Shown here: positions 1 to 64,000 of the stretch, one piece after another
Layout: the number at the start of each line of letters is the position of its first letter
Position numbering within the stretch: the first letter of the stretch is position 1
IMG/VR virus record: IMGVR_UViG_3300027766_000002
DNA from: a virus
Lineage: Duplodnaviria; Heunggongvirae; Uroviricota; Caudoviricetes
Direction: 5' to 3' (one strand)
DNA: 64,000 bases
Translations under genes and position numbers: made by a program
Notes under the pieces: model-generated
What the model was told of the DNA's origin: nothing
Seen by the model: only the letters and a program-made list of their open reading frames with translations
The model's database searches: none

Positions 1-387
1 TCCGAAATACAGCGTCAGGCTATGCAGATGGCCGACATTATTCTTCTTCCGTTCCGCCCAAAGCGCCGTGACATTAAATCACTGCGTAACCTCGATCCGG
101 TTCTGGATAACGTGCGTAATACCAACCACAAGGTTCGAATCATTGGGGTGATGAACCAATGTCCATCCTTGCCAAACCAGGCGCAGCGTATTATCAACGC
201 CAAAGGTGTAATTGAGTCATTTGGCATCGAGCCTGTGCCGGTTAACCTTTACACCCGCAATGTTTACGACGATGCTGAAGAGTCTGGCCGCACCATCTTC
301 GAAATGGCTGGTGCTGAACGCGATCAGAAGGCGGAAACTGAAATCATCGAGCTTGTTGATTACCTGCTGAACCTGGAGAATAAATAA
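1..387 (+). CDS. parA: ParA-family partition ATPase, C-terminal portion; the ORF is open to the window start, so it is 5'-partial
   Basis: The reading frame is open from position 1. The C-terminal sequence (…VPVNLYTRNVYDDAEESGRTIFEMAG…) resembles ParA/Soj C-termini. It is followed immediately by a small putative centromere-binding gene. Confidence 0.5.
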   Translation, partial: SEIQRQAMQMADIILLPFRPKRRDIKSLRNLDPVLDNVRNTNHKVRIIGVMNQCPSLPNQAQRIINAKGVIESFGIEPVPVNLYTRNVYDDAEESGRTIFEMAGAERDQKAETEIIELVDYLLNLENK

Positions 388-776
388 TGGCGAAGGGTAT
401 GGGTGATTTGACCAAGCGTGTAACGCCACCAGCAGCTTCAGAAGCGAAGCAGCCGGAAATGCAGCCAGCAACACCATCTGCACCATTGCGCAACCCTGTG
501 AAGCCCCAGGGGCGCCCTACGCGTGGTAAGAGCAAGATTCAGTCTCGCACCATGTCGATGGAAGATGAGTACATTGAGCTGATTGATATGCTGGCCGTCA
601 TTCCTCGCTTTGACAAGTTCACACGTTCTGACGTAATCCGCGCGGCTATTTTCCAGCTATCGGAAAAAAGTCCTGCTGAAATCGAAGAGGCTATTAAGCT
701 GAACATTGAAGCGGTGAATGCAAGTGACGTTTCATTCCGCACTGAAGAGATAAAGCGGAAGTTAATGGGAAAATAA
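387..776 (+). CDS. Small partition or centromere-binding protein (ParG/ribbon-helix-helix-like, tentative)
   Basis: ATGA overlap with the parA stop. 129 aa with a basic N-terminal tail and a C-terminal segment (TRSDVIRAAIFQL) that looks like a ribbon-helix-helix motif. Confidence 0.35.
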   Translation: MAKGMGDLTKRVTPPAASEAKQPEMQPATPSAPLRNPVKPQGRPTRGKSKIQSRTMSMEDEYIELIDMLAVIPRFDKFTRSDVIRAAIFQLSEKSPAEIEEAIKLNIEAVNASDVSFRTEEIKRKLMGK

Positions 777-828
777 CTATTCTGAAGGCCTGTAAGTCAG
801 GCCTTTACATTTCAGTTGAGATAAAAAA

Positions 829-1572
829 ATGTTTACAACTAAAAGATTCTATTTAGCAATACTATTAATAAGTATTTGCTCAGCCTTGTTTGTATTTGCC
901 TTAAATGAAATTCCCGGTGGTATAGTTTCGATAATCTGCACGGTCATAGGTGCAATGGGCGCACTTGTTGGAGGATGGTCAACGGGTCGGGCGGTTCAAG
1001 ATGCGGAAAACAAAGCAAAGAAAAACAGTTTTTTCATTTACAAAAAACTTTATTATAGGAGGGTGTTAGTAAACTCATCCTACTCTTCAACTTCATCGGT
1101 TAAATTTTTAACACATAAATTAGCATTAAAGATCGCTGTTGCAATAGTTAAACTCGTTGGGAAGCGTGAGAAGAGTAGCAAGAAATCCGAATCTATTAAA
1201 TCAAAAAAACAAACACTAACTGAATTATATTTAGTCAAAGTAAAGATCAATATTTTCAAAGGTCAGATTGTAACATTTTTTGGTATGATTGGGGCAACCA
1301 CTATGACGTTGGCAATGCAGATGTCAAGCATGCCTGTTGTTGTTCTTCTATGGTACATAATAGTCCTTGAATGCCTTGAGCAAATAATTTCCTACCGTGT
1401 TCGTAAAGGATATTTTGGAGCCAATCGTTATGAGGCGCTTCAGTTGTTGAATTTCATTAATCAAAACAAAGATGACGAAGATGTTACTGGCGGTGGTAGA
1501 CAAGTGTTTAAGGCCGTAGAGGTTATAAAACAAGAAAGTGAATATTCTGCCACAGGGGAATATGCGAAATGA
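829..1572 (+). CDS. Hypothetical multi-pass membrane protein (AT-rich accessory gene)
   Basis: 247 aa ORF with about four hydrophobic helices and a lysine-rich central segment. GC is far below the flanking sequence. Confidence 0.5.
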   Translation: MFTTKRFYLAILLISICSALFVFALNEIPGGIVSIICTVIGAMGALVGGWSTGRAVQDAENKAKKNSFFIYKKLYYRRVLVNSSYSSTSSVKFLTHKLALKIAVAIVKLVGKREKSSKKSESIKSKKQTLTELYLVKVKINIFKGQIVTFFGMIGATTMTLAMQMSSMPVVVLLWYIIVLECLEQIISYRVRKGYFGANRYEALQLLNFINQNKDDEDVTGGGRQVFKAVEVIKQESEYSATGEYAK

Positions 1573-1976
1573 TTAACTCTGAGAGCGCCTCTAAGCTACT
1601 TAGCGTTGGGCTGAATATTCTGACTTTTCACCATCCTATTCGAACGGCGATTGGGTTAATTGTGGCTGTGCTTGTTTGGTGTTTGACAGGAGCATACCCT
1701 GGAATTATCTTGGCATTAGGAATGGAGTCAAATAGCTACTCTAGGTCTACTTTGTCAATTTCTGGCTTTATGATTATTCAAATTAAAACTATATACGATG
1801 GGGTTACTGGGCGAGGGGTCAGTGAAGAAGTTCAATCTATAATTAACGTAATAGAAAAATCACCTATGACAAATGTCCAAAAAAGGCTGAAATACAGTGC
1901 GCTTATTGAGGCGCAAATCGAAAGGTACAGTAAAAGCTCAAAATCTGAACCTGAAGATACGAATGTAACGGAATAA
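1569..1976 (+). CDS. Hypothetical membrane protein (AT-rich accessory gene)
   Basis: ATGA overlap with the upstream gene. 135 aa with two N-terminal hydrophobic helices. AT-rich. Confidence 0.45.
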   Translation: MINSESASKLLSVGLNILTFHHPIRTAIGLIVAVLVWCLTGAYPGIILALGMESNSYSRSTLSISGFMIIQIKTIYDGVTGRGVSEEVQSIINVIEKSPMTNVQKRLKYSALIEAQIERYSKSSKSEPEDTNVTE

Positions 1977-2186
1977 AGTTACCTGCTTCTGTATAATTAA
2001 TATGACTAATATATAATAATATACGGAAGCAGGTTTTTTAAAGTGCCTAACATCAACTTACATCTACCCATCCTACTTTCCTGAAATTCCCAGCCCGCTG
2101 GCTTACAATATTCCCGAAATCACTGCTTTAAAAAAGATTGGTAACTAGCTATCATTCATTTACGTATAACTAACCAGCTACCTACT

Positions 2187-2924
2187 ATGAGCAATTTCTT
2201 TTACCAATGCTTAGGCAACGACGACCAGTATGGATTCATGGAAGAGTGGGATTCGGCCGTCATGGATGAGTGGGTCGCTAAGAACATAGGGCTGTCTCGC
2301 TGTAAAGGCGAAGCTGACCTCTTCGAGACTAAGTGGTTTGATTACCGCGACATGCACCCACTTCAGGCTACAGCTGTATTTACCGAAGAGTACAAACGCC
2401 AGTACGCCAACATCATGCTCACTCACGGTCGTGAAGACTTCCAGAGTGCGCCTTTCAACACCGGTTTAAAACGAGTTCCGTTTCAGGATCAGTCTGCCGC
2501 CAACAAAACCTCACTTTGGAAGGCTCGTCAGTTTGCCGATCGCTACTGCGTTAATTACGGCTACTTCATTGGCACCGTTCTATCGATCGCCGCATCTCGT
2601 CTCTGGGACAAGCTGCCACGCCCTCAACATCTTTGGCAGCCAGAGCTGATTGAGATCTTCGAAGACAGATTGAAGAAACGCGCGTTAACACGTCTGGATA
2701 GCTCTCTTTGGGGTTCTGGCTCTTCTGGGGTAATCGTGCAAGGGGACAACGTTGAAATCCAGCGAGACTACTTTGAGTGGCTTCTCACGCAGATTGAAAA
2801 TCGTGAGCCATCCCGTCGCGTTCTGATTATCTACTCCGCCGTTTGGCTGACAGAGCTTCTGCCCGAACACATAGCGCTTCAGCGCTTCCCTAACGAAATC
2901 ATGGAAGCACGGTCACTGAATTGA
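2187..2924 (+). CDS. Hypothetical protein
   Basis: 245 aa ORF with codon usage typical of the window. Preceded by palindrome-like motifs at 2141-2188. Confidence 0.5.
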   Translation: MSNFFYQCLGNDDQYGFMEEWDSAVMDEWVAKNIGLSRCKGEADLFETKWFDYRDMHPLQATAVFTEEYKRQYANIMLTHGREDFQSAPFNTGLKRVPFQDQSAANKTSLWKARQFADRYCVNYGYFIGTVLSIAASRLWDKLPRPQHLWQPELIEIFEDRLKKRALTRLDSSLWGSGSSGVIVQGDNVEIQRDYFEWLLTQIENREPSRRVLIIYSAVWLTELLPEHIALQRFPNEIMEARSLN

Positions 2925-2980
2925 TTGCCTTCGCCCACTTAGTAAACTTAGTAAACTTAATAAACAAGTTGTTTAGAACG

Positions 2981-3021
2981 ATGGAAAAGCACATGAACAT
3001 GATTAAAGAGGTGGCGCAATG
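2981..3021 (+). CDS. Leader peptide uORF (MEKHMNMIKEVAQ) translationally coupled to the helicase gene
   Basis: It carries the conserved ATGGAAAAGCACATG initiation motif. Its TGA stop overlaps the helicase ATG (ATGA). It contains the AAAGAGG Shine-Dalgarno for the downstream gene. Confidence 0.35.
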
Positions 3022-4359
3022 ACCACCATTTGCCATACCGGACGCCCATTGTCAGAAGAGTTTGATGATGACTTCCAGAACCGATTAACAGCTTACTACT
3101 GCAAGGATCAGGAGTTCCTGTTGCGCGCCGGGGATTTGGTTGATCCGAGCCAATTTGAAAACGCGGCAAACGCAATATTGGTTAACCTGGTTTCCTCTTA
3201 CTTCCGCATGTACAAGAGCGCACCTTCCAGCACGGCCATTCTCGACCAGCTGAAGCGCGCGAAGAAAGATAAGACGATCCGCGAAGAGCTGTTCCCGGAT
3301 GTGGTCGGCGCCTTCAAGCGTGTATTGGGTGAGAAATTGACAGACACCAAATACATGATTGACCGAGTGGCCACTTTTGCCCGGAGCATAGCTTTTGATG
3401 ACGCGCTGATCAAAGCGGCCGAGCTAAAAGAGAAGGGTGACTTCGAACGCGCCATGGAAGTGATGGCCAAGGTGCAGCTGGTGGGCGCGAGTGACACCAT
3501 AGGCATCTACAACTATCTGGGCGAAGCGGCCGAGCGTTTAAAGCAGCGTGAGTATGAGGCGTCTGAGGATTACGTACCAAACAGCATCACTACCGGCATA
3601 CCGCTGCTGGATCGACTGCTGTACCAGAAAGGGTGGGGGCGTCGTGAAATGGTTCTCTTCATGGGCTTCGCGAAGTCTGGTAAATCGACGGCCATGGGTG
3701 AGTTCTCCATTAACGCTACTTTAAAGGGCTTCAACGTTCTGTACGTCTCGCTGGAAGTTCACACCGCAATCTTGTCTGACCGTTTCGACGCACGTCTTTC
3801 TCAAACCGAAATGACGAAGTTGATCGAGAAGCGTGACGATGTTCATAAGAAGCTGGCCGACCTGGGCGCCAGTACCGGTGTGGGCAATTTGTGGGTTGTG
3901 GAGAGACCGTCTGGCAGCTTGTCACCTGCAGACCTCGATCGATTACTTGAAGGCATGAAGTCGAACGGGATGGTTCCTGACATGGTCGTGGTGGATTACG
4001 CCGACCTGATGAAACCAACACGACGCAGCGGCGATGAACGAGCAGATGTGAAAAGCATCTATACCGATCTCCGCGCAGTCTTCGACAAACACAATGCCGC
4101 TGGCATCACTGCATCCCAGACAAACCGAGAGGGTGGGGCGTCTGAGGTAGCCACGATGATGCACGCCGCAGATAACATTGAAAAGGTGCGTATCGCTGAC
4201 CTGGTAATCTCGATCAACAAAACGGAAGAGGAAGCAACGAAGGGTGAAGCGCGCTTGTACTTTGCAGGCTCTCGTAACCAGAAAGGCAACATCAGCATCC
4301 GAGTAAAGCAGAACCTGGAGCAGATGCGGTTTATTCAGGAAATTCTCGACGTTATCTAA
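3019..4359 (+). CDS. DnaB-like replicative DNA helicase (RecA-fold C-terminal domain)
   Basis: Walker A motif GFAKSGKST, followed by Walker B-like VVVDYADLM and a helicase C-terminal domain. 446 aa. Confidence 0.6.
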   Translation: MTTICHTGRPLSEEFDDDFQNRLTAYYCKDQEFLLRAGDLVDPSQFENAANAILVNLVSSYFRMYKSAPSSTAILDQLKRAKKDKTIREELFPDVVGAFKRVLGEKLTDTKYMIDRVATFARSIAFDDALIKAAELKEKGDFERAMEVMAKVQLVGASDTIGIYNYLGEAAERLKQREYEASEDYVPNSITTGIPLLDRLLYQKGWGRREMVLFMGFAKSGKSTAMGEFSINATLKGFNVLYVSLEVHTAILSDRFDARLSQTEMTKLIEKRDDVHKKLADLGASTGVGNLWVVERPSGSLSPADLDRLLEGMKSNGMVPDMVVVDYADLMKPTRRSGDERADVKSIYTDLRAVFDKHNAAGITASQTNREGGASEVATMMHAADNIEKVRIADLVISINKTEEEATKGEARLYFAGSRNQKGNISIRVKQNLEQMRFIQEILDVI

Positions 4360-4450
4360 AAAATAAAGGCGTGGCAAAAATCGCCACGCCTCATTTCCAA
4401 TTCGAGAAATCAAGTTTCTCGCCCTGTTAAAAACAACAAGGGAAAAACAC

Positions 4451-4531
4451 ATGAGCGGCCATCATACCCCATCTTCCCTAATACACACAAAATTGCCTTC
4501 AAATTATGACCGAAGAGGATTGCTGGCATGA
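4451..4531 (+). CDS. 26-codon leader uORF coupled to the primase gene
   Basis: It starts at the conserved GGAAAAACACATG motif. It has no internal stop, and its TGA overlaps the primase ATG (ATGA). Confidence 0.3.
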   Translation: MSGHHTPSSLIHTKLPSNYDRRGLLA

Positions 4532-5643
4532 GCGACATTAAAGAGCTTTTGACCGAGCTGGACTTTGAGCAGTGGCTCGATACAGAGGGCATCATCTATC
4601 GCCGTGGTGGTGTCAGCGCGCGCGGTCGTGAAATAAACATCAAGGAGTGCCCGGTATGCGGCAGCTCCGGTTGGAAGGTGTATTTCAATCTGACCAACAA
4701 CGTCGGCAAATGCTTTGCGGGTGATCACCCAGAAGAGATTCAATTCAACAAGCTGGTATTCCTGAAGCATTACAGCGGCAAGTCACGCCGTGCATTTGAG
4801 GAATACGTGAACAATGCGCTGCTGGAGCAGGGCTGGGCGCCGAAACGAGAAGAGGTAAAACTGACCAGCGCCGTCGAGCTGGAAGGGCCGGTTTCGTTGC
4901 CGCGTCACTATGAGCTTCCGATCGAGGGTCAACTACCCACTTATCTTGTGGAGAGAAATGTAACGCCTGAGCTGGCCAAATATTTCGACCTTAGATACTG
5001 CGTAGAGGGCAAACATGCTTATGTGGATGTCTACAACGACCAGGTTCGTGGCCAAGATTTCGGTATGCGTATTCTGATACCAATTTACGACCTCGATGGT
5101 GTGATGAAAACCTTCCAGGGGCGTGACGTTACTGGCACTGCGGAGCGCCGCTACCTCTTCCCCATGACGTTGCCGGCGTCAGGTAAGTTTCTCTATAACG
5201 GCCACAACGCAGTGGGTAAACAGACTGTCGTGGTGAGCGAGGGTGCATTTGACGTTATTGGGATCAAGCGAGCACTGTTCGATGAGCCAACGCTGCGGGA
5301 TTACGTTGAGCCAATCGGGACGTTTGGTATGCATTTATCTGGTGTAACGACGCAGGACGAAGAGGATCAGTTAGGTGCATTCCTGACGCTCAAAGCGAAG
5401 GGGCTGAAGAACGTCGTAATGATGTGGGACAGTGAGAAGCAGGCAATCCGAAACACAATGGCCGCCGCGCGTAAGCTGGTGGGGATCGGACTTAACGTGA
5501 AGATTGCCTGTTTGGGCAAAGAGGGCGTTGACCCGGGCGACGCATCTGTTGAGGAAATCATCAAAGCATACTTCCGAGCGAAGCCCTACACTCGCCAGCT
5601 TGAGTTAATGGCAAAGGTAAAAGGAATAGCGGCTTTGGTCTGA
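4528..5643 (+). CDS. DnaG-like DNA primase (zinc-ribbon + TOPRIM)
   Basis: A CPVCGSSGW…CFAGDH zinc-binding motif and a TOPRIM-like VVVSEGAFDVIGI segment. It lies adjacent to the helicase. Confidence 0.65.
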   Translation: MSDIKELLTELDFEQWLDTEGIIYRRGGVSARGREINIKECPVCGSSGWKVYFNLTNNVGKCFAGDHPEEIQFNKLVFLKHYSGKSRRAFEEYVNNALLEQGWAPKREEVKLTSAVELEGPVSLPRHYELPIEGQLPTYLVERNVTPELAKYFDLRYCVEGKHAYVDVYNDQVRGQDFGMRILIPIYDLDGVMKTFQGRDVTGTAERRYLFPMTLPASGKFLYNGHNAVGKQTVVVSEGAFDVIGIKRALFDEPTLRDYVEPIGTFGMHLSGVTTQDEEDQLGAFLTLKAKGLKNVVMMWDSEKQAIRNTMAAARKLVGIGLNVKIACLGKEGVDPGDASVEEIIKAYFRAKPYTRQLELMAKVKGIAALV

Positions 5644-5708
5644 CCTAAGAAAATAAGTAGCTAACCACCAATCATTAATTATAATGGCGACCAAAGTTTA
5701 TAAGAGAG

Positions 5709-6491
5709 ATGAAGATGCACCCGAATATCACTCATGAAATCACAAAGCTGGTTAGAGATTCAAAGCTGCCGCTGAACGAAGAAGAGTTCGACTCGGTTGT
5801 TGTCCAGGCTATTCAGGCTGGAGCTGACAGAATTGCGACCGCAGAGGCTGGCAAGTTGCTGCTGGCCGACTATCCGTATTTGACGGTCACCATGGTTGTT
5901 GGCGATGTTCGCCCCAGCGTGGGAAACGAAGCGCCTCGATGCGCTGCGATCGTCAGCTTTATCAGCCGAATGGGAGATTCACCTGTCACACATACAGCCG
6001 CTTACTACAACGGCTACATTGTCCAGACCCAGACCGTTCTTGAAGAGCTGCACCGTGACGACCTATGGAAGTTCGTTGAGTTCATGGACGAAAAATGCGA
6101 AAGCGTGGAGTCCTCTTCGGCCATAAAAGAACTATGGGCAACGAGTGTGGTTGGTGACGACAACACTGCAAATATGAGTGTCCCGGAAGGCATGGTTGAC
6201 CTGGTTCTGGAAGGGCGAGGAACCGCCACCAAAGCGGCTAATGAGAAGAACTTCCCAGCGTTAATGAAATTGACCGGTGGCGATCGTCGCAAGCAGGACA
6301 TTATCAACGCCTGCAGTTCAGCCTGCGATGGCGTTATGGGCGAGTACGAACGTCGCCTGGTGAAGATGTCTAACGAAATGCCAATGTTGATGCAGGAAGC
6401 CAAATCATACGCTCTGCACACCGCTGAAGAGCTTCTGAAGCCTTTCCGCGACCGACAACACGCCGTCATGTCTGGCTGGGGAAGCTGGTAG
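5709..6491 (+). CDS. Hypothetical protein
   Basis: 260 aa ORF followed by a hairpin + T-run terminator at 6509-6530. Confidence 0.5.
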   Translation: MKMHPNITHEITKLVRDSKLPLNEEEFDSVVVQAIQAGADRIATAEAGKLLLADYPYLTVTMVVGDVRPSVGNEAPRCAAIVSFISRMGDSPVTHTAAYYNGYIVQTQTVLEELHRDDLWKFVEFMDEKCESVESSSAIKELWATSVVGDDNTANMSVPEGMVDLVLEGRGTATKAANEKNFPALMKLTGGDRRKQDIINACSSACDGVMGEYERRLVKMSNEMPMLMQEAKSYALHTAEELLKPFRDRQHAVMSGWGSW

Positions 6492-6508
6492 CCTGACAAA
6501 AACGCTAT

Positions 6509-6530
6509 AGCCCCGTATGGGGCTTTTTTA
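6509..6530 (+). terminator. Rho-independent terminator
   Basis: agccccgtatggggct hairpin followed by a TTTTTT run. Confidence 0.6.
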
Positions 6531-6571
6531 TAATTGCGTTAATAAGTGATTAGCTATTTTGGTGATACAGA

Positions 6572-7030
6572 ATGACAGTTTCAAAAACCGACTTTTCGAA
6601 GATCCCATCCATATCGGGCAACAACATGTTCAGCCTGAAGTGCGAGGAAGTGCTGATCCGCAAGGAGCCAACAAGGGCGAGTTACACGGTCTGCCAGCAC
6701 ACGATTCTGGCGTTCAAAGAAGGTCGGCTGCCGCCCGGCTCATTTAGTGAATGTGTAACGGCTATCCGCGGCGGCAAATGCAAAGCGCTGAAAATGATGG
6801 TCGAGGAAGTTCGCGCCGGTGAATCACTCTACTTCGAAGATTACGGTGCTTTGGTTGCTGAAGTTGCAGCTCGTAACAACCAAAGCAGTTTCGGTGGCCA
6901 GCGTAAGACCAAATCCGCGATGTCACTTCTGCCGTCGCGTAAATCAAAAGCAGAAGACACAACAAAAACGGGCGAGTTTGAGGCTATTACAGACCTCCAC
7001 TCAGCCTTAGTGCAAGAGGAAAACACATGA
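6572..7030 (+). CDS. Hypothetical protein
   Basis: 152 aa ORF. ATGA overlap with the next gene. Confidence 0.45.
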   Translation: MTVSKTDFSKIPSISGNNMFSLKCEEVLIRKEPTRASYTVCQHTILAFKEGRLPPGSFSECVTAIRGGKCKALKMMVEEVRAGESLYFEDYGALVAEVAARNNQSSFGGQRKTKSAMSLLPSRKSKAEDTTKTGEFEAITDLHSALVQEENT

Positions 7031-7431
7031 AAGTTTCGGATCTCAAAGTAGGTGAGCGCGCGTATTTCATGGTCGATTTGGAGGGGCAAAGAGCGTGGGA
7101 AGAATGTCGCGTTCTTGCTGTTTCAACATACGGCTATGCGCTTGAGCACAAGGTGAATGGCAAGATTGTGCAGAAGTGGTACGACGCTATTGGAACCGGT
7201 GCAGCGCTTCGATTCCGACGCCTCATCGAGTATTGGCATCAGTGGACAAACAAAGACCACGGTGGGGTTTACGAGCTGGTGATGTTCGCTAACCAAAAAG
7301 CCACCATGGAAGGTTTTGTTCCGACCGCAATCTTCAAATCGACATCGACCGGTGACATCTATTCGCTGCCGATCGAGCAGTTTCACGCTGAATTTACACA
7401 ACACGGGCCAGTACAAGGAGTGCCGTTTTAA
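7027..7431 (+). CDS. Hypothetical protein
   Basis: 134 aa ORF. Its stop overlaps the ligase start. Confidence 0.45.
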   Translation: MKVSDLKVGERAYFMVDLEGQRAWEECRVLAVSTYGYALEHKVNGKIVQKWYDAIGTGAALRFRRLIEYWHQWTNKDHGGVYELVMFANQKATMEGFVPTAIFKSTSTGDIYSLPIEQFHAEFTQHGPVQGVPF

Positions 7432-8753
7432 TGGAAAAGCTGATTACCCTTCGAGCCAAGCTGGATGACATCAAAGCGATGGGAACCAATGCTAAGAAAG
7501 AGGCTTTGGCCAAGCTGGACGACTTCGAGCAAAAAGCCGTGTCGCTGATGCTCAATCCATTCATCCGCTTCGGCATCAAGAAGTATAACGTAGCCCAGGC
7601 GCAGCTGGTGTCCACGCCAAGTGACCAGAAGGTATTGGATGTGTTGGATCAGCTGGCAACGCGGCAGCTGACAGGTGGAGCTGCCGTAACCGCAGTTGAG
7701 TCAATCGTTGGCTCTATGTGTGAGGCTGGTCAGGACGTGTTTCGTCGTTTCCTGCTGAAAGATCCGAAGGCCGGTGTCGGCATCAGCCTTTGCAACAAAA
7801 TCTTCTCGGCGCCGATTCCAGTGTTTGAAGTCCAGCTGGCCACCGCCTACAAGCAAAAGGGTGACAAGTTCCCATTCAAGCCTAACAAACACGCCAAATG
7901 GCCAATGATTGGAAGCATTAAGCTCGATGGGATGCGCGTGATTAGCGAGGTGATTGTGGGTGAAGAAGAGGTTAACTTCCTGTCGCGCACCGGCAATCCA
8001 GTAACGTCACTCGATCACCTTAAACCGGCAATGCTGGAGCTGGCTCGTGCTACCGGTCATCAACACGTCTTCTTTGATGGTGAGGCAACGGTCGGTTCAT
8101 TCAATGGCACTGTTTCAGCGATCCGCAAAAAGAATGTGAAAGCTGTAGGCGCTCAGTTCCACATCTTCGACTTCTTCTTGCCAGAGTGGAAGGCGTTGGC
8201 TAAGACCAAAGAGTACAAAGCCAATGGCATGAAGCTGAAGGAGCGTAAGGCTGCGCTGGTGGCGTGGTTCCGCAATGAGAGAAGCGAAGAGTCAGCGGGT
8301 GATTTAGTGCTGGTTCCCTTTGAAATCTACCTTAGCCATGAAGAGTATATTGCTCGATTCATGCAGCGTTTGGACGAGAACGAAGAAGGGGAAATGGCTT
8401 ACGACCCCAACTCTGTTTATGAATTTAAGCGCTCTCGTGCCTGGTGGAAAATGAAGGATGAGAACGAGGCAGATGGTGAAATCATTGGTTTCCTGCCTGG
8501 CGACCCGGATGCCGGCTTCGCACACACCCTCGGTAAAATCGTTGTGCGTTTGGAGGACGGTACGGAAGTTCGTACTTCAGGCTTCAAACATCAATATCTC
8601 GATGAGATCTGGCTGAATCAGGATAAATACATGGGGCGCATCGTGAAGGTCAATTTCCACGAATACACGCCTGATGGAAGCCTGCGCCACCCACGCCTTA
8701 AATGGCCAAGCTGCCTTCGTGATACTGAAGACAGGATCGGAGACAAGGAATGA
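7431..8753 (+). CDS. ATP-dependent DNA ligase
   Basis: Adenylation motif I KLDGMR (…GSIKLDGMRVI…). 440 aa, a size typical of phage ATP-dependent ligases. Confidence 0.7.
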   Translation: MEKLITLRAKLDDIKAMGTNAKKEALAKLDDFEQKAVSLMLNPFIRFGIKKYNVAQAQLVSTPSDQKVLDVLDQLATRQLTGGAAVTAVESIVGSMCEAGQDVFRRFLLKDPKAGVGISLCNKIFSAPIPVFEVQLATAYKQKGDKFPFKPNKHAKWPMIGSIKLDGMRVISEVIVGEEEVNFLSRTGNPVTSLDHLKPAMLELARATGHQHVFFDGEATVGSFNGTVSAIRKKNVKAVGAQFHIFDFFLPEWKALAKTKEYKANGMKLKERKAALVAWFRNERSEESAGDLVLVPFEIYLSHEEYIARFMQRLDENEEGEMAYDPNSVYEFKRSRAWWKMKDENEADGEIIGFLPGDPDAGFAHTLGKIVVRLEDGTEVRTSGFKHQYLDEIWLNQDKYMGRIVKVNFHEYTPDGSLRHPRLKWPSCLRDTEDRIGDKE

Positions 8754-8964
8754 CATTATGACTTCAACATAATCAGGTGCATATAGTTGTCTTAAATAAA
8801 ACCTAATCTTTTTTTGACGTGCTTTGCATCTTGTCAAAAAAAATCCAGGTTACTCATAACAAATCTATATTTATAGAATGAAGATGGCTTTAAAAATCTT
8901 CTAAATAGGCGTTGTAAGGTTGTGCCTGATAAATATGAGTAATTTCGAAAATTAGAGGTTTGCC

Positions 8965-9381
8965 ATGACAATGATGCTTAAGACCCTTAATGTAAATAAA
9001 TTTGATGTTGAACTCAAGGTAAATGAAGCGGTTGAAAGCCAAGAAATGGATATAGATCTACTTGGGAAATCTTATATTATCGGCCTAGTAAATATGACAG
9101 CTAGCACTTGTGCAACAATAGCAGCAACCAGACGAGTTGGAGGTTCAGACGCTGAGTGGAAATGGACCGTTATCCCCAAGGTATGCCCAAACTGCCGTGA
9201 AGACTTCCAGACGTGTTGTAACAAAGGAAGATACAGCCCTATTATGAGCACTGAATGCGATGATTCTGCTTTTGAATTATTTGTTGGATATATGTTAGAT
9301 AGTGATACAGCTAAAGGAACAATAATCAAGATTATACCTAACTGTCAGTATGCAGGAGGGTTAGTTGGACTTGAAGATTAA
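8965..9381 (+). CDS. Hypothetical Cys-rich protein (AT-rich region)
   Basis: 138 aa ORF with an AGAGG Shine-Dalgarno and multiple Cys residues. AT-rich flanks. Confidence 0.4.
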   Translation: MTMMLKTLNVNKFDVELKVNEAVESQEMDIDLLGKSYIIGLVNMTASTCATIAATRRVGGSDAEWKWTVIPKVCPNCREDFQTCCNKGRYSPIMSTECDDSAFELFVGYMLDSDTAKGTIIKIIPNCQYAGGLVGLED

Positions 9382-9477
9382 ATTTTACCTTAATATTTAA
9401 GTATTAAATGGAAGGGGTAAGTGCTAAATATCAGTTTTCAACGGACTAATTAACACCCAACCCGTAATAAAAGCATT

Positions 9478-9500
9478 AAAGCGCCTCTCTCGGGCGCTTT
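9478..9500. terminator. Bidirectional terminator hairpin
   Basis: aaagcgcctctctcgggcgcttt lies between convergent genes. Confidence 0.5.
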
Positions 9501-9534
9501 AATGCGTTGGGGATAACTATGAAAACCTCTGTTG

Positions 9535-9867
9535 TTACTGGTTTTTTAATCGAGTGAAAGAAATATAGTTACCAAAAAGCTTAGACAAAATTTTCTTTGC
9601 AAAGTACCAACCTACAGCAGCAGTGGTGGCCCAAACGATATAGGCAAAAGTATGATTAAAACCTAAAGTTAAGGCACAGAACTTTGCCGCATACCAGCCG
9701 GCTATCAAAGGTAACAGAAAGCCCAAAAACTTAAAGATCCCTGGGGTGCCATACTTGATTTCAGCCTTACATCCTCTGCAAACATTGGCACCATGTGGAA
9801 TTTCACTTCGGCAGTGTTCACAAGTTATGAGCCTTTGCTCTCCCATCACTTTTTCCCTTATGTGCAA
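9535..9867 (-). CDS. Hypothetical zinc-ribbon membrane protein
   Basis: CxxC…CxxC motifs at the N-terminus, followed by two hydrophobic helices. 110 aa. Confidence 0.45.
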   Translation of the reverse strand: MHIREKVMGEQRLITCEHCRSEIPHGANVCRGCKAEIKYGTPGIFKFLGFLLPLIAGWYAAKFCALTLGFNHTFAYIVWATTAAVGWYFAKKILSKLFGNYISFTRLKNQ

Positions 9868-10037
9868 ATTAAGTCGTTCTTCTACTTGTTAATTTTCATT
9901 TTACCCCAAATCATACCTGAAAGCTTTATCATCAAAATTGGTAGGCTACTGTTTCTAAGAACTGCCGTAAAAATCTGCTTAGACGCCTTTCAAGTGCGGA
10001 TTATCATTTCCGCATCATCCATTTACGAGCCACGTTT

Positions 10038-10379
10038 ATGAACTTCAAACGCTTTTTGTCAGTAAAGAAGCCCTGCGCCAATTGTCCGTTCCTGAAGGAG
10101 AATGGCATTGAGATCGGGGAAGAGCGCCTTGCGGAAATCAAACAGAATTTGCTGGACGACGACATGACCCCGTTCCAGTGCCACAAGACAACGCATCCCA
10201 CTGGTGGTTATCACGACAGTGAGGGCGTTTATCACCCTTCTGGGAAGGAGAAGCATTGTGCTGGCGCAATGGGGTTCCTGTATGCAAAAGGGCGCATGAA
10301 CGTGCCAATGCGTATAGGTTTAATGTCTGGAGTGCTGACTCTTTCCGAATTAAGAGGAATAACCCCGTTGCTTGCGTAG
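10038..10379 (+). CDS. Hypothetical Cys-rich protein
   Basis: 113 aa ORF with CANCPF and CH motifs. Confidence 0.4.
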   Translation: MNFKRFLSVKKPCANCPFLKENGIEIGEERLAEIKQNLLDDDMTPFQCHKTTHPTGGYHDSEGVYHPSGKEKHCAGAMGFLYAKGRMNVPMRIGLMSGVLTLSELRGITPLLA

Positions 10380-10462
10380 GTGATCTGAAACTGATCAACC
10401 GAACCGTCAAAGTGAAAAATCTGTAAGATAGGTATTTACCTACCTACTTATATCGATTATAG

Positions 10463-10740
10463 TCACTCTCGTTTTCGGCGGTGAGCGATTGTTTTACTTT
10501 TAAAATAAATGCAAACGACACTCAGTACCTGGCAGTAGCGTAACAGCCAAACACCAGCAGGGTCAGTCTCCAGCCCTGTTATCGAAATGGAGCAGACTGA
10601 GCGAGTCTGATTACGGAACGCAGAGACGATGGCCACGGCCACCCGACCGATGGGGTAACGAGATGGGTGGGGGTAATTCCGACATGAACACCCGGGTTTA
10701 AAGGCACTTCCGCCCATCTCGTTACGTCATTCCATATTAC
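10463..10740. ncRNA. Candidate structured non-coding RNA or structured DNA element
   Basis: GC-rich. Contains several perfect hairpins, including a 14-bp stem gtaacgagatgggtggg/ccgcccatctcgttac and cagactgagcgagtctg. No convincing ORF. Confidence 0.3.
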
Positions 10741-10821
10741 TTATGTCGTTTATTCTTGGGTTGAATAATCGTAGACGTAGCCCGGCTGGCATGGTTAGCC
10801 AGCACAAATTCAGGGACCGAT

Positions 10822-11031
10822 ATGCAAGACGTTGATGAGCTTAAGCGAGCTGCCGCAACACTCTTTGTCAAAGCTATTCAGCAGAATCGTGGTGATTACG
10901 GCTCCACGAGCACTGTAGAGGCGGTAAAGCGAGGGGGTTCGACGATGACAATAAGCCACAACGGAACTATATCGGCCTACAAAGATGGTGTGCTGAGAGT
11001 GAGAATGGGTAGCATTGTCGGTGATCTGTAA
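10822..11031 (+). CDS. Hypothetical small protein
   Basis: 69 aa ORF. Confidence 0.3.
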   Translation: MQDVDELKRAAATLFVKAIQQNRGDYGSTSTVEAVKRGGSTMTISHNGTISAYKDGVLRVRMGSIVGDL

Positions 11032-11160
11032 TGATTCCATACATCTCAGAGTTTAGATCCACACCACGCACCTAACCTTGGTGCTCGTGACAAGATTTTT
11101 TTAGCTTTGCAGTATCAACGCCCCTCGAAGGGCTACATATAAAATACAAAGGAAAAACAC

Positions 11161-11772
11161 ATGTCAGAAGTCAAAAAGGTTATCACCGCGTCCGACCGTT
11201 CAGCTAAAGGCGTTGTTAAAGCTGTTGCCGATCTGAGCAAGGTTGCAGTCGAGCTGACAGCTCTGGCGCAGTCTAACGTCAACCTGGCCGAAGAAATTGA
11301 GTTCAAGCAATCCCAGCTGGCCGACCTGGATAATCAGATCAACACTAAAGAGCGTGAAGGTGCTGCCCAGCTGCGTCTGCGTGTTATCGAAAACGAAGAC
11401 CGCGTACTGGCTGACCTGATGAAAGCTCGTGGCCTGGCGACCATCTCCGTTGCTGATCTGAACCTGCTGAACACTCGTGCAGTGAACGCTGAAGCAGGCA
11501 ATGAGCAGGCAGTTGAAGAAGCGCGTACCTCTGCATTCCGTCAGGCTGACTCTGCTGCCAAAGCTCAGATTGCTCAGCTGCAGGGCGATCACCGTGTTGA
11601 AATGGCTGAGCTGAACGCAAACAGCAAAGCGAAAGACAACCGCATCGAGTTCCTCGAAGCGCAGGTGACTCAGTTGCAGGGCGAAGTGAAAGCTGAACGT
11701 GACACTCGTCTGGAAATCGCTAAAGCGGAATCTAACCGCCAGGGCGTTACCGTAAACACCGGTAAGAACTAA
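11161..11772 (+). CDS. Hypothetical coiled-coil protein
   Basis: Preceded by AAAGGAAAAACACATG. 203 aa and strongly alpha-helical/coiled-coil. Confidence 0.55.
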   Translation: MSEVKKVITASDRSAKGVVKAVADLSKVAVELTALAQSNVNLAEEIEFKQSQLADLDNQINTKEREGAAQLRLRVIENEDRVLADLMKARGLATISVADLNLLNTRAVNAEAGNEQAVEEARTSAFRQADSAAKAQIAQLQGDHRVEMAELNANSKAKDNRIEFLEAQVTQLQGEVKAERDTRLEIAKAESNRQGVTVNTGKN

Positions 11773-11780
11773 GTTGCGTG

Positions 11781-11802
11781 TCTGTTCCCCTCCGGGGGAA
11801 CA
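11781..11802 (+). terminator. Rho-independent terminator
   Basis: gttcccctccgggggaac hairpin. Confidence 0.5.
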
Positions 11803-11953
11803 GCACATCGTAGAGCGGGTTGGGTTTATTTATTCACTTAAAGACTCCGCTAACAGTCCCTCAGCCCGCTCTACGCTGTGTACGCAGCAGATTATGTCTG
11901 CAATCGGTAGCTGACATCGTCGAACTCCAAACCTTACTTATAGCGCAAATACC

Positions 11954-11976
11954 AAAGGGGCTTCGGCCCCTTTTTT
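11954..11976 (+). terminator. Rho-independent terminator
   Basis: aggggcttcggcccc hairpin followed by TTTTTT. Confidence 0.55.
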
Positions 11977-11988
11977 GTTGAGGCAAAT

Positions 11989-12582
11989 ATGGCAAATATG
12001 AACGATTGGAATGCTTTTGATAGGTACAGAGCACAATTACGGGGCTATGAAGATCACGCCAATAATCGCTTCAGCACAAGGATGCCGGCCAGCTTAACGG
12101 AGGCATTTGAAAGGTCGATGATGAACAGTGATACCTCTTTCACTTACCAGCGTATCCAATACAAGAACACCATGCCTGGCCGGTTCATTCAGGTGATCGG
12201 AGATGGTAGAGAAATTCGACCACTGAGCTGTATGCAGTTACGCACAAACTTTCTCAGCAGCCGCGAGCGCTATAACGTTGCTCAAATGCCAATGATGACT
12301 ACCTCATATGAAGAAGAGCCATCAGACCCTCTCGTAAGCAGAGCGTTTAAAACCGTTGCGCTCTCTTCTTTCGTTACCATTTCAATGTCCACGCTGGATA
12401 GCAGAAGCCGTCACTTCACGCTCTACTTTGCAGACAAATTTTTAGACGGAGCTGTTAGCTTCAGCCCGATATTCTTTGAATCTAACGGCGCACGAGTGCC
12501 GGACAACGCACCGGCTGAAGAATATCTAACCTGGCCTCGTCGCACAGGCAGAAACGAGTTTCTGGCTCGATTTACAAGCTAA
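11989..12582 (+). CDS. Hypothetical protein
   Basis: 197 aa ORF. Confidence 0.45.
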   Translation: MANMNDWNAFDRYRAQLRGYEDHANNRFSTRMPASLTEAFERSMMNSDTSFTYQRIQYKNTMPGRFIQVIGDGREIRPLSCMQLRTNFLSSRERYNVAQMPMMTTSYEEEPSDPLVSRAFKTVALSSFVTISMSTLDSRSRHFTLYFADKFLDGAVSFSPIFFESNGARVPDNAPAEEYLTWPRRTGRNEFLARFTS

Positions 12583-12677
12583 GAATAATAGGTAGTGACC
12601 TACCAAATATTATTGGCTATTCTGGTCACGAATTTATTAGGCAATGGACGCCTACATACTCACGAAGGGAATCAAAA

Positions 12678-13166
12678 ATGTCAGAAGTTAAACTGCCAGA
12701 GTACCAAAGCATCAAGGTGGTTGGCGCTGCAAAAATCGCTTCAATCACCGGCACTGCAATCGGCCTGGATCTCCACAATAGCATTGTAGAGATTGAAGTT
12801 GGCTGCGCCTGGGTTGCTCGCCACCAACCAGAAGTCGGTGGCTACTTTGTTCGCTATGAAGACGGCTATGAGTCGTATTCACCGGCAGAAGCGTTTGAGA
12901 AAGGTTATCTGGCGCTCGCAGACGCAGGTTTCGCTGCTTCATTTGGCGTCTCGTTTGGTATCGCCATCGAGCTGCTTAAAGAGGGTGATCGTGTGGCTCG
13001 CAAGGGCTGGAACGGTAAAGGGATGTGGTTTGAGCTTCAACGCCCGGACGCTGACAGTGACATGACGCTCCCATACATCTATATGCGTACTGCAGACGGG
13101 CAGAACGTACCGTGGCTGGCCAGCCAAACCGATATGCTCAGTGAAGATTGGGTGATCGTGAAATGA
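12678..13166 (+). CDS. Hypothetical protein (DUF2829-like; a paralogue of 55985..56296)
   Basis: 162 aa. The C-terminal KGWNGKG…DW segment is shared with the ORF at 55985. Confidence 0.45.
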   Translation: MSEVKLPEYQSIKVVGAAKIASITGTAIGLDLHNSIVEIEVGCAWVARHQPEVGGYFVRYEDGYESYSPAEAFEKGYLALADAGFAASFGVSFGIAIELLKEGDRVARKGWNGKGMWFELQRPDADSDMTLPYIYMRTADGQNVPWLASQTDMLSEDWVIVK

Positions 13167-13621
13167 CAGACGCAGAACTGGAACAGCAGCTGCTCGACAA
13201 AGGACTAACCGCACCGCGCGTTACGCTGGAGCACATCGAGAGCCTGATTGCTGAAGAGCATTATTTCTCAGCTTACGACGGCATTCGATCAGCTAACCAG
13301 GGCGTCGATGCAGCTTGGTGGGCTAACACGGCCGCCGACCGTCATACGTTTTGCTATTTGCTACTGACCAACGGTTACACTGTCACGGGCGAGAATGCGT
13401 GTGTTAGCAAAGAAAACTTTGATCCTGAGTTGAGCCGCCAGCTGGCGCGCCGCAACGCTATTGCAAAAATTTGGCCTCTTGAGGGCTACCTTTTAAAACA
13501 AACATTGAATGATGAACAGAATGGTAAAAGTGAAAATTTATGGCAAAGAACAGTGCGCCTACTGCAAAAACGCAAAGGAACTGGCCGAACAACTACAGAG
13601 CCAGGGCAAGCTGACGTTTGA
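13163..13621 (+). CDS. Hypothetical protein
   Basis: ATGA overlap with the upstream stop. Its 3' end overlaps the glutaredoxin gene by about 100 nt, so the true end is uncertain. Confidence 0.4.
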   Translation: MTDAELEQQLLDKGLTAPRVTLEHIESLIAEEHYFSAYDGIRSANQGVDAAWWANTAADRHTFCYLLLTNGYTVTGENACVSKENFDPELSRQLARRNAIAKIWPLEGYLLKQTLNDEQNGKSENLWQRTVRLLQKRKGTGRTTTEPGQADV

Positions 13622-13763
13622 GTACATCGACATCCAGGTCGCCGGGATCGGTGCACCAGAGCTGAGTGAACTTGTTGGCCAGCCGGTAAGACAAGTGCCC
13701 CAGATCTTCGTTGATGACAAGCCGGTGGGCGGCTACACTCAGTTTTCAGCGATTAAGTTCTAA
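13521..13763 (+). CDS. Glutaredoxin (NrdH/Grx-like)
   Basis: CAYC active-site motif near the N-terminus and a thioredoxin-fold-like sequence (…VPQIFVDDKPVGGY…). Confidence 0.7.
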   Translation: MVKVKIYGKEQCAYCKNAKELAEQLQSQGKLTFEYIDIQVAGIGAPELSELVGQPVRQVPQIFVDDKPVGGYTQFSAIKF

Positions 13764-13767
13764 GACA

Positions 13768-13793
13768 AGGCTCCGAACGGAGCCTTTTTATTA
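13768..13793 (+). terminator. Rho-independent terminator
   Basis: ggctccgaacggagcc hairpin followed by TTTTTA. Confidence 0.6.
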
Positions 13794-13809
13794 CCCTATA
13801 AAAATCGAA

Positions 13810-14859
13810 TTATGATTCGGTTTGCCGATCTTTTTTGGGATTAAATGATTGTAAGAAGCGCATAAGGAGAAAATCATCAGGGGCTTCAAAATCTACATAC
13901 CCATCAGGTTCAACAAACCCTTGCGCTATCCTTGGATGTCTCAGCGTTTCTTTTGGTAAAGCTTGAGTTGCAAACGGATTATGCAAGATGTATAGGCCAT
14001 CGGCCAGGTGCTCTACATAATCACTTTTTATTGTCTGGTTTACTCTAGGATATAGGGATCCATCAATGGGAGGCGTGAACGTAGAGTAAATGGTATGGGC
14101 AGAAGGGTTGTCAGCTAGCGCCCTCACCTTGCCCCATGTTGCAAGGCTGCTATAAATAACTGCACTTACGTCTGAGTATTCAGGAGTGCAGAAAAACCCC
14201 AAATCTATATGGGCATTTTCATTTTTTATCGCTGCATCAACATTATATGAAATCATGGTATTGGAACCCGATTCTATTGTTGCTTCTTCATCATGGTAAA
14301 GACCATATAAGGTCGCTAGTATGGGTCTGGCCGCGGCAAAATGAGCAAAAGGTCGGTCAAATGAGGCTATAGCGATTACGAATGGCCTATTTTTGCATTG
14401 GGGCAATTGTGAATAACGTGCTCGCAACTTCCTAACTTTAGCAATGAAGCTATTGCTTAATCTGATCGAGCTTTCTGAATTAAATCTATTGAAGTCTCTT
14501 GGCATATCTTCATGACTAAACCCGTAAACGCCTTGTCCTCCCTCAGCTGGAAGAGCTACAGTCGCCTCGATGCAAAACGCACTCTCACTTAAAACCACAA
14601 AATCAGGAGCATCATATGAGAAATCGTTAATTAGCCCTAACTCTTTTAAGTATGCATAAATGTATAATTCCCACAAACAAGGCTCAAATGTTGTTTGGAA
14701 CTCTTTCACGAATTTATTGTCTCTATCCTGAAATCCTTTCGCCCAACCATTTATGACATCTCTCTCAGGTTGGTATTGTTCCTTTTTCATCATAATGTAG
14801 ATAGGGTGTTGCTTTTCAAACGGAACAACATCTTCAAACAGATTTAGCATGAAGCTCAT
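13810..14859 (-). CDS. Hypothetical protein (AT-rich, minus-strand accessory gene)
   Basis: 349 aa ORF on the opposite strand to its neighbours. Low GC. No motif recognised. Confidence 0.5.
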   Translation of the reverse strand: MSFMLNLFEDVVPFEKQHPIYIMMKKEQYQPERDVINGWAKGFQDRDNKFVKEFQTTFEPCLWELYIYAYLKELGLINDFSYDAPDFVVLSESAFCIEATVALPAEGGQGVYGFSHEDMPRDFNRFNSESSIRLSNSFIAKVRKLRARYSQLPQCKNRPFVIAIASFDRPFAHFAAARPILATLYGLYHDEEATIESGSNTMISYNVDAAIKNENAHIDLGFFCTPEYSDVSAVIYSSLATWGKVRALADNPSAHTIYSTFTPPIDGSLYPRVNQTIKSDYVEHLADGLYILHNPFATQALPKETLRHPRIAQGFVEPDGYVDFEAPDDFLLMRFLQSFNPKKDRQTES

Positions 14860-14912
14860 GTTGTTAGTGACCTTAAAATCTATATTGGCGTTATTATTAA
14901 AATGCGAGAAAT

Positions 14913-14941
14913 AAAAAAGCCCCTTTAGAGGGGCTTATTTT
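14913..14941 (-). terminator. Rho-independent terminator (minus strand)
   Basis: aagcccctttagaggggctt hairpin with a T-run on the minus strand. Confidence 0.5.
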
Positions 14942-15471
14942 GCTTTGTGTGACATTCGAACGCCAGATTGACGACGCGGCGCAATAGGTCTATTGCGTTT
15001 AAGCACTCTATTCATCGGAACCATTTGCTGGGTCTGAGCATCATAAGCATACATCTGCCCGTCTGTCGGCATAATTTGAGAACCATCAATGCTTACACCA
15101 GGTGCTACGGCAACTTTAAGAGGAGGTCTGATCGTAGCCTCGATTGAAGCTGCCGCAGGGGTTTTCGTAATTCCAACCCGCACAACTAAAGTTTCACCTA
15201 CTTGAACTCTTGTGCGTTTCTGAGCGCGAAATTTTTTTTCTACCCATTTTGCTCGACCAGCAATGACTTGTCTTTGAGTGCCGACCTGTGCATTTCCAGC
15301 CTTTTCTTGGACTAAGCTGGCAGGGACGATCTTCCCCTCATGCCGAACGTACTCGCCCGAAGCAAGTTTACGCTCAGTGATTTTAGCGGAGGTTTTCTTC
15401 AATTTACGCGTCAGCGCAGCGTAAAGTTGTTCAGCTGAAGGGTTTTCAGTAGTATTTCGTGACGATTGCAT
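14935..15471 (-). CDS. Hypothetical basic protein
   Basis: 178 aa ORF on the minus strand, within the island. Confidence 0.4.
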   Translation of the reverse strand: MQSSRNTTENPSAEQLYAALTRKLKKTSAKITERKLASGEYVRHEGKIVPASLVQEKAGNAQVGTQRQVIAGRAKWVEKKFRAQKRTRVQVGETLVVRVGITKTPAAASIEATIRPPLKVAVAPGVSIDGSQIMPTDGQMYAYDAQTQQMVPMNRVLKRNRPIAPRRQSGVRMSHKAK

Positions 15472-16000
15472 AACCCCTCCTGTGACTGCCGAGTCTATTG
15501 AATTTAGACGTCATGGGGATAGACTTGAGTCTTATATCTCGGTCTACATCAAACCCCAGAGCCGTGTCGTAAATGCCTAGAAGCTCATCTCTGGCTGCTA
15601 TCCAGAAGTAAAGCCCAGCCTTGGTTACATTGTAATGGTCATAAACTGCACAAGCAACCCCGGTCACCAAATCCTTCTTAGCGCGAAAATCAATCTGGAC
15701 ATGGGCATAGTCATTTTCACCATCAGCAAGGTCAAATGCAACAATCCAAGCGCCACTTTCAGGGATGGCAAGTTGCTTGCCGCTGTATTGCGTTTCACCT
15801 AGAAAACTTTCCAGTACAGATTGCTTGTCAATTTTAGTGAACCCAACTGTATATCTGTGGCCCGTACTTAGCCTGCCCGCGAAAAATTCTCTGGCTACAG
15901 CAATTTGAGGCTCTTCTACATCACCAAACAAATAAGGATCAAGATCGTCCGGTTCAGGGACTTCCGTTTCATCCTCAAAATCATGCCACTCCCACTGCAC
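15446..16000 (-). CDS. Hypothetical acidic protein
   Basis: 184 aa ORF on the minus strand. Confidence 0.4.
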   Translation of the reverse strand: MQWEWHDFEDETEVPEPDDLDPYLFGDVEEPQIAVAREFFAGRLSTGHRYTVGFTKIDKQSVLESFLGETQYSGKQLAIPESGAWIVAFDLADGENDYAHVQIDFRAKKDLVTGVACAVYDHYNVTKAGLYFWIAARDELLGIYDTALGFDVDRDIRLKSIPMTSKFNRLGSHRRGYAIVTKYY

Positions 16001-16123
16001 AATTTACCTCGATTTCCTGAAATAATTCTTATTATTTAATCAAATCTTCTTTTTATACGCAATTCTTTCTAAAGGCGTACTCATCTTGGCAAAGGGGCAC
16101 AAATTTCAAAAAATGAAGCCTAA

Positions 16124-16156
16124 ATGATTCCATACTATGTAAGTATGGAATCATTG
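16124..16156. promoter_or_regulatory. Candidate recombinase core site: 13-14 bp perfect inverted repeats around a 5-7 bp spacer
   Basis: aatgattccatact atgta agtatggaatcatt lies immediately upstream of the tyrosine recombinase gene. Confidence 0.4.
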
Positions 16157-16169
16157 ATAAATCAGAGCT

Positions 16170-17330
16170 ATGCTGACCCTAAAAAAAGAGGTTTCGCATA
16201 TGCGTAGTGAATTTGATTTGGCCAAGGCAGCAGAAAACTGTTCCGCAGAGACGATCGCGTTTCTGCAGACCGTTATCGACTCGCCGCTTGATCAGCTGGA
16301 AGATTTCAGTGATTCCGACCCGGTTTTCAGAAAAGCATTCATGCTTTTCACCCGGCTATCTTTGCTGGTGACTCGCCGCCGTCCCGAGCTTGGCGTCCAC
16401 TGCATTTTGATACACGTTCTGCCTAAAATTGGCGATCTCCCTCTGTCAAAAATCACCAAGGTGGTCATTAACCGGCTGACAAACCCGCTGATCGTGGAAG
16501 GTAAAATTGTTCAGGGTAAACGTGTCTTTTCCGTAATGAAGCAGTTCCTCGCTTGGTGTGTGTTCCAGGGTTATCTAGAGAACTCACCAGTTGGCGACAT
16601 TCCACTGAACAAAGTTGGTGGCTCAAACCCTAAGCCCAGGGAGCGCACGCTAACAGACGCTGAAATATGGGTGTTCTGGCATGTATGGGATTACTTCGAA
16701 GTTTGCGAGGTGACGCGCTGGGCTGCCAGATTGACGCTTGCTGCTGCTCGACGCCCTGACGAGATCCTACGTGCAAAATCCGCTGAGTTTGACCTCACCA
16801 ATAACATATGGAACCAGGGTCGTCGTAACAAGTCGAATCGAGACCACCGGTTGCCCATCAGCCCGATTATGAAGCTCTGTATCGAACGGCTGCTTGCCGC
16901 GGGTGAGGGTAGCGAATGGCTATGCCCATCTAACAAGAAAGCAGGGCGGCCGATGTCAAAGGTGGCCATCAGCCAATCTTTGCGCCGAATCCTCGAAACA
17001 CCAGAAATGCTGGCGGTTGAGCCGTTCACTCCACGTGATCTACGCAGGACTGCAAGGAGCTGTCTGGCAAGTTTGGATGTACCGAGTGATGTATCAAGAA
17101 AGGTTTTAAATCAAAGCCTTGAAGGTATAGACCGTGTGTACGACAGGCACGACTATATAGATCAGATGCAAGAAGCACTGTGCAAATACTCAGTATTTTT
17201 GTTTAATATAGTCGAAAGCGAGGGGGTGGAGGATTTGAGCCACAAATACAAAGGCGACCGTCTGGATCTATCAAACAGTCGCCTTGGACTTGGGGTCGTT
17301 AACTTTGGATCGCAGCAAGTATATCCTTGA
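16170..17330 (+). CDS. Tyrosine recombinase / integrase-family protein (the start may be the internal ATG near 16199)
   Basis: C-terminal catalytic region with ARRPDE…FTPRDLRRTARS…RVYDRHDY (R-[H/R]xxR-Y). Confidence 0.6.
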   Translation: MLTLKKEVSHMRSEFDLAKAAENCSAETIAFLQTVIDSPLDQLEDFSDSDPVFRKAFMLFTRLSLLVTRRRPELGVHCILIHVLPKIGDLPLSKITKVVINRLTNPLIVEGKIVQGKRVFSVMKQFLAWCVFQGYLENSPVGDIPLNKVGGSNPKPRERTLTDAEIWVFWHVWDYFEVCEVTRWAARLTLAAARRPDEILRAKSAEFDLTNNIWNQGRRNKSNRDHRLPISPIMKLCIERLLAAGEGSEWLCPSNKKAGRPMSKVAISQSLRRILETPEMLAVEPFTPRDLRRTARSCLASLDVPSDVSRKVLNQSLEGIDRVYDRHDYIDQMQEALCKYSVFLFNIVESEGVEDLSHKYKGDRLDLSNSRLGLGVVNFGSQQVYP

Positions 17331-17679
17331 GCTTTTCATCTGTTAGAGTGCCGGATGATTTTGTTTTGTCTCGTAAGGCATTGATTATCTGGCGCTCTTC
17401 GTCACTTAGACCAGGGAGGTTTTTCTTTATGAATTGGTGGATGACCGGGTATCGTTCTTCCAAAACCAGCATCATGAAGCGAGTCTCATCTGTGCCTAAA
17501 GCTTCAGCAAGAAGGGATACTTTTTCCAATGGCATCGGCAGACGGCCGGTTTTAATATTGGAGAGATTGTTTGCGTTTTCATAGCCAATCTCAGATGCGA
17601 TCTGAGTCTGCGATTTTGGGGATGTCAAAATAAGCCCCTCAATAAATGCCGAAATACGGTTACCTTTTTTAGCGGCCAT
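17299..17679 (-). CDS. XRE-family helix-turn-helix transcriptional regulator (candidate repressor)
   Basis: HTH segment QTQIASEIGYENANNLSNIKTGRLPMPLEKVSLLAEALG. 126 aa. Convergent with, and overlapping, the recombinase 3' end. Confidence 0.6.
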   Translation of the reverse strand: MAAKKGNRISAFIEGLILTSPKSQTQIASEIGYENANNLSNIKTGRLPMPLEKVSLLAEALGTDETRFMMLVLEERYPVIHQFIKKNLPGLSDEERQIINALRDKTKSSGTLTDEKLKDILAAIQS

Positions 17680-17932
17680 AATAGTTTTTTCCTGCTTATT
17701 TATGCGAAATAATTATCAATTACGAGGTGTCATTTGCACCATTGCCCTGAGTGTATTACCGGCTAGAAAGTAAGTAAAGGGTTATCCCTCCTTAATGATA
17801 AGTAACCCACTAACTATTCATCAAAGGCCCATACACCAAGGCTTAATGAGAATTATTTTTGATATAAAACCTTTGATTTTTGTTACATAGCGTATAAGAT
17901 GCCGCCTCGATAAATAAGAACTGTCCCAAAGG

Positions 17933-18151
17933 TTGTTTATGGATGATTTAATCGCCTCCTTGAAGGCACTTGGCGTAGGCATGATTATCGCCGTTCCTTA
18001 CCATTTAGTTTCGGACATTATCCTTCGCTGCAACGGTATCGACATTGACTGCGGAGATGACGCTGTCGCATGTTTTCACATCAGCATTGCGCAAATGAAG
18101 TACACCCTTGCCTGCACTGGCGAAACCAGCCTGGTCACACGTTTTCTTTAA
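17933..18151 (+). CDS. Hypothetical small protein
   Basis: 72 aa ORF downstream of the AT-rich divergent control region. Confidence 0.3.
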   Translation: MFMDDLIASLKALGVGMIIAVPYHLVSDIILRCNGIDIDCGDDAVACFHISIAQMKYTLACTGETSLVTRFL

Positions 18152-18283
18152 ATCTCTTTAGCCTTTCTTAAAATCCAAACCTTGTTACTAGCCTGCGCGT
18201 TAATGGTCTCATTCATTGCGCGCAATGTTATTATCACCACTCAGAAAACAAATTGTTTTCATAAACAAGAGATGGAAAAGCAC

Positions 18284-20578
18284 ATGAAAAATAAACAAAA
18301 AATTAGAAAAGAGGTTCTGACATTTCGCGAAAGTGTACGTAAAGTCGTTGTCATGCTTTCTGGTAAAGATATTCCTGTGGCGGAGCGTGGTAGCCGTGCA
18401 TACGTCGAATATAACAAGGATGGTAAGCCATGCATGGTAAATCTTCCTTCACTGCCAGATGATGCGACTGATGGCCTCATGAACGCGATCCGTGGCTTCC
18501 TTGACCACGAAGTCGCTCACCTCCTTTTCACCGACTCGAAACTGGCATTTAAGCTGCTCGATAAGAAAGACAGCCCAGCTTTTCACCTCTGGAATGCCGT
18601 AGAAGATACCTTCATTGAACGACGTATGGGTGAAGTTTTCTCTGGATCTAAACGCAACCTTGTCAATACGCAACGTCATGTAATTGAAAAACTTTTCGTT
18701 CCGAAAGTGGATGATGCACTAAAGGCTTTATCTCGTAACCCGCGAGAACTCTTTCTTAAGTTCCTGTTAATGCCAGCTTTACGCGCCTGGGCAGGACAAA
18801 CGCCTTTTGTTGAGTTCATGGAGCCGTATTGGGCTTATGTTCGCGATCCTGTATCAAAACTAGATAAAGCTGGTGTGCCGGCTGCTGTGCCAATGTTGAT
18901 GAGCACCGAAGACTGCATCAAGCTGGCAGGCCGAATTTCACTGGCTTTAAAGGAAGAAATGGAGAAACCGGAAGGTAAATCTGGCCATGGTGATTCGGAA
19001 GAAAATGATAAGGAAAATGATTCGCCTGATGATGTAGGTAGTGAACAACCTACTAAATCAAATGATGAATCTAATAGTGATAAGCCTGGTAGTGTCGATG
19101 AGACGCAGGAGGAAGAAGAGCCTGCTCCTGTAATTAATAGTAATGAAGATAATATAAAAGATAAGGAAGACGGCTCTGAATCAGTTCCCGACTCCAGCAA
19201 CGCTAATGACTCCCAGCCTGAAGATGGTGACGCTCACGAAGATGACGCCCCAGCAAAATCAGGTGATGGTGATGATATACCAGAAGGTGAAGAAGAATCT
19301 GAGCAGTCTGAGGGGTTTGGTGGTTTCGAGAGCGACTCGGACGACAATGATCCAGATAATGAGCAGCCTGAAAGTGGTTCGGGCGGTGCAGACGATACTG
19401 GTTCAGCGGCCAACTCAGATGACCAGCAAAGCACACCAGGTGATCTAGAAAGTGATGGTCGTCAGGAAGCCACCCAGGGCGATCTAAACGAAGAAGATGG
19501 CGGTACTGATGACATTCCATTGGACGCAGCGTTTAAGGCGCTGGAAGGCACTGAGGTGGCTCCAGAGCAGGGCATGGAGGAAGCGCTCAACGAGGTAATG
19601 GCCAACGAGCTGATAGGTGTGCCAAAAGGCTCATATCGCCCATATCAACGCTCATATGACTTTATTGGCCCGATTGATGATGTCGAGAACCATCTCCGCA
19701 AAACTCATAAAGCTTTTGGCCGCATCCATCTTAACCGTGGTTTAAAGAACTGGCGTATCGACGACGAAGGCACCAGTTTATTTGCCTCGAATGTCGAGCG
19801 TCGTCTCGCTGATGGATCGGCCTCAACACTGGCCAAAGACCTTGAACGTGCCATTGCGAGTCGTAACAAAGTCCAGTTCGTACCTGGTCAACGTCGTGGA
19901 AAAGTGCATAGCGCCAATTTGTACCGACTGTCTATGAACGATGACCGCGTATTCCGTCGCAAGGAAGACCATAAGGCAGTAAACGCTTGTGTGCAGCAGG
20001 TTATCGACTTGTCTGGCTCGATGCAGGGTTCGAAAATTTGCCTTGCACTGGCCTGCGCCTACACAATTTCTGACGCGCTCGATCGCATAAATGTTCCGAA
20101 CATCATTACCGGGTTTACAACTGCAGGCTGTGACATCGATGCAGCAAGGAAGATGGGTCGCGGCTACAACCGCTATGAATCATTGATGCTCCCCACTATC
20201 AAGGGTTGGCACGAACGAGCAAACACGCCCACCACACGCAAACGCTTAGGCTGCTTGTCAGAGAGATTCCCCCTTGAAGACAACATAGATGGTGAATCAA
20301 TTATGGCTTTAGCTCAGCACTTTGCTGGCCGCATTGAGGATAAGAAAATCATGCTTGTCATGAGTGACGGTGCACCAGCTGGAATCGGTCATGACTTCAG
20401 CGACCATCTTAAAGCTGTGGCGGAGTCAATTGAAGGCAGTGGTCTTATTGAACTAATGGGTATCGGCATTCTTACGGATGCTCCCAGCCGGTTCTACAAG
20501 AACCACGTTGAAGTCAAAAAGGTGGAAGACCTGGGTGCCACTGTCGTGAGGAAATTGTCTCAATTGATACTTGGCTAA
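18284..20578 (+). CDS. cobT: vWA-domain protein with a long acidic low-complexity linker (CobT-like)
   Basis: Start at the GGAAAAGCACATG motif. The C-terminal von Willebrand A domain carries a MIDAS motif VIDLSGSMQGS. The central ~170 aa is D/E/S-rich. It pairs with the downstream AAA+ ATPase. Confidence 0.55.
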   Translation: MKNKQKIRKEVLTFRESVRKVVVMLSGKDIPVAERGSRAYVEYNKDGKPCMVNLPSLPDDATDGLMNAIRGFLDHEVAHLLFTDSKLAFKLLDKKDSPAFHLWNAVEDTFIERRMGEVFSGSKRNLVNTQRHVIEKLFVPKVDDALKALSRNPRELFLKFLLMPALRAWAGQTPFVEFMEPYWAYVRDPVSKLDKAGVPAAVPMLMSTEDCIKLAGRISLALKEEMEKPEGKSGHGDSEENDKENDSPDDVGSEQPTKSNDESNSDKPGSVDETQEEEEPAPVINSNEDNIKDKEDGSESVPDSSNANDSQPEDGDAHEDDAPAKSGDGDDIPEGEEESEQSEGFGGFESDSDDNDPDNEQPESGSGGADDTGSAANSDDQQSTPGDLESDGRQEATQGDLNEEDGGTDDIPLDAAFKALEGTEVAPEQGMEEALNEVMANELIGVPKGSYRPYQRSYDFIGPIDDVENHLRKTHKAFGRIHLNRGLKNWRIDDEGTSLFASNVERRLADGSASTLAKDLERAIASRNKVQFVPGQRRGKVHSANLYRLSMNDDRVFRRKEDHKAVNACVQQVIDLSGSMQGSKICLALACAYTISDALDRINVPNIITGFTTAGCDIDAARKMGRGYNRYESLMLPTIKGWHERANTPTTRKRLGCLSERFPLEDNIDGESIMALAQHFAGRIEDKKIMLVMSDGAPAGIGHDFSDHLKAVAESIEGSGLIELMGIGILTDAPSRFYKNHVEVKKVEDLGATVVRKLSQLILG

Positions 20579-20675
20579 GTCGTGCCGATAAAGATAAGTA
20601 GGCAACTACTTATCTTTTTATCTTAAAATTATTACTATAAGCACCAGATAAACAAAAACGAGAAAGGAAAAGCAC

Positions 20676-21905
20676 ATGAGCGCCGTCCAAGTCCAAGACC
20701 ATGACACCCCAGCGAAGGAAACCATTACCTGCCATTGGTGTTCTTGCGAGTTCCACCACCTTAAATCGCATCTGCAGGGCAAATGCACCGGCATTCCTGA
20801 AGAGCATAAGAGCAGTACCGTTGAAGACATCATCGCGGCATACACCACTCAGTTCCCCGATGCGCCAACGATTTCACCTTTGGCCATTAAGACAATTCAG
20901 ACTCGTAAGCAGGAAATTCAAGCTGCTGAGAGCAAAGCACCGACCGTTAAGGTTGGCTACATCGGCACTGAGGAATACAAGGTGGAGATGGTGGCCGCAC
21001 ACGAGCTGCTTGGAGTAGATCTGAAAAGCCTATCCACCGCGCTAAACCAGCCCCTCAAGGTATCAGTGAACGTGAACACGCCATTCCCAGAGTTTGTACC
21101 AGTGGCCAAAGACAACTACGTATACGGTGACTTTGAGCTTATCAAAGATGTGCTGATGATGATGGAGCTGGGCATTCCAGGCTATCTGTGGGGTCATGCT
21201 GGCACTGGCAAAACCTCTCTCCCAACTCAGCTTTGCGCCCTGATGAATCGACCGGTCATCCGCTCTCAGCACACCGCTTCGACGGAAGAGGCGCATATCT
21301 CCGGGCAGATTCTGGCACGAGACGGTTCAACTTATTTCGAGCCTGGCTTGTTGGCACTGGCAATGCGTCACGGCTGGGTATATCTGGCAGATGAATACGA
21401 CTTTGCATTCCCTCAAATTTTGGGCATCTACCAGCCAGTGCTGGAGGGTGAAGGTCTTGTCATCAAAGAAGCTACCCCAGAGTGGCGCCGCGTTGCACCG
21501 CACAAACGTTTTGCTTTCATCGCCACCGGCAACACAAACGGATCTGGAGACGAAACAGGACTGTATCAGGGTACAAACCTGCAGAACGCCGCCAACTTCT
21601 CTCGCTTTGGAATTGTCTCGAAAGTTCATTACATGAGCCAGCGCGCCGAAACCAACATGCTGGTCAAAGCAGGCGCTACAGATGATTTCGCTCAGAAGCT
21701 GGTGCGCTTCGCAACCCTCATTCGTGAAGGCTACGAAACAAGCGTGATCTCACAACCAATTGGGCCGCGAGAGCTGCTGCTGTCTCTTCAGGTTGGTATT
21801 CGCCGCGGTGACATTCCAGCTGGTCTGCAACGCGCATTCATCAACAAACTCCCTTCAGCGTCTGCCCAGGCAGCGCGCGAGATTGCGGATCGCATTTTCG
21901 TATGA
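20676..21905 (+). CDS. cobS: AAA+ ATPase of the MoxR/CbbQ/CobS family
   Basis: Walker A GHAGTGKTS and Walker B VYLADEYDF. Preceded by AAAGGAAAAGCACATG. Confidence 0.6.
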   Translation: MSAVQVQDHDTPAKETITCHWCSCEFHHLKSHLQGKCTGIPEEHKSSTVEDIIAAYTTQFPDAPTISPLAIKTIQTRKQEIQAAESKAPTVKVGYIGTEEYKVEMVAAHELLGVDLKSLSTALNQPLKVSVNVNTPFPEFVPVAKDNYVYGDFELIKDVLMMMELGIPGYLWGHAGTGKTSLPTQLCALMNRPVIRSQHTASTEEAHISGQILARDGSTYFEPGLLALAMRHGWVYLADEYDFAFPQILGIYQPVLEGEGLVIKEATPEWRRVAPHKRFAFIATGNTNGSGDETGLYQGTNLQNAANFSRFGIVSKVHYMSQRAETNMLVKAGATDDFAQKLVRFATLIREGYETSVISQPIGPRELLLSLQVGIRRGDIPAGLQRAFINKLPSASAQAAREIADRIFV

Positions 21906-22105
21906 GCAAAGGCTGCTTTGGTTCACTGATAGCAGCCTCTGAAACTAATCCCGTTTGCATGGCATGTTCCAGCAAGCGGGATTGCTTTGTTAAGGCACAA
22001 GAGACCGCTATCAAGATTTACGGGAAGTTCGCTGGCTTCCCAAACGACAAAATAAAAAAGACAAGTAAGGCAAAAGCACATGAAAGCATTAATGGTACGA
22101 ACTGA
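21902..22105 (+). CDS. Hypothetical small Cys-containing protein
   Basis: ATGA overlap with cobS. 67 aa. Confidence 0.3.
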   Translation: MSKGCFGSLIAASETNPVCMACSSKRDCFVKAQETAIKIYGKFAGFPNDKIKKTSKAKAHESINGTN

Positions 22106-24437
22106 CTTCTCCCTGGGTGAGTCGTCTTTGAAGGCAGAGCGCGCCGTAGAGAAAGCCCGCGAAATGGGTTACTCGTCGGTGATCTCCGCTGACAGCATGA
22201 ATCTGGCATCCGTAATCCCCTTGCAGATGGCGGCTGGTGACGATGTTGCGGTCATTTGTGGTGTGAAGCTTAACCTGGTTGACGATCCTACATACGAGCA
22301 CCGCGCTCGACTTGCGAAGGAGTCTAAAGGATGTATGGAATCATTAACGCGCGCGCGTAACTACAGCTTCACGGCGCTAATCAAGAACGAGCAGGGCTAT
22401 GTCGATCTCTGCGAACTGATGACGCTGGCAAACACACGCGAGCAGTTTTATCACGTTCCCCGTCTTGAGCTGGCGCAGCTGCTGGCTACGTTCGCCAAAG
22501 GCAACATCATCCTGCTGACCTCGGACATGGGAAGCGTATTCCAGCGCCCGGACTTCGCGAAGATTATCGCCCAGCTGGTTCACGCTGGCGGCCGTGAGAA
22601 CTTTTACTGCGCCGTTTATCCGATTGCTACCCCCCTCTATGACCAGCTGAATAGCAAATCGCTCAAGGTGGCCAGTGCTCTTAAGATCGAGCCGGTGGCG
22701 TTCTACCCTGCTTACTACGAGGCTCCCACTGACGCTGACATCAAAGACATCGCGCATATGGTGCTGAACAACATCAAAATAGACCAGCTGCACCGTATGC
22801 GAATCCCGTATCAACGTGACAATGGCGTTAATGATCGCCGCCACTTACTCCAGCTATTGAAGGAGTTTGCGGTGCGGATGGGTGTCAACGTCACGCCAGC
22901 AATGGTCTCAACAACTCAGGACGCGATCATTGATGCGTGTACATGGCGCTGGCACCCGCTGGAGCCCGCTTTACCAACCATGGCAGATGATGAGCCAGCC
23001 ACATTGCGTAAACTCGCTGTAGAGGGGCTGAGGAAGCGTCTTAGCACCAAAGAGTTCGGCTATGCGCCACCAGCCACAATGCACCGTGATTATGTTGAGC
23101 GTCTGAAGTACGAACTTGATGTTTTAACCCGCCTTGGCTTCTGCGGCTACTTCCTCATGGTTCACGACCTGATGAATTACGCTCGCGGCGCCGGGATTCC
23201 TGTTGGGCCTGGTCGCGGTTCATCCGCTGGCTCTCTTGTCGCCTGGTGCGTGGGGATCACAAACGTAGACCCTATTCGCCATGGATTGCTGTTCGAACGT
23301 TTCATTAACCCTGAACGTCTCGACTTGCCCGATGCTGATCTGGACTTTAGCCAGGCACGTCGCCACGAGGTCATTGAGTACCTGGGTGAGCGTTACGGGG
23401 AGGATTACGTCGCTGGCATTCCCAACTTCACATACCTCGGTGCAGCTTCAGCACTGCGCGACACCGCACGTATCTTTGGCGTGGATTCAGCGGATATGGC
23501 GGTATCGAAAGACCTGCGCTTTGTCGATGACGATTCACTGTCACTCGAAGAGATGCGCGAAGAGCTTTCCAGCCTGGACAAATACGCAGCCAAATACCCG
23601 GACGCATTTAACGCGGCCACTAAACTGCAAAGTCTCATGCGCGGATTCGGCCGCCACGCAGCAGGCATGATCGTAGCCGGTGTGAAGCTGACGGAGCGCA
23701 CACCGGTAGAGCGACGCGGGGATGCGCGTGTAATCGCTTTTGACAAGCGTTACTGCGAATCCATGGGATTGATTAAGTTGGACGTGCTCGGCCTCGCTAC
23801 GCTCGATTTGCTGGCTTATGCGCAGGAATACGTGAAAGAAGCCACGGGCAGCGTGATTGATCTCGATGCAATTCCACTAACTGACAAAAAGGTTCTTGAT
23901 GGCTTTGCCGGTGGCCACACCCAGGGCGTGTTCCAGCTTGAATCAGGTTCGATGCGTAAGCTGCTAAAGGATCTGGGCGGCGGCATTGATCCGATGAGCT
24001 TTGAAACAGTTGTCGCCACGACAGCATTATTCCGACCTGGCCCGATCGAATCTGGAATGTTGGACAGCTACGTTTCGGTGGCCAAAGGCTTCAAAGAGGC
24101 TGATTCCATCCACCAGGTGCTCGATGAGCTTACCTCTGAGACCAATGGGGTAATTCTCTATCAGGAACAAACCATGAAGGCCACGCAGCTGCTGGCCGGC
24201 TTCACGCTCGCGGAAGCTGATGGCGTCCGTAAAGCGATCGGTAAAAAAGACATGGAGAAGATGAAGAAGGTCGGTAACCAGTTTATCGAGCAAGCCCAGG
24301 CTGGCTGGATAGAGGTGAAGTTGGAAGACGGAACCAATCGCCAGTTCCACCGCGCGGAGCACTTCAAATGTGCCGATGGCAAGCTGCGAACCATCGAAGA
24401 AGCAATGCACGATGGCGCCGAAGTTCTGGGTATCTAA
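22080..24437 (+). CDS. dnaE: DNA polymerase III alpha subunit (DnaE), N-terminal about 785 aa (PHP, palm, thumb, most of the fingers)
   Basis: GFCGYFLMVHDLMNYARGAGIPVGPGRGSSAGSLVAW…LLFERFINPERLDLPDADLDF matches the E. coli DnaE catalytic core. It ends at an in-frame TAA, 24 codons before the next in-frame dnaE ORF. Confidence 0.85.
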   Translation: MKALMVRTDFSLGESSLKAERAVEKAREMGYSSVISADSMNLASVIPLQMAAGDDVAVICGVKLNLVDDPTYEHRARLAKESKGCMESLTRARNYSFTALIKNEQGYVDLCELMTLANTREQFYHVPRLELAQLLATFAKGNIILLTSDMGSVFQRPDFAKIIAQLVHAGGRENFYCAVYPIATPLYDQLNSKSLKVASALKIEPVAFYPAYYEAPTDADIKDIAHMVLNNIKIDQLHRMRIPYQRDNGVNDRRHLLQLLKEFAVRMGVNVTPAMVSTTQDAIIDACTWRWHPLEPALPTMADDEPATLRKLAVEGLRKRLSTKEFGYAPPATMHRDYVERLKYELDVLTRLGFCGYFLMVHDLMNYARGAGIPVGPGRGSSAGSLVAWCVGITNVDPIRHGLLFERFINPERLDLPDADLDFSQARRHEVIEYLGERYGEDYVAGIPNFTYLGAASALRDTARIFGVDSADMAVSKDLRFVDDDSLSLEEMREELSSLDKYAAKYPDAFNAATKLQSLMRGFGRHAAGMIVAGVKLTERTPVERRGDARVIAFDKRYCESMGLIKLDVLGLATLDLLAYAQEYVKEATGSVIDLDAIPLTDKKVLDGFAGGHTQGVFQLESGSMRKLLKDLGGGIDPMSFETVVATTALFRPGPIESGMLDSYVSVAKGFKEADSIHQVLDELTSETNGVILYQEQTMKATQLLAGFTLAEADGVRKAIGKKDMEKMKKVGNQFIEQAQAGWIEVKLEDGTNRQFHRAEHFKCADGKLRTIEEAMHDGAEVLGI

Positions 24438-24509
24438 CCGTTTAACGCAGCTTGGATGCCGTATCTGAGCTGCGAAAATTAATACATGGATTGTGATTAA
24501 GAGGCACCA

Positions 24510-25679
24510 ATGAAAGTTTTAGAGACGATTTCCACGAAGCCCGGACTAAGTGATAGCAAAGCAAAAGAGATCTGGGAAGCGTTTGAAAAAAACGGGGCGT
24601 ACCAGTTCAACAAATCTCACTCAGTGGCTTACTCGCTGATTAGCTATCAGTCGATGTTCATGAAAACGCACTACCCTGCCCAATTCTTCGCAGCAGCGCT
24701 GACTATTTTGGGTGATGACAAGCATCAGGGGCTGGTCAAGGACGCGCTGAGCTTTGGCATTCGCATCTTGCCACCAGATGTAAACATCTCAACCAACCGC
24801 ATTGAGATCCGTCAGATGGAAGATGGTACGCAAGTGCTGTATGCGCCCTTCTCAGCTGTTAAAGGATGCTCAGAGAATGGATGCCAGGCAATCATGCGCG
24901 CCCGGGCGAAAGTGGGAGGCCATTTCACAGACATCATGCAGTTTGAAGAGGCGGTTGAGAAGCGCGCCTGCAACAGCCGTGTACGTGACTCTCTCGATCG
25001 TGTCGGTGCATTTGCCAGCATCATTCCCGGCAGCGTACCAGCTACCTCAGAAGAACGACGCCGCGACCAGGCGGAGCTGATGGGTAATCTGGTGATCGAT
25101 GCGGTAAAAGCGACACGCCAGTTTGAAATGAACCCGAAACGCCAGGCTGAAGTAAACGTGCTGATGACGAATATGGCCGCTGAAATGGGGCTGGGTGATG
25201 AGCTTATCCGTCCGAGCATCGGCATCAAACCACGCTTGATGATCATCCTCGACAACGCCAACGGTAACGATGGCAAAACCGGATACTTCATGGAGAACGG
25301 TTATGACGACTTCAAGGCGAAGTTGCTGGTTGCCGGCGATCTTAAAATGGGCGATTTGTACATTACCGGCGTTTGCAAGAAGGTGAAGGACAAAGAAAAG
25401 GACTACACCAAAGACGAGTTAGGCCAGTTTAACGAGTTCATCAAAGCAGAGGTAGCTTTGGTACGACCAACGTACATTCTTACTTGCGGCGCCAAGTCCA
25501 CCAGCCTGTTTAACAACAAATCGAAGCCATCAGATCTTGTTGGCCGCAAAGAGTATCTGCCGGAGTTGGATGTCACGGTATTCTATGGCTTTAATCCCAA
25601 CATTCTCCACTTCCGCCCAGAAGAAGGCGAAAAGCTGGAGTTGATCCTCGCTGACGTTGCCGAGGCAGTAAATTCGTGA
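24510..25679 (+). CDS. dnaE: DNA polymerase III alpha subunit (DnaE), C-terminal about 389 aa, separately initiated
   Basis: …FEKNGAYQFNKSHSVAYSLISYQSMFMKTHYPAQFFAAAL matches E. coli DnaE around residue 870. It has its own AAGAGG Shine-Dalgarno 5 nt before the ATG. It is in the same frame as the upstream ORF. Confidence 0.8.
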   Translation: MKVLETISTKPGLSDSKAKEIWEAFEKNGAYQFNKSHSVAYSLISYQSMFMKTHYPAQFFAAALTILGDDKHQGLVKDALSFGIRILPPDVNISTNRIEIRQMEDGTQVLYAPFSAVKGCSENGCQAIMRARAKVGGHFTDIMQFEEAVEKRACNSRVRDSLDRVGAFASIIPGSVPATSEERRRDQAELMGNLVIDAVKATRQFEMNPKRQAEVNVLMTNMAAEMGLGDELIRPSIGIKPRLMIILDNANGNDGKTGYFMENGYDDFKAKLLVAGDLKMGDLYITGVCKKVKDKEKDYTKDELGQFNEFIKAEVALVRPTYILTCGAKSTSLFNNKSKPSDLVGRKEYLPELDVTVFYGFNPNILHFRPEEGEKLELILADVAEAVNS

Positions 25680-25936
25680 GCAAGCCTCACATCCTCTATA
25701 GGGCAGACTTGCGCTGCCCCAATTGCAAATCAGCGCCTGAAGTCATTCGAATGACGGATGAGAATACCGAGCAATTTTGGTGGGAAGAGAACGGCACGAC
25801 ATATCCCGTTTTATTGCGCCATACAGAGCTGGCAGCACGTCATTGCCCATTCAGGACTGAGATCTACCATCTGACTCTCCCGCTGGCTATTGGCGTTTGG
25901 AAAGAAGAAATTAAAAATAGGAAGCAACGAAAATGA
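25676..25936 (+). CDS. Hypothetical zinc-ribbon protein
   Basis: GTGA overlap with the dnaE stop. CPNC…C motif. 86 aa. Confidence 0.4.
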   Translation: MSKPHILYRADLRCPNCKSAPEVIRMTDENTEQFWWEENGTTYPVLLRHTELAARHCPFRTEIYHLTLPLAIGVWKEEIKNRKQRK

Positions 25937-26313
25937 CTATCGAATTGGCACCGGCGATGATTGAGAAAGCGCGCGAAGCAATTACCCGTTCTAACTTTTG
26001 GGAGTTTATCGACCGCACCATGACGCTTGAGCTGGCCGTGGCCAGCGCCAAATACGACGGCGAACGCGCTCCTAATCGTCTTCGCAAGGCGGCTAAGGCA
26101 ATGCTCAACGTCATTTACGATCCTCTTATGCGTCGATTCGTTGACGGTATCAGTAGTTCGAGCAAGGCGCTGGAAAAGCTGGATGAGCTAAAGGCATACC
26201 GAGACAGCCTGGTGACAAAGGTGGCCAACGAGTTCACCGAGGCGGAAAAGTTTGGTGACGTTGGTGAGTACCGCCGCCATCGAGCCGAGCGCATGATGCA
26301 GAACGCGGCATAG
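25933..26313 (+). CDS. Hypothetical protein
   Basis: ATGA overlap with the upstream gene. 126 aa. Confidence 0.45.
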   Translation: MTIELAPAMIEKAREAITRSNFWEFIDRTMTLELAVASAKYDGERAPNRLRKAAKAMLNVIYDPLMRRFVDGISSSSKALEKLDELKAYRDSLVTKVANEFTEAEKFGDVGEYRRHRAERMMQNAA

Positions 26314-26403
26314 ACGTTGACAGTGACACTTGACCTATTTGTATGCAATATTTGCGATGTCTAAACAAATCTTCAGTAAAGTTTCAGCTAAAAGGGAATG
26401 TAA

Positions 26404-26670
26404 ATGGCGAGTAATTTTGAACGAGTGGAAATTAGCACTTCAGAAAGTGGCAATGTTATCGTGCAGATCTTTGATTACCCAACGAAAGATAAGGGTTGGA
26501 GACGTCTATCTGGCAGAGGTTCCCATGACCGTATTAACTTACCACCTGGTGACTATTCAGAAGCAGAAATTATGGAAGTAATCAAAGAGCATTACGAAGA
26601 AACGAATAAACCATTGCCTGATTTTGATGAGGTTTACGATCACCGAAATGATACGGACGATGAAGAGTAG
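26404..26670 (+). CDS. Hypothetical acidic protein
   Basis: 88 aa ORF. Confidence 0.4.
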   Translation: MASNFERVEISTSESGNVIVQIFDYPTKDKGWRRLSGRGSHDRINLPPGDYSEAEIMEVIKEHYEETNKPLPDFDEVYDHRNDTDDEE

Positions 26671-26677
26671 TTAAGTT

Positions 26678-26710
26678 AAAACCCGCCATTGGGCGGGTTT
26701 CTGTTATTTG
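26678..26710. terminator. Bidirectional terminator
   Basis: cccgccattgggcggg hairpin between convergent genes. Confidence 0.5.
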
Positions 26711-27177
26711 TTAAATGCTCGCTTAAGGTTCGCCACTGTTGCAGGGTGCATAATGGCGTAGTTATCCTCTTTTTCATCATCCCATTCCCAATGGAACAAT
26801 TCAGCGGTCTTATCGTCGGTAACCCCTCGTGTACGACGTGTCAGCCCTGACCAAACGCCCTTAATGTCGTCCAGGTCATACCCTGCGTTTGCCGCCAGGT
26901 CAGTAGAGTAAACACCTTGAGCATCATGCTCTGAAAATTGATCACTCAGCTCAATGAAACTCAGTAGCACGTTGCGGCTTTTCTCACTAAGTCCTTTGAT
27001 AAGGCGACTGGCTTGGGACGAAGAAAGGTCTACTGCAACTCCTGACGAGAAGCCATCTTCCAATACAGCGTCCATCACCTCCCGCTTAACACCACGGACA
27101 CATAACTGGATGATTTCGTATTGGGTTGGCTCAGACAACTCTTTCAATTGCTCAGCAGAAATAAACAGGCCACTCAT
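26704..27177 (-). CDS. Hypothetical protein (minus strand)
   Basis: 157 aa ORF on the opposite strand to its neighbours. Confidence 0.45.
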   Translation of the reverse strand: MSGLFISAEQLKELSEPTQYEIIQLCVRGVKREVMDAVLEDGFSSGVAVDLSSSQASRLIKGLSEKSRNVLLSFIELSDQFSEHDAQGVYSTDLAANAGYDLDDIKGVWSGLTRRTRGVTDDKTAELFHWEWDDEKEDNYAIMHPATVANLKRAFNK

Positions 27178-27369
27178 AAAGCTTTCCTTGGGTTAATGTG
27201 TGTCAACGACCGAAACTCTACACAAGGTTAATACAGATAAGCAAGACAATTCTTTTCTTCAATCTTGCTGTTAAGGATCTTTAATTTAGAGAGTTTCAAT
27301 AAGAGCCTCAGCTGTAAATTTAAGTCTTAGGAACTTTGTGTGTTAGAATCAAATACCAAAAATAACTAA

Positions 27370-27813
27370 ATGACTATTACGCACATGAACAATATCCTTG
27401 ATCAAATTATCATCGACCTTGAGTTTAATCGCGATGACCTTGAGGCGGTCTGGCAACGACAACCAGTGCTACTCATGCAGTACGGTGCAAGACTGGCGCA
27501 AGCTGAAAGACAAGTGGCTGATGCTAAGCGCGGCCTCGATGCTATTGAGGCCAAACTTTATGACTCGCACCGTAAAGACTTGAGTATGAACGGCATCAAG
27601 TTCAACGAATCAATCCTCGATGCCAAGGTAAAGACCAGCGTCAGCTACCTATCTCATCGACAAAAGCTGGATGACGCTCGTTACCTGGCTGACATGTACA
27701 AACATGCCGTTGCGGCCTTCAACCACCGAAAAGACATGATCGTGCAGGCATCTAAGCTCGCCATTATTGAAATCGAACGCATGGATGCCGAACGTTTTAA
27801 TCGTTCCTCCTGA
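27370..27813 (+). CDS. Hypothetical alpha-helical protein
   Basis: 147 aa ORF. Confidence 0.45.
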   Translation: MTITHMNNILDQIIIDLEFNRDDLEAVWQRQPVLLMQYGARLAQAERQVADAKRGLDAIEAKLYDSHRKDLSMNGIKFNESILDAKVKTSVSYLSHRQKLDDARYLADMYKHAVAAFNHRKDMIVQASKLAIIEIERMDAERFNRSS

Positions 27814-27934
27814 TACCCTATTTTTATATCTGGATTATAGCTAGTTAACTAGCTATTATGCACTTGCTCGTTAGCGAGTCACGACTGCCCAAAGTGCAAC
27901 GCACCCTCGGCCAAAAACAATAATGGAGAAACAC

Positions 27935-28939
27935 ATGTCATCAGCATTAATGAACCTTCTGAGCAAAGCTCGCGGCGACATCGCAGCTAAACGTGGTAAC
28001 AACGTCGATATGGCTCGCCTGAAGGATGGCGATAACTACCTGCGTCTGTTCCCAAACAAAGACGATCCTGACGGCGTCTTCTATCAAACGTGGGGTATGC
28101 ACTTCGTTAAGTACCAGAACGACGAAGGCAAAGAAGCAACCACCGCTTACGTGTGTGATCAGCACACCCATGGTCGTGCTTGCCAGCTGTGCGAAATGGT
28201 GATGGAAGGTAAAGCTCGTCACAAAGGCAACAAAGCAATGGAAGACCGCATTCAGGCAATGCGCGCCACTCCACGCTATCTGGTTAACGGCGTACTTTCT
28301 GCTCGTGAAGATTTCGCTGATGCGAAAGAAACCCAGCTGATTGAACTGCCAGCAACCGTGTTCGATGACATTCTGAAAGTTATCGGCGAAGACCTTTCCG
28401 ATGAAATTGGTAACCCGCTGAGCAAAACTGAAGGCTATGCGTTCTGCATTACCCGTACCGGTTCTGGTCGCGACACCAAATACAGCGTGTCGCCTAAGCG
28501 TAAAGTCTTCAAAGGCAACATCGAAGACAAGTTCTGGAACAAGCAGCATGACCTGATTGCTTTCGCAAACCAGGCTGACGAAACCAAATTGCTGGCTACC
28601 ACGCGTCATATGAGCCGTCAGATTGGAATCGCTGCACCTTCTGCGATTGCCGCTGTTAAATCAACAACCAACTCAGCAGCAGCACTGCCAGGCTTCGGCT
28701 CCATCACCGGCCACGACGACGCCCCAGCGACTACTCACGGTGCAGCAGCTGTTGCGCGTGAAGAGACCCCGGCGCCATCGTCCATCGTTGATGAAGAGGT
28801 TGCTCGTGCGGTTGAAGCTGAGTTCGTGCCAGAAGCTGAAAAAGTTGCTGAGCCAGTGGCGGCAACGCCAGCGGCAGAAGCACCTGCAGCAGCAGACCCG
28901 GCACTGGATTCACTTCTGGCTGAGCTAGAAGGTCTGTAA
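27935..28939 (+). CDS. Putative gp32-like single-stranded DNA-binding protein with an acidic Ala/Pro/Glu-rich C-terminal tail
   Basis: Preceded by ATGGAGAAACACATG. It has a basic N-terminus and an LRLFP segment like gp32 LKLD…IRFLP. An H/C cluster YVCDQHTHGRACQLC has gp32-like Zn-ligand spacing. The C-terminal tail is acidic. Confidence 0.5.
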   Translation: MSSALMNLLSKARGDIAAKRGNNVDMARLKDGDNYLRLFPNKDDPDGVFYQTWGMHFVKYQNDEGKEATTAYVCDQHTHGRACQLCEMVMEGKARHKGNKAMEDRIQAMRATPRYLVNGVLSAREDFADAKETQLIELPATVFDDILKVIGEDLSDEIGNPLSKTEGYAFCITRTGSGRDTKYSVSPKRKVFKGNIEDKFWNKQHDLIAFANQADETKLLATTRHMSRQIGIAAPSAIAAVKSTTNSAAALPGFGSITGHDDAPATTHGAAAVAREETPAPSSIVDEEVARAVEAEFVPEAEKVAEPVAATPAAEAPAAADPALDSLLAELEGL

Positions 28940-28956
28940 TCGTCGAATAGACGGAA

Positions 28957-28987
28957 AGAAGGCGTCTTCGGACGCCTTACTTTTTGG
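28957..28987 (+). terminator. Rho-independent terminator (UUCG tetraloop)
   Basis: aaggcgtcttcggacgcctt followed by a T-run. An identical 20-mer recurs at 57667. Confidence 0.6.
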
Positions 28988-28999
28988 AAGGAGCATACC

Positions 29000-29950
29000 T
29001 TGAACTACTTATTCGTCGATGGTAACAGCCTCGGCTACTACCACCAGCAGCAGAAAGAGAAACTTCACAACGGTGAAATGGAAGTGCAGGCGATTTTCGG
29101 CTTCGTCAAAAACGTTCGTCGTTACGCCTCCATCCTTCACGCGCGGCCAATTGTCTTTTGGGACGGATTCAGCGATCGCCGCCGTTCGTTTTACCCAGAG
29201 TACAAATCCAACCGAGACGACAACCCAGAAATGCTGAAGATGAAAGAAGGCTTTTCCAAGCAAAAGCCTTACATCGTCAACATGATGAAAGTGCTGGGCG
29301 TAAACCAGTTCACGGCCAAAGATGGCGAAGCTGATGATCTGGCCGGCATGTTCGTTGAGAAGTTAGTTAATTCACCTGCAGTTGAGCACATCTATCTGCT
29401 CACTGGCGATCAGGACTGGCTTCAGCTGGTTAGCGAAAAGGTTACATGGGTGACAGTACGAGCCGACGCCCAGCATAAACAGATCAACTTCGAGCAGTTT
29501 TCGGAGCTTACTGGCTATGCAACTCCCCGCGGCTTTCTCGAAGGCAAAGCACTTCAGGGCGACAAGTCCGACAATATTGCTGCTGTAGGTGGCATTGGTG
29601 ACGGTGGCGCCAAGGAGATCATTGCAGAGTACGGCAGCGTTGTAACGATGGTGCGGGGCATTATGGACGGCAGCATTGTCATCGACAAAGGTCGCCATAA
29701 AACAGCATTCAACAACCTGGCCAAGAACGCTTTCAACGAGAAAACCAAATGTCGGATGCTCGAAGCCTTCAAGCGCAACATGTCACTGATGAACCTCATC
29801 AAAACTCAATTCCCACCGACTGTAATCGAGCCAGTAAAAGCTGAGCGCGACCAGAAAGCATTTGAGCAAATGTGCCTGGAGCTTAACTTCCGGTCGTTCC
29901 TTGAAGATATGGACGTGTTCAAGCTGCCATTCGAAAGGTACTGCGCATGA
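29000..29950 (+). CDS. 5'-3' exonuclease / flap endonuclease (RNase H-like, T4 Rnh/T5 D15 type), TTG start
   Basis: N-terminal LFVDGNSLGYY, the GEADDL acidic cluster, and the helix-3-turn-helix motif LQGDKSDNIAAVGGIG. Confidence 0.75.
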   Translation: MNYLFVDGNSLGYYHQQQKEKLHNGEMEVQAIFGFVKNVRRYASILHARPIVFWDGFSDRRRSFYPEYKSNRDDNPEMLKMKEGFSKQKPYIVNMMKVLGVNQFTAKDGEADDLAGMFVEKLVNSPAVEHIYLLTGDQDWLQLVSEKVTWVTVRADAQHKQINFEQFSELTGYATPRGFLEGKALQGDKSDNIAAVGGIGDGGAKEIIAEYGSVVTMVRGIMDGSIVIDKGRHKTAFNNLAKNAFNEKTKCRMLEAFKRNMSLMNLIKTQFPPTVIEPVKAERDQKAFEQMCLELNFRSFLEDMDVFKLPFERYCA

Positions 29951-30207
29951 TCCGCTCTTTGTTCACCGGACACCCATCAACCTACACCGCGCTGGCCAAA
30001 GAGGTCGTTTTCCTTCATGGGGAAAGCGCAGTGACCTGTCTGCCAACAATTCTGTCACGCGCCGGGATGAGCGTTACCAAACGCGAGCTGGGGAAGGTTT
30101 CAGATCAGGTTGTGAAAATGCTGTCACGCGTAAAGAAAAACCTTAATTGCGACTCGATTGAGTGGAACGAGGCGAAAGCCGCAGAACGTATAAAACCACA
30201 AGGATAA
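29947..30207 (+). CDS. Hypothetical protein
   Basis: ATGA overlap with the upstream gene. 86 aa. Confidence 0.35.
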   Translation: MIRSLFTGHPSTYTALAKEVVFLHGESAVTCLPTILSRAGMSVTKRELGKVSDQVVKMLSRVKKNLNCDSIEWNEAKAAERIKPQG

Positions 30208-30212
30208 AACAC

Positions 30213-31289
30213 ATGGCTAAATCAAAACTCGCTCAGGCGCTGAATAAAGCGATGGGCAAAAATGACACTATCCAGAAAGTCGAGCAGTGGCTCGATACCG
30301 GATATGCTCCACTGAATCGCGCCATTTCTGGCCGCTACGATGGCGGTATGCCAGCTGGTCGCATCGTTGAGATCTTCGGTCCACCTTCTGCCGGCAAAAC
30401 GTTTCTCGCCACCAGAGCGATGATTGCTGCTCAGCGTATGGGTGGCGTTGCAGCCTTCTTTGACCACGAAAACAGCTTTGATGTTGGCCTAGCGGTGGGC
30501 ATGGGATTAGATGCTGACGAAGATGAAGGCTTTTGGGTGTACAAGCAGCCAAACACCTTCGAGGACTCAGTGGAAAACATCGGCATCCTGCTTAACACCA
30601 TCCGTAGCAACGAGCTGATCCCCAAAGATGCGCCGATCGTCATCGTGACCGACTCACTGGCATCAATGGTGCCGCGCTCGAAAGCAGAGAAGTTCACCAA
30701 GATGGCTGAAGGCACTGCGAAGGATAAAGACGAGCTGAACATGAACGACAACACGGCTCTGGCGCGCGCAACTTCAGCGAACTTCCCTACCCTTGCCCAA
30801 TGGTGCCGCCAGTACAACTGTCTTCTGATCGTGCTGAACCAGGTGCGTACCAAGATTGGCGTGATGTTTGGCGATCCGACCACTTCACCCGGTGGTGATT
30901 CACCGAAGTTCTACGCTTCTGTGCGCATCCGTTTGGGTGCAAGCCAGCTGAAGGATGGCAAAGAGAAGATCGGCCAGTGCGTCGGTGCTGAAGTCGTTAA
31001 AAACAAAGTGGCGCCGCCATTCGAGAAATGCAGCTGGAATTTCTATTACGACACTAACCGCGGCCTCGATGTGGTGGAGTCACTGGTTGAGCATATGCTT
31101 GAAGAAGGCTTGCTACCAAAGAACTCTTCTGGCCGCGTTGAGATTGGCGATAAGAAATACACCAAATCTCAGATCGTCGATATGTACCGCCAAAAGCCGA
31201 TGGAAGAAATCGTTGCGGCGCTGGCCAAGATTGACAGCGATAAGCGCGCCAAAGTTGAGGCCGCGAAAGAGACCGCTGAAGTAGAGTAA
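30213..31289 (+). CDS. RecA/UvsX-family recombinase
   Basis: Walker A region GRIVEIFGPPSAGKTFLA, closely similar to RecA. Preceded by AAGGATAAAACACATG. Confidence 0.65.
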   Translation: MAKSKLAQALNKAMGKNDTIQKVEQWLDTGYAPLNRAISGRYDGGMPAGRIVEIFGPPSAGKTFLATRAMIAAQRMGGVAAFFDHENSFDVGLAVGMGLDADEDEGFWVYKQPNTFEDSVENIGILLNTIRSNELIPKDAPIVIVTDSLASMVPRSKAEKFTKMAEGTAKDKDELNMNDNTALARATSANFPTLAQWCRQYNCLLIVLNQVRTKIGVMFGDPTTSPGGDSPKFYASVRIRLGASQLKDGKEKIGQCVGAEVVKNKVAPPFEKCSWNFYYDTNRGLDVVESLVEHMLEEGLLPKNSSGRVEIGDKKYTKSQIVDMYRQKPMEEIVAALAKIDSDKRAKVEAAKETAEVE

Positions 31290-31315
31290 TGAGGCTAACA
31301 AATAGCCATTTAATC

Positions 31316-31346
31316 GAGGGGTGCTAACGCACCCCTTCTTTTTTGA
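31316..31346 (+). terminator. Rho-independent terminator
   Basis: gggtgctaacgcaccc hairpin followed by TTCTTTTTT. Confidence 0.6.
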
Positions 31347-31406
31347 TTGCAATTAGGTAGGTAACTACCTATTTTATATAAGCACTATAAAACATCGGAA
31401 AAACAC

Positions 31407-31595
31407 ATGATTAAGTTCTACACCTTCACAATTGGAGTGATTGCATCTGCCTTAGCGGTGTATCGATTCATTGTGCCAGCACTGTTCTCACTGAGTGATG
31501 ATTTCGCCATGGTTTTGGCCGTTGTTATCGCTCTTTCTTATCCGGTCGCCCTGGTGACCATCTCTAAAAAAGTATGGAAACGCAAAAAGAAATGA
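31407..31595 (+). CDS. Small membrane protein (NfeD-like partner, tentative)
   Basis: 62 aa with two hydrophobic helices. Preceded by GGAAAAACACATG. Its stop overlaps the next gene's start. Confidence 0.4.
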   Translation: MIKFYTFTIGVIASALAVYRFIVPALFSLSDDFAMVLAVVIALSYPVALVTISKKVWKRKKK

Positions 31596-32437
31596 AAAAG
31601 GTAATTGTCGCTCTGCTACTGGCAGCATCCGCATTCACGCTAACAGCGTGTGATCGTGAAACCGTCCCTGCGGGCTACGTTGGTGTGAAAGTCGATCTGT
31701 ATGGCACTGAGAAGGGCGTACAGCAGCAGGTTGTTGGTGTTGGCCGCTACTGGCTGACCATTAACGAAGAGCTGTACAAGTTCCCAACGTTTAACCAGCT
31801 GCACACGTATCATGACCCGTTCGTCTTCCAGACTTCAGACAGTATGACTATCTCCGCGCATGTTGGTGTTGAGTACGCTGTCGAATCTGACAAGGTGGCC
31901 AAAGTGTTCCAGACGTATCGCAAAGGTGTGGACGACATCACCACCAGCAACCTGCGTCAGAACATTTCAGATGCGCTGATCAAGCACTCTACTGATATGA
32001 ACATCACGCAGCTGGCTGCCGGTGGCAAAACTAAATTGCTTGATGCCGTGACCAAGGATCTACGCGCCAGTCTTGAGCCTATTGGCATCCACATCGTGAA
32101 ACTGAGCTGGACGACTGACCTGGATTATCCAAAGCAGGTTAAAGACTCCATTAACGCCAAGATCGAAGCAAACCAGAAAGCAGCGCGGGTAGAGAACGAA
32201 GTCGCTCAATCCAAAGCTGAAGCCCAAAAGGCTATCGAGTTGGCGCGAGGTGAAGCCGAATCCAATCGCATTCGTGCTGAAGCGGAGGCTAACGCTATCA
32301 CCCTGCGCGGCCAGGCGCTTCGTAGTAATCCTGAAGTGCTGCAACTGGAGGCGATCAATCGCTGGGATGGCAAGACGCCTGTTTATGTCGCTGGAGGCGG
32401 CAATAGCGCCCCACCATTCGTTCAGTTCAAGCCGTAA
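31592..32437 (+). CDS. SPFH/band-7 (stomatin/prohibitin-like) lipoprotein
   Basis: Signal peptide with a lipobox LTAC, a central SPFH-like domain, and a C-terminal coiled-coil EAQKAIELARGEAESNRIRAEAEA. Confidence 0.55.
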   Translation: MKKVIVALLLAASAFTLTACDRETVPAGYVGVKVDLYGTEKGVQQQVVGVGRYWLTINEELYKFPTFNQLHTYHDPFVFQTSDSMTISAHVGVEYAVESDKVAKVFQTYRKGVDDITTSNLRQNISDALIKHSTDMNITQLAAGGKTKLLDAVTKDLRASLEPIGIHIVKLSWTTDLDYPKQVKDSINAKIEANQKAARVENEVAQSKAEAQKAIELARGEAESNRIRAEAEANAITLRGQALRSNPEVLQLEAINRWDGKTPVYVAGGGNSAPPFVQFKP

Positions 32438-32444
32438 CAAACGC

Positions 32445-32474
32445 AAGGCGTCCAGTTGGACGCCTTTTTCTTTC
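32445..32474 (+). terminator. Rho-independent terminator
   Basis: ggcgtccagttggacgcc followed by TTTTTC. Confidence 0.55.
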
Positions 32475-32512
32475 TGTCATTATGACCCACAAGAAAACAA
32501 CTTGTTTGCTGA

Positions 32513-32755
32513 GTGAATATGAAATTCAAACACATACCACTTATTGACGTTACAACGCCCCGCTCCTTTCGGATCGCGATAGTTGACTGCTATTGGCTGA
32601 CCAAGGTAGAGAACGTTGTAACTAATGAGCGTTACGGGAACTACATGTACAACTCAGACAGACGCGTTGTGGAGCGAGTATTCGAACGTCACATTCAAGA
32701 GGATGGTTACAGTGTCACACATATCCCCCTCGCGTTTATTGAAAGGAGAGATTAA
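32513..32755 (+). CDS. Hypothetical protein
   Basis: 80 aa ORF. Confidence 0.35.
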   Translation: MNMKFKHIPLIDVTTPRSFRIAIVDCYWLTKVENVVTNERYGNYMYNSDRRVVERVFERHIQEDGYSVTHIPLAFIERRD

Positions 32756-33457
32756 GTGTCTTTTGCATTAGAACCCATTGAACCAGAAATGACCCAGGTT
32801 CGGGGCGATAACGTTTCAAACCACCCTGCTTTTGGGATGGTTTCAGTAAACCGCATCCACTCAACCGGCACTACCTTATTCGCTTCTGACCTTCGCCATG
32901 CTGAAATCATAGAGCTGGAGATCTACGAAGGCCAGATGGTTGAAAGGGATGGTGTGCAAAACCCGGCGCGCGCTACACGACGCCCTATAACATCTATCAG
33001 CCTCAGCTCATCTCAATGGGCGACTCTGGTTTGCAGCTTTGGCCTCGGCGAAGGTGTCCCATGTACGCTCAATCGCACTAAAACCGGCGATAGCGTTCGC
33101 ATTCCTCCCATCAAACGGATGGAGTCCACGCGTCAGCGATTTGACCGGAACATTGAAGAAGCAGCCCAGCGCCAGCTGGCAAACCTTGCTGAAGATCTGC
33201 AATCCCTCAGAACTTTAATGGCCAAGGGGAAAGCCGGTAAGCGCGAGCTGGAAGAGTTGTACCGTTCAATGTCTGCCCATCTGGGCAACCTGCCTAAAAA
33301 CCTATCGTTCTCAACCCAACTGATCCAAGAGTCGATGGACAGCATTGTGTCGGCCGGAAAAGCCGAATTAGAAGCGTCAGCCGTTGGCGTGGCACTTCGC
33401 CTAGGGATCAAAGAAATTGGCCGCCTGGCCGAACTGGAGAACAAAGCTGATGAGTAA
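32756..33457 (+). CDS. Hypothetical protein
   Basis: 233 aa ORF. Confidence 0.45.
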   Translation: MSFALEPIEPEMTQVRGDNVSNHPAFGMVSVNRIHSTGTTLFASDLRHAEIIELEIYEGQMVERDGVQNPARATRRPITSISLSSSQWATLVCSFGLGEGVPCTLNRTKTGDSVRIPPIKRMESTRQRFDRNIEEAAQRQLANLAEDLQSLRTLMAKGKAGKRELEELYRSMSAHLGNLPKNLSFSTQLIQESMDSIVSAGKAELEASAVGVALRLGIKEIGRLAELENKADE

Positions 33458-33806
33458 CATCGAAGGTATCAAATGGGTGGCTGATGGTGAGCCGAATTTC
33501 TACACGCTGCTTTCAGACAAGAACTGGTTCGGGAAACTCCAGATGAACGGAGAGATGCACACCGTCGCGCAGGAGAAGTTTTTAAATGGCCTGTTCCCAC
33601 ACTTGAAAGAAGAGGCGAGTAAGTCAGTAACGCCGCTCACACCTGTAAAAATAATCGAAATCATGATCGATTGGCTGGAGTGCAACGTGGATATGGGCAC
33701 ACCTATCATCTTTGACAATGATGATGACAACACTGATTCGGCAAAAGCCTTGCCAGCTATGTACGAAGCTCTGCGCATTCTTCGAGGTATAGGGGGGCAA
33801 TCTTGA
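33417..33806 (+). CDS. Hypothetical protein
   Basis: 129 aa ORF. Confidence 0.4.
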   Translation: MAAWPNWRTKLMSNIEGIKWVADGEPNFYTLLSDKNWFGKLQMNGEMHTVAQEKFLNGLFPHLKEEASKSVTPLTPVKIIEIMIDWLECNVDMGTPIIFDNDDDNTDSAKALPAMYEALRILRGIGGQS

Positions 33807-34146
33807 CTGTTGTATGCGAAAGCGTGTGGCCGGGTGTCGATTGGTTTACTCCGGGTAAGGAGTATAGCGGTGTGTCAGATTCTGATGGCCAGGCGCTGCA
33901 TACCACTGACGACTTTGGGGAAGATGCCCTGATCTTCATTGACCACTCTCATCACGGCATCTTCAAGACCAAGAAGGATTAACTGATGGTAAGCCAGCAG
34001 AAAGATGACAAGGCGGCTGAGCGCCAGAGATGGATTGCGGAAGGCGTAGAACTCGCCATAAGTCACCTTGAAAGATCTGACTTTGGTGAAGAAAACGACA
34101 TTCGCCTACTTCGCGAATTGTCTCTAAAACTCAAAAAGGAAATGCC

Positions 34147-34593
34147 ATGACCAGTAAACCAAAGGGAAGCGCTCTGACAGCGCTTTACAGCGCTTCTAAC
34201 GCTGCGCTTGATGAAGTAGACCAGTTAAGAGCGGATGGCTTCCCGCAGCCATTGTGGGCTGAATCCATGCGCACTGCGATTGGGGAAATGGGCGCCCCCG
34301 ATGTGGCTGAGAATGAGCAACCCTGGCAAAAGCTGATCCGCGTGTATGCCGAAGAGATTGGGCCGACACCAGAACCAGAGCAAGCATTGCTGCTGAAGCT
34401 GTTCAAGGAGGCAGGTGAGAACTTACCAATTTGGCCAGGCACTTGCCACGAGGTTTTTCATTCGCAATTTAGAAAGATCGACATCTTTGAAAATTCAGTA
34501 GATGGCAAAGAGGCGATCGTCTGGTTCCTCCTTCACCTGGATGATTGCTTCCCCCGAGTAGCCGCGAAGATGTGGCCTGTAGATAACAATTAA
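34147..34593 (+). CDS. Hypothetical protein
   Basis: 148 aa ORF. A 56-codon ORF at 33976..34146 ends in ATGA on its start. Confidence 0.45.
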   Translation: MTSKPKGSALTALYSASNAALDEVDQLRADGFPQPLWAESMRTAIGEMGAPDVAENEQPWQKLIRVYAEEIGPTPEPEQALLLKLFKEAGENLPIWPGTCHEVFHSQFRKIDIFENSVDGKEAIVWFLLHLDDCFPRVAAKMWPVDNN

Positions 34594-34653
34594 TCGCCTA
34601 TTTAAGTCAAATATAATTAAGTAACCAACAACTTATAATAAGGGTATAAACAC

Positions 34654-34923
34654 ATGAAAACGCTTGTCAGAATCCACTCAAGTTGTGATTTCTCAGTCTT
34701 CCCTCTGTTCATTGTTGAAGCAGGGAATGAGGAACTGATGGACGAGGCCATTGAACGCGCTATTAACAAATGCACCGGCTATGACGATGACCAGATAACC
34801 ATCGACGAGAGCAATGTACGCTGGCGCGGCAGCCAATGTTGGTATCAGGAAGATACCCAACCGCTCTCCAATGAGGATGCAGAAACACTGGTGAGGATCT
34901 TATCGTTAGAAACCTACAGCTAA
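34654..34923 (+). CDS. Hypothetical protein
   Basis: Preceded by AAGGGTATAAACACATG. 89 aa. Confidence 0.45.
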   Translation: MKTLVRIHSSCDFSVFPLFIVEAGNEELMDEAIERAINKCTGYDDDQITIDESNVRWRGSQCWYQEDTQPLSNEDAETLVRILSLETYS

Positions 34924-35124
34924 CGCTTTCCTTACATTTCAAAAATAGGTTACTATCTACCTATCTTATGGAGTTCGCATGACAGTAGCTTTGCAATTAA
35001 CCTCTCTCCTTCTGGTACTTTTATGCCGTCAGATGAAGAAAGCCTTCGAGCCAATGCCCGGGCGCGTTTATTACCCCTTCATGCTCAGCACCGCATTATT
35101 CATGTTCCTGTCGCCGGTGCTGAA

Positions 35125-35490
35125 ATGAAACGGATCTCGTTAATCGCATTATTGATGCTTCCCACTTTAGCCCAGGCTAACAGCCTGAAAACGTTGCAGT
35201 GTCACGCTGCCATCGTTCATTCAGTTGGAGAGCGAATCACTGGAGTTTCAGAGCGGATGACCGGTGTGCTGGTCGTTGACAGCGGTATGGAGTTTTACGC
35301 GCTGCTCGGCTCTACGATTTACAAGTCTCCCCCGCTGAAATCGCGGAAGAAGATGAAATTTGGTGTTGGCTCGGATGGCCAGACCTTTATTAAAAAGGAT
35401 GCCGTGTACAGCGTGTCTTCTCAGGACACTAGTATCATATTTGACGAGTGTTCCGAGGTTAGTAATGATTTACACCATGCAGAAAAGTGA
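35125..35490 (+). CDS. Hypothetical secreted protein (signal peptide MKRISLIALLMLPTLAQA)
   Basis: Internal start of the listed ORF 35023..35490, chosen because it gives a canonical signal peptide. Confidence 0.35.
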   Translation: MKRISLIALLMLPTLAQANSLKTLQCHAAIVHSVGERITGVSERMTGVLVVDSGMEFYALLGSTIYKSPPLKSRKKMKFGVGSDGQTFIKKDAVYSVSSQDTSIIFDECSEVSNDLHHAEK

Positions 35491-35677
35491 GATCCAAAAA
35501 GAGAGCGGTTACTGGCGCGCAAAGGGCTTTAAGCGTGAAGGGAACGAAGAGCTTCTGGATCGCTGGGACTGCACCATCACCTTCAAGCGCAAGCAGTGGC
35601 AGCACTTCGATAAGCTGAAAAACGAAATGACGATCACCGCACCGACACTCTTTGGGCTTCTTAAGAAAATCATCTAA
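35468..35677 (+). CDS. Hypothetical small protein
   Basis: GAGG Shine-Dalgarno before the ATG at 35468. 69 aa. Confidence 0.3.
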   Translation: MYTMQKSEIQKESGYWRAKGFKREGNEELLDRWDCTITFKRKQWQHFDKLKNEMTITAPTLFGLLKKII

Positions 35678-35711
35678 CTGGTTATCAAGAATTGACTGAG
35701 GTATGTGGCTA

Positions 35712-35952
35712 TTACATACCGCAGTCAATGGCATTTGCCGAAGTACGCAACTCTACATACCGCAGTCAAGAAATCACATATTCTGGTTGGTTCAGGGTGG
35801 TTTTCATTGACTGCGGTATGCATATTACGTATCGCAGTCAAGATGGGATGTGAGACGCATATCTCAGTGAAGATTGCATACCGCAGTCAATATCACATAC
35901 CGCAGCCAATAAACCGCATATCGCAGTCAATAAACTGCATACCTCAGTCAAT
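35712..35952. repeat. Iteron array: about 9 copies of a 14-19 bp CATACCGCAGTCAA(T) repeat, one of them inverted
   Basis: Direct repeats seen at 35714, 35754, 35808 (inverted), 35828, 35878, 35897, 35916, 35930 and 35942. They lie immediately downstream of the repA stop, since repA is on the minus strand. Confidence 0.7.
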
Positions 35953-36967
35953 TTTCGGGTTTGGATTTAGCGAGGGCTTCTGCCAGTTTGACGGGATCTA
36001 TACCTGCAGTTTTCAAAGCCTTAATGACTTCGTCGTAGTTCTCTTCTGACGGCGGCTGCTCTTCAACCTTTTGTTTAGGCAGCTTAGAAGTCTGGATCAG
36101 CTTCGGATTGCGGTAGTGAACGACGAAGAAGGTGGAGTTTCCGCGTTTGGTTTCGGTGTATTCGAGGTACCCGATTTCTTTCAGTTGCTCCATGGCCTTT
36201 CTAACAGTGTGATTTTGCGTGTAAACGCTTGAAGTCAGGTTAAGCCGGTCACGAAGGCGCTTCATCGAAATGGGAGCGTGGTTCTGGGGTAGACTTTCAA
36301 TGAAGGTGTACAGAGCCTGGGCTGATTCTTTACGTGGCAGTGCATCAATGGCTTTAAGTCGAAGCAGCACACGCCTGTCCATGTCATAGAGTTCGAAGAG
36401 CTTAGGCTCAGCTTCTATTTCAACAACGTTTTCAACGACATCGTATGAGGCTGATTTTACCAGGTGTGTCACCCACCCTTTCGTATCGTTCTGGAACTTA
36501 AGCGTTACGGATGCCAATTTAAACAGGGAGTTACTGATACGATCTCGCATCTTCTGGTTGGAACGTCGGCTATCGAACCCACACATCTTAACGAACTCGA
36601 CAAACGTGAGCTTAAGCGCACTTCCCTGCACCCCATGCTCAGCCATTGAGCGAACGATCCCCAGCCATACCTTGAAATCAGTGTCCATATCCAAACGTGA
36701 CCCTGTAATTTTCACGTCGTTGTAGCCTTCGCTCTTGGCTATGGACAACTGGACAAGTTCTTCGGTCGCATCTGTGATATTTTTACGGTTGGTCTTGCTC
36801 TTACTCGTTGATTTTAGGGTAGGAACAAACAGGCCGAGACGCATGAGAGGAACCGGCTGAACAGTGCTGGAGCTGTTAATATCCAGTGAAACGATCTCAC
36901 CTGTCGATTTGTTTGTTTCTTCCAAATTCATCGGTAAGGTTTTGGATTTCTTGACCATTTTATGCAC
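35948..36967 (-). CDS. repA: Replication initiator RepA (Rep_3/iteron-plasmid type)
   Basis: 339 aa on the minus strand, flanked on both sides by iterons. Winged-helix-like initiator sequence features. Confidence 0.55.
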   Translation of the reverse strand: MHKMVKKSKTLPMNLEETNKSTGEIVSLDINSSSTVQPVPLMRLGLFVPTLKSTSKSKTNRKNITDATEELVQLSIAKSEGYNDVKITGSRLDMDTDFKVWLGIVRSMAEHGVQGSALKLTFVEFVKMCGFDSRRSNQKMRDRISNSLFKLASVTLKFQNDTKGWVTHLVKSASYDVVENVVEIEAEPKLFELYDMDRRVLLRLKAIDALPRKESAQALYTFIESLPQNHAPISMKRLRDRLNLTSSVYTQNHTVRKAMEQLKEIGYLEYTETKRGNSTFFVVHYRNPKLIQTSKLPKQKVEEQPPSEENYDEVIKALKTAGIDPVKLAEALAKSKPEN

Positions 36968-36994
36968 CAGCAGTTGTTCACATGCCGTAAGTGT

Positions 36995-37102
36995 AACTGC
37001 ATATCTCAGTCAAGGTAAATACATACCGCAGTTAATGGATTTGCGTACCGCAGTTGGTAGGTTCACATGTCGCAGTCATGATTCTGCACACTACAGTCAA
37101 GA
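36995..37102. repeat. Second iteron array upstream of repA (about 5 degenerate copies of TACCGCAGT)
   Basis: actgcatatctcagtcaagg, acataccgcagttaatgg, gtaccgcagttgg, catgtcgcagtcatg and cactacagtcaag. Confidence 0.6.
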
Positions 37103-37300
37103 TCGATCCTGTCTCAGCCCTGTGGTGGCGTGGGTTTGCGGCGATCGGGGATCTCTTTTGGATCTCCATTGGGATCACTTTAGGATCAATTTATTGGATC
37201 GACACTGTGGAAATTGGGGATAAGCAAAACAGGCAGTTGCAGCCTAACGCCAAATTTATGCGTTACAGTCGCAAATATTTCCACCAGCAAGAGTAGACCA

Positions 37301-37945
37301 ATGGATCTTAAACGAACACGCTGGGTTCGCCGTCTCGAAGATGGCACCTATACCATTGAGCCAGACAGCAAACTTAACTCCCAGAAAGAACTATGCGACC
37401 TCTGTGGAATTGCATCAAAATGCCCAATTAACGAGGCACGGCATAAGTTCAAGGCTACAGGAGCTGACTTCCACTTAAATTCTTGTCTGCGGTATGTGCC
37501 GCTTATCGCGTTTCGTAAACCGATCATCGGATTGAATGAGCCTTACTTCAACACGCTCCGAAGCGGAGTTACCTGGGTTAGCCGTGTAGAGCCAGGCAAA
37601 ATCGTGTGTCTGGTAGACGCAGCGAACGGAGAGCGAATCAGGTTCGCAAAAGTGGATCGAGTATGTTCGGGGCCCTACGAAGAAATGCTTCGAAAACACA
37701 GCCGATTCAACCACCTTTGCATGGGTGGTGAAAGCGTCGAAAAGGTTTCTGAAGTAATCCGTAAATCCTATGGGCATTTTCTGAAGCCTGATAGTCAGCT
37801 GACGGCCATTTATCTGCGGAGCATCAGCCGTGAACATGACGTTGAATATCACACGGATCATGAACTTGAGTTAGAAGATCCTCGGGCAAAAGCACCAGTG
37901 ATAGATATGGCCTCGCTTCGCAGAAAGCACGAGAAAACGATTTGA
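37301..37945 (+). CDS. Hypothetical protein
   Basis: Internal ATG of the listed ORF 37214..37945. 214 aa. Confidence 0.4.
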   Translation: MDLKRTRWVRRLEDGTYTIEPDSKLNSQKELCDLCGIASKCPINEARHKFKATGADFHLNSCLRYVPLIAFRKPIIGLNEPYFNTLRSGVTWVSRVEPGKIVCLVDAANGERIRFAKVDRVCSGPYEEMLRKHSRFNHLCMGGESVEKVSEVIRKSYGHFLKPDSQLTAIYLRSISREHDVEYHTDHELELEDPRAKAPVIDMASLRRKHEKTI

Positions 37946-38018
37946 ACCTATAAGATGGGTGAACGCACCAGAGCTTACGTTCACCCTCTTAGAGAAGCGT
38001 ACAGCGGGCTTGTGCTAT

Positions 38019-38387
38019 CTACCGCTCAATCAAATCGCCATCCCCATTCATCCACATGCCATCAGCCAAATAAACCCACTCATCTGGATCATCGGTGACT
38101 CGCAGATCTTCATAGAGCGAAGTCAGGTCGCTACCAACAATCATTTGTTTGTATTTGTTGTAATTTCTCCGAACGTCGTAATAAGTTTCAACATCGTAAT
38201 CCTGTTCCCTCAGCTCATCATCTGAAGAGACATTTAGAGTTTTCTTTAGGCCTACTATGTTGAAGATCCATTTTAAGCCGTTTTTGACATAGTATGCCGA
38301 CGTATAGGCGTCCTCGTCTGGCACACGTTCATAACCAAGTTTTAATGCGATCTGAATTTGTTCAGTAACTGAAAGCACAATTGCCAT
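38019..38387 (-). CDS. Hypothetical acidic protein (minus strand)
   Basis: 122 aa ORF. Confidence 0.4.
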   Translation of the reverse strand: MAIVLSVTEQIQIALKLGYERVPDEDAYTSAYYVKNGLKWIFNIVGLKKTLNVSSDDELREQDYDVETYYDVRRNYNKYKQMIVGSDLTSLYEDLRVTDDPDEWVYLADGMWMNGDGDLIER

Positions 38388-38607
38388 TATGATCCCTATT
38401 ATGCTGTGTAAAACATCATCTTAGAGCGCCTTTGCTATGGAGTTAAGGAATTTAAAACTTGTCCCTCCAGATAGTAGGTAGTTAGCTACTTATAAATATT
38501 GCATAATAGCCAGCCTGCGAACCAACCCAATAGCCTATAGCTCTGAATTGATGGCCTATTCAGTGTTGGTAACATTGCGTTGAATTTATAACAAGCTGGA
38601 AGAACAC

Positions 38608-39693
38608 ATGACTATACCGTATGGCGTGATCTCTGATCCCCACTACCACAAATGGAATACTTTCGCGGTTTCTGACGCCAACGGGCTTAATTCCCGCCTG
38701 GCCATTCTGCTTGAATCGACAAAGGAAGCTGCGATTGCCATCAAAGAGGCTGGGGCAAAGCATCTGTTTGTTGCAGGTGATACGTTCCATGTACGCGGCA
38801 CTATAACGCCATCTGTACTGCACTACGTGACGGAAACCTACAAGTGGATCATCAATGAGCTTGGCCTTGAAGTGGTCATGCTGGCCGGCAACCACGACCT
38901 CGAAACCAACGATTCTGTCTACAGCGCTAACGCAGCTGCCTCACTGCAGTCGATCGGGGTGCATATCGTTTGTGGGCAGCAGCCGTTCAGCATTGAAGTT
39001 GGTGATGTGAATGTTCATTTCATCAGCTGGCGTAACTCCCACGCCGAGCTTTTGAGTGATATGAAGGCGTTGCGAAATCGTCTTGAGGGCGACAACCACG
39101 ACATCATCATTCATACCTCAGTCAATAAAGCGATCCCGACCATGCCCGATGTGGGCATCGATGCGCAGGAGCTGAAGGACATTGGCTTCCGCCTGGTTTT
39201 GTCTGGTCATTACCATAACCACAAAGAAGTCCTGCCCGGAGTCGTCAGTGTAGGTGCGTTAACGCACCAGAATTGGGGTGATGTTGGAACTTTGGCCGGC
39301 TACATGATCGTACAGCCAGATGGCAGTTTTACCCAGCATGAAACCTCCGCTCCAAAGTTCGTCAACCTCGAAGAGGGCGTTGATGACAGCGAAGTACGCG
39401 GCAATTACGTTCGTTTCTACGCGACTATTGAAGCCGACGAAGAAGGCGTAAAGATAAAAAACACCCTCAACTCCATGGGCGCCAAAGGCGTCGTGTGCAA
39501 CTTCGTTCGTAAATCCTCAATGATGACCGGCTCCGCCAGCACTTCTGCTACGTCAAAGATAGATAGCCTTGGAGAGTCAGTGAGCGCTTACTGTCAGATT
39601 ATGCACGACACTGACGGCGGTTTTGATGTGAAGGCATTGGGCGCGCTTTGCAGCGACATCCTGATTGAAGCGGAAACCGGAACTTCAGAATGA
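38608..39693 (+). CDS. sbcD: SbcD/Mre11-like nuclease (calcineurin-like phosphoesterase)
   Basis: Phosphoesterase motifs DPHYH, GDTFH, GNHD and GHYH. Preceded by GGAAGAACACATG. Confidence 0.75.
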   Translation: MTIPYGVISDPHYHKWNTFAVSDANGLNSRLAILLESTKEAAIAIKEAGAKHLFVAGDTFHVRGTITPSVLHYVTETYKWIINELGLEVVMLAGNHDLETNDSVYSANAAASLQSIGVHIVCGQQPFSIEVGDVNVHFISWRNSHAELLSDMKALRNRLEGDNHDIIIHTSVNKAIPTMPDVGIDAQELKDIGFRLVLSGHYHNHKEVLPGVVSVGALTHQNWGDVGTLAGYMIVQPDGSFTQHETSAPKFVNLEEGVDDSEVRGNYVRFYATIEADEEGVKIKNTLNSMGAKGVVCNFVRKSSMMTGSASTSATSKIDSLGESVSAYCQIMHDTDGGFDVKALGALCSDILIEAETGTSE

Positions 39694-39926
39694 TCACCGG
39701 CAAATACCAGTGGGCTGTAAATATCCTGAACAACGGAGGGACGGTCACACTCCATCGTTTTACATACCGCAGTGAACGAGTGCGCTACAAGCTCAACCGT
39801 CTTTATCGTGACGGAGTCTTAGATCGCGCTTTGTACAAAACTCACCTGGAGTTTCGTCTCAAGAAAGATCAGCCAAAGCTGACTAACCTGGCATCCAAAA
39901 TAAAACATACAGAGAAAAGCACATGA
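39690..39926 (+). CDS. Hypothetical protein
   Basis: ATGA overlaps on both sides. Contains an isolated iteron copy (39760-39776). Confidence 0.4.
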   Translation: MITGKYQWAVNILNNGGTVTLHRFTYRSERVRYKLNRLYRDGVLDRALYKTHLEFRLKKDQPKLTNLASKIKHTEKST

Positions 39927-41839
39927 AATTTTTGTCAATGAAGGTTGAGAACTTCATGGCGCTGGCCGAAGCGGAAGTTGAACTCTCCGACCGCGGGCTG
40001 GTGCTGATCCAGGGTATCAACACTGACGACTCATCAGCTTCCAGCAATGGCGCTGGCAAGTCCACTCTCATGAACAGCTTAATGTGGTGCATCTATGGCG
40101 AAACTGCCCACGGTGTGAAGGGTGAGGAAGTTCTGTCAACGGGGAACGAGAAGAACTGTCGCGTTCAAGTGACCATAGAGGACGAAGGCAAAAAGTTCGC
40201 GATCATCCGTCACCGCAACCACAAAGAGTTTAAAAACCGTCTGATTGTTCGTGGTGAAGATGGCGACATGACTAAAGGCAAAGACACGCTTACGCAGGAG
40301 CTTGTCGAACGGCTGATTGGCGCATCGAAGGAAGTGTTCACCGCATCGATTTATGCAAGCCAGGAGGCTATGCCAGACCTGCCGGGCATGACTGACAAGA
40401 ACCTTAAAGCGATAGTGGAAGAAGCTGCTGGTGTTGACCGTTTGACCCGGGCGTATTCAATTGCTCGCGAACGAGCAAATGCAGCTGCCGCGCGTGTAGA
40501 TAACGTTAAGACCAAGATGGAAGGCACTCTGTCGCTGGTGGACTCAGCTGAAACAGAGCTGAAGTCTGCAAAGGCATCCTCAGAAGAGTGGGAAAAGAGC
40601 CGCAGTCAGCGTTTGGAAAAGTCCCGCGAAGATCTGACCGGCGCTGAAGTTGAGCTGGCAGAGGCGGAGCTGGAGCTGCGAACCATTCCAGAACAGATCC
40701 GCGATAAGCAGAACGCCATTACCGCAGAGCGTGAAAAACTGGCAACTAAAGATGAACACGACAAAAAGCTGGTTCGTGTCCGGGCTGTTATTTCCGAAGC
40801 GGAAGGCAACATCCGTTCCGCAGAGACGTTAAAAGCGTCAGCGGTTAAACGTGCCCACAATAACAAAGCGCAGGCTGATGCCATTGATTCCAAGGTTGGC
40901 ACTCCGTGCCCAACATGCGGAAAGGCTTATTGCAGCGAAGATTTATCAACCGTTAAGGAGAACTATATTGGCCAGGCACGCAGTGAAATTGCAGAAGCGC
41001 AGGCATCAGCAGCGACAGTGGCTGAACAGCAAGGCCGCCTTGATAAAGCGCGCGGCATCGAGCGAGCACTTATCGACGCAACACCAGACGTCTCAGCCAT
41101 CGTTGCCCGAATCCAGCAGCTTAATGGCGAGCTAAGCACCCTAAATAAGCGCTCCGGTGAGCTGGGTTTGCTTGAGACCACCTTCCGCCGCGCTAAGGCT
41201 GAAGTGGATCGTGTCATGGCAGAAGTGAATCCGTTTCTGGCGAGCATTACGCGCCATGAAGAGAGCCTGCGCGCCAATAAATCTAAATACGCAGAACTTA
41301 AAACAGAACTTAAAAACCATCAGGATCAGGCTCAGCTGCTTGAGAAAGCGCGCCAGGTATATTCCCCAGCCGGTGTGCGTTCGCACATTCTCAGTTCAGT
41401 GACGCCGTTCCTGAACATGCGCACCGCCGAATATCTCAACACGCTATCTGACGGCAATATCGTTGCTGAATGGTCAACCATGGAGACCACTAAGAAAGGT
41501 GAGATCCGCGACAAATTCAACATCAATGTGTCGAAAGCAGGTTCCAGCAAATCATTCATGGGTTTATCCGGTGGTGAGAAACGAAAGGTGCGAATTTCTT
41601 GCTCACTGGCATTGCAGGATCTGGTGGCCAGCCGCGCCAGCAAAAACATCCAGCTGTTTATCGGTGATGAAATTGACGATGCGCTGGACTCAGCAGGGCT
41701 TGAGCGCTTGATGGGCATCCTTGAGACCAAGGCGCGCGAGCGTGGCACCGTGATGATCATCAGCCACAAAGAAATGAAATCATGGTTCCGCGAAACTATC
41801 ACCGTTGAAGTGAAGGATGGCCGCAGCTATGTCAGTTAA
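39923..41839 (+). CDS. sbcC: SbcC/Rad50-like SMC ATPase
   Basis: Walker A NGAGKSTLMN, long coiled coils, a CPTCGKAY zinc hook, the signature LSGGEKRKV and Walker B IGDEIDDALD. Confidence 0.8.
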   Translation: MKFLSMKVENFMALAEAEVELSDRGLVLIQGINTDDSSASSNGAGKSTLMNSLMWCIYGETAHGVKGEEVLSTGNEKNCRVQVTIEDEGKKFAIIRHRNHKEFKNRLIVRGEDGDMTKGKDTLTQELVERLIGASKEVFTASIYASQEAMPDLPGMTDKNLKAIVEEAAGVDRLTRAYSIARERANAAAARVDNVKTKMEGTLSLVDSAETELKSAKASSEEWEKSRSQRLEKSREDLTGAEVELAEAELELRTIPEQIRDKQNAITAEREKLATKDEHDKKLVRVRAVISEAEGNIRSAETLKASAVKRAHNNKAQADAIDSKVGTPCPTCGKAYCSEDLSTVKENYIGQARSEIAEAQASAATVAEQQGRLDKARGIERALIDATPDVSAIVARIQQLNGELSTLNKRSGELGLLETTFRRAKAEVDRVMAEVNPFLASITRHEESLRANKSKYAELKTELKNHQDQAQLLEKARQVYSPAGVRSHILSSVTPFLNMRTAEYLNTLSDGNIVAEWSTMETTKKGEIRDKFNINVSKAGSSKSFMGLSGGEKRKVRISCSLALQDLVASRASKNIQLFIGDEIDDALDSAGLERLMGILETKARERGTVMIISHKEMKSWFRETITVEVKDGRSYVS

Positions 41840-42545
41840 TGAGCTGAGTTACATCCAGTTCCGGCAAGTGGTTTCTGTACTGGCATCCATTAACCTCCTG
41901 TCGGATTACGTGGACGAGCCGGTACGGCCTAAGTGGTACTTCGAGCTAAGCGAGGTAGATGACGCGCAGCGCGCCGCGTTAACGGAGTTGCTTGACGCCA
42001 GCCCGGTCATGACGACGCTGACGCATGAAAGCAACATAAAGCCGCTTATGATCAACTTAGCAGATCCGAGCGGCTATCTGCCTCGCGAGTGCGGTCTGGT
42101 CACTCTGAGTGACATAAACACGTTGACCATGAGTATTGGCGACCCGTCACTGTATCTGGATAGCCAGCAAATCAGCGCGTTCAACACTTTTATCCGCCGT
42201 CTAAAAAACAAATCGGAGCTGGTGGCCAGCGGTGGCACTGCATTCGAAAGCGTTGCTATCAAATTCGAAGAAGGTGATGACCTCATCCGAAACACTATTG
42301 TTGAGTTTAAGGATGGCAAAGGTGAGACCATTTTTGTCGCTGACGGCGATACACATGAAAATGTTAAGCACAATCTGCCGAAGAACTACTTAAGTGAATT
42401 GTGTGAGTTCGTTGCGCAAACAATGATGACCTCAGAGGATGATGATTCATTGTTCAATGAGCTGCTGGGCGTACCATCAAGAAGCCAGCAAAAAGATGAA
42501 CCGGTTAAAACGCAGGAAGCCCACCCTCAGTGGGGAACATGGTAA
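41829..42545 (+). CDS. Hypothetical protein
   Basis: Its start overlaps the sbcC 3' end. About 238 aa. Confidence 0.45.
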   Translation: MSVNELSYIQFRQVVSVLASINLLSDYVDEPVRPKWYFELSEVDDAQRAALTELLDASPVMTTLTHESNIKPLMINLADPSGYLPRECGLVTLSDINTLTMSIGDPSLYLDSQQISAFNTFIRRLKNKSELVASGGTAFESVAIKFEEGDDLIRNTIVEFKDGKGETIFVADGDTHENVKHNLPKNYLSELCEFVAQTMMTSEDDDSLFNELLGVPSRSQQKDEPVKTQEAHPQWGTW

Positions 42546-42554
42546 GGAGACCAT

Positions 42555-43124
42555 ATGAGTAAGTTGATTAAAATCGTCGGGTTAGACCCCAGCATGAGTA
42601 ACTTTGGCATCGCTGCCGGCACACTCGATCTGGACACCAATGAAGTTAAGGTCACGCGCTTTGAGCTGGCTGAAACGAAGGCCGGTGGCAAGAAGAAAAC
42701 GGTTCGCGTGAACAGCGACGATCTGCGCCGCGCTGGTGAGATTTGGGCGAAAGCAAAGCCAATGATTGATGAGGCACATATCGTTTTTGCTGAGCTGCCG
42801 GTGGGTAGCCAATCGTCTCGTGCTCAAACCAGCTATGGCATTTGCATCGGCGTTCTGGCAAGCATTCAAAAGCCGTTAATTCAGATCACCCCTGACGAAA
42901 TCAAGAAGTATGTCGGCGGTAAAGCGAGTGTTGCTAAAGAGGACATCATTGAGTGGGCTACTCAGGAGCAACCAGACGCCCCCTGGCTTCGCCACAAGTC
43001 CAAAGGTGAAATGGTGCTGACCGGTAAGAATGAGCATCTTGCTGACGCTGTAGCGGCGATTTACGTCGGTTTAGATACTGATCAATTCAAGCAGGTGGTA
43101 AGCGTACTGAAAGCAATTTTATGA
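42555..43124 (+). CDS. RuvC-like Holliday junction resolvase
   Basis: VGLDPSMSNFGIA (first catalytic Asp), FAELPVG (Glu) and HLADAVAAIYVG (last Asp pair) align to RuvC catalytic motifs. Confidence 0.55.
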   Translation: MSKLIKIVGLDPSMSNFGIAAGTLDLDTNEVKVTRFELAETKAGGKKKTVRVNSDDLRRAGEIWAKAKPMIDEAHIVFAELPVGSQSSRAQTSYGICIGVLASIQKPLIQITPDEIKKYVGGKASVAKEDIIEWATQEQPDAPWLRHKSKGEMVLTGKNEHLADAVAAIYVGLDTDQFKQVVSVLKAIL

Positions 43125-43163
43125 TTTATCGTTGATAGGTAGTCAACTACCTACTATCATGAC

Positions 43164-43189
43164 GGCCACTATATGTAGTGGCCTTTTTA
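43164..43189 (+). terminator. Hairpin + T-run immediately upstream of the nrdA RBS (terminator or attenuator)
   Basis: ggccactatatgtagtggcc followed by TTTTTA. Confidence 0.4.
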
Positions 43190-43201
43190 TTGGGAAAACA
43201 C

Positions 43202-45526
43202 ATGATTAACATCCAGAAACGTGACGGGCGATCGGAGCCACTGAGCGAAGAAAAGTATAACCGCGTGGTAATGTGGGCGGTCGAAGGCGTTGAAAACGTC
43301 AGTGCATCAGCCATTGCCCTCGGTGCTTCTGCCAGCATTTTTGACGGCATGACCACCAGCCAGTTGCATGAGGCGCTGGTGAAAGCCGCAGCTGATTTGA
43401 TCAGCCCGGAAACTCCGAACTACTCCCAGGTTGCAGCCCGTCTTAATCTGTTCAAAATGCGCAAAGATGCGTTTGGTCAGTATGAATACCCCGACCTGTA
43501 CATGCACATCGTGAACCTCGTTAATCGTGGCATTTACGATGAAGATTTGTTGAAACGCTATCATCCAAACGAAATTAACGAGCTGGGCAAATATCTCGAT
43601 ACCGCTCGCGATGATCTGTTTGGCTACGCGGCCACCGTGCAGCTGCAGGGCAAATATCTTGTCCAGAACCGCGTCACTGGAAAAATTCACGAAGCACCGC
43701 AACACATTTATATGCTGGTGGGCATGTGTCTGTTCCAGGATTGGCAGGACGGCACCAGTGGTAAAACTCGTCTGGAAATGGTCAAAGGCTTCTATGATGT
43801 CACCAGTACATTCAAGCTCTCATTGCCAACCCCAATCATGGCAGGTGTTCGCACACCGACGCGCCAGTTCTCAAGCTGCGTACTGATTGAATCTGGCGAC
43901 AGTCTAAAAGCCATCAATGGTACAGCTGCCGCGATCGTCGATTACGTTTCTCAACGTGCCGGCATCGGCATTAGCTTTGGCCGCATCCGTGCGCTGGGAA
44001 GCGAAATCCGTGGTGGCGAAGCGACCCACACTGGCGTTATCCCGTTCCTGAAGCATTTCCAGACAGCCGTTAAATCCTGTTCTCAGGGTGGTGTCCGTGG
44101 CGGCGCAGCTACTGCGTATTATCCGTTCTGGCATCTGGAAACTGAAAGCCTGCTGGTGCTGAAAAACAACCGCGGTGTGGATGAGAACCGTGTACGTCAT
44201 CTTGACTACGGTGTGTTGCTGAACCGTCTGATGTACCGCCGTCTTATTCGTGAAGAGAACATCACTCTGTTTAGCCCGAATGATGTGCCTGGTCTTTATG
44301 ACGCTTATTTCGAAGATCAGGATCTATTCGAAGAACTTTACCTGAAATACGAAGCTGACCCGGCTATTCGCAAGAAGAGTGTTTCCGCCGTTGAGCTGTT
44401 CTCTTCCATGATGCAGGAGCGCGCTTCTACCGGTCGTATTTATATCGGCAACGCTGATCACATGAACGAGCATAGCTCCTTCATCCAGAGCATTGCGCCA
44501 GTGCGTATGTCAAACCTGTGTGCTGAGATTACGCTGCCAACCAAACCGCTGGTGAAAACTGACGATCCCAACGGCGAGATCGCTCTTTGTACACTGTCAG
44601 CGTTTAACCTCGGCGCCATCGATTCTCTGGGTGACCTGCAGGAAGTCGCATTCTTTGCAGTCGCGGCACTCGACTCACTGCTTGATTACCAAAACTACCC
44701 AATGGAAGCCGCAGAGCGTGGAGCAAAAGCGCGCCGCAGCCTGGGTATTGGTGTAACCAACTTTGCGTATTACCTGGCGAAGAATGGCTTTAAATACTCC
44801 GATCTCGAAGGCAACAAGCTGGTTCACGAAACGTTTGAAGCGATTCAGTATTACCTTCTGGACGCCAGCTGCAAATTAGCTGAAGCGAAAGGCGCGTGTG
44901 AGTGGTTCGACGAAACCAAATACTCTCTCGGCCAGCTGCCAATTGACCACTATCGCAAGTCCCTGGATGGTCAGGAGATCAATGCGAAGCATCCGCTGCT
45001 ACTCCCATGGGAACAGCTGCGCCACCGCATCAAAGTGCATGGTCTGCGTAACTCTACGCTGACAGCTCAGATGCCGTGCGAAACGTCGAGCCAGATCACC
45101 AACTCTACGAACGGCATCGAGCCGCCGCGCGGCGCTGTGTCCATCAAATCCTCTAAAGAAGGCGCCATCAAAATGGTTGTGCCTGACTATGAGAACCTGA
45201 AAGGGCAATACGAATACCTGTGGGATATGCCGAGCAACTACGGCTATCTGACCAAAGTGGCGATCATTCAGAAGTTCTTCGACCAGTCTATTTCGACCAA
45301 CACGAACTATGATCCTGAGCGCTTCCCTAATGGCAAAGTCCCAATGGAAACGCTGCTTGATGATCTGCTCACCGCCTACCAGCTGGGCATTAAAACTCTC
45401 TATTACCACAACACGCGCGACGGTGCCGGCCAAACGGAAGACACCAGCGATGTGACCAGCGCGCTCCAGGCTAATCAAGAGCCAATTCTTGACGACGAGC
45501 CTGATTGCGACACCTGCACCATCTAA
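43202..45526 (+). CDS. nrdA: Ribonucleotide reductase class Ia large subunit NrdA
   Basis: N-terminal ATP-cone. Near-identity to E. coli NrdA blocks, for example LPTPIMAGVRTPTRQFSSCVLIE. C-terminal CxxC tail. Confidence 0.95.
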   Translation: MINIQKRDGRSEPLSEEKYNRVVMWAVEGVENVSASAIALGASASIFDGMTTSQLHEALVKAAADLISPETPNYSQVAARLNLFKMRKDAFGQYEYPDLYMHIVNLVNRGIYDEDLLKRYHPNEINELGKYLDTARDDLFGYAATVQLQGKYLVQNRVTGKIHEAPQHIYMLVGMCLFQDWQDGTSGKTRLEMVKGFYDVTSTFKLSLPTPIMAGVRTPTRQFSSCVLIESGDSLKAINGTAAAIVDYVSQRAGIGISFGRIRALGSEIRGGEATHTGVIPFLKHFQTAVKSCSQGGVRGGAATAYYPFWHLETESLLVLKNNRGVDENRVRHLDYGVLLNRLMYRRLIREENITLFSPNDVPGLYDAYFEDQDLFEELYLKYEADPAIRKKSVSAVELFSSMMQERASTGRIYIGNADHMNEHSSFIQSIAPVRMSNLCAEITLPTKPLVKTDDPNGEIALCTLSAFNLGAIDSLGDLQEVAFFAVAALDSLLDYQNYPMEAAERGAKARRSLGIGVTNFAYYLAKNGFKYSDLEGNKLVHETFEAIQYYLLDASCKLAEAKGACEWFDETKYSLGQLPIDHYRKSLDGQEINAKHPLLLPWEQLRHRIKVHGLRNSTLTAQMPCETSSQITNSTNGIEPPRGAVSIKSSKEGAIKMVVPDYENLKGQYEYLWDMPSNYGYLTKVAIIQKFFDQSISTNTNYDPERFPNGKVPMETLLDDLLTAYQLGIKTLYYHNTRDGAGQTEDTSDVTSALQANQEPILDDEPDCDTCTI

Positions 45527-45617
45527 AGCGTGGGGCAGCCGCCCCACCGTCTCCAATCAATTGAACACCTGTGCCAGCGCATCACAATGCTGGCACGTAA
45601 AACAACGAGGAAAACAC

Positions 45618-46751
45618 ATGAGCCAATATTCAACGTTCCGGCTTGGGGCGAACGACGCGACAAAAGAACCTATGTTCCTTGGCCTGTCAGTAAACGTATC
45701 TCGCTATGACCAGCAAAAATATCGCCTGTTTGAGAAGCTGATCGAGAAGCAGCTCTCTTTCTTCTGGCGCCCTGAAGAAGTGGACATTTCTAAAGATCGC
45801 ATTGAGTTCAACAACAAACTGCAACCGCATGAGCGACACATCTTCCTGAGCAACCTCCGTTACCAAACTCTTCTGGACTCCGTACAGGGTCGCAGCCCGA
45901 ACGCTACATTGCTGCCGCTGGCGTCCATTCCAGAGCTGGAGACGTGGATTGAAACGTGGTCATTCTCAGAGACCATTCATAGCCGCAGCTACACGCACAT
46001 CATTCGTGGCATGGTCGATAACCCGGCTGAAATTTTCGACGGCATTGTGAGCGATGAAGAAATTGTGAGCCGCGCCGCATCGGTTACTGAGCAGTATGAC
46101 GCCCTGTATCAGCTGATCTGCGCTCGCGAGTATCTATCAGAGCAGGAAGGCCGTTTTGATGAGATTTATGGCGAACTTGCCATGGAGAAACAGGTTTACC
46201 GCACCCTGGTAGCAGTAAACGCTCTGGAGGCAATTCGCTTCTATGTCAGCTTCGCCTGCACGTTTTCTTTTGGTGAGCGTGGACTACTGGAAGGCAATAC
46301 AAAAATTATGCGCTTCATCGCGCGTGATGAGGCTCTGCATTGTCACTCTACAGAAATGATGATCAAGTACATGCGCGTCGGCAAAGAGGGTGAGCAGTGG
46401 AAGGCTGTGGCTGATGAGCTTGAGCCCTTTGTTTACCAGACCATGAAGGACGTGGCTGAGCAGGAGATGCGCTGGGCAGAACATCTTTTCAAAGATGGCT
46501 CTATGATCGGCCTCAATGCAGAAATCCTGAAGCAGTACGTGAAATATCGCACCAACGTTAGCCTGCGTCGCATGGGGCTTAAGCCAATTTTCGAAGATGC
46601 GTTAAATGACCCACTGCCGTGGATGAACAAATGGCTGCTGAGTGACCAGGTGCAAGTGGCGCCGCAAGAAGTTGAGGTTGGCTCATATCTGGTTGGGCAG
46701 ATTGACTCAACGGTGAGTTCGAAGAGCCTGAAGAAGTTCGCCGATATTTGA
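45618..46751 (+). CDS. nrdB: Ribonucleotide reductase class Ia small subunit NrdB
   Basis: KEPMF…RYDQQKY…LSFFWRPEEVD, highly similar to E. coli NrdB. Preceded by GAGGAAAACACATG. Confidence 0.95.
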   Translation: MSQYSTFRLGANDATKEPMFLGLSVNVSRYDQQKYRLFEKLIEKQLSFFWRPEEVDISKDRIEFNNKLQPHERHIFLSNLRYQTLLDSVQGRSPNATLLPLASIPELETWIETWSFSETIHSRSYTHIIRGMVDNPAEIFDGIVSDEEIVSRAASVTEQYDALYQLICAREYLSEQEGRFDEIYGELAMEKQVYRTLVAVNALEAIRFYVSFACTFSFGERGLLEGNTKIMRFIARDEALHCHSTEMMIKYMRVGKEGEQWKAVADELEPFVYQTMKDVAEQEMRWAEHLFKDGSMIGLNAEILKQYVKYRTNVSLRRMGLKPIFEDALNDPLPWMNKWLLSDQVQVAPQEVEVGSYLVGQIDSTVSSKSLKKFADI

Positions 46752-46833
46752 TGAATTTACGTGTTGGATGCCTACGTCCAACACGTTACTATGTTGAAAA
46801 TAAAGTGATTGTTTATATAAATAAGGAAACAAG

Positions 46834-47691
46834 ATGTTTACTGGCATTATGGACAAAGTGAAGCTGTTCGGTGACAAAGTTGTCGGCTTCAAGCCAGATC
46901 TTTACGAGCTGCATCCGGGTTACGGCGATCATACTCTGGACATCTATGAGATGGTTAACCAATTCCACGGGCTGTTTCAGCATCCTCAACGTATAGCTGC
47001 AACACCGGCGCTGCTTCGCTTACGTGCAAAACTTATTCGCGAAGAAGCTGTTGAAGAAGGCATCCCAGCTGCCGATAACTCAAATTTAGAGAAGATATTG
47101 GATGCGATGGCTGACTTCCTCTATGTCGGTATTGGCACTATGGTGGCGATCCGCGGCGGCGCACCTATGGGGATGAGTATCTATACCCAGGATCAAAGCG
47201 TAGGTCGATTCCATGAGACTTTGTCTATGACTTCCGCAGCGATCGATGATGTGAAGCTACCGTTTTATGAAGCTGGCAAAGTCGCTGATGAGCTTGAGGC
47301 TCTTGCGACCAAAATTGAGTCAGAGAATTTGTCAGAAGGTGCTCTTATTAACGAGCTGCGCCGAGTCCTGAACATGCTTTATGTCGCCTGCAGCATGACC
47401 TATCGCCTGGCTGATTTAATGGACATCAACATTGTAGAGCTGGTGGCGGAAGTTCACCGTTCCAACATGACGAAGCTGTGGCCGGGTGACGATGCAGAGC
47501 GGGCTGTGGCGGTGGATCGCTGCCAGTACGACCATTCAGATCTGGGCTTCCGTGCCTGTGAAGGTACTGATTTAAGAATCGGATTCCGCATCTCCGATGG
47601 CAAAATCCTCAAGTCACCAACCTACAGTGAAGCTGATCTGGTTGGCTTTGTTGCGACGGCTGAGACATCTACTATTGTGAAGGAATTATGA
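46834..47691 (+). CDS. Putative all-alpha NTP pyrophosphohydrolase (MazG-like, tandem domains), tentative
   Basis: EExxE-type motif LIREEAVEEGIPAAD in the first half and a similar helical repeat in the second half. Confidence 0.35.
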   Translation: MFTGIMDKVKLFGDKVVGFKPDLYELHPGYGDHTLDIYEMVNQFHGLFQHPQRIAATPALLRLRAKLIREEAVEEGIPAADNSNLEKILDAMADFLYVGIGTMVAIRGGAPMGMSIYTQDQSVGRFHETLSMTSAAIDDVKLPFYEAGKVADELEALATKIESENLSEGALINELRRVLNMLYVACSMTYRLADLMDINIVELVAEVHRSNMTKLWPGDDAERAVAVDRCQYDHSDLGFRACEGTDLRIGFRISDGKILKSPTYSEADLVGFVATAETSTIVKEL

Positions 47692-47772
47692 AGATGCGCC
47701 TTGTAGTTAAATGGCTATAAAGGTATATTTGATTCTTATGCGAAATAAACCTTATCAGAATATCTGATTTAT

Positions 47773-47800
47773 AGACGCCCTTATGGGCGTCTTTTTTTTT
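47773..47800 (+). terminator. Rho-independent terminator
   Basis: gacgcccttatgggcgtc followed by T9. Confidence 0.65.
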
Positions 47801-47886
47801 GCTGTTAAGTTATAGGGTTGCTTTTATGGCGCTCTTTTTTTACTTATTATAAGATAGGTAATCACCTACCTATCAAAGAAACCAAG

Positions 47887-48972
47887 ATGACAAGTTTACT
47901 CAACAAACCTTTCACTAATGGCCTGGCGACGGATTACACATACCGTTCAGTAATTAGCCGGGTTCAATCAGAAGGCATGGCCTCTGGCGACAGAACTGGA
48001 ACCGGCACAAAAGGAACCTGTTTCTTAGCAACCGATTACCTGCTGACTGGTGCATCAGTGCCACTTGTTTCCAGCAAAAAAACCAACCTCAAACCTCTTC
48101 TGGTTGAGCTGGAGTGGTATCTCAAAGGCACTGGCAATATCGGCTTCCTGAAAGAGCATGGCGTCAAAATCTGGGACGCATGGGCCGATGAGAACGATGA
48201 CCTCGGGCCGGTCTACGGAAAGCAATGGCGCAGCCTGGAAGATACCCGGATTATCCTCAGCAGCGATCTACAAAAGTATCTTGATCGTGGTTACTTGCTT
48301 GAAACTGAAATTGACGAAAAACGCTCCCTTGTCACCAGAAACGTTGACCAGCTGGCGCGTATCGTTAACACGCTTCGCACCAACCCATCCGATCGCCGAA
48401 TGCTGATGAGTGCATGGAACGTGGCTCAGCTGGAAGACATGGCACTGCCACCTTGCCACTTTGCGTTTTACGTGTGGAGTCGTGAGCTGGATTTCCCAAC
48501 CCGTTTGTCGATGGCAAGTGATGTCGGCCGGACGCACTCTCAGTACGGGCATGAAAGCATGTATAGCCGCCTGCTTGAGCTGCTGGATTCTGGCACTGAG
48601 ATTAATGACGAGCTGATGGACAGCCTGGGTATTCCAAAGCGAGTTCTTTGCTCTACGGTAATGCAGCGCAGCGTTGATGTGTTTGTCGGTATGCCTTTCA
48701 ACATTGCTGGGTACGGCATCCTGACTCACTTCATTGCCCAAATTACCGGCCACATGGCCGCGTCTCTGACTCATTACGGATGTGACGTCCATCTCTATGA
48801 CAATCACCAAGAGGCGGTTGAAGAACTTCAGGCGCGCGAGATCCCCAAAAGCTCTGACCCGGTGGTCATCCTTCCCGAAGCATGGGAAGAGATTGACGAT
48901 TTCCGCTGGGATGGCGTCGTGGTTGAAGGCTATGAACCACTGCCATGGATCAAGGTTCCGGTGGCGGTGTAG
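47887..48972 (+). CDS. thyA: Thymidylate synthase (ThyA) with two insertions relative to E. coli ThyA
   Basis: DRTGTGT, WADENDDLGPVYGKQWR, MSAWNV, LPPCHF and DVFVGMPFNIAGY. 362 aa against about 264. Confidence 0.85.
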   Translation: MTSLLNKPFTNGLATDYTYRSVISRVQSEGMASGDRTGTGTKGTCFLATDYLLTGASVPLVSSKKTNLKPLLVELEWYLKGTGNIGFLKEHGVKIWDAWADENDDLGPVYGKQWRSLEDTRIILSSDLQKYLDRGYLLETEIDEKRSLVTRNVDQLARIVNTLRTNPSDRRMLMSAWNVAQLEDMALPPCHFAFYVWSRELDFPTRLSMASDVGRTHSQYGHESMYSRLLELLDSGTEINDELMDSLGIPKRVLCSTVMQRSVDVFVGMPFNIAGYGILTHFIAQITGHMAASLTHYGCDVHLYDNHQEAVEELQAREIPKSSDPVVILPEAWEEIDDFRWDGVVVEGYEPLPWIKVPVAV

Positions 48973-48974
48973 CA

Positions 48975-49391
48975 ATGACCAGGGGAATGATTGTTTTTTG
49001 TGAGATCGACAATGTTTTGGCTGAGGTAAATCACCGCAGCTCATTGTCGGCCGAGGATGATCGTCTGGTAATGGGCGATGGTCTTATCTTCCCCACCAGC
49101 CGAATGCTCCGGGGCTTTATGCGCTCCGGGGCAGAGATTGCTTTGGTTTCAAATCGCTCAGCCAAATTGAGTGAGGCTACGAAGCAATGGCTAAAAGGGG
49201 CTGGCATTGATTACGACTGGCTTTACTTCGGCGGAATGACGCCCAAGTACGGAGCTTTTTTGAAAAAGACTTTGCAGGAGCATCGGGTCGATCGACTTAT
49301 TGCAGCGGTAGGCGCCAGCCAAGAGTTTGTCAGCGTAATGGCAAGCCACCCAAACCGCCCTGTTTGTTATGTCGTCCGAAAGGGAGAGTGA
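48975..49391 (+). CDS. Hypothetical protein (possible HAD-like hydrolase, weak)
   Basis: IVFCEIDNVL resembles HAD motif I, but the catalytic Asp is not clear. Confidence 0.3.
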   Translation: MTRGMIVFCEIDNVLAEVNHRSSLSAEDDRLVMGDGLIFPTSRMLRGFMRSGAEIALVSNRSAKLSEATKQWLKGAGIDYDWLYFGGMTPKYGAFLKKTLQEHRVDRLIAAVGASQEFVSVMASHPNRPVCYVVRKGE

Positions 49392-49393
49392 CC

Positions 49394-49897
49394 ATGTTTA
49401 TGATTGCTGCGGTGGCCAAGAACGGCGCCATCGGAAAAGGGAATCAGCTGCCATGGCGCAGCAAAGAAGATCTGCAAATTTTCAAGCGCATGACAACCGG
49501 TAAGATTGTTGTTATGGGGCGTAAAACAGCGGAAAGCCTGGGTAAGCCACTGCCTGACCGTGTCAACGTTGTTATCAGTCGCGATGCGGCCCGTGTACCG
49601 GCTGGCTTCTCCCATATGAGAGGTATGCCTGATGTGGCTAAGTTGTCTGTCTACTCAAACCAAGAGGTGGCCATTATTGGGGGAGCTGAGGTCTATCGAC
49701 TCGCCATGCCATACGTCTATCGTGTTTATCTGACGCACCTTGATGTTGAAGTGCCCGACGCAGATACCTTTTTCCCCATGGATGAAATGGCCGCCGCAAA
49801 TCTGATTTCCCTTGAGACGTTAGTGGTGCAAGAGGAAACGGAAACAACGCCAGCCTTTAAACAAGTTGTTTATGGAGATAAAGAATGGATCGCATAG
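49394..49897 (+). CDS. folA: Dihydrofolate reductase
   Basis: MIAAVAKNGAIGKGNQLPWR…DLQIFKRMTTGK…VVMGRKT matches the FolA signature. Confidence 0.8.
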   Translation: MFMIAAVAKNGAIGKGNQLPWRSKEDLQIFKRMTTGKIVVMGRKTAESLGKPLPDRVNVVISRDAARVPAGFSHMRGMPDVAKLSVYSNQEVAIIGGAEVYRLAMPYVYRVYLTHLDVEVPDADTFFPMDEMAAANLISLETLVVQEETETTPAFKQVVYGDKEWIA

Positions 49898-50520
49898 GTT
49901 TGGCTGGCGCCCAGGGAACGGGCAAAACGACTTTAGCCAAGCGTCTCGCACTTAAGTACGGTTACAAGTTTGTCGATGCTGGCGTCGGCGCGCTGATGAG
50001 TAAGCTAGGCGTTGTGGTTGGCAAAGAAATGCCTCTCTTCGAACGACTGCAGGTGCAGCTGGCCGTCGCAAACCACATTGCCGACAAATCCAATGGCTCA
50101 GGCAGTTTCGTAATGGATCGAACGCCAATTGACGTTATGGCCTACACCATCGACCTCTTCCACCAGGTTAATGATGATCGTTGTGTTTCGCTGTTTGATG
50201 AGATTCAACAGGTGTGTTCTCGAACCGCAATTGCGAACTACAACGTGATTGTTGGTTTGCGCCCGGGGATCGAGCTTTCTCAAGAGGACAAAGATCGAGA
50301 GCAGCGGGGCTCTCTCGACCCTTTGTATGTTCGCAGAATTGATGCGCTGGTGTGTGGCGAACTGAACAATCTCAACCTCTTTGAGAACAAGCTGAATCTT
50401 ACAGTCGGCTTTTTCCCGCCAACTTTAACGGATCTGGATGCGCGAATTACTTCATTTAGCCAATACATCCGAAATTCCGCAGAAGCACACAAGCGGCCAG
50501 TCGATAGCGCCTTGCACTAA
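49885..50520 (+). CDS. P-loop nucleotide/nucleoside monophosphate kinase-like protein
   Basis: Walker A GAQGTGKTT at the N-terminus. 211 aa, adjacent to thyA and folA. Confidence 0.45.
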   Translation: MDRIGLAGAQGTGKTTLAKRLALKYGYKFVDAGVGALMSKLGVVVGKEMPLFERLQVQLAVANHIADKSNGSGSFVMDRTPIDVMAYTIDLFHQVNDDRCVSLFDEIQQVCSRTAIANYNVIVGLRPGIELSQEDKDREQRGSLDPLYVRRIDALVCGELNNLNLFENKLNLTVGFFPPTLTDLDARITSFSQYIRNSAEAHKRPVDSALH

Positions 50521-50581
50521 ATGTTGAACCCCTCTCGTGGTGCGCAACAATACGCGCACCACATGATCACGGAATACAAGC

Positions 50582-51001
50582 ATGACCACCGACCTTCTCT
50601 TGCAGGATGAAATCGACCGGAAGACGGTTGAAGCGCTCGAACGAGTGGTGACCGAATTTGAGTCAAAACTTATGACTGCTCGTGAGGCAAGAATTGCCAT
50701 CCGCGCAGTGTTTGAGAGTGTCCAGGGGCTGCTGACTGAATCCATCAGCGAAATTCTAAATCAGGTGATGACTCAGTTTGCTAACGAACCAGGTAAGCCC
50801 ATTTTTCCCATGCACCTGGCAATGCCAGGCGGCAACACTATTTTCATCAGCGTTGATCTCGACGACAAAACGATGCGTGTTCTAAACGTCACCACCGGTG
50901 CTGAACTGGCCAGGGTCGTGTGTGACACGCAGACCGAGACAATCAAAAAGGCAGCTGCGTTTGCCAAAAACGCCATTGTCAAAGGAGCTAAAAAATTATG
51001 A
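50582..51001 (+). CDS. Hypothetical protein
   Basis: 139 aa ORF. Confidence 0.4.
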   Translation: MTTDLLLQDEIDRKTVEALERVVTEFESKLMTAREARIAIRAVFESVQGLLTESISEILNQVMTQFANEPGKPIFPMHLAMPGGNTIFISVDLDDKTMRVLNVTTGAELARVVCDTQTETIKKAAAFAKNAIVKGAKKL

Positions 51002-51540
51002 TCGCAACCGGGCTGGACATTGAATCAACTGGGCTGGACTTCCGCGGTGGCCATCGAGTCATCGAGATCGCCCTATCCTCCTACAACATCATCACCAAAG
51101 AGAAGATAGCAAGCCTGGAGATGCGCTTTAACCCTCGGCGAACCATCCAACCAGAAGCGCAAAAGGTGCATGGTATCTCATTAGAGATGCTGGCCACCGC
51201 CCCACTCTTTGAAGATAAAGCCCCTGAGCTTATCGCGATGTTGGACGCAAGCGACTTTTACATTGCTCACAATGGAGAAGGCTTTGATGGCCCGTTCCTG
51301 CAACATGAGTTCAATCACTCTGGTCACACCATGCCAGACAAGCCCATGTTTGACACGATGTTAGAGGGGCTGTGGGCTACAGAAGATGGGAAGCGCCCTC
51401 GCCTGCAAGAGCTGGCTTTTGCGTTGGGGCTGGTCTATGACACGGAGAAAGCGCATAGCGCCCTCTACGATGTAGATCTGATGATGGAATGCTTCTTCCT
51501 TGCTCGTGAGAAATACAACCTATTCCAGCTTACTTTTTAA
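50998..51540 (+). CDS. DnaQ-like 3'-5' exonuclease (DEDDh)
   Basis: LDIESTG (Exo I), AHNGEGFDGPFL (Exo II) and HSALYDVDL (Exo III). Confidence 0.7.
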   Translation: MIATGLDIESTGLDFRGGHRVIEIALSSYNIITKEKIASLEMRFNPRRTIQPEAQKVHGISLEMLATAPLFEDKAPELIAMLDASDFYIAHNGEGFDGPFLQHEFNHSGHTMPDKPMFDTMLEGLWATEDGKRPRLQELAFALGLVYDTEKAHSALYDVDLMMECFFLAREKYNLFQLTF

Positions 51541-51549
51541 GTTTGTATA

Positions 51550-51573
51550 AAGGCCGCGGAAAGCGGCCTATTT
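51550..51573. terminator. Bidirectional terminator
   Basis: ggccgcggaaagcggcc hairpin between convergent genes. Confidence 0.5.
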
Positions 51574-51990
51574 ACATGGATAGACAACAATGAAAGATTT
51601 AAGCGCAACAACCTCTACTGACATATCACCCATTTCTTTCATCATTTTCCTACCTTCTTCGCTGACTAAAAAACTTTGCAGCGTTAAATCCAGTAAATCC
51701 CCGTTGATAGTTAAATCAGGAGGTGAGCAAAACAATGGTTTTTTGTTTATAAGGGCGGAAAAAACATTTGAAACGTTAAAACCGTTGGCAACGCCATTCA
51801 AATAAATACTGTCAATCGATGATCTATTTGATTTTTTTCCAATGGCTTTATTTTCAACGTATTCAACGTATTCATTTAGCGTGAATTTACTTTCGCGGGC
51901 AGCAAATGCTGATAAGGAAGATACGCAGGAAAGACAAGCTATCAAGAGGAAAATTGTTTTTTTCATACTTAAACTAAATTTATTTTGCAA
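51568..51990 (-). CDS. Hypothetical secreted protein (AT-rich, minus-strand moron-like gene)
   Basis: Signal peptide MKKTIFLLIACLSCVSSLSAFA. 140 aa. Low GC. Opposite strand to its neighbours. Confidence 0.5.
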   Translation of the reverse strand: MQNKFSLSMKKTIFLLIACLSCVSSLSAFAARESKFTLNEYVEYVENKAIGKKSNRSSIDSIYLNGVANGFNVSNVFSALINKKPLFCSPPDLTINGDLLDLTLQSFLVSEEGRKMMKEMGDMSVEVVALKSFIVVYPCK

Positions 51991-52130
51991 GTGTTACCGC
52001 TATTCTAGACCAAACAATTAGTGTTACAACATATTTTTTAAGCCTAATTAAATTGCTTTTTCCCCTAACTCAGTTTGGCAAAATAGCTGTCATCAACGAA
52101 GCACATTTAAAACAACGAAAGGAAAAGCAC

Positions 52131-52934
52131 ATGTCCAACGCAGCCCAAACAAACGTTTCTGACCTCGATGCTCTGTCTGCGATCTTGGCATCCCTTGATG
52201 AAACCCCAGCCGCCGCTGACACTCAGATGAAAGGCATTGATTCTTTGCTCGATGAGCTGGAAACGAACGCAGCTGAGGCCGCCACATCGACACCAGAGAG
52301 CATCGTGGCAAAGATCGAAAACGAATTACCGGTTACGCCAGCTGCTGCTTCAGGTGATATGGAGCAGGTGATCATTGATTTAGAAGAGTCGAACACGGCC
52401 ACACCGCCAGAGAAATCAACTGAGATTTTAGCCGGTGGCGAAGAGAATATTCTCCCGGTGATTGAAGAACCGGCCGCACCTGAAGTTCAGGAGGAAAAGC
52501 AACCTGAACCTAAGCCTAAAAAAGCCAGCACACCTCGTGGCGCTCGATTCACCTTTGACGGTAAGGACGATGCCTTCTTTGAGAAAGCTGGCCTGCAGCG
52601 CGAGGATTTCATGAAGTGCTACAACGAGGCTCCAGTGAAGGCAATGGACAAAATCCAAAACATTATGCACTGGTTCAGTGGTGGCCCGGATCTGAGCGTA
52701 TATACCCGTATTTCGTTGCACTCATTAATCGCTGACAAAACGGTCAGCAGCAATAGCCTCAAACTGGCTATGATGAGCTATCCAGAGAAGCCCTATCCAG
52801 TTGGCACTGCCTCCACTCAGGCTGGCCAAATGATGGCAGTATTTCCGGCGCTGGGTATCGCTGAGAAAGATGGGAAATCCTTAACCCTTAATGCTGATTC
52901 TCCTATCGTCAAAAAGTTTATGGCGGAAGAGTAA
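52131..52934 (+). CDS. Hypothetical acidic protein
   Basis: Preceded by AAAGGAAAAGCACATG. 267 aa. Confidence 0.5.
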   Translation: MSNAAQTNVSDLDALSAILASLDETPAAADTQMKGIDSLLDELETNAAEAATSTPESIVAKIENELPVTPAAASGDMEQVIIDLEESNTATPPEKSTEILAGGEENILPVIEEPAAPEVQEEKQPEPKPKKASTPRGARFTFDGKDDAFFEKAGLQREDFMKCYNEAPVKAMDKIQNIMHWFSGGPDLSVYTRISLHSLIADKTVSSNSLKLAMMSYPEKPYPVGTASTQAGQMMAVFPALGIAEKDGKSLTLNADSPIVKKFMAEE

Positions 52935-53101
52935 AGAGACCATCTAAATTCGCCCACGGGAAGGACGCTGTGGGCTTAACGCAAATAAACAATACAAACC
53001 CATCCACTTCGCGAGAAATGCTTCCCTCGCGCTTCCCTGAACGTATTTTTCATGCTGATATAGTCAAACAAAAACAATACCACTCTGGGGTAGAGGGAAT
53101 G

Positions 53102-53494
53102 ACAACAGTAACCACTGAGAAAGAACTCGCACAAGCAATAAAATCTAACCAATCCACTATTACCATCACCGGCGATCTGTCTAAGAAAACATTAAAAATT
53201 CACGCGACAGGCTCAGTTGCATGGGCAGTCGTAGCCGCCAGTCTTATCGTGGCGGGAGGCGCAGCGTTTGTAACCATGGGATCTGGTGGTACCGCGACAC
53301 CCGTTGCAGCCCCCACCGCTGCACTGGCAGGTGCTGGCGCAACGTCGGTGCTTGGTATTGGCGCTACCACGTCAGCCATCAGTGTGATCTTGGCCTCTGG
53401 GGGCGTAGCTGCTGGCATGAAAACTCTTAAGTCCCTTAGAAAATATAAAGTCGTCGAGAAATCAGAAGGTATGCTTGTCCTAAACCGTAGATAA
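53102..53494 (+). CDS. Hypothetical membrane protein with a Gly/Ala-rich hydrophobic C-terminus
   Basis: Internal ATG with a GGAGGG-like Shine-Dalgarno. The listed ORF 52970..53494 may start earlier. Confidence 0.35.
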   Translation, partial: TTVTTEKELAQAIKSNQSTITITGDLSKKTLKIHATGSVAWAVVAASLIVAGGAAFVTMGSGGTATPVAAPTAALAGAGATSVLGIGATTSAISVILASGGVAAGMKTLKSLRKYKVVEKSEGMLVLNRR

Positions 53495-53582
53495 CATAAG
53501 GGCGCAAAGCGCCCTTATTACATTGCTAACGAAATAATAATTTGCGATCATATAGGTAGTTAGCTACCTACTAAGGGTTATC

Positions 53583-54197
53583 ATGATTGCCGCAGAGAAG
53601 ATTAAAAAGCGCGAGCGTGACAAAGAGCTGCGCGACCTGTGGCGCACTCCGCGATGGCTATTTGAGGCCATTCAGAAATACCTTGGCATCCAGTTTGACG
53701 TTGACGTGGCTTGTGATGCCGGCAATGCCCTACTGCCTAACTTTATCGGCAAGGAAAGAGACGCGCTTGTTTGTGATTGGGGTGAACCTGGCACAAATGC
53801 TTTTCTCAATCCGCCGTATTCCAAGATTAGACCCTGGATAGAGGCAGCTATGCGTGAGCAGCGTCGCGGCGTATCGACAGTAATGTTGATCCCCCAATCA
53901 CTTGATACCGCCTGGTATGAGTTCGCCACAGAATCAGCTAATGAGACGGTGGTGCTGACCGGTGGGCGTGTAGCCTTTCTGGAACCAGGCGTGGAGCTGG
54001 GGATGGTAGAAGTACGTGAAAACCCTGGTGGGAGTATGCTGGTGGTCTTCCGCGGCCACTGCCACCAGGCTGGGCACATTCTTCGCAAGGTTTCACTGCC
54101 AGTAATGAAAGAGCTGGGTGGTTATGATCCTTCAAAAGCAATCAGAAAGAAGCGCCCCTCCAAGAAGAAACAACCCACGTTGGAGGTGGCAGCTTAG
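53583..54197 (+). CDS. dam: Phage Dam-type DNA N6-adenine methyltransferase
   Basis: WRTPRWLFEAI…DVACD…NPPYS motifs typical of the small phage N6-adenine MTase family. Confidence 0.65.
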   Translation: MIAAEKIKKRERDKELRDLWRTPRWLFEAIQKYLGIQFDVDVACDAGNALLPNFIGKERDALVCDWGEPGTNAFLNPPYSKIRPWIEAAMREQRRGVSTVMLIPQSLDTAWYEFATESANETVVLTGGRVAFLEPGVELGMVEVRENPGGSMLVVFRGHCHQAGHILRKVSLPVMKELGGYDPSKAIRKKRPSKKKQPTLEVAA

Positions 54198-54380
54198 CAC
54201 CACCACAAACCCAACTTATCCAACCTGCTTCCGTATATTTATATACTGGTTAGTTATTTATTTATAGAGAAGCAGGTCGGTCGTAAGCAACCCACCAGCC
54301 CTTGTCATACCTAGGTTTTTTGGTAGATCACCTTCCCAGAAAAATTATGATCGCTGGACATTAATCAAAAGGAATTACAC

Positions 54381-54614
54381 ATGGCACACCCTACCAACGT
54401 AGTGGCACTGATCGACACTGATTTTCTCGCCAATGCACGTCAGCTACTCAAAAGCCGCGATCAGTCATTCACGCTTTATGAGTGGGCGCTTAAGGCGATC
54501 CGCGGTGGACAGCATACCAATGAAGTTGAGCAGCTGATCGGCGAGTTAATCAACGAAGTTCATGGGCTGAATGTTCAACTTCACGGCCGCACTGAGCAGA
54601 AAGCCACCGCTTAA
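54381..54614 (+). CDS. Hypothetical protein
   Basis: Preceded by AAAGGAATTACACATG. 77 aa. Confidence 0.4.
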   Translation: MAHPTNVVALIDTDFLANARQLLKSRDQSFTLYEWALKAIRGGQHTNEVEQLIGELINEVHGLNVQLHGRTEQKATA

Positions 54615-54649
54615 AATAGTAACCTTATTAAATAGTCATTTAGCTATTT

Positions 54650-55150
54650 ACCGTCTGATCTGCCAGTGCTAACATCCCGCCGTCATTTCTCGGAATGGCT
54701 CGGCAGATGGGTGGAGGATTATGGCGCTGGCGTCTGCTTAAAGGAACCTGTTACCAGCGATCGAACCGGGACGCGAAAGCCGCTCGGGGAGAGGGAGAAT
54801 CAAAGCAGGAGAGAAAAGGAGTCACTGTAGGTTGTCGAAACCAGACGAGTTCCAAGAGGTTGGTGTCTGGTGTTCCCCTCCTACAGTGAGGAAGGATCTT
54901 GATTCTGGGGTATTGCTGCCCACAACCTTCCTAACCGGGACTGGCATTGGATCTCGGTCATAGTTTCTGGCTATGATTTGCTCAGGTTAGCGTGGGATTT
55001 TCAACCCTGCTTCCCTGGGTGAATTATATCCAGAACACACAACCTCTCACTCCGTTCGAGGGAAACCTCACATTCGTTCGGTTTCTCACTTCTAAACCCA
55101 TTCTGGGTATTATCTTATATTTTCAAATAGATACTAATTGCGCGCGAGAA
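54650..55150. ncRNA. Candidate structured non-coding RNA region (about 450 nt, GC-rich, multiple hairpins)
   Basis: There is no credible ORF. Stems include ggagtcactgtagg/cctacagtga, ccagac…gtctgg, ggaagg/ccttcc and atctgcc/ggcagat. Confidence 0.3.
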
Positions 55151-55220
55151 ATTTGCGAATTTCATTGATCTATACCATTAATCATATATGATTTGGTTAA
55201 TGGAGATTATGGAGGTTTGC

Positions 55221-55811
55221 ATGAAAAAGTTAGATATTAGTGATCACATCTATACCAGACTGGCTAAGCACGCAGTCGGCTTTGAAACCCCTGAAAGCGT
55301 AATCGAACGACTGCTAGATGCTTATGAGATTGTTCCGGGGCAGAAACCCAAATTGACTTTCATACCTGAAAATGAAGAAGAATTTAAAGCAAGACTAGTT
55401 GAATCTCGTCATGCTTACGTCGAACTCAGAATGGAAGATGGCACGATTCAGGCCGGTGAATGGAGCGCTCATTCATTCAAAGATAGCTCTAACTTAAGAG
55501 CGAATATCTGGTCAGGTTATCTTCGAAATTGGTCGAAGAGGGGAATTGTTGCAGCAACTTTTGAGGTCGTAATGTCCCCGAACAGTGAAGACCAAATTGT
55601 ACAATCCGCCAAATTCGAAAAGTACGTAATTAACCAACACGCCAGTGGCTCCATTTCCGTTAAGGTAAATGATATGGATGCAAGACCAGTTAAACCAGTG
55701 CTGAGGAAGATAGCTGAGGCACTTGATGTCAGCATTGTCAATTCAAACAACAATGATCTTAATACACGCCAGCTTGGGGCATCGATTATCAAAGCTCTTA
55801 ACCCCTTATAA
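55221..55811 (+). CDS. Hypothetical protein (AT-rich)
   Basis: GGAGG Shine-Dalgarno before the ATG at 55221. Low GC. Followed by a terminator at 55801-55822. Confidence 0.45.
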   Translation: MKKLDISDHIYTRLAKHAVGFETPESVIERLLDAYEIVPGQKPKLTFIPENEEEFKARLVESRHAYVELRMEDGTIQAGEWSAHSFKDSSNLRANIWSGYLRNWSKRGIVAATFEVVMSPNSEDQIVQSAKFEKYVINQHASGSISVKVNDMDARPVKPVLRKIAEALDVSIVNSNNNDLNTRQLGASIIKALNPL

Positions 55812-55984
55812 TGGGGTTTTTTAACAATCAATAAATAAGTAGTTGACTACCTACAATCAAAATATTAAATTGACCGTGTCAGGACGACGACGGCGCTGGT
55901 TTAGCGCTTGCTCCATGGACGGAGCACAAACACGGCTGGGTTCGCCCAGCCGTAACTCTCTGTGTCTCAAGAAGGGATTCGTTT

Positions 55985-56296
55985 GTGAACATGTTGTTGT
56001 CTTACGCAGACGTTTTGACCGGCATTAAAACCGGCGCCTCCTTCGCTCGTCAGAAATGGCCTGCCGACACATCCATACGACTCCGCACCGGGGTGATCAG
56101 CTCAAGCGAATACCAGAAAACTGAAGGCAAAGTGTTCTTCGGCCTTCCGCTCAACCTTTTTGAAGTCCACCAGCCAGATGGTTACACCGTATTTCCTGGT
56201 TTAGAGATGGTTCTTCCAAATGGCAAGGTGGTTGATTACCTGGCTTCGATGATTGACCAGCTCGCCTGCGATTGGAAACGAGTGGAAACTAAATGA
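55985..56296 (+). CDS. Hypothetical protein (DUF2829-like; a paralogue of 12678..13166)
   Basis: 103 aa. Shares an ARxKW…DW pattern with the 12678 ORF. Confidence 0.4.
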   Translation: MNMLLSYADVLTGIKTGASFARQKWPADTSIRLRTGVISSSEYQKTEGKVFFGLPLNLFEVHQPDGYTVFPGLEMVLPNGKVVDYLASMIDQLACDWKRVETK

Positions 56297-56811
56297 TCAG
56301 CTATTTGTTCTTCAAGCGCTGCTACGAGCGCCAGCTTCGGCTGATGGAAATCCGCATCCGTGAACTTGAGTTACGTTGCGATCGCCTGTCCGATGCTTTG
56401 GTTACGTTCGGCACCGCAGCCGGTGTAAAGCATGTCGAGAAGCAACGTGGCCGTTCTGAAGTGGAGTTGTGGGGGTTGTCCGATCCGCCAGTTTTTCTAG
56501 GGAAGGAAAAATCTCATGCAGCAGTACCAGCTTCAACGACTTCGGCGCGCAGCGCAGCCCCTGTTAGTGATGTTAACCATGTGCCTTTTGTGTACATCGA
56601 TAACGACGATGTTCCAGCTCGCGCCAGCGTCTCTCAGAGTGCCAGCAGTTCGCACCATAGCAGCCCCGCAAGCTGTTGCTCCGTCAGCAGCAGTTCCAGC
56701 CACACCAGCCACTATTCTTCCCACGCGAGCCATAGTGGATTCGACCATGGCGGTGGAAGCTATGACACAGGCAGTTCCTTCGATTCAGGTGGATCGTTCG
56801 GCTGCGATTAA
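56293..56811 (+). CDS. Hypothetical protein with a Ser/His-rich low-complexity C-terminus
   Basis: ATGA overlap with the upstream gene. The C-terminal 70 aa are dominated by Ser and His. Confidence 0.4.
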   Translation: MISYLFFKRCYERQLRLMEIRIRELELRCDRLSDALVTFGTAAGVKHVEKQRGRSEVELWGLSDPPVFLGKEKSHAAVPASTTSARSAAPVSDVNHVPFVYIDNDDVPARASVSQSASSSHHSSPASCCSVSSSSSHTSHYSSHASHSGFDHGGGSYDTGSSFDSGGSFGCD

Positions 56812-56823
56812 AGGAGATGCCTA

Positions 56824-56997
56824 ATGTGGTTCAAAGGCATAGTGCTTTTTGGTTTTGTGGTGATTGTTTCGTGGATCATCAATCTCGTGAAGGTTTTCAC
56901 GACTGACATCCCGGTGCCCCTCTGGGGAGGCAAAGAGATTGCCAGAGTAATCGGCATTTTCATTCCGCCCCTGGGTGCAGCGCTCGGATTCTTTTAG
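56824..56997 (+). CDS. Small membrane protein (57 aa, two hydrophobic helices)
   Basis: AGGAG Shine-Dalgarno 7 nt upstream of the ATG. Not in the ORF track because it is shorter than 60 aa. Confidence 0.35.
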   Translation: MWFKGIVLFGFVVIVSWIINLVKVFTTDIPVPLWGGKEIARVIGIFIPPLGAALGFF

Positions 56998-57086
56998 CCC
57001 GTAACGTAGTGCTTTTACCCCGTTTTGGGCGCGCTACGATATGACCACTTAGAAAACAAGTTGTTAAATAAACAAAGGAAAAACGC

Positions 57087-57512
57087 ATGTTTGGTTTGCT
57101 GAAAAAGAAAACCCGTAAAGCAGTAATCGAAGTTAAAAAAATGGAGAACCGCGACGCGGTTGAAGCGACTGTCTGGGGCGGTTACTACATTTCATATTTC
57201 GATGGCGACTGCTCACCAGCAGAAGTCGCTGTGCTTGAAAAGACCATGGCCGCAACTCCTTCATTTGCGCCTTTCGCTGGTGAGATCGCTCAGCTCAGCT
57301 CTAACGTGCGTCAGCAGTTCGAAGCAAGCGCACGCCGCGCAGCTGCCCAGGCTCTTCGTGAGTTAGAAGATATTGCAGGCACCACTGATGCAGTGGACGT
57401 TCTGTGCCTGTGTATCGACATTGCTGACAACGATGGCATTGGCGAAGACGAAATGAAAGCCCTTAAGAAGATTGCTCAGGCACTTCAACTTTCACTCGAT
57501 CCGTACATCTGA
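57087..57512 (+). CDS. TerB-like domain protein (tentative)
   Basis: Preceded by AAAGGAAAAACGCATG. The C-terminal DIADNDGIGEDEMKALKKIAQAL resembles a TerB motif. Confidence 0.35.
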   Translation: MFGLLKKKTRKAVIEVKKMENRDAVEATVWGGYYISYFDGDCSPAEVAVLEKTMAATPSFAPFAGEIAQLSSNVRQQFEASARRAAAQALRELEDIAGTTDAVDVLCLCIDIADNDGIGEDEMKALKKIAQALQLSLDPYI

Positions 57513-57664
57513 TGATCCGAAACCTTCGCCTCGGCGCTGCCGGGTTCTTTGCACTGCTTGCAGTCATGGTGGATTTTGCCAGCCGGTTGATGTCAGTGCT
57601 CACCGATGGCGCATTGCTTGCGGTCGCAGTTGTCATTCTTCTACCACTACTGAAAAAGCAGTAA
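57512..57664 (+). CDS. Small membrane protein (50 aa)
   Basis: TGATG overlap with the upstream stop. Hydrophobic throughout. Followed by a terminator. Confidence 0.3.
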   Translation: MIRNLRLGAAGFFALLAVMVDFASRLMSVLTDGALLAVAVVILLPLLKKQ

Positions 57665-57666
57665 CC

Positions 57667-57693
57667 AAAGGCGTCTTCGGACGCCTTTTTATT
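57667..57693 (+). terminator. Rho-independent terminator (identical hairpin to 28957)
   Basis: aaggcgtcttcggacgcctt followed by TTTTATT. Confidence 0.6.
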
Positions 57694-57811
57694 CGCTCCA
57701 CTCCCCTGCCCAAGCCGAACCAAATTGCTTAGTGGCCTTTTCCGATGGTGGCAATATACACCCATCGAGAAAACAAGTTGTTATCACAAATAAGAAAACA
57801 AGGAAAAGCAC

Positions 57812-58345
57812 ATGTGTATTTTATGCGAATTGAAAAAAGCTGCCGCCAAGCAATCTAAAGAGCGCACCTCTGAAGTCAGCCTCTCAGAAGTGGCCAAACA
57901 TGCTCGTGCGATCGTCGGCAAAGAGAATCTGCATCCAGTGCAAGCTATTGCAGCACTGCAATTCCTGATGCCGGTAATGAAAGACCCAGAGATGATGCTG
58001 GAGTTGCTTATTAAGGCTGACGATGAAGCCCTGGCAAACAAAGCCCCTCGCACTAGTGATAGCACTGTAGGCTCGATCCAACGTGTAGAAGAGCTGGAAA
58101 AAGAAGTCGCACGCCTTAATTCCCAGATCAATCTGCAGGCCACCAATGGAAAGGCAATGGGTGACGCTCTGGCATCGTTAAGCGCGAGCATGAATATCGA
58201 GCTGCCGGTTCTGGATGGGGCAAACCCGCGCTCTACCGTAAAAGCCTTGTCTGCTGTGGCAGACAAACTCGAAAGCCATAAAGCAGGTATTGAGTTCTGG
58301 ATGCGTGAAATTACCAACCGCCACGATCTAAACAAAGTCGCTTAA
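57812..58345 (+). CDS. Hypothetical coiled-coil protein
   Basis: Preceded by AAGGAAAAGCACATG. 177 aa. Confidence 0.5.
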   Translation: MCILCELKKAAAKQSKERTSEVSLSEVAKHARAIVGKENLHPVQAIAALQFLMPVMKDPEMMLELLIKADDEALANKAPRTSDSTVGSIQRVEELEKEVARLNSQINLQATNGKAMGDALASLSASMNIELPVLDGANPRSTVKALSAVADKLESHKAGIEFWMREITNRHDLNKVA

Positions 58346-58399
58346 CCTTTTCTATGGCGCTGCAAAGCGCCTAAACAAATTGTTTATTGAGATAATTAA

Positions 58400-58735
58400 A
58401 TGTCTAAGTTACGCGTTTGGCACGTTCCTCAAGTGCCTATGAAGTCGTTCAAAGTTGAAGTTTCAAGCGTTGAAGAAGCCGTCAAGCTAATGGATACCTT
58501 GGCTCAGTATGATCTCTTTCAGTATGAGAATCAGATCAAGCCAGACTACTGCAACGCTTCGGGCCTGCAGCTGTATGACGAAACCCTCTCCGATGAGGAC
58601 GTCCTTGAAATGGAACTGGATGACAAATGGATCGACTGGTATCACGAGTCAGACCAAGGTTATTGGGATAACCCCCGGCAGTACCTGGAAGAGTACAAAC
58701 AGCCCAGCACCCCAGCAGAACACTCGAAGGTTTAA
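58400..58735 (+). CDS. Hypothetical acidic protein
   Basis: 111 aa ORF. Confidence 0.45.
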   Translation: MSKLRVWHVPQVPMKSFKVEVSSVEEAVKLMDTLAQYDLFQYENQIKPDYCNASGLQLYDETLSDEDVLEMELDDKWIDWYHESDQGYWDNPRQYLEEYKQPSTPAEHSKV

Positions 58736-58737
58736 AT

Positions 58738-59340
58738 ATGGACATCATCATCGACAAAGCTCGCACTTATGCGACCGCTGCTCACGGCGCTGTTGGTCAA
58801 CGCCGCAAGTACACTAACGAGCCGTACATCACCCACCCAACCGCTGTTGCCGAGCTGGTTCGTGCGCATGGCGGAACCAGAGACATGATTGCGGCCGCGT
58901 ATCTTCACGATGTCATTGAAGACACTCAGTTGACCTTTGACGATCTGAAAGAGGCGTTTGGCGAGAGTATTGCCTGGAAGGTTGACGCGTTGACCAATAA
59001 AGCCGGCAAAGAAGATGGCAACCGCGTACAGCGTTTCGTTATCAACTGCCGCGGGCTGATTAATAGCCTCGATGAAGAAACGATGGTGATTAAGCTGTGC
59101 GATCTGCTGCATAACACCTCTTCCATCGTTGAGCATGACCATGGATTCGCTGCGATCTACCTCGCTGAAAAAGAGTTCATGATGGATGAAATCTTCGGCC
59201 TGATGGAAGGCGGTCTGGCCGACATTGTCCGCGCAAAATTAGTCTGGGGCTATGAACAGTTGAGCACCAGCTTCAAGGCGCGCCATTTGAAGCATCTGCG
59301 CACCATCCAGACTGCGTGGAGTGAACAAGATGCAGCATGA
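58738..59340 (+). CDS. SpoT/RelA-like HD-domain hydrolase (small alarmone hydrolase-like)
   Basis: YTNEPYITHPTAVAELV…AAAYLHDVIEDT matches the (p)ppGpp-hydrolase HD signature (…GEPYI.HP..VA…LHDvVEDT). 200 aa, with no synthetase domain. Confidence 0.55.
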   Translation: MDIIIDKARTYATAAHGAVGQRRKYTNEPYITHPTAVAELVRAHGGTRDMIAAAYLHDVIEDTQLTFDDLKEAFGESIAWKVDALTNKAGKEDGNRVQRFVINCRGLINSLDEETMVIKLCDLLHNTSSIVEHDHGFAAIYLAEKEFMMDEIFGLMEGGLADIVRAKLVWGYEQLSTSFKARHLKHLRTIQTAWSEQDAA

Positions 59341-60070
59341 GACCACCAGCACCCTCGATCGCCAGGCATTGATGGAGACGTTTCTAAAGGGTGTTCCAAC
59401 CGAAGAGCTTCTCAACTACGACATTAACAGTTGGTATGCGCACAAAGCGCAAGAGCAAGCCGAGGAAATGCGCGATGAAATGGACTCACCCGCTGGTGGA
59501 CTTTTGAAATTCCTCAGTAGTGGGCCGATGTCAGGTATGGCAGCAATGATGTTCGCCAGGGAGTTTAAGGACACACCGGCCACTAACTATTATGAGCTGG
59601 TGTATCAATTGCCTGAATTGGGGGTTTTCACGGTCACTATCCAACGTAATGATGGAGAGACGCCGGCTCTTCAATTGGCCGCAGCTAAAGACCGTATTGC
59701 CATGCTCGAAGAATCTCAAGCACAGGTGATTCAGGCGCGTGATTTGTACAAGCAGAGCTGGCAGCAGTCATCTCTACAATCGATGTCACGATCATTCCGC
59801 GAGGCAGTAAGAGCTGCGCGCAAGCTGTGGCTGGATGAGAATGATCCAAAGGACGGCACTGACTGCGTCACTCCATTCGACCAGTTTCTATACACGGAAG
59901 TTGTTTCTGGTGAGGGTGTCGATTTGCCAGACCTCTTCGAGCTGATGGAGTGGGCGAAATACCCAGCCTATGGGCGCGATCTCAACTCAGTGGCCAAGGG
60001 TAAGATGTCACGTCTTATTCTGGCCGCAACCGGTTTGGGGGAGGCGTCACTTACAGTAAGCGATCGGTAA
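59330..60070 (+). CDS. Hypothetical protein
   Basis: Its ATG overlaps the upstream TGA. 246 aa. Confidence 0.45.
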   Translation: MQHETTSTLDRQALMETFLKGVPTEELLNYDINSWYAHKAQEQAEEMRDEMDSPAGGLLKFLSSGPMSGMAAMMFAREFKDTPATNYYELVYQLPELGVFTVTIQRNDGETPALQLAAAKDRIAMLEESQAQVIQARDLYKQSWQQSSLQSMSRSFREAVRAARKLWLDENDPKDGTDCVTPFDQFLYTEVVSGEGVDLPDLFELMEWAKYPAYGRDLNSVAKGKMSRLILAATGLGEASLTVSDR

Positions 60071-61378
60071 TTCTTTCAGACATGTGGTGTAGCGCGGGGA
60101 AAGCATCTCGCGCTTCATCTGCCATTGGTTATCAACCCCCTGCCCTGCGAACCAAACCTTTCCCAACCCTGTTTTATTAATCTTGTCGATGACACCCATC
60201 AGCTCATCTGCTTTGGCGCGCGGCTGATGTTCGCTAAACATATCGAGCTGAGCGACACCGCTCTGGAAGAAGTCGCCGAGCATTATCCCTGCGCGCGCGT
60301 AGCGATAGCCGTCACGCCAGATACCTTTCAGACACTGCATGGCAAACGCTACAATGTCACGCGTGTCGGCGGTCGGATATTCGCAGGTAATCGAAGCACT
60401 GTTGCCATATTGAAGCTCATTGGCGTAGCGGCTTGTTGCTATGAACACGGTGACAAGCCGGCAACGTGATTTTTGCTCTCTCAACTTCTCCGACGCGCGT
60501 ACGGCATAAGTGCAAACGGCATGTTCCATGTCCTCCAGCTTTTCAACGCGTTGCCCAAAGGATTTGGAGGTGACGATCTGCTGCTTTGGTGGCGGCTGCT
60601 CTTCAAGTGGGATGCACGATTCACCATTCAGCTCACGCACGGTGCGTTCAAGCACTACACCAAAATTTTTGCGGATCATTGTCGTGTTGGCCTGTGCCAG
60701 CTGAAGTGCTGTTTCAATACCCATCTGGTTTAGCCTCTTAGTTAATCGGCCCCCAACACCCCAGACATCACTTACACCGACCAGAGCCATCAGTTTGCGC
60801 TGTCGCACCGGGCTGGATAAGTCCAGCACCCCGTTTGTTTTTGACCATTTTTTGGCAGCGTGATTTGCCAGTTTTGCCAAAGTTTTACTTTGCGCAAACC
60901 CTACACCTACGGTGAGAAATGTCTCCTGTTTTATTCGATTTCGAAGCTGGTGGCCGAACTCTTCAAGGGGCATGTAACCAGAAATTCCCGATACATCGAG
61001 GAAACTTTCGTCAATGCTGTAAATTTCTTGGCCTGGCGCCATCTCCCCCATGATAGTCATCATTCGCTTGCTCATGTCAGCATAGAGGGCATAATTACTT
61101 GAAAAGACCACTACGCCCTTCTCTTCAAAGAAACGCTCGTTTTTGAATAGTGGATCGCCCATTTTTATGCCTAATTTCTTTGCTTCAGCAGATCTAGCAA
61201 CGATGCAGCCGTCGTTGTTAGAACAGACGATGACTGGTTTTCCTCGCAGATCAGGTCGGAAAATTGTCTCACAAGAGGCGTAAAATGAATTAGCATCGAC
61301 GAGGGCAAACATCTGGCTACTCTCTAAAATTACTGTACGCATATACAGTATAATAGATCGGCCTTTTCGATTAGCCAA
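60047..61378 (-). CDS. umuC: Y-family translesion DNA polymerase UmuC
   Basis: MFALVDANSFYASCETIFRPDLRGKPVIVCSNNDGCIVARSAEAKKLGIKMGDP is near-identical to the E. coli UmuC N-terminus. Confidence 0.85.
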   Translation of the reverse strand: MANRKGRSIILYMRTVILESSQMFALVDANSFYASCETIFRPDLRGKPVIVCSNNDGCIVARSAEAKKLGIKMGDPLFKNERFFEEKGVVVFSSNYALYADMSKRMMTIMGEMAPGQEIYSIDESFLDVSGISGYMPLEEFGHQLRNRIKQETFLTVGVGFAQSKTLAKLANHAAKKWSKTNGVLDLSSPVRQRKLMALVGVSDVWGVGGRLTKRLNQMGIETALQLAQANTTMIRKNFGVVLERTVRELNGESCIPLEEQPPPKQQIVTSKSFGQRVEKLEDMEHAVCTYAVRASEKLREQKSRCRLVTVFIATSRYANELQYGNSASITCEYPTADTRDIVAFAMQCLKGIWRDGYRYARAGIMLGDFFQSGVAQLDMFSEHQPRAKADELMGVIDKINKTGLGKVWFAGQGVDNQWQMKREMLSPRYTTCLKELPIAYCK

Positions 61379-61404
61379 ATGGAAAGGGGCGATCCGCCCC
61401 TTTG

Positions 61405-62055
61405 TTAGTAGTTGGTAAATTGAGCATATGGAACCCTAAGCCCACCGCGAACGCCAAATGACTGCGCATATGTTGGCTGCTTTTTGCTGACGTATCGGCA
61501 TTGGATTTGAGTCCCTGTCCACTTGGTAATAAGCCCAGAGTAACCCACAACCGCGCCATCGTCAGATATGTTCCCAGGCAACGCATTCATTAAAATCCAT
61601 GGGTTAAAGTTGACATTAAAGGACACGGTGGATGAATCCACCGGTGAGTTGGCAGGAAGGTCAATAAAGCCTCTGATGCGCGGCGCAAGCTCTGCGCTTT
61701 TTGCACTCCATACCAGTTGTCCTCTAGCGTTCAAAACATCCAGATAACCACTCTGGATCGCAACGTTTCGGCTGGTTCTAATAATGCGACCACTATTGTT
61801 CTGAAAGCACCAGCCGCCAGGCATCGCGAACGCACCGGGATTTAACTGATACCAATAGAGATACCCAGGTTGTGGCCAACTGTTATTTGGTAAAAAGCCA
61901 AAAGGATAGTCACCGCCAAATGGGTTTTTGACTTGGTAATAGCCTATGTCAGTTAGGCCAGTAATATTTCTGATGTCTGAAAAAAGTGTGGTTCTATTGT
62001 CAGAATCGACCATGACCGCGCCAGCATCGTTGAATAACTCAAATCCATATGACAT
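61405..62055 (-). CDS. Hypothetical protein (paralogue of the next ORF)
   Basis: AGGAGA Shine-Dalgarno. 216 aa. Its N-terminus MSYGFELFNDAGAVMVDSDN parallels MAFGLQCWDGSGRLVVDLSD of the next ORF. Confidence 0.45.
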   Translation of the reverse strand: MSYGFELFNDAGAVMVDSDNRTTLFSDIRNITGLTDIGYYQVKNPFGGDYPFGFLPNNSWPQPGYLYWYQLNPGAFAMPGGWCFQNNSGRIIRTSRNVAIQSGYLDVLNARGQLVWSAKSAELAPRIRGFIDLPANSPVDSSTVSFNVNFNPWILMNALPGNISDDGAVVGYSGLITKWTGTQIQCRYVSKKQPTYAQSFGVRGGLRVPYAQFTNY

Positions 62056-62064
62056 GTGATCTCC

Positions 62065-62361
62065 TTATGCGTACCGGTACACTTCAACCGTGAACGTCTC
62101 AGGCGAGTTGTAGCCATTCATCTGGTACAAAGTGAAACTGTTTGTGCCTGTGACGCAATAACAATCTACGAACCCTCCGAACGAGTTGTGCGTGATGATA
62201 GCGAATGAATTTGAAGCATTGATCCCTGGTACAGATTGGGTAAATGATCTAGCCCCTGATGCCATTTTTGCAGTGTATGTGCCAATAAAACGGCAATTGT
62301 AATCGCTAAGATCGACGACAAGCCTGCCGCTCCCATCCCAGCACTGAAGCCCGAAAGCCAT
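62065..62361 (-). CDS. Hypothetical protein (98 aa; internal start of the listed ORF 62065..62466)
   Basis: AAGGA Shine-Dalgarno 8 nt before the ATG at 62361. Its N-terminus is paralogous to that of 61405..62055. Confidence 0.4.
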   Translation of the reverse strand: MAFGLQCWDGSGRLVVDLSDYNCRFIGTYTAKMASGARSFTQSVPGINASNSFAIITHNSFGGFVDCYCVTGTNSFTLYQMNGYNSPETFTVEVYRYA

Positions 62362-62496
62362 GGTTAAAATCCTTTTCAACCGTTGAAAGTGTTGACATTT
62401 TACAATTAGCATAACGCCGTAAACAAATTGTTTTATGCCGTGTCTTATATGGAATAATAACACCAATAAGAAAACAAATTGTTTAATGGTGGAATT

Positions 62497-64000
62497 ATGA
62501 CTACAGCGCTTTCAATTATCGAAGCTACATCCCCTGGAAGTGACATCGCATTCCGCAAGGAATTAGCGATCATCAATAACATTGTGGCCGAGTGCGACAA
62601 AGAGATCGCTCTGATGCACGAGGTTCATGATTACGTGTATGGGGATGACCGGTATCAGATGATTAATCGACTGTTAGAGCTGAACCACCAGCCAGATTGC
62701 AGCGCGCGCCCCGGCAGCACCCTTTCCAAAGTTAACTTGCAGCATGTGAAGGAAAACATTCACGCCCGTTATTGGCAGCGAGTGACGGAAATGACGAACG
62801 TTCTGATGATCATGCCAGCTGCGCGCCGCGAGGAATGGCGTGAGCAATTCATCTACGGGAAGATGGAGGTGTCCGAGGAACGTAAAACGGGAATGTTCAA
62901 GGACACTTACCGTGTTAAGAAATATGTGGGCGTTCCAGAGTTCACCCTTAACACTGTTGTGCCAACCATGGTGTCGTTGCTCAACGACCGGCACAAATAT
63001 CTGGTTGAGCGTGTGCATGGGCTATTCAAGGCGCTGAGTCCGAACCACAAAACGAACAAGGTCTTTGGCTTCTCGGAAAAGATGATCATCTCCTATGTTT
63101 TTACCGACTACTGGAATGACAGCGTTTCAATCAACCACCGTAAAGAAGATGTGCTCGACGACCTGCGAGTGATGCTTCACTTCTTCGCGCATCAGGAAAT
63201 TACTGAGGTGGCGCCGTCACGTCATGTCTTCAGCGCGCTTTACCGTGACAATAAAGAAATGAACACTTGGTACAGCATCGATGGCAATCTGATGCGCGTG
63301 AAGATGTTCAAAAATGGGAACCTACACATTCAGGTACACCCAGACGTGGCCTGGAAACTCAATGAAGTTCTGGCGGTGGCCATGCCAGCCTCAATCCCAT
63401 CTGAATTGCGTAAGCCACCTGCCAAGAGCGCCCCGCCCAAAGAGTTTGGGCATGTTCATACGGAAGTTAGCAGCCAGGCCAGAAGAGCGTTATCAACGAT
63501 GAGTAATCGTTACGGCAGTTGGTCGTACAGTCATCATGGCTTGTCAAAATCAGAGATAGAGAAGGCTGATGCTGTCATCAAGCGGATCGGCGGCGTCCAG
63601 ACCAGCAGTCATTGCTTTAAATTTCCATATGAGCCTGGCAACATCATTAGCATGATCATGGCCACCGGTCAGATACCGGATGTAGTTGCCCACCAGTTCT
63701 ACCCTACCCCAAAAACAATCGCGGATTATGTTGCGGCGGCGCTCAATATGAAGCCAGGCGAGACACTGCTTGAGCCTTCAGCTGGTCGAGGTGATTTGTT
63801 GGCGTCCGTTCCGTTGGCAAGCGAGTTCGCGACCTGCGTCGAAGTGGCTACGTTGTTTGCTGAAATCTTAAAAGAGAAAGGCTACCAAGATGTGCATAAC
63901 GCCGACTTCATTGACTGGTCGAAAGACTATGCCCAGATGAAGTTCGACAAGATCGCCATGAATCCGCCGTACTCCGAAGGCCGTGCCAAAACTCACACAC
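62497..64000 (+). CDS. Large protein with a C-terminal N6-adenine methyltransferase-like domain; 3'-partial, runs off the window
   Basis: Open frame from the ATG at 62497 to the window end, which is why it is absent from the complete-ORF track. HQFYPTP…EPSAGRGDL…IAMNPPYS motifs. Confidence 0.5.
   Translation, partial: MTTALSIIEATSPGSDIAFRKELAIINNIVAECDKEIALMHEVHDYVYGDDRYQMINRLLELNHQPDCSARPGSTLSKVNLQHVKENIHARYWQRVTEMTNVLMIMPAARREEWREQFIYGKMEVSEERKTGMFKDTYRVKKYVGVPEFTLNTVVPTMVSLLNDRHKYLVERVHGLFKALSPNHKTNKVFGFSEKMIISYVFTDYWNDSVSINHRKEDVLDDLRVMLHFFAHQEITEVAPSRHVFSALYRDNKEMNTWYSIDGNLMRVKMFKNGNLHIQVHPDVAWKLNEVLAVAMPASIPSELRKPPAKSAPPKEFGHVHTEVSSQARRALSTMSNRYGSWSYSHHGLSKSEIEKADAVIKRIGGVQTSSHCFKFPYEPGNIISMIMATGQIPDVVAHQFYPTPKTIADYVAAALNMKPGETLLEPSAGRGDLLASVPLASEFATCVEVATLFAEILKEKGYQDVHNADFIDWSKDYAQMKFDKIAMNPPYSEGRAKTHT

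Follow-up and report, generated by a model that had tools for sequence, protein, structure and literature searches.

The block at positions 829-1976 of the 64-kb stretch of viral DNA analyzed here (the window) is a self-contained, horizontally exchanged two-gene operon located in a cargo slot of an SSU5-like phage-plasmid. Alignments with relatives indicate that the block represents one allele of a widespread two-gene inner-membrane cassette, long resident in this slot of the SSU5 family. As judged by profile searches, its products, referred to as A and B, belong to phrog_22270 and phrog_17322, respectively, two families without functional annotation. The following features of the window define the slot and its surroundings:

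1..387, + strand: 3' part of the gene for a ParA-like partition ATPase, its open reading frame running off the window start; left flank, conserved backbone
387..776, + strand: small gene in the ParB position (129 aa; phrog_5111, E 2e-48); its stop codon forms the left slot edge
783..807, + strand: hairpin after the parB-like stop, from a scan for terminator-like structures (dG -15.6 kcal/mol, z -4.3)
829..1572, + strand: gene A, a 247-aa inner-membrane protein (open reading frame, transmembrane (TM) and charge analysis, phrog_22270, alignments)
1569..1976, + strand: gene B, 135 aa with two predicted TM helices (open reading frame, phrog_17322, alignments)
1981..2038, + strand: long hairpin (1981-2032; dG -24.8 kcal/mol, z -7.1) with a U-run (UUUUUU) behind it
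2187..2924, + strand: right-flank backbone gene (245 aa; phrog_2500, E 6e-81, a PHROG without assigned function)
3019-4359: DnaB-like helicase (Pfam DnaB_C)
4528-5643: primase (Pfam Toprim)

The cargo slot next to the partition genes

The synteny and similarity of the par, helicase, primase, ligase, and DNA-metabolism genes to SSU5 and its plasmid relatives indicate that the window is an SSU5-like phage-plasmid. Identity to SSU5 reaches 75% over the helicase-primase region, two non-mobilizable plasmids of 109-110 kb are 92-94% identical to the window, and similarity extends to more than 200 plasmids. Other PHROG matches within the window include DNA polymerase, ribonucleotide reductase, ThyA, SbcC, and an integrase-like protein. 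The ParA-like gene, labelled MipZ or ParA-like in relatives and in SSU5, has, in identical contigs, a full-length homologue of 221 aa giving weak CbiA, ParA, and MipZ matches, while the product of the small gene at 387..776 is inferred from its position to be the partition partner. The block follows directly after these two genes; the earlier note had placed it beside the partition locus.

Two genes overlapping in an ATGA sequence and a GC content far below that of the surroundings had also been reported for the block, and both observations were reproduced. Open reading frame calls located A and B on the + strand at exactly the coordinates given before, with 4 nt in common, and the two are considered real genes because both have homologues in many genomes. 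The GC content of the block amounts to 0.374 compared to a mean of 0.488 for the 64 kb (sd 0.034 in 1148-bp windows; z = -3.3), a value as low being found for only 0.5% of all 1148-bp windows, and the GC minimum of the entire 64 kb falls within the block. Since GC3 is 0.36, the AT bias is not caused by the amino-acid composition alone.

The slot, extending from the parB-like stop codon to the conserved terminator hairpin, is a cargo hotspot, since its flanks show the mentioned 92-94% identity to the two plasmids, whereas the contents differ and the edges are sharp. DNA homology with JZ38 and CP102 stops at the ParB-like stop codon, and other hairpins occur in these two elements at the place of the hairpin 783..807, which is part of the cargo and not of the backbone. 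The sequence of the hairpin 1981..2038 is kept in the window, JZ38, and CP102 regardless of the cargo; this structure is interpreted as a putative terminator of the cassette and marks the conserved boundary of the slot on the right.

Comparison of presence and absence at this locus among relatives, as had been proposed, revealed that the slot contents are swapped between members of the SSU5 family, being represented by divergent A/B pairs alone, A/B together with a DUF2971 gene, DUF2971 alone, or unrelated single genes. The DUF2971 protein gives a match to PDC-S31, a candidate defence system, and a DUF2971 gene was experimentally validated as defence system DS-45 (PMC13092281). In phage SSU5, the genes SSU5_035 and SSU5_036 are homologous to A and B and share the slot after par, the gene order, and the overlap; the homologues from SSU5 and JZ38 also match phrog_22270 and phrog_17322. 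However, the window proteins are only 24-28% identical to those of SSU5, the basic loop of A is longer in the window, and the DUF2971 gene following the pair in SSU5 is missing from the window. Protein identities of A and B between near-identical backbones likewise range from 24% to 28%, as in a Cronobacter relative that is 94% identical to the window and carries an A/B pair only 28% identical in protein. The alleles nearest to those of the window come from Pectobacterium chromosomes and from metagenomes, with 45-47% identity for A and 68% for B.

Neither universal conservation in the family nor a typical GC content in relatives, which together would have refuted the earlier proposal, was observed: A/B is carried by only approximately 74 PLSDB plasmids compared to at least 210 SSU5-like plasmids, two thirds of which lack the pair, and GC values are low in all relatives, too. 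For one allele of A/B, a single carrier was counted among 5426 complete E. coli genomes, and a strict DNA motif search recovered a single IMG/VR contig. The earlier proposal of a lateral insertion thus holds with regard to AT-rich accessory cargo at a variable locus by par, but the block is not a unique insertion, representing instead one allele of a cassette.

Protein features and distribution of the A/B family

Four hydrophobic helices were predicted for A by a Kyte-Doolittle scan (7-25, 30-48, 147-165, and 170-188), and the loop 52-145 contains 23 K/R versus 5 D/E residues, which agrees with the earlier description of a polytopic membrane protein with a Lys-rich loop. According to the alignments, A consists of a variable N-terminal TM pair, the Lys/Arg-rich loop, predicted to be cytoplasmic, and a conserved core comprising an amphipathic helix, a TM hairpin, and a predicted cytoplasmic tail. 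The tail features the motif YR[IV]xxG[YFL][FY]GxNxxEA, which is common to the family and behind which lies an acidic-Gly-basic segment; its invariant residues in A of the window include R190, G194, G197, and E202. A matched phrog_22270 with an E-value of 2.1e-17 in the PHROG profile search.

Protein B, which matched phrog_17322 in the same type of search (E 1.7e-15), had been described as a two-helix membrane protein. The first helix is supported by a strong TM segment at approximately residues 27-48 in the Kyte-Doolittle analysis, but the second hydrophobic helix (~60-79) is weaker and shorter and hence less firm, though plausible; it is also helical in the low-confidence AlphaFold model of B. 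Conserved in B are YPxR(T/S)xxG ahead of TM1, a W within TM1, KT past TM2, and a helical C-terminus predicted to be cytoplasmic. Overall, both AlphaFold models are of low confidence (pLDDT 56 and 59), A being modelled confidently at residues 130-212 only (pLDDT 72-88). The Shine-Dalgarno sequence of B (AGGGGA, 9-10 nt upstream) is stronger than that of A, a comparison weakened by uncertain start codons of A. Profile-profile comparison of A against B indicated no homology between the two.

Neither A and B nor their homologues nor ten distant members of the family produced a meaningful match in searches of Pfam, NCBIfam, and PADLOC. In PADLOC-DB v2, whose models include RexAB, Kiwa, Zorya, Rst_2TM_1TM_TIR, Abi, and PDC systems, A, B, and their homologues were without a match at E <= 1, and distant A-family members gave none at E <= 0.01 besides one spurious match to Cas13a. 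A census of weak Pfam matches in 139 A-family members revealed no consistent family, the PDB sequence profile search with A and B returned no match, and Foldseek searches against viral and PDB libraries found nothing at E < 0.1. The holin and phage-shock-type families of Pfam were not matched by A or B. The sole match to a lysis-category PHROG was a weak one to an Rz-like spanin family (35 residues, E 0.0015); the lysis genes of SSU5 are located elsewhere, upstream of par. Toxin and antitoxin families in Pfam and NCBIfam also remained without a match to A or B, the operon layout being compatible with a type II toxin-antitoxin system. No published description of the pair was found in the literature search. 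Among the systems predicted by DefensePredictor from Salmonella SSU5-like elements, DS-33 is a GNAT pair and DS-37 a single gene, so neither corresponds to A/B. Likewise rejected were the two-gene candidates with TM names, TMO1, which differs by sequence, and TMO2, which differs by protein sizes, as well as TMRA, which includes a 340-aa RexA-like protein; none of the new systems from P4 hotspots (Crouga, Bandua, Aernus, Toga, Reve, and Hailong) is a pair of TM proteins. In the paper on Klebsiella p2, the defence phenotype was credited to restriction-modification.

The A family comprises at least 631 representatives at 50% identity. In 67 of the 70 testable loci, which range from Enterobacterales to cable bacteria (Desulfobacterota), A is followed immediately by B in the same orientation, and the overlap equals 4 nt in 41 loci. 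The cassette is AT-rich compared to its flanks in 35 out of 37 loci, with a mean difference of 10.7 GC points. In Enterobacterales, the accessory regions that house the pair belong to phage-plasmids, satellite-like islands, and prophages, and its neighbours there include PD-T7-5, AbiU, and DUF2971/PDC-S31. In Enterobacter, the pair resides in integrase/AlpA/D5-primase islands, and the same trio of A, B, and PD-T7-5 is found in K. aerogenes next to an IS element and an integrase remnant, the PD-T7-5 homologue (E 7e-131) beginning 58 nt downstream of the pair in both. One Pectobacterium locus lies by ssrA, together with AbiU and P4 psu/delta, and Pantoea harbours A/B within accessory (moron) regions of prophages. 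An obligate partnership with PD-T7-5 or with DUF2971 was rejected, because the pair occurs without either gene and each of these genes occurs without the pair. In several genomes of cable bacteria, the pair occupies semi-conserved sites by housekeeping genes, namely proA-nadD or ileS-lspA. Among 137 neighbours at 41 diverse loci, restriction-modification genes and PDC candidates formed a small minority, and housekeeping genes were common; the association with defence genes, clear in Enterobacterales, appears modest elsewhere.

Functional interpretation of the pair

The genomic context suggests that A and B may constitute a membrane-acting superinfection-exclusion or abortive-infection pair, a tentative interpretation that is favoured over the alternatives, though short of probable. 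Host and element would then be shielded from other phages at the membrane. The overlap of the genes points to coupled translation and thereby, probably, to a complex of A and B in fixed stoichiometry, both proteins being predicted to face mostly the cytoplasm. The conserved TM hairpin of A would act as the effector, making the membrane permeable or preventing DNA from entering, with the invariant cytoplasmic tail of A and protein B serving jointly as sensor or brake; B, apparently the better translated of the two, may keep A inactive until infection occurs. Because both structure models are of low confidence, the pore, the brake, and the topology are put forward as inference.

The anatomy of the hotspot, the modular slot, the mobile contexts, the pairing, the AT-richness, the divergence of alleles, and the Shine-Dalgarno sequence of B suggest a protective function. 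Furthermore, the two-gene system DS-13, in which TM segments are predicted for both of the small proteins, confers defence (PMC13092281), and six out of eight randomly chosen loci of unknown function from P4 hotspots proved to be protective (PMC13586616). On the other hand, none of the searches linked A or B to a family of defence, exclusion, holin, or toxin proteins, and the positions by housekeeping genes in cable bacteria would also fit a cellular role. Moreover, the terminator-like hairpin 783..807 precedes A by 22 nt, and the sequence revealed no promoter for A/B, so that expression in the plasmid state is at most putative.

An addiction module, with A as a membrane-damaging toxin and B as its co-translated antidote, such that loss of the element kills or arrests cells, appears unlikely. 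The cassette does lie directly by the partition genes in all SSU5-like carriers and forms a tight overlapping two-gene operon whose second gene is apparently better translated; GNAT/DUF1778 and Doc/Phd toxin-antitoxin pairs are found near the same region in relatives, and AT-richness together with the upstream hairpin would suit low expression of a toxic product. However, the pair is missing from two thirds of the SSU5-like plasmids, and it has chromosomal copies flanked by housekeeping genes as well as copies in the accessory regions of prophages, locations in which addiction makes less sense. In addition, A and B are both large and conserved for a toxin-antidote pair, and no sign of differing stabilities was noted. 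Addiction and defence are not mutually exclusive, because many toxin-antitoxin modules also defend against phages.

A membrane function outside of genetic conflict is regarded as quite improbable, be it holin/antiholin-like timing of lysis, membrane-stress homeostasis, or anchoring of replication or partition. Most SSU5-like elements are devoid of the pair yet share the lysis, replication, and partition genes, which implies that A/B is dispensable for these three processes, and an accessory role in partition was rejected since the pair is found without par genes. The absence of Pfam matches, holin and phage-shock-type families included, the AT-richness relative to the flanks even at kept synteny, and the patchy distribution, exemplified by the single E. 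coli genome mentioned above, argue in the same direction, against which stand the occurrence of the pair across distant phyla with an invariant tail motif, the semi-conserved positions in cable bacteria after proA-nadD or ileS-lspA, and the holin-like architecture of small all-helical membrane proteins. Very improbable is a role in counter-defence or host modification, in which the pair would alter the envelope or inhibit a membrane-bound defence or uptake system of the host. It would be in line with the accessory slots holding A/B, which are of a kind also harbouring anti-defence genes in phages and satellites, and with reports of both defence and anti-defence cargo for the SSU5 group (bioRxiv 10.1101/2025.09.12.675607), but is disfavoured by the chromosomal, apparently non-mobile positions in cable bacteria, the missing similarity to known anti-defence proteins, and immediate neighbours that are defence rather than anti-defence genes.

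Relation to known systems and significance of the cassette

With respect to the protective function considered here, several known systems resemble A/B in part. RexA/RexB of phage lambda is a pair on a temperate element, in which a four-TM inner-membrane protein, controlled by its partner, is proposed to depolarise the cell. A/B is likewise a two-gene cassette on a temperate element, but RexA is cytoplasmic, whereas A and B are both membrane proteins, and the RexAB models of PADLOC give no match to them. T4 Imm/Sp, P22 SieA, and HK97 gp15 are small inner-membrane accessory proteins of phages and prophages that block the entry of incoming DNA. They are unrelated to A/B in sequence and mostly encoded by single genes; unlike these proteins, A/B extends to chromosomal locations unconnected with phages and to very distant phyla. 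SLATT/2TM and S_4TM effectors of CBASS, Pycsar, and retron systems, for which oligomerisation into pores is proposed, resemble the core of A in the succession of a helix, a TM hairpin, and a cytoplasmic helix. However, the window proteins do not match the Pfam models SLATT_1-5, DUF4231, or S_4TM, and profile matches among the 139 A-family members were sparse and insignificant (weak DUF4231 in five and S_4TM in two, with best E-values of 0.05 and 0.11, respectively). In contrast to CBASS, Pycsar, and retron loci, no cyclase, SMODS, or reverse transcriptase gene is adjacent to A/B, the partner being B. DS-13 (TMO1), a validated E. coli defence system of two proteins of 183 aa and 233 aa without a validated defence domain (PMC13092281), is similar to A/B in being a pair of small TM-bearing proteins, but differs by N-terminal TM anchors, large soluble parts, and one remote HEPN-type match, and lacks the motifs of A and B.

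It is conceivable, albeit doubtful, that A/B represents an immune or exclusion system of ancient origin with two membrane components, which has so far gone unrecognised and is exchanged as alleles by phage-plasmids, satellites, and prophages. The invariant cytoplasmic tail motif would then sense infection, or trigger the TM-hairpin effector, in a new way. Should the pair turn out to be an addiction or membrane-homeostasis module, it would still be a large, unannotated, paired family meriting a name and a model. If it is protective, a widespread defence or exclusion system composed entirely of membrane proteins would have been overlooked by current annotation tools, and part of the cryptic cargo of SSU5-like elements, which are clinically common in Klebsiella, Enterobacter, Salmonella, and E. 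coli, would be explained. The cleanly bounded slot between the parB-like stop codon and the terminator hairpin offers a place to mine for further accessory systems.

The overlapping gene pair A/B and its phage-plasmid background

The AT-rich block beside the partition genes of the window is an autonomous operon of two membrane-protein genes, the stop codon of the first overlapping the start codon of the second:

829..1572, + strand, ORF A, 247 aa
1569..1976, + strand, ORF B, 135 aa

The stop codon of A and the start codon of B share the sequence ATGA. GC content falls to 0.31-0.42 between positions ~700 and 2200, compared to 0.50-0.55 on both sides, and the GC minimum of the entire 64 kb lies within the A/B block. 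For this 1148-bp block a value of 0.374 was obtained (window mean 0.488, sd 0.034; z = -3.3), and only 0.5% of equal-sized windows were as low. Since its GC3 is 0.36, the AT bias is not solely due to amino-acid composition. Coordinates, overlap and GC deviation therefore agree with the earlier note, which had described two ATGA-overlapping genes in a low-GC block.

Protein A was found to be polytopic with a basic loop, as had been proposed: it features four hydrophobic helices (residues 7-25, 30-48, 147-165, and 170-188), and its loop 52-145 contains 23 K/R versus 5 D/E residues, so that the positive-inside rule places this loop, as a prediction, in the cytoplasm. The two-helix description of B held for one strong transmembrane (TM) segment (~27-48), while the second (~60-79) is shorter, weaker and less clear-cut. 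The AlphaFold models of A and B are all-helical but weak (mean pLDDT 56 and 59, respectively), with only residues 130-212 of A, its conserved core, modeled at pLDDT 72-88. The two proteins show no homology to each other.

The first 6 kb of the window matched Salmonella phage SSU5 (75% over the helicase-primase region) as well as more than 200 non-mobilizable plasmids, mostly ~105-125 kb in size, from Enterobacter, Salmonella, E. coli, Citrobacter, and Klebsiella, the top plasmid matches being Cronobacter sp. JZ38 (94%) and Enterobacter pCP102 (92%). A ParA-like gene and a small gene at the ParB position (phrog_5111) are followed by the cargo interval harboring A/B (the slot), a phrog_2500 gene, and genes for a DnaB-like helicase, primase, and ligase; farther along, DNA polymerase, CobT/CobS-like, ribonucleotide reductase, thymidylate synthase, SbcC-like, and integrase-like genes were identified. 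All contigs encoding an identical B protein share the same genomic context. The window represents that arm of an SSU5-like phage-plasmid which carries the replication and nucleotide-metabolism genes. The integrase-like gene (16170-17330; phrog_1, E 4e-39), located in an element expected to replicate as a plasmid, may encode a dimer-resolution recombinase. Accessory cargo may also occupy a second low-GC island (8551-10000, GC 0.39). Among its small ORFs is a minus-strand gene (9535-9867) for a 110-aa protein that has hydrophobic helices as well as two CxxC pairs. Low-GC stretches (0.39-0.41) also occur at 14151-15050, within a minus-strand 349-aa gene (13810-14859; phrog_8571, without assigned function), at 17701-18350, and at 51401-52300.

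A variable cargo slot next to the partition genes

In megablast comparisons with JZ38 and pCP102, the flanks of the slot aligned and the slot itself did not. According to DNA alignments of the three elements, the slot begins where the ParB-position gene stops (776) and extends rightwards to a long hairpin (1981-2032) that all three retain regardless of the cargo. This hairpin has a 15-bp stem and is followed by U6; based on its folding energy (-24.8 kcal/mol, z -7.1) and the U6 tract, it is regarded as an intrinsic terminator. Each cargo additionally carries its own distinct, smaller hairpin directly after the ParB stop (in the window 783-807, -15.6 kcal/mol, z -4.3). The slot spans compared were 777-2038 in the window, 3780-5180 in relative locus L001, and 3786-4600 in L002. 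The fixed right-edge hairpin and the cargo-specific left hairpins could mark the joints at which recombination exchanges cassettes. A terminator-like hairpin sits 22 nt 5' of the A ATG, and a promoter-like site was not detected between the ParB-position stop and the A start (776-829).

Table. Slot content in the window and in related elements
Window: A, 247 aa, and B, 135 aa
Cronobacter JZ38: 290 aa and 134 aa, overlapping
SSU5 and C. freundii pA_CitB: 214 aa, 136 aa, and a DUF2971 gene
E. coli p009_B: 246 aa and 136 aa
Salmonella Tennessee plasmid: DUF2971 gene alone
E. coli pLAO4 and Enterobacter pCP102: one unrelated minus-strand gene

In the relatives, the slot pairs are A and B homologues (phrog_22270 and phrog_17322, PHROGs without functional annotation) that share only 24-28% identity with the window proteins, although the backbone DNA is 92-94% identical. 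Such divergence between nearly identical backbones argues for allele replacement in an old resident cassette and not for a new insertion. The nearest kin of the window pair (A 45-47%, B 68%) were found in Pectobacterium chromosomes and in unassigned short-read assemblies (Logan). By tblastn, an A homologue was detected in ~74 PLSDB plasmids, all SSU5-like and non-mobilizable, compared to at least 210 SSU5-like plasmids in total. Presence and absence among relatives, together with the differing slot contents, bear out that A/B is accessory within the SSU5-like family. Of the laterally acquired insertion suggested in the earlier note, AT-rich cargo at a variable site thus stands, while its unique or recent arrival does not: the hotspot holds a conserved cassette, of which the pair is one allele.

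Paired conservation and genomic neighborhoods

A word-indexed protein search returned 26 proteins related to A and 21 related to B, from Enterobacterales only, whereas an exhaustive profile search with A yielded 631 cluster representatives at E <= 1e-3 (142 at E <= 1e-10). For fast-evolving membrane proteins, the quick search thus badly understates family size (26 versus 631 for A). Members have a C-terminal motif in common, [YF]R[IV]xxG[YFL][FY]G[TN]NxxEAxx[LI]IxF[IL]xxNxDxIDFxDxxGxx[RK][RK], and because this motif is non-membrane, the homology is not an artefact of hydrophobic composition. One A subfamily belongs to cable bacteria (Candidatus Electrothrix, Candidatus Electronema, and other Desulfobulbaceae), in which a B homologue (145-149 aa) again comes next and overlaps the A homologue; in Electrothrix and Electronema, the AGGAGG ribosome-binding site of B is formed by the final A codons (...GEEA).

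A DNA pattern built solely from the A motif recovered 49 metagenomic loci and one viral locus, which were then analyzed using local HMMs. Overall, A was detected in 72 loci, 70 of which left enough room for testing; in 67 of these, B lay immediately 3' of A and in the same orientation, the three others looking like contig-end or threshold artefacts. The junction consists of a 4-nt overlap in 41 loci and of an 8-11-nt overlap in 12. Shine-Dalgarno matches to AGGAGG averaged 4.8/6 for B versus 3.05/6 for A (n = 38, p = 1.5e-6), although the A start positions are assigned with less certainty. Of 37 non-redundant loci, from hosts whose GC content spans 36-65%, 35 have a pair that is richer in AT than its flanks, with a mean shift of -10.7 GC points. 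A and B are thus kept together across phyla.

Within Enterobacterales, A/B always resides in accessory regions of mobile elements: in the par-proximal slot of SSU5-like phage-plasmids, in integrase/AlpA/Bro-N/D5-primase islands of Enterobacter, and in Pantoea at prophage ends amid tail-fibre assembly, Ail/Lom, acyltransferase, and umuDC genes. In Pectobacterium polaris (L004, 5185-8586), an island beside smpB/ssrA carries AbiU (AIPR; E 4e-152) and P4-type psu and delta; it resembles the decayed remnant of a P4-like satellite, A/B lying past its truncated end. Unassigned short-read contigs place the pair 3' of a D5-type primase. Accordingly, A/B is swapped as AT-rich cassettes among phage-plasmids, satellite-like islands, and prophages.

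Several neighbors are defence genes. In chromosomal islands of Enterobacter and Klebsiella aerogenes, B is followed at a distance of 58 nt by a PD-T7-5 homologue (E 7e-131; L008 and L011, both 10001-12227), and in K. aerogenes the same trio adjoins an IS element and an integrase remnant. The SSU5 DUF2971 gene after A/B matched the defence candidate PDC-S31 (PADLOC, E 2e-33), and a DUF2971 gene was validated in 2026 as defence system DS-45 (PMC13092281); the slot, which elsewhere holds a defence gene, is thereby supported as a defence hotspot. DUF2971 genes adjoin or replace A/B in SSU5-like elements (L003, 4020-4778; L029, 4019-4777). Both are modules independent of A/B, since DUF2971 is also present where A/B is absent, and 135 of 5426 E. 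coli genomes have the PD-T7-5 homologue on its own in ssrA islands.

Neighbors were also surveyed as raw counts over 137 ORFs within 2.6 kb of A/B at 41 diverse loci, with a mixed outcome. PADLOC (E <= 1e-8) identified two type IIG RM enzymes, one type II RM pair, PD-T7-5, PDC-M41A, PDC-S48, and three mad2-like matches, and Pfam assigned many housekeeping genes. In cable bacteria, A/B follows proA-nadD in three genomes and ileS-lspA in two, with a vapBC-like pair in between at L023; these positions are semi-conserved (L023, 5779-6866; L026, 5857-6962; L024-L025). Judged by the plain occurrence of such neighbors, the defence association appears strong in Enterobacterales and modest elsewhere.

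Possible functions of the pair

Pfam, NCBIfam, and PADLOC gave no match for A or B, for homologues of either, or for distant members of the family; the profiles had none among PDB sequences, Foldseek returned nothing for the models, and a description of the pair was not found in the literature. Across 139 family members, the only weak Pfam matches were five to DUF4231 and two to S_4TM, possibly a lead towards SLATT-like effectors and not evidence for them. Among DefensePredictor systems, DS-33 (a GNAT pair) and DS-37 (a single gene), both reported in Salmonella SSU5-like elements, were ruled out; of the two-gene, TM-named candidates, TMO1 differs in sequence and TMO2 in protein sizes. None of the newly named P4-hotspot systems is a TM pair.

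The earlier note had pointed to exclusion, abortive-infection or toxin-like functions, a reasonable direction. As the best single guess, put forward tentatively, A/B could be an exclusion or abortive-infection pair guarding host and element, based on two precedents: DS-13, a two-gene system that gives defence and resembles A/B in consisting of two small proteins with predicted TM segments (PMC13092281), and the P4 hotspots, in which six of eight random unknown-function loci were protective (PMC13586616). The stop/start overlap would couple translation of A and B, which would form an inner-membrane complex with cytoplasmic soluble parts; the TM hairpin of A would act as effector, the invariant A tail and the better-translated B as sensor or brake, and host and element would be shielded from other phages via exclusion or abortive infection.

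The position beside par and the operon layout would suit an addiction or toxin-antidote module, a rather unlikely reading that is compatible with defence. The semi-conserved chromosomal positions in cable bacteria speak for a role in the membrane that benefits the element or the cell, which we consider unlikely, and a counter-defence or host-modifying accessory pair appears highly improbable. As an element, A/B is of no exotic new type, but it brings to light a large, obligately paired, and unannotated membrane-protein family.

Follow-up and report, generated by a model that had tools for sequence, protein, structure and literature searches.

The question raised by this window, a 64-kb stretch of an SSU5/pHCM2/pMT1-type phage-plasmid, is why so many of its genes begin with nearly the same letters, and what reads them. 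The ribosome-binding sequence common to about 20 gene starts of the element has the consensus AAGGAAAA-R-CAC-AUG, and the window contains 19 sites in total. The first-pass annotation had listed 18 start codons with such a motif, all of which carried it, and had correctly picked out three cases in which the product begins MEKHM (2981, 18272, and 27923); the site at 7027, in front of a DUF1653 gene, had been missed. The sites are as follows.

2981..2995, plus strand, ATGGAAAAGCACATG: ATG 2993, opening the helicase leader uORF
4439..4453, plus strand, AGGGAAAAACACATG: ATG 4451, opening the primase leader uORF
7015..7029, plus strand, AGAGGAAAACACATG (also given as CAAGAGGAAAACACATG): ATG 7027, DUF1653 gene
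11149..11163, plus strand, AAGGAAAAACACATG: ATG 11161, 203-aa coiled-coil protein
18272..18286, plus strand, ATGGAAAAGCACATG: ATG 18284, cobT-like
20664..20678, plus strand, AAGGAAAAGCACATG: ATG 20676, cobS-like AAA ATPase
22068..22082, plus strand, AGGCAAAAGCACATG: ATG 22080, dnaE
27923..27937, plus strand, ATGGAGAAACACATG: ATG 27935, gp32-family SSB (PF08804, 3e-60)
30201..30215, plus strand, AGGATAAAACACATG: ATG 30213, RecA-like (PF00154)
31395..31409, plus strand, TCGGAAAAACACATG: ATG 31407, 62-aa membrane protein
34642..34656, plus strand, GGGTATAAACACATG: ATG 34654, 89-aa acidic protein
38596..38610, plus strand, CTGGAAGAACACATG: ATG 38608, sbcD
39911..39925, plus strand, AGAGAAAAGCACATG: ATG 39923, sbcC
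43190..43204, plus strand, TTGGGAAAACACATG: ATG 43202, nrdA
45606..45620, plus strand, CGAGGAAAACACATG: ATG 45618, nrdB
52119..52133, plus strand, AAGGAAAAGCACATG: ATG 52131, 267-aa protein without assigned function
54369..54383, plus strand, AAGGAATTACACATG: ATG 54381, 77-aa protein (a weaker site)
57075..57089, plus strand, AAGGAAAAACGCATG: ATG 57087, TerB-like
57800..57814, plus strand, AAGGAAAAGCACATG: ATG 57812, 177-aa protein

The helicase, primase, cobT/cobS-like, sbcCD, and nrdAB names were taken from the PGAP annotation of a complete 95% relative. The dnaE gene has no entry in that table; its name comes from annotations of the corresponding stretch in related phages and plasmids, together with a colinear tblastn match to SSU5 DnaE.

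The 9-mer core AARCACATG was found 16 times in the window, each time on the plus strand at the start of an ORF, compared with 1.73 copies expected from dinucleotide-preserving shuffles. The same procedure predicted 0.00 copies of exact AAGGAAAARCACATG, of which there were 4, and 0.37 copies with up to two mismatches, of which there were 13, on the plus strand only. The motif had been described as almost invariant from the Shine-Dalgarno sequence through the ATG. This was true of the box formed by the A-run, a purine, C-A-C, and AUG, but not of the Shine-Dalgarno part, as the distance from GG to CAC varied from 3 to 7 nt among sites and lineages. The sequence-specific part is the start-proximal box, and the Shine-Dalgarno can slide. 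CAC followed an A-rich stretch at −8..−4 in 20/26 starts, compared with 2/105 other starts, and AAA, ACA, or AAC almost never took its place after the A-run. Position −4 was a purine at every site. Among the 10-mers and 12-mers of the complete 109-kb relative, motif words were repeated most often, a rank that, together with the linkage of the A-run to CAC, provides non-circular support for the motif. One minus strand copy was seen in relatives, where it follows a minus strand gene, so motif and gene orientation go together.

About 20 cistrons of the element that initiate independently carry the motif, and an intergenic gap of at least 50 nt preceded 18 of 20 motif sites. Several sites fall within the coding sequence of the preceding ORF: the 7027 site is within the 3' end of the preceding ORF (ATGA overlap), the dnaE site is within a 67-aa ORF (21902-22105), and the sbcC site is within a 78-aa ORF (39690-39926) whose TGA stop overlaps the sbcC ATG. 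Palindromes were found upstream of the cobT-like (AGAAAACAAATTGTTTT at 18243), TerB-like (AGAAAACAAGTTGTT at 57051), and 57812 (at 57768) sites, and a hairpin (43164-43183) with its T-run is directly 5' of the nrdA site. The gene set had been presented as one of replication and nucleotide metabolism. Genes for DNA replication, recombination, and dNTP synthesis are indeed included, but it is not a clean regulon: accessory genes (TerB and small ORFs) and two coupling uORFs are in, and ligase, thyA, dhfr, a MazG-like gene, and the 5'-3' exonuclease have starts without the motif. The two uORFs are:

2993..3022, plus strand: helicase uORF, 9 codons (MNMIKEVAQ*), TGA stop overlapping the helicase ATG 3019 (ATGA)
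4451..4531, plus strand: primase uORF, 26 codons, TGA stop overlapping the primase ATG 4528 (ATGA)

The helicase uORF was present only in the window's lineage, where the helicase gene also has its own Shine-Dalgarno, GAGGTG; in SSU5 the helicase gene starts directly at the motif ATG. SSU5 has a primase uORF of 23 codons that encodes an unrelated peptide but keeps the motif start and the ATGA overlap, indicating that this uORF is a conserved translational-coupling device.

Comparison among lineages suggested that the motif is under selection, with the box kept while the flanks were randomised. The box was retained at orthologous starts of cobS, dnaE, gp32, sbcD, nrdB, and two small ORFs, at which the N-termini were only 32-45% identical and the upstream DNA was unrelated. 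The cobS-like site was conserved in SSU5, pMT1, Kluyvera, and Raoultella (N-terminus only ~38% identical, upstream DNA unrelated), the dnaE site in all lineages examined, the nrdB site in SSU5 and a third lineage (L031), and the 34654 site in five lineages at ~45% protein identity; the 31407 site was also conserved, although the membrane protein and its SSU5 orthologue share only 32% identity. The gp32-family start had CAC in some lineages and TAC in others. Other sites were specific to one lineage. The cobT-like start of SSU5-type orthologues was ..GGAAATTCTC-ATG, so the window's lineage gained the motif at this gene; the RecA-like site, which is GGAGCCTAATC-ATG in SSU5-type elements, and the sbcC site were likewise lineage-specific. 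The nrdA start in SSU5 was ..GGGTGATAC-ATG, and the TerB-like start in the 95% relative was ..AAAACAC-ATG. Judging from these alignments, motif gains at different genes in different lineages were independent and converged on one consensus.

The motif headed 21 of the 110 non-structural starts of the complete 95% relative and none of the 21 structural starts (Fisher p=0.024), that of the major capsid gene among those without it. Occurrence of the same spacer before host genes had been named as the observation that would count against a dedicated signal. In E. coli K-12, a stand-in that may not be the element's own host, 0/117 annotated starts, including those of ribosomal-protein operons, had CAC at −3..−1, and 0/117 were within two mismatches of the motif, tufA/fusA being among the genes without it; a PWM scan of 100 kb of E. 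coli K-12 gave no match scoring at least 16. None of the 85 starts in the T4 early region was within two mismatches. No T4 spacer 7-mer recurred more than twice, and AAAGCAC and AAAACAC headed 17 of the 131 starts of the phage-plasmid. The motif is not a general host or phage habit.

The best explanation is an mRNA-level element made up of a Shine-Dalgarno (AAGGA, slightly flexible in position) and an unstructured start-proximal box. The best-fitting reading of this element is the one the first-pass annotation had offered, an RNA operator that many genes share and a translational repressor binds, and it is favored by the class specificity, the conservation, the independent gains, the coupling uORFs, and the low structure of the sites. 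RegA of T4, suggested as the analogue, was not borne out: no T4 RegA homologue was found, so RegA is not the family involved, though like T4 RegA operators the phage-plasmid motif is unstructured and overlaps the AUG. The other reading in the first-pass annotation, a phage-specific ribosome-loading signal, found no support but may still apply.

The candidate reader is a FljA-family protein. FljA is an mRNA-binding translational repressor, and the only target of which we know is the Salmonella fliC mRNA. The 95% relative encodes a full-length family member (PF03614, 2e-61), for which the predicted model in relatives is a tandem Sm/Hfq-like fold, and the syntenic SSU5 gene, SSU5_121, is annotated as a putative repressor of phase-1 flagellin. 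In close relatives the gene is the third of the DEAD-helicase operon, outside the region matching the window. The 64-kb window lacks it, and its presence in the window's element is an assumption based on its occurrence in the 95% relative and in a 97.5%-identical scaffold. A tblastn search against PLSDB gave matches to the gene in 834 plasmids, of which 344 were from Klebsiella and 62 from Yersinia. Neither K. pneumoniae nor Y. pestis has flagella, and the gene is conserved even in such non-flagellate hosts.

The fliC start region, read from 77 metagenome loci and a published primer (PMC6287149), is AAGGAAAAGAUCAUG, which is the consensus at 13/15 positions; GAUAAGGAAAAGAUC-AUG of fliC has two mismatches to the 12-nt consensus. 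The corresponding fljB sequence, AAGGAAAAUUUU-AUG, has four, all in −4..−1. In the phase-variation model fljB is not repressed by FljA, since fljB and fljA are co-expressed from one operon, and the start regions of the FljA target and the FljA-insensitive gene differ in the −4..−1 box. The operon carrying the FljA-like gene begins with a motif-type region, CUAAGGAAAGACAC-AUG, so feedback would be possible; the gene's own start region is without the motif. The near-identity to the fliC start and the FljA homologue in close relatives suggest that the motif is probably the RNA operator of that homologue, and we give an even chance to its being the operator of a FljA-type repressor encoded by the element itself.

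Several observations temper this assignment. The E. coli K-12 fliC start, AUAGGAUAACGAAUC-AUG, has eight mismatches in register, yet a motile E. coli isolate lost its motility when given a plasmid with fljA(z66) (PMC2652032), so the start region may not be the sole FljA determinant, or any. The fliC leader also contains AUCAAGUUGUAAUUGAU, resembling another repeat in the phage-plasmid, AAACAAGTTGTTT, which could be the real FljA-type site instead. There was no covariation: a lineage with a 35%-identical FljA-like protein still uses AAARCAC-AUG, its helicase start region being without CAC. The FljA-like protein might also serve only to repress host flagellin.

The strongest competitor, which we consider unlikely but worth weighing, is that no dedicated regulator exists and the motif is simply a 'house-style' start region of high efficiency, on which independently initiated early cistrons converged. 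An unstructured, G/U-poor A/C spacer, optimal Shine-Dalgarno spacing, and A at +4 (12/19 sites) would then give the best enterobacterial ribosome entry. Motif sites were indeed more accessible and much less structured than other starts (MFE −4.4 vs −9.1 kcal/mol, p=8e-6), most follow intergenic gaps, where stand-alone ribosome entry is needed, the Shine-Dalgarno slides as a ribosome tolerates, and a conserved reader such as the host ribosome would leave the consensus unchanged across lineages, as is seen. However, selection for lack of structure in an A/C spacer gives no reason to expect a single fixed word such as CAC after the A-run, the most highly expressed genes (structural genes here, ribosomal-protein genes and tufA/fusA in E. 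coli) are without the motif, and it stands on uORFs before helicase and primase, of which presumably little is needed.

There is a smaller chance that the operator serves another trans-acting reader, such as the gp32-family SSB, host Hfq, or a small phage-plasmid protein. The sites are single-stranded and A-rich with a constant purine at −4, about 60 ORFs without assigned function remain, and the gp32-family protein is present with the motif at its own start, which would parallel T4 gp32 on unstructured A-rich leaders. T4 gp32, however, is known as a repressor of its own mRNA only, via a pseudoknot nucleation site, and is not sequence-specific (PMC3014915). For Hfq the box could be read as three A-R-N triplets, AGG-AAA-ARC, but these do not account for the invariant C at −3 and −1. 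Pfam and PHROGs searches of the scanned ORFs found no RNA-binding domain besides the FljA-like protein, and the 109-kb relative nowhere encodes a complementary RNA.

It is improbable that a sequence-specific endoribonuclease cuts at the motif to inactivate or remodel early mRNAs, whether RegB-like, which would cleave in the Shine-Dalgarno, or MazF-type, which would cut at the ACA (A(−2), C(−1), A(+1)) that overlaps the AUG in 18/19 sites and leave near-leaderless mRNAs. The MazF-leaderless model is itself contested. GGA, an A-rich stretch, and then pyrimidine/purine alternation recall the extended consensus of strong T4 RegB sites, GG*AGRAYARAA (PMC3014915), but RegB needs GGAG or GGAU and 18/19 sites have A rather than G as the fourth base. 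Pfam scans gave no RegB or MazF/PemK family match, and a cleavage site would not need the entire 10-nt box.

A recombination boundary or mobile regulatory cassette, kept for modular gene exchange between related elements, is slightly less probable still. The element has genes for RecA-like, SbcCD, and exonuclease functions, and the lineage-specific accessory genes at 11161, 57087, and 57812 have the motif, but only 13-15 nt are common to the sites, with no extended cassette and information content that drops to background outside −21 to +4; every copy of the motif is in frame with its start codon and at the same distance from it, and at orthologous, non-mosaic genes it is kept while both flanks diverge gradually. 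A DNA-level signal (promoter or initiator of phage-specific transcription, CATG methylation site, or primase/replication signal) is the least probable, since the A/T-rich tract at −21..−16 lacks the near-invariant position that a −10 hexamer requires and has no −35 at a fixed distance, CATG, formed by C(−1) and ATG in an element that encodes two DNA methyltransferases, is not enriched genome-wide (obs/exp 0.79; CACATG 1.0), the minus strand copy tracks gene orientation, and several sites are within upstream coding sequence.

On FljA binding to fliC mRNA, translation is blocked and the mRNA then decays. We infer binding of the FljA-like protein to the motif sites, and its timing, on this model: the repressor, a predicted tandem Sm/Hfq-like binder of single-stranded RNA, would sit on the spacer and AUG and exclude the 30S subunit, and the untranslated mRNAs of motif genes would decay. 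The result would be a single post-transcriptional switch for the entire lytic DNA-metabolism set, which may provide the plasmid-prophage state with a second lock or turn early genes off in late lytic growth.

The window was 95% identical to the complete 109-kb plasmid of Cronobacter sp. JZ38 (NZ_CP017663.1), and over dnaE and cobS it was about 74% identical to SSU5-like phages and to plasmids of Klebsiella, Enterobacter, Escherichia, Salmonella and Cronobacter, several hundred in number and roughly 100-115 kb in size. Because of these matches the window is, judged by sequence similarity, part of a phage-plasmid of the SSU5/pHCM2/pMT1 type. Such elements are common and include pHCM2 of S. Typhi, relatives of pMT1 of Y. 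pestis, and hundreds of plasmids of Klebsiella, E. coli and Enterobacter, but no description of their gene regulation was found in the full-text literature. The genomes compared were the annotated complete relative, phage SSU5, a Raoultella element, a divergent Klebsiella element and IMG/VR fragments, with further loci from Kluyvera, Y. pestis, Buttiauxella, Photobacterium and Halomonas.

The first-pass annotation had named 18 ATGs as bearing a 15-nt initiation motif. Every one was confirmed in the window, but the list was not complete, a 19th site (ATG 7027) having been missed. The exact 15-mer was present in four copies (0 expected) and, with up to two mismatches, in 13 copies (0.37 expected), on the + strand without exception, while the 9-mer AARCACATG was present in 16 copies (1.73 expected), each at an ORF start. 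The most repeated 10-mers and 12-mers of the entire 109-kb relative, counted without preselection of sites, were words of this same motif. The distance from the Shine-Dalgarno GG to CAC varied from 3 to 7 nt across sites and lineages, and therefore the motif consists of a sliding Shine-Dalgarno and a fixed start-proximal box (A-run, R, C-A-C, AUG) rather than of 15 invariant nucleotides. CAC followed an A-rich −8..−4 stretch in 20 of 26 starts, compared to 2 of the 105 remaining starts. Information content was limited to positions −13..+4 and, weakly, to an A/T-rich tract at −21..−16, with no conservation farther upstream and background levels beyond −21 and +4, which excludes a duplicated or longer conserved cassette and a promoter at a fixed distance. 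Matches to sigma-70-like promoters were no more frequent than in shuffled sequences. An explanation by DNA methylation at CATG was rejected, this tetranucleotide showing no enrichment.

The distribution of the motif among gene classes was analyzed in the complete relative, where it was found at 21 of 110 non-structural starts and at none of the 21 packaging, head and tail starts (Fisher p=0.024). The idea of a replication regulon held in that helicase and primase (through upstream ORFs), dnaE, SSB, recA, sbcCD and nrdAB were marked and structural genes were not, but the set is not strictly one of replication genes: TerB and small ORFs of no assigned function also carried the motif, and ligase, thyA, dhfr, a MazG-like gene and the 5'-3' exonuclease did not. 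CAC was the commonest −3..−1 triplet in the complete relative (22 of 131 starts). A comparable frequency of the spacer upstream of host genes would have spoken against a dedicated signal, and CAC was found at −3..−1 in none of 117 annotated E. coli K-12 starts, including those of the ribosomal-protein, tufA and fusA operons. No position-weight-matrix match scoring at least 16 was found in 100 kb of E. coli or in 50 kb of T4. Among 85 early-region starts of T4, the home of the RegA regulon, CAC was not one of the eight commonest −3..−1 triplets; in T4 no spacer 7-mer recurred more than twice, whereas here AAAGCAC and AAAACAC head 17 starts. Start regions with the motif were less structured than others (60-nt minimum free energy −4.4 versus −9.1 kcal/mol, p=8e-6), and an intergenic gap of at least 50 nt preceded 18 of 20 motif sites versus 34 of 66 other + strand genes (p=0.0045). 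The motif is genuine, under selection and specific to a class of genes, and it acts at the level of mRNA.

At two of the sites the motif marks a short upstream ORF (uORF) that is coupled to the gene behind it:

ATG 4451, + strand: primase uORF of 26 codons, its TGA stop overlapping the primase ATG (ATGA)
ATG 2993, + strand: helicase uORF of 9 codons, overlapping the helicase ATG; the SSU5 helicase starts at the motif ATG directly

The SSU5 counterpart of the primase uORF has 23 codons and encodes an unrelated peptide, with the same motif start and the same ATGA overlap. In the PGAP table of the 95% relative, helicase and primase begin at the ATGs matching 3019 and 4528, and the uORFs from 2993 and 4451 are unlisted. 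Since motif ATGs elsewhere coincide with annotated starts, the motif can be used as a dependable start-codon marker for this plasmid family, and it exposes two uORFs absent from the annotation of the relative. Placement of the motif on uORFs coupled to helicase and primase, presumably proteins needed in low amounts, suggests that a control point rather than maximal yield was wanted.

Orthologous N-termini were used as anchors to compare start regions between lineages. The box was kept at cobS, dnaE, gp32 (as CAC or TAC), sbcD, nrdB, two small ORFs and the primase uORF; the lineages showing this were SSU5, Raoultella, Kluyvera, Y. pestis, Buttiauxella and another two from IMG/VR. Where it was kept, the upstream 30 nt were unrelated and N-terminal identity fell as low as 32-45%. 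There were about 22 sites in the lineage of the window versus about 12 in the SSU5 type; the additional sites (cobT, recA, sbcC, 52131 and 54381) had converged to the same consensus, and further lineages had motif sites at yet different genes. This pattern, in which the box is kept or arises convergently while flanks and N-termini diverge, indicates ongoing selection by a conserved reader. When IMG/VR was scanned for the exact 15-mer, most hits were single matches due to chance. The loci with three matches that were checked by protein similarity were SSU5-type relatives, with the sole exception of one locus (L090) that is unrelated to the SSU5 type and has a CAC-ATG box in one of its three matches. 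A Photobacterium relative with a 50% identical cobS had A-rich spacers and no CAC. Related cobT/cobS/dnaE/gp32/exonuclease/recA modules without a CAC box were also seen on large chromosomal contigs of two non-enterobacterial hosts, Photobacterium ganghwense (L011, a 1-Mb contig) and Halomonas (L013, a chromosome).

Several of the marked genes and their surroundings had features of their own. The dnaE gene (Pol III alpha, 22080-25679) consists of two ORFs in the same frame, of 785 and 389 aa, parted by an insert of about 75 nt that holds three in-frame stops as well as a Shine-Dalgarno and an ATG of its own (AAGAGGCACCAATG, ATG at 24510). The intact SSU5 DnaE (1172 aa) is colinear over the insert at 79% identity, and the 95% relative has the identical split, with no CDS listed there; the split gene is either a two-piece DnaE or a pseudogene. 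At nrdA (43132-43204), a predicted promoter is followed immediately by a GC-rich hairpin and T-run (43164-43183, kept in SSU5), with the motif start region next in line; the hairpin looks like a terminator or attenuator of the leader, or a 5' stabilizing hairpin. Further repeats and accessory genes in the window were:

31354-31371, 43136-43153 and 53553-53570: inverted repeat TAGGTAG-N4-CTACCTA, 3 copies (0 expected)
35713-35887, 37020-37032 and 39761-39773: repeats of TACATACCGCAGT, six copies (0.02 expected)
12678-13166 and 55985-56296: ORFs with Tad2-like (anti-Thoeris) domains (PF11195)
58400-58735: ORF of the GP17 superinfection-exclusion family (PF17420, 7e-45)

The inverted repeats lie within the 17-nt spacer of sigma-70-like promoters (for example TTGATA-17-TATCAT at 43132-43160), with AAGTA..TACTT at these places in SSU5, and suggest a second operator class. 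The TACATACCGCAGT copies flank a RepB-family initiator gene (35948-36967, minus strand), with one stray copy in a small ORF upstream of sbcC, and are presumably the iterons of a plasmid origin. The Tad2-like and GP17-family ORFs are accessory anti-defence or exclusion cargo.

A reader of the motif was sought among proteins and RNAs. The T4 RegA query was checked against PDB 1REG and run with phmmer --max on six-frame ORFs of the window, the complete relative and SSU5; the best E value was 1.5, Pfam scans gave no PF01818 match, and a RegA homologue was rejected. Pfam scans covering about 95 ORFs, from the window and from the remainder of the relative, and PHROGs searches of 10 small conserved ORFs, detected none of the RegA, RegB, CsrA, KH, S1, CSD or toxin-RNase families. 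Useful Pfam matches were limited to a gp32-family SSB and RecA, with no RNA-binding regulator among the hypothetical ORFs of the window, and to FljA in the part of the relative outside it; the PHROGs matches were only to families of no known function. Rfam 15 gave no match at the gathering score over both strands of the 64 kb, and no tRNA or tmRNA was found in the window. A trans-acting antisense RNA was rejected: when both strands of the 109-kb relative were scanned for duplexes, only the antisense of the motif sites themselves was returned, and the best further match (−16.4 kcal/mol) was within a tail gene.

The FljA match was found on scanning the part of the 95% relative beyond the window (record 76638-77165, minus strand), and covers positions 1-170 of the 170 in PF03614, 'repressor of phase-1 flagellin', with an E value of 2e-61. 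Its syntenic counterpart SSU5_121 is annotated in the SSU5 record as a putative repressor of phase-1 flagellin, and the phage-plasmid protein aligned over its full length to canonical FljA at 32-33% identity. The gene is not within the 64-kb window; since relatives at 95-97% identity carry it, it is presumably present in the element from which the window comes. In relatives it is third in a leftward operon, after a DEAD-box helicase and a 101-aa ORF, and the first start region of this operon is motif-like (CUAAGGAAAGACAC-AUG). By tblastn the gene was found in 834 PLSDB plasmids, including 344 from Klebsiella and 62 from Yersinia; these plasmids were mostly non-mobilizable and, among the matches listed, mostly about 100-115 kb. 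As both K. pneumoniae and Y. pestis lack flagella, flagellin repression cannot be the conserved role of the gene. Flagellin and invertase families (fljB, the hin/pinR switch) were found neither in Pfam scans nor in the PGAP table of the relative. A search of PDB sequences with the protein gave no match; what points to RNA binding is a predicted tandem Sm/Hfq-like fold. The box consensus is unchanged in a lineage with an FljA-like protein of only 35% identity, so that protein and box show no covariation.

[quoted passage not shown] The fliC start region was taken from a published primer, AAGGAAAAGATCATGGCACAA (PMC6287149), and from 77 metagenomic flagellin loci. It is GAUAAGGAAAAGAUC-AUG (also AAGGAAAAGAUC-AUG), which is identical at 13 of 15 positions to the phage-plasmid consensus AAGGAAAAGCAC-AUG (AAGGAAAARCAC-AUG). 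Against the 12-nt consensus it had 2 mismatches, and the 202 control starts from E. coli and T4 all had at least 3. The fljB-type start region, adjoining hixR, is AAGGAAAAUUUU-AUG and had 4 mismatches to the 12-nt consensus, all within −4..−1. In the same scan canonical FljA, 32-33% identical to the phage-plasmid protein, was encoded at three loci, and at the one locus where coordinates were compared it was directly downstream of the flagellin gene. Compared to the consensus, the fliC start region of E. coli K-12 differs at 8 positions; despite this, a motile E. coli isolate lost its motility on receiving a plasmid with fljA(z66) (PMC2652032).

Directly 5' of its Shine-Dalgarno, the fliC leader has a further sequence of interest, AUCAAGUUGUAAUUGAU. 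An 8-nt core of it recurs in AGAAAACAAnTTGTTT, another repeated element of the phage-plasmid that lies directly downstream of GATAAT-type −10 boxes. FljA-type proteins could recognize this element (AAACAAGUUGUUU) instead of the start-proximal box, or a bipartite site. The element and a candidate repressor gene were located in the window as follows:

2959, 18243, 32492, 49856, 57051, 57768, 62418 and 62469: palindrome AGAAAACAA-N-TTGTTT, 6-10 nt downstream of GATAAT-type −10 boxes
17299-17679, minus strand: XRE-family gene, candidate DNA-binding repressor for the palindrome

The palindrome has about 17 + strand copies in SSU5, and it precedes motif and non-motif genes alike. Probably it serves a DNA-binding repressor as operator; a hairpin in 5'-leader RNA is the alternative.

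The Salmonella FljA/fliC system resembles the phage-plasmid in having a full-length PF03614 protein and a closely similar start region, and differs from it in several respects. FljA has one target, flagellin, whereas the phage-plasmid protein would have about 20, among them DNA-metabolism genes; the Salmonella fliC box reads GAUC rather than RCAC; and the fljB/hin partner of FljA has no counterpart seen in the phage-plasmid, where the gene is in a DEAD-helicase operon and, unlike that of Salmonella, is kept in non-flagellate genera.

The most probable role of the motif is that of a shared translational operator. Among candidate readers, the FljA-family protein of the element itself, a predicted tandem-Sm protein, stands first, at about even odds. 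By way of the box AAGGAAAA-R-CAC-AUG, a single protein would control the translation of some 20 lytic replication, recombination and dNTP genes, and helicase and primase would be gated too through their coupling uORFs. Its chief competitor is the reading that the motif is an efficient 'house-style' start region used without any dedicated factor. The motif is a generic strong ribosome-binding site in this reading, and since structural genes and host ribosomal-protein genes are without the motif this reading is ranked lower and appears unlikely.

The other known systems fit in part. T4 RegA, one repressor that acts on many early mRNAs, many of them for replication, has operators that overlap the AUG or adjoin its 5' side, carry a 5' A-tract and are unstructured (PMC3014915). 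The phage-plasmid motif likewise overlaps or adjoins the AUG, has a 5' A-tract and no structure, so that the analogy to RegA proposed in the first-pass annotation stands for the operators and the replication targets, but fails for the protein, as no homologue was found. In addition, RegA sites are A+U-rich, loosely conserved and defined by SELEX, while the phage-plasmid box is A+C-rich and near-identical between sites. Hfq is comparable in that the candidate reader has a predicted Sm/Hfq-like fold and the motif contains three consecutive A-R-N triplets with a purine always at −4. However, the candidate is a tandem-Sm protein of another family, Hfq sites are not marked by an invariant C at −3 and −1 as the motif is, and no sRNA partner was found. 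T4 RegB sites (PMC3014915), like the motif, start at a Shine-Dalgarno GGA followed by an A-rich stretch and are limited to early genes, as the targets of the motif presumably are, but RegB requires GGAG (or GGAU), whereas 18 of the 19 phage-plasmid sites have GGAA (GGAG at 27923 alone), the conserved part of the motif reaches the AUG, and Pfam scans found no RegB-family protein. Autoregulation of the gp32 type, also proposed earlier, does not explain a sequence-specific box common to 19 genes, though a gp32-family SSB with an unstructured, A-rich start region is present (27935-28939; PF08804, 3.2e-60), for gp32 of T4 and RB69 represses its own mRNA only, via a pseudoknot and cooperative non-specific binding.

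Neither the motif nor a role of the phage-plasmid FljA-like gene was found described in the searchable full-text literature. More tentatively, FljA-family tandem-Sm proteins may have their origin and main use as translational repressors of SSU5-type phage-plasmids, with Salmonella FljA and the fliC leader as a domesticated offshoot. If the motif is an FljA-type operator, a post-transcriptional regulon would decide whether the lytic replication machinery is made, which is relevant to the stability of the plasmid-prophage, its induction and its copy number. It would also give the single-target regulator FljA a plausible ancestral function and make about 20 natural operator variants available to define the FljA RNA code. 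Cross-talk between plasmid carriage and host flagellin expression would then be predicted: carriage of pHCM2 in S. Typhi, of pMT1-like plasmids, or of the common Klebsiella and E. coli elements could cross-repress host fliC.

Follow-up and report, generated by a model that had tools for sequence, protein, structure and literature searches.

The stretch of DNA considered here, all 64,000 nucleotides of which will be referred to as the window, is of SSU5-like phage-plasmid origin. Near its beginning lie, on the plus strand, genes for a replicative helicase and for a primase. Each is preceded by a very short open reading frame (ORF), with the stop codon of that ORF overlapping the start codon of the gene that follows. 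The features of these two starts are listed below, where 'cassette' refers to a conserved start motif and SD to a Shine-Dalgarno sequence.

Positions 2962..2974, no strand assigned: palindrome AAACAAGTTGTTT, operator- or promoter-like, ~20 nt before the start cassette of the helicase.
Positions 2981..3022, plus strand: helicase mini-ORF, of 13 codons if begun at ATG 2981 and of 9 if begun at the cassette ATG 2993.
Positions 2983..2995, plus strand: start cassette, helicase copy, GGAAAAGCAC-ATG, a family-wide translation initiation motif.
Positions 2996..3021, plus strand: 26-nt insertion AACATGATTAAAGAGGTGGCGCAATG, specific to the window's clade, which carries a new, strong SD and the current helicase ATG.
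Positions 3019..4359, plus strand: DnaB-like replicative helicase, 446 aa (Pfam DnaB_C, E = 1.8e-11).
Positions 4440..4453, plus strand: start cassette GGGAAAAACAC-ATG heading the primase leader, from direct reading and motif count.
Positions 4451..4531, plus strand: primase leader ORF, 26 codons (MSGHHTPSSLIHTKLPSNYDRRGLLA), its TGA (4529-4531) overlapping the primase ATG (4528-4530).
Positions 4515..4519, plus strand: the primase's own SD, GAGGA, 8 nt ahead of the primase ATG, within the leader ORF (duplex -5.8 kcal/mol).
Positions 4528..5643, plus strand: DnaG/TOPRIM-type DNA primase, 371 aa (weak Pfam DNAG_N match, E = 6.9e-5).

The helicase is likewise annotated as a DnaB-like replicative helicase in SSU5 and in plasmids, and homologues of the primase are annotated as 'DNA primase' in SSU5, in Cyrano, and in many plasmids. 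A search with the primase protein matched 931 plasmid records, 711 of them at >=80% identity, i.e., the SSU5-like group, with intermediate relatives obtained by tblastn of the primase against plasmids. A profile search of genome contigs with the primase alignment found five loci and no distant relatives. Replicon typing assigns the relatives' plasmid replicon, separately from this locus, to IncFIB or to a rep_cluster, and the PO552 plasmid has a RepB-family gene elsewhere than at the primase locus. Gene-level values from a Cyrano RNA-seq table are ~21 FPKM for helicase and ~11 FPKM for primase.

DNA-replication and nucleotide-metabolism genes of this element use one common ribosome-loading cassette, GGAAAARCAC-ATG. 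The string A[AG]CACATG is found 17 times on the plus strand of the window and not at all on its minus strand, and 15 of these 17 copies start ORFs of 62 to 785 codons. The remaining two, the sole exceptions, open the mini-ORFs found before helicase and primase, just as a preliminary description of this DNA had it in placing the conserved motif on short upstream ORFs rather than on the main starts. The further particulars of that description held up as well upon direct reading, that is, ORF lengths of 13 and 26 codons, a stop that overlaps the main ATG as ATGA at both helicase (3019) and primase (4528), and a helicase SD (GAGGTGG, 3008-3014) that lies within the mini-ORF, as does, in its own leader, the SD of the primase. 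The helicase mini-ORF reads ATG (2981-2983), GAA AAG CAC ATG AAC ATG ATT AAA GAG GTG GCG CAA TGA, with the TGA (3020-3022) overlapping the helicase ATG (3019-3021). Because the conserved motif puts its ATG at 2993, which is in frame with ATG 2981, the motif-driven version of this ORF nevertheless is one of nine codons. ATG 2981 instead occupies the SD position of the motif (ATGGA instead of AAGGA), as is seen also at the motif sites at 18284 and 27935.

The two mini-ORFs have quite different histories. The motif sits directly on the helicase ATG, without the 26-nt insertion, in the Klebsiella relatives and in SSU5-like relatives, the latter represented by ~35 distinct upstream sequences. The helicase mini-ORF is limited to the window's own clade, consisting of seven sequences of 93-100% identity, within which the stop-start junction varies (caATGA, tcATGA, gTAATGA) while in all three variants the stop is kept on the start codon. 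A duplicated source for the insertion was sought within the window and none was found, the insertion being unique there. From these comparisons the helicase mini-ORF is the recent product of an insertion of 26 nt, by which the cassette ATG came to be separated from the coding sequence. The suggestion that helicase translation depends on the mini-ORF, for which conservation among relatives had been named as a check, consequently finds no backing in those relatives. Such dependence would not be needed, because relatives do without the mini-ORF and because the insertion supplies an SD that is stronger than that of the motif (duplexes of -7.6 vs. -3.3 kcal/mol). Ribosomes from the helicase cassette would still finish on the helicase AUG. 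Helicase, though, probably can initiate independently too, with coupling to the mini-ORF optional at best.

With the primase, by contrast to the helicase, what was claimed stands in part, i.e., as an arrangement but not as a peptide or a fixed ORF. The leader ATG, at 4451 and immediately 3' of AAGGGAAAAACAC, has counterparts at a distance of 47-77 nt from the primase start, on its 5' side, among lineages with primase proteins as little as 65% identical. What lies between varies. Of nine lineage types, three have the leader fused to primase in the same frame, two have it end in an ATGA overlap with primase, two have it stop 2 nt before the primase ATG, and two (the L073 group and L092) have it stop after only six codons, with primase intact. 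In the relative L091 the leader ATG is mutated to ACG, and primase is kept. In an NJ tree these forms are interleaved, with the ATG, out-of-frame form nested inside of the GTG, in-frame form. The codon found at the junction is GTG in every fused SSU-group lineage; out-of-frame leaders that stop on or beside the start have ATG there, and so, exceptionally, does one fused Klebsiella form (L093). Across clades no conserved leader peptide or arrest motif was found, with frame and length both varying and with peptides that are unrelated from clade to clade (MSGHHTPSS..., MSLYGIQ..., MYGHIN, MRLNLTK...). A sequence-specific arrest peptide, of the ermCL, SecM, or TnaC kind, is ruled out by this lack of peptide conservation.

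The primase cassette and a short spacer are, on this comparative evidence, an ancient arrangement, one within which the peptide, length, and frame of the spacer are free to vary. There is good support for the view that ribosomes loading upstream are brought to the primase start, as the leader reaches that start in seven of the nine lineage types vs. ~0.15 expected, a count for which a binomial p-value is overstated given that lineage types share ancestry. Translation of the leader may be inferred because the cassette heads 15 long ORFs, because fused forms are annotated as primase starts (PGAP annotates one of these from the cassette ATG), and because of the GTG/ATG pattern of junction codons. 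The overlaps of the window, taken by themselves, carry less weight. In composition-preserving shuffles with randomised frame the window's leader has a chance of ~0.22 of reaching the primase start, and the joint chance of both of the window's overlaps is ~0.05, taking the short helicase case as similar to the 0.22 of the primase. Two stop-start overlaps alone, that is, are only mildly improbable, and it is the comparative data which carry the weight.

The leader region also carries features that are read from the opposite strand. These features, all of them predicted, are as follows.

Positions 4355..4453, minus strand: antisense RNA of ~95-100 nt, consisting of its 5' end, then stem-loop SL-I, then a terminator.
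Positions 4356..4392, minus strand: intrinsic terminator, with its stem at 4366-4392 and its U-tract the complement of 4356-4365.
Positions 4414..4448, minus strand: stem-loop SL-I, one arm of which (arm 1) is the SD part of the cassette purine tract and the other (arm 2) the complementary upstream sequence.
Positions 4461..4466, minus strand: -10 hexamer TATGAT of the antisense promoter, at leader nt +10 to +15.
Positions 4485..4490, minus strand: -35 hexamer TTGTGT of the same promoter, with an 18-nt spacer.

In three clades whose leaders otherwise cannot be aligned, eight leader positions are held in common (+10, +11, +14, +15, +20, +35, +36, and +42), and six of these eight spell, on the minus strand, TAnnAT along with the TG of TTG. 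TAnnAT is present at exactly that leader position in all clades (TATGAT, TACCAT/TATCAT, TAACAT, TAATAT, TAAGAT), and TTGnnn is present at the equivalent place in all clades as well (TTGATA, TTGTGA, TTGCAT, TTGCCA), with spacers of 16-18 nt. A sigma70-type minus-strand promoter is thus predicted within leader codons 4-14, and is conserved. The best minus-strand promoter is found at this same place in 17 of 18 representatives and is second-ranked in L091, and of the 18 cassette sites in the window only that of the primase leader possesses the minus-strand -10 feature.

The predicted transcript would begin with a free 5' end, (C)AUGUGUUUUUCCC, which is complementary to the leader start cassette and leader AUG, and would end at a terminator whose U-tract overlaps the helicase stop codon. 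A terminator scan made this call on the minus strand (12 pairs; tail, TATTTTTTAG), and compensatory changes are seen in six of eight modelled terminator pairs. SL-I is present in every lineage, its clade-specific sequences covary, and double changes are seen in 5 of 11 pairs, a count that comes from an alignment guided by the covariance model and hence leaning towards that model; RNAalifold on a plain MAFFT alignment recovers the terminator only, with SL-I misaligned between clades. For the structure as a whole 95.4% is paired, compensatory changes occur in 11 of 19 pairs, and none of 500 shuffles reach the observed values. A covariance model, R1, built without the window's clade, matches 4355..4453 on the minus strand at 57 bits (E = 1.8e-10), and finds one copy per genome, clades outside of the training set included, with none elsewhere in the 64 kb. 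The Aeromonas and Acinetobacter relatives (~40% identity) are without cassette and without the leader/antisense module, and polarity is accordingly set within the Enterobacteriaceae only. Promoter, terminator, and covarying stem-loop, each conserved, together predict that the locus very probably specifies an antisense RNA, of ~95 nt, that is complementary to the cassette. This predicted RNA would supply the regulator which the preliminary description only assumed.

The reading of the locus that is favoured here, and which is held with middling confidence, is that the cassette of the primase leader is under control by this antisense RNA, with re-initiation at primase, and that the helicase mini-ORF is a recent insertion. 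Helicase and primase would be read from one transcript. Ribosomes would load at the leader cassette and translate the leader, in the window then terminating at the UGA which lies on the primase AUG (AUGA), followed by re-initiation as aided by the SD found inside of the leader. Pairing of the antisense RNA with the leader initiation region would block leader translation, with less primase resulting. The inferred logic is the same as that of the control of plasmid Rep genes by antisense RNA and leader peptide.

A different possibility is that the mini-ORFs are by-products without a role in coupling, i.e., with both of the window's genes starting on their own strong SDs and with the leader region kept only for the sake of the antisense promoter and its target. 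Control in that case would be by duplex-triggered cleavage or decay of the mRNA, or instead by transcriptional interference. The main-gene SDs in the window (-5.8 and -7.6 kcal/mol) are indeed at least as strong as that of the cassette (-3 to -5.6 kcal/mol). Folds of 2975-3050, 2990-3035, 4436-4560, and 4495-4560, and of the SSU5 equivalents, provide no masking structure over the main starts, being about like shuffles (z of -0.3 to -0.8, with the primase start folds at -0.4 to -0.8), and the 5-bp GGUGG/CCACC hairpin that covers the helicase SD has a z of only -0.3. A masked ribosome-binding site of the type seen with plasmid R1 consequently is not claimed, and independent initiation of the main genes is plausible since their starts lack significant occluding structure. 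Leaders with early stops, and the start-less leader of L091, sit alongside intact primase genes, the leader peptide is unconstrained, and the helicase insertion resembles a plain swap of one initiation region for another. Against these points, leaders that stay open as far as the primase start are far more frequent than expected, and lineages in which the primase SD is weak or absent have a leader that ends at or across the start. In the C-71 lineage, particularly, a weak main SD (-3.0 kcal/mol) is accompanied by a leader ending at the primase start, and in the motif-less relatives of type E a different leader, of 24 codons, overlaps a primase ATG lacking an SD (+0.4 kcal/mol). The use of GTG as junction codon where SSU-group forms are fused, and of ATG where these are out of frame (the Klebsiella L093 again excepted), also counts against the by-product view. 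An absence of coupling is on balance rather improbable.

One might suppose instead that both mini-ORFs are equivalent, selected coupling devices, with initiation at the motif regulated by some factor and with no antisense RNA involved. The generic geometry of stop-start coupling is certainly in place, as both ORFs are cassette-started, both junctions are ATGA, both main SDs are inside of mini-ORFs, and in most lineages the primase leader extends as far as the main start. The cassette, furthermore, changes in concert within genomes, with T at -5 in eight sites of the PO552 plasmid and A in all of the window's sites; in the Klebsiella plasmid CP037443 eight cassettes have T at -5, the primase-leader copy, and hence the complement carried by the RNA, included. 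Such concerted evolution calls for some trans-acting reader of the motif, and that reader could be a protein. The helicase mini-ORF is missing, however, from all relatives beyond the window's close clade, and this supposition leaves unexplained that the sole conserved leader positions make up a minus-strand promoter, that the terminator U-tract is located on the minus strand, and that the cassette is embedded in a covarying stem-loop. It is, given these gaps, unlikely.

Equally doubtful is that no antisense RNA exists, with the hairpin serving as a helicase terminator, perhaps a bidirectional one, with the stem-loop masking the leader SD in the mRNA, and with the 'promoter' being due to chance. 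Hairpins are symmetric on both strands, and the window's promoter, viewed in isolation, is unremarkable. A default promoter scan found no promoter in 4400-4700, the antisense promoter having emerged only from our own position-weight scan along with comparison across clades. In that scan TTGTGT-18-TATGAT scores 9.0. Best sites in 250-nt stretches of background have a median of 7.2, and the 90th percentile of best sites in random 250-nt windows, 10.5, is above the score seen here. Nor did Rfam, at a permissive threshold over 2800-4700, supply a matching family (sub-threshold noise only), and targeted literature searches turned up no description of the cassette or of such an antisense RNA. Chance nevertheless does not readily place TAnnAT and TTG at the conserved positions of leaders that are otherwise unalignable, at a fixed distance from the cassette. 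The terminator polarity, too, is the same in all clades: as read from the alignment, the minus strand has 5-8 T and the plus strand no more than a weak tail (the automated tail count is unreliable, the fold having paired U-tract with A-tract). Within SL-I, canonical pairing covers 96.7% of cells when the minus strand is read vs. 82.6% when the plus strand is, and all 47 of the G.U cells belong to the minus-strand reading. In each of 32 distinct sequences the minus-strand fold is the more stable of the two, with z-scores of -3.3 to -6.4 across minus-strand folds (-39.6 kcal/mol and z = -6.4 for the window). This asymmetry is in part expected of a U-rich minus strand, and the alignment was fitted to the covariance model.

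Very improbable, lastly, is that the window's primase is made in an N-terminally extended form from the cassette ATG, as the in-frame leaders of three lineage types, one of them so annotated by PGAP, might suggest; programmed frameshifting and mis-assembly are ruled out by the TGA at 4507-4509 that closes the primase frame upstream, and by the same out-of-frame arrangement in seven independent sequences of the window's clade, there being in addition no slippery sequence in the 18 nt before the ATG and, in SSU5, a TAA in the primase frame 6 nt upstream of primase.

To return to the antisense RNA as a regulator of primase, a more far-reaching version of that idea may be considered, though only as a long shot. 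That is, the predicted RNA may, besides regulating primase in cis, act in trans as a master repressor for the cassette regulon as a whole. With its free 5' end, (C)AUGUGUUUUUCC, it would pair with the GGAAAARCAC-AUG regions of ~17 replication and nucleotide-metabolism genes, the start of the helicase mini-ORF included. Such trans repression, if true, would mean that the lytic replication programme is held down during plasmid life. It would account as well for the strongly conserved spacer between SD and AUG, for variable positions that are purine-purine (both A-U and G.U pairs being available to a U), and for concerted cassette change within a genome, the last of which a cassette-reading protein would explain equally well. 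Predicted duplexes between RNA and cassettes are of -18 to -29 kcal/mol, vs. -8.9 +/- 3.5 for other gene starts, a difference that is built in from the outset, the RNA being complementary to one of the cassette copies.

Similar arrangements are known from plasmids and phages. In the immI region of the phage-plasmid P1 (c4, icd, ant), the downstream gene is translationally coupled to a small upstream ORF, and a small RNA blocks ribosome binding at that ORF. The P1 c4 RNA derives by processing from the operon transcript of the same strand, its target sites are repeated, and the regulated gene is an antirepressor. Common to both would be a small RNA, here a predicted one, directed against the ribosome-binding site of an upstream ORF in a phage-plasmid. 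Unlike c4, the RNA predicted here would come from a promoter of its own, as a true cis-antisense transcript, and its target would be a replication enzyme.

In the IncFII plasmid R1 (CopA/tap/repA) the tap leader consists of 24 codons. There, as here with 26 codons, a short leader ORF ends at the start of a replication gene; translation of that gene follows that of the leader in R1 and would do so at the present locus. The antisense RNA of R1 is described in PMC8053102, which cites Blomberg et al. 1992, as constitutive and ~90 nt in length, with stem-loops and an intrinsic terminator, encoded on the strand opposite the leader region, and blocking leader translation. Differences are that the gene controlled here is a DnaG-type primase in a phage replication module rather than a plasmid initiator Rep, that the predicted RNA would extend over the SD and AUG of the leader itself, with CopT by contrast located upstream of tap, that no structure sequestering the main ribosome-binding site was found at this locus, and that the leader is in some relatives fused in frame to the gene.

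Similar, too, are IncI1 (ColIb-P9) and IncB (pMU720) plasmids, with Inc RNA/RNAI, the repY (repB) leader, and repZ (repA), and IncI2 (pHNSHP45: RepR, AS RNA, and PcnR) plasmids, with the 19-aa RepR of IncI2 overlapping the repA start (PMC8053102). As at the present locus, the leader ORF of these plasmids and the start codon of the gene that follows overlap, the leader start region forms a stem-loop, and an antisense RNA, ~70-108 nt in their case and predicted in ours, comes from the leader's complementary strand (PMC8053102). The target here instead is primase, and the leader starts with a cassette that is common to ~15 other genes. Neither an activating pseudoknot nor a ProQ/FinO-type partner figures in the model for the present locus. 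This combination suggests that a plasmid-style module of countertranscript and leader ORF has been placed before a phage primase, targeting the common start cassette of a replication regulon.

Phage-plasmids of the SSU5-like kind occur widely in Klebsiella, E. coli, Salmonella, and Enterobacter, and some carry resistance genes; the locus bears on how such elements keep phage replication genes quiet when existing as plasmids. The leaders of the relatives also provide a natural series that is useful for the study of termination-reinitiation, because one translated spacer switches within it between N-terminal extension and overlapping leader ORF.

With ordinary ATGA coupling in phage operons the same four-base junction is used, but here the upstream partner is an ORF of just 9-26 codons without a conserved product, the only evident role of which is carrying ribosomes from the conserved initiation cassette. 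Junctions of the ATGA, GTGA, or TAATG kind between long ORFs number at least 10 in the window, e.g., at 1569, 7027, 7431, 10038, 25933, 29947, 50998, and 56293. The palindrome AAACAAGTTGTTT, for its part, has 10 sites in the window vs. 0.25 expected, and is kept upstream of helicase in all relatives.

Window positions 2500-6500 share 75% nucleotide identity with Salmonella phage SSU5, and are matched as well by 208 plasmid records, the best of these being plasmids of Cronobacter sp. JZ38 (96%) and Enterobacter sp. CP102 (93.5%). Together these matches point to the window being part of an SSU5-like phage-plasmid. Relatives' loci used here for comparison consist of 80 from IMG/VR and 5 from species genomes, plus annotated plasmids and phages.

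Features at the helicase and primase starts of the window
2981-3022, plus strand: helicase mini-ORF, ATG at 2981, 13 codons, its TGA (3020-3022) overlapping the helicase ATG (3019-3021)
3008-3014: helicase Shine-Dalgarno (SD) GAGGTGG, inside the mini-ORF
3019-4359: DnaB-like helicase (Pfam DnaB_C, E = 1.8e-11)
4451-4531, plus strand: primase leader, ATG at 4451, 26 codons, its TGA (4529-4531) overlapping the primase ATG (4528-4530)
4515-4519: primase SD GAGGA, inside the leader
4528-5643: DnaG/TOPRIM-type primase, annotated as primase in all relatives

The core of the start cassette (GGAAAARCAC-ATG), searched for as A[AG]CACATG, occurs 17 times on the plus strand of the window and not at all on the minus strand. 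Fifteen of the 17 coincide with the start of ORFs 62-785 codons long; the only others are those of the helicase mini-ORF and the primase leader. The preliminary description held that helicase and primase are translationally coupled to tiny uORFs carrying this conserved, regulated motif, and direct reading of the sequence confirms both mini-ORFs, both ATGA overlaps, and the presence of the main SD inside each. The helicase copy's own ATG is at 2993 and opens an ORF of 9 codons, ATG 2981 instead occupying the motif's SD position (ATGGA), as also occurs at motif sites 18284 and 27935. An ATGA overlap is expected by chance at about 0.2 per case (shuffles) and such junctions are frequent in this genome; taken alone, the two overlaps are only mildly improbable. 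As helicase and primase in the window each possess a good SD of their own, coupling may simply modulate expression. As an interpretation, coupling is partly supported, well for primase but weakly for helicase.

For helicase it is conservation that fails. The motif lies directly on the helicase ATG in all 35 distinct upstream sequences of the SSU5-like group (e.g., aaaggaaagcacATGACCGAA) and in both 70%-identity Klebsiella plasmids (aaggaaagcacATGACCACT), with a degenerate version, gagaaaggacATG, at the equivalent position of the 65% plasmid PO552. An additional 26 bases, AACATGATTAAAGAGGTGGCGCAATG, separate the motif ATG from the helicase coding sequence solely in the window and its six closest relatives, and, 26 not being a multiple of three, the motif ATG consequently opens a separate frame which ends on a new ATG. 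The inserted SD also pairs more strongly with the anti-SD than does the motif (-7.6 vs -3.3 kcal/mol). The helicase mini-ORF thus is best regarded as a recent by-product of the insertion, which supplied the gene with a conventional initiation region. Junctions within the window's clade vary (caATGA, tcATGA, gTAATGA), each with its stop on the start codon, though divergence in that clade is too small for this to be taken as selection.

For primase, every lineage down to 65% protein identity keeps a motif ATG, located 47-77 nt ahead of the start. The upstream motif ATG and its putative delivery of ribosomes to the start are conserved; the peptide and the uORF form vary.

Forms of the primase leader (position of motif ATG relative to primase start; form; primase junction codon)
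-66 and -69, SSU group: in-frame fusion without a stop; GTG
-48, a K. pneumoniae plasmid: in-frame fusion without a stop; ATG
-68, SSU5 itself: 23-codon leader overlapping primase by ATGA; ATG
-77, the window's clade: 26-codon leader overlapping primase by ATGA; ATG
-71 and -47, two lineages: leader ending 2 nt short of the primase ATG; ATG
-67 and -48, two lineages: leader ending early, after 6 codons; GTG and ATG

One fused primase is in fact annotated by PGAP from the motif ATG (394 aa). On the primase tree these forms are interleaved, with the ATG/out-of-frame form nested inside the GTG/in-frame form, indicating repeated switching. The leader ORF reaches the primase start in seven of nine lineage types, against a mean probability of 0.15 of doing so when each leader is shuffled with random frame (nominal p = 5e-5, which is overstated as the lineages share ancestry). 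Motif-less relatives (type E: L056, L057, L060), in which the cassette region has been replaced within the 110 nt upstream of primase, possess a different 24-codon leader with SD GAGGGA, ending in TAA 11-13 nt inside a primase whose ATG has no SD (+0.4 kcal/mol). These observations jointly argue that bringing upstream-loaded ribosomes to the primase start is a family trait. Leader peptides are unrelated between lineages (MSGHHTPSS..., MSLYGIQ..., MYGHIN, MRLNLTK...), and the peptide is not such a trait. In a Buttiauxella gaviniae contig (L091), moreover, the leader ATG is ACG and the primase start GTG, a candidate natural leader-start knock-out. Given this and the early-stop variants, the leader arrangement is not indispensable.

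A second, predicted element lies on the opposite strand. Anchoring the leaders of three otherwise unalignable clades on the motif ATG reveals common positions: +10 A, +11 T, +14 T, +15 A, +20 A, +35 C, +36 A, and +42 T. In the minus-strand sequence, +10/+11/+14/+15 spell T-A-n-n-A-T, while +36/+35 give the TG of a TTG lying 16 nt upstream of TAnnAT (18 nt for the window's TTGTGT). Predicted -10 hexamers across clades are TATGAT, TACCAT/TATCAT, TAACAT, TAATAT, and TAAGAT, and predicted -35 hexamers are TTGTGT, TTGATA, TTGTGA, TTGCAT, and TTGCCA. In a position-weight scan this site is the best minus-strand sigma70-like promoter in 17 of 18 representatives, ranking second in L091, where stem-loop, terminator, and -10 (TACCAT) are retained and the -35 is weakened to CTGATA. 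Individual scores (9.0-12.8) are unexceptional, and it is fixed position across divergent sequence, rather than single scores, that argues for an antisense promoter. ATnnTA at +10 to +15 is found at the primase leader only among 18 motif sites in the window, and type E leader regions retain a promoter-like minus-strand site, TTGAAA-16-TACCAT.

Predicted minus-strand features
4414-4448, minus strand: stem-loop SL-I
4355-4453, minus strand: predicted antisense RNA

A GC hairpin directly 3' of the helicase stop codon is predicted to be a minus-strand terminator; in all clades its T-run is on that strand, overlapping the helicase stop codon, and its plus-strand tail is weak. SL-I lies between this hairpin and the motif, with one arm consisting of the motif's purine tract (CAAGGGAAAAAC, CAAAAGAAAAA or CCGAGAAAA) and the partner arm changing in step. 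For minus-strand folds, z-scores range from -3.3 to -6.4, and in all 32 distinct sequences compared the minus strand folds more stably than the plus strand. A covariance model built solely from SSU-group and Klebsiella sequences finds a single match per genome, i.e., 4355-4453 in the window (57 bits, E = 1.8e-10) and one on the 113-kb Klebsiella plasmid CP037443 (E = 5.5e-5), with no further matches elsewhere in either. The alignment obtained with it has 95.4% paired cells and compensatory double changes at 11 of 19 pairs; none of 500 shuffles equals the observed pairing or covariation, slid controls pair at 50-68%, and SL-I has 96.7% canonical pairs on the minus strand vs 82.6% on the plus, with 47 and 0 G.U cells, respectively. 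These figures carry the caveats that the alignment is fitted to the model and that the minus strand is U-rich. Taken together, promoter, stem-loop, and terminator outline a predicted antisense RNA some 95 nt long, whose unpaired 5' end, (C)AUGUGU, along with the SL-I 5' arm, is complementary to SD, spacer, and AUG of the leader. With the leader it would form a conserved module that neither the literature searched nor Rfam describes. The cassette's CATG (4450-4453) being palindromic, this RNA would start at or next to an AUG, in the manner of a leaderless mRNA. A 169-codon minus-strand ORF (3943-4452) corresponds to its read-through across the terminator and probably is meaningless; the SSU5 equivalent ends just past the U-tract.

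Promoter scans predict none on the plus strand between helicase and primase, so primase probably is read from a helicase-primase transcript. Gene-level FPKM in the Cyrano lysogen are about 21 for helicase and 11 for primase. The most economical reading is that the leader would carry ribosomes from the cassette across the approximately 50-80 nt housing the antisense promoter, whether by extending primase at its N-terminus or as a leader ORF followed by termination-reinitiation, and that the antisense RNA would block the ribosome entry point at the leader cassette. Similar logic is seen with R1 CopA/Tap/RepA, with the Inc RNA of ColIb-P9 and pMU720 and RepY/RepZ, and with IncI2 RepR and its own antisense RNA (PMC8053102). 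Here, however, the predicted RNA would act on a primase of the phage instead of on Rep, it covers the leader's own initiation region, and, unlike in those plasmids, no structure masking the main RBS was found. The proposed primase module is best placed as working like that family, not as belonging to it.

The cassette itself may be read in trans. Klebsiella sp. PO552 plasmid CP037443, in which the cassette-bearing genes serve replication, repair, and nucleotide metabolism (SbcD, ribonucleotide reductase, DNA polymerase III alpha, uracil-DNA glycosylase, and the like), uses a lineage-specific form genome-wide (GAGAAAATACAC-ATG). Eight of its sites, among them the primase leader, have T at -5, versus A in all window copies. 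Cassettes also are gained or lost gene by gene, e.g., uracil-DNA glycosylase has one in CP037443 but not in the window (24510). Such concerted change at unlinked orthologous starts implies some putative trans-acting reader. The antisense RNA is an evident candidate, its predicted duplexes with window cassette sites being -18 to -29 kcal/mol vs -8.9 +/- 3.5 for other gene starts. This complementarity arises by construction, however, and a protein reading the cassette would account for the concerted pattern equally well; that the RNA is the trans-regulator is judged unlikely. In an Aeromonas caviae plasmid of about 40% identity (NZ_CP091177, locus 1-285), an Hfq homologue lies immediately upstream of helicase, which could be relevant to RNA-based regulation across the wider group.

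Also in the window, a strongly hydrophobic ORF of 62 codons (31407-31595; MIKFYTFTIGVIASALAVYRFIVPALF...), probably a real small membrane protein, begins at the cassette at 31407 and overlaps by 22 nt the SD-less ATG of a 287-aa ORF at 31574; the pair may represent a further coupling to a small cassette-driven ORF. A perfect palindrome, AAACAAnTTGTTT, is present in 10 copies (2962-2974, 18246, 32495, 46827, 49859, 57054, 57771, 58373, 62421, 62472) vs 0.25 expected, most of them some tens of nt ahead of where a gene begins, and that upstream of helicase is kept in all relatives, the 65-70% Klebsiella plasmids among them. It probably is the operator of a phage-plasmid regulator or instead part of a promoter class. 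A 9-nt tandem repeat, TTAGTAAAC, adjoins the 2962-2974 copy on its upstream side and runs into it, with three copies in the window (2939-2965) and two in a close relative (L004), i.e., copy number is variable.
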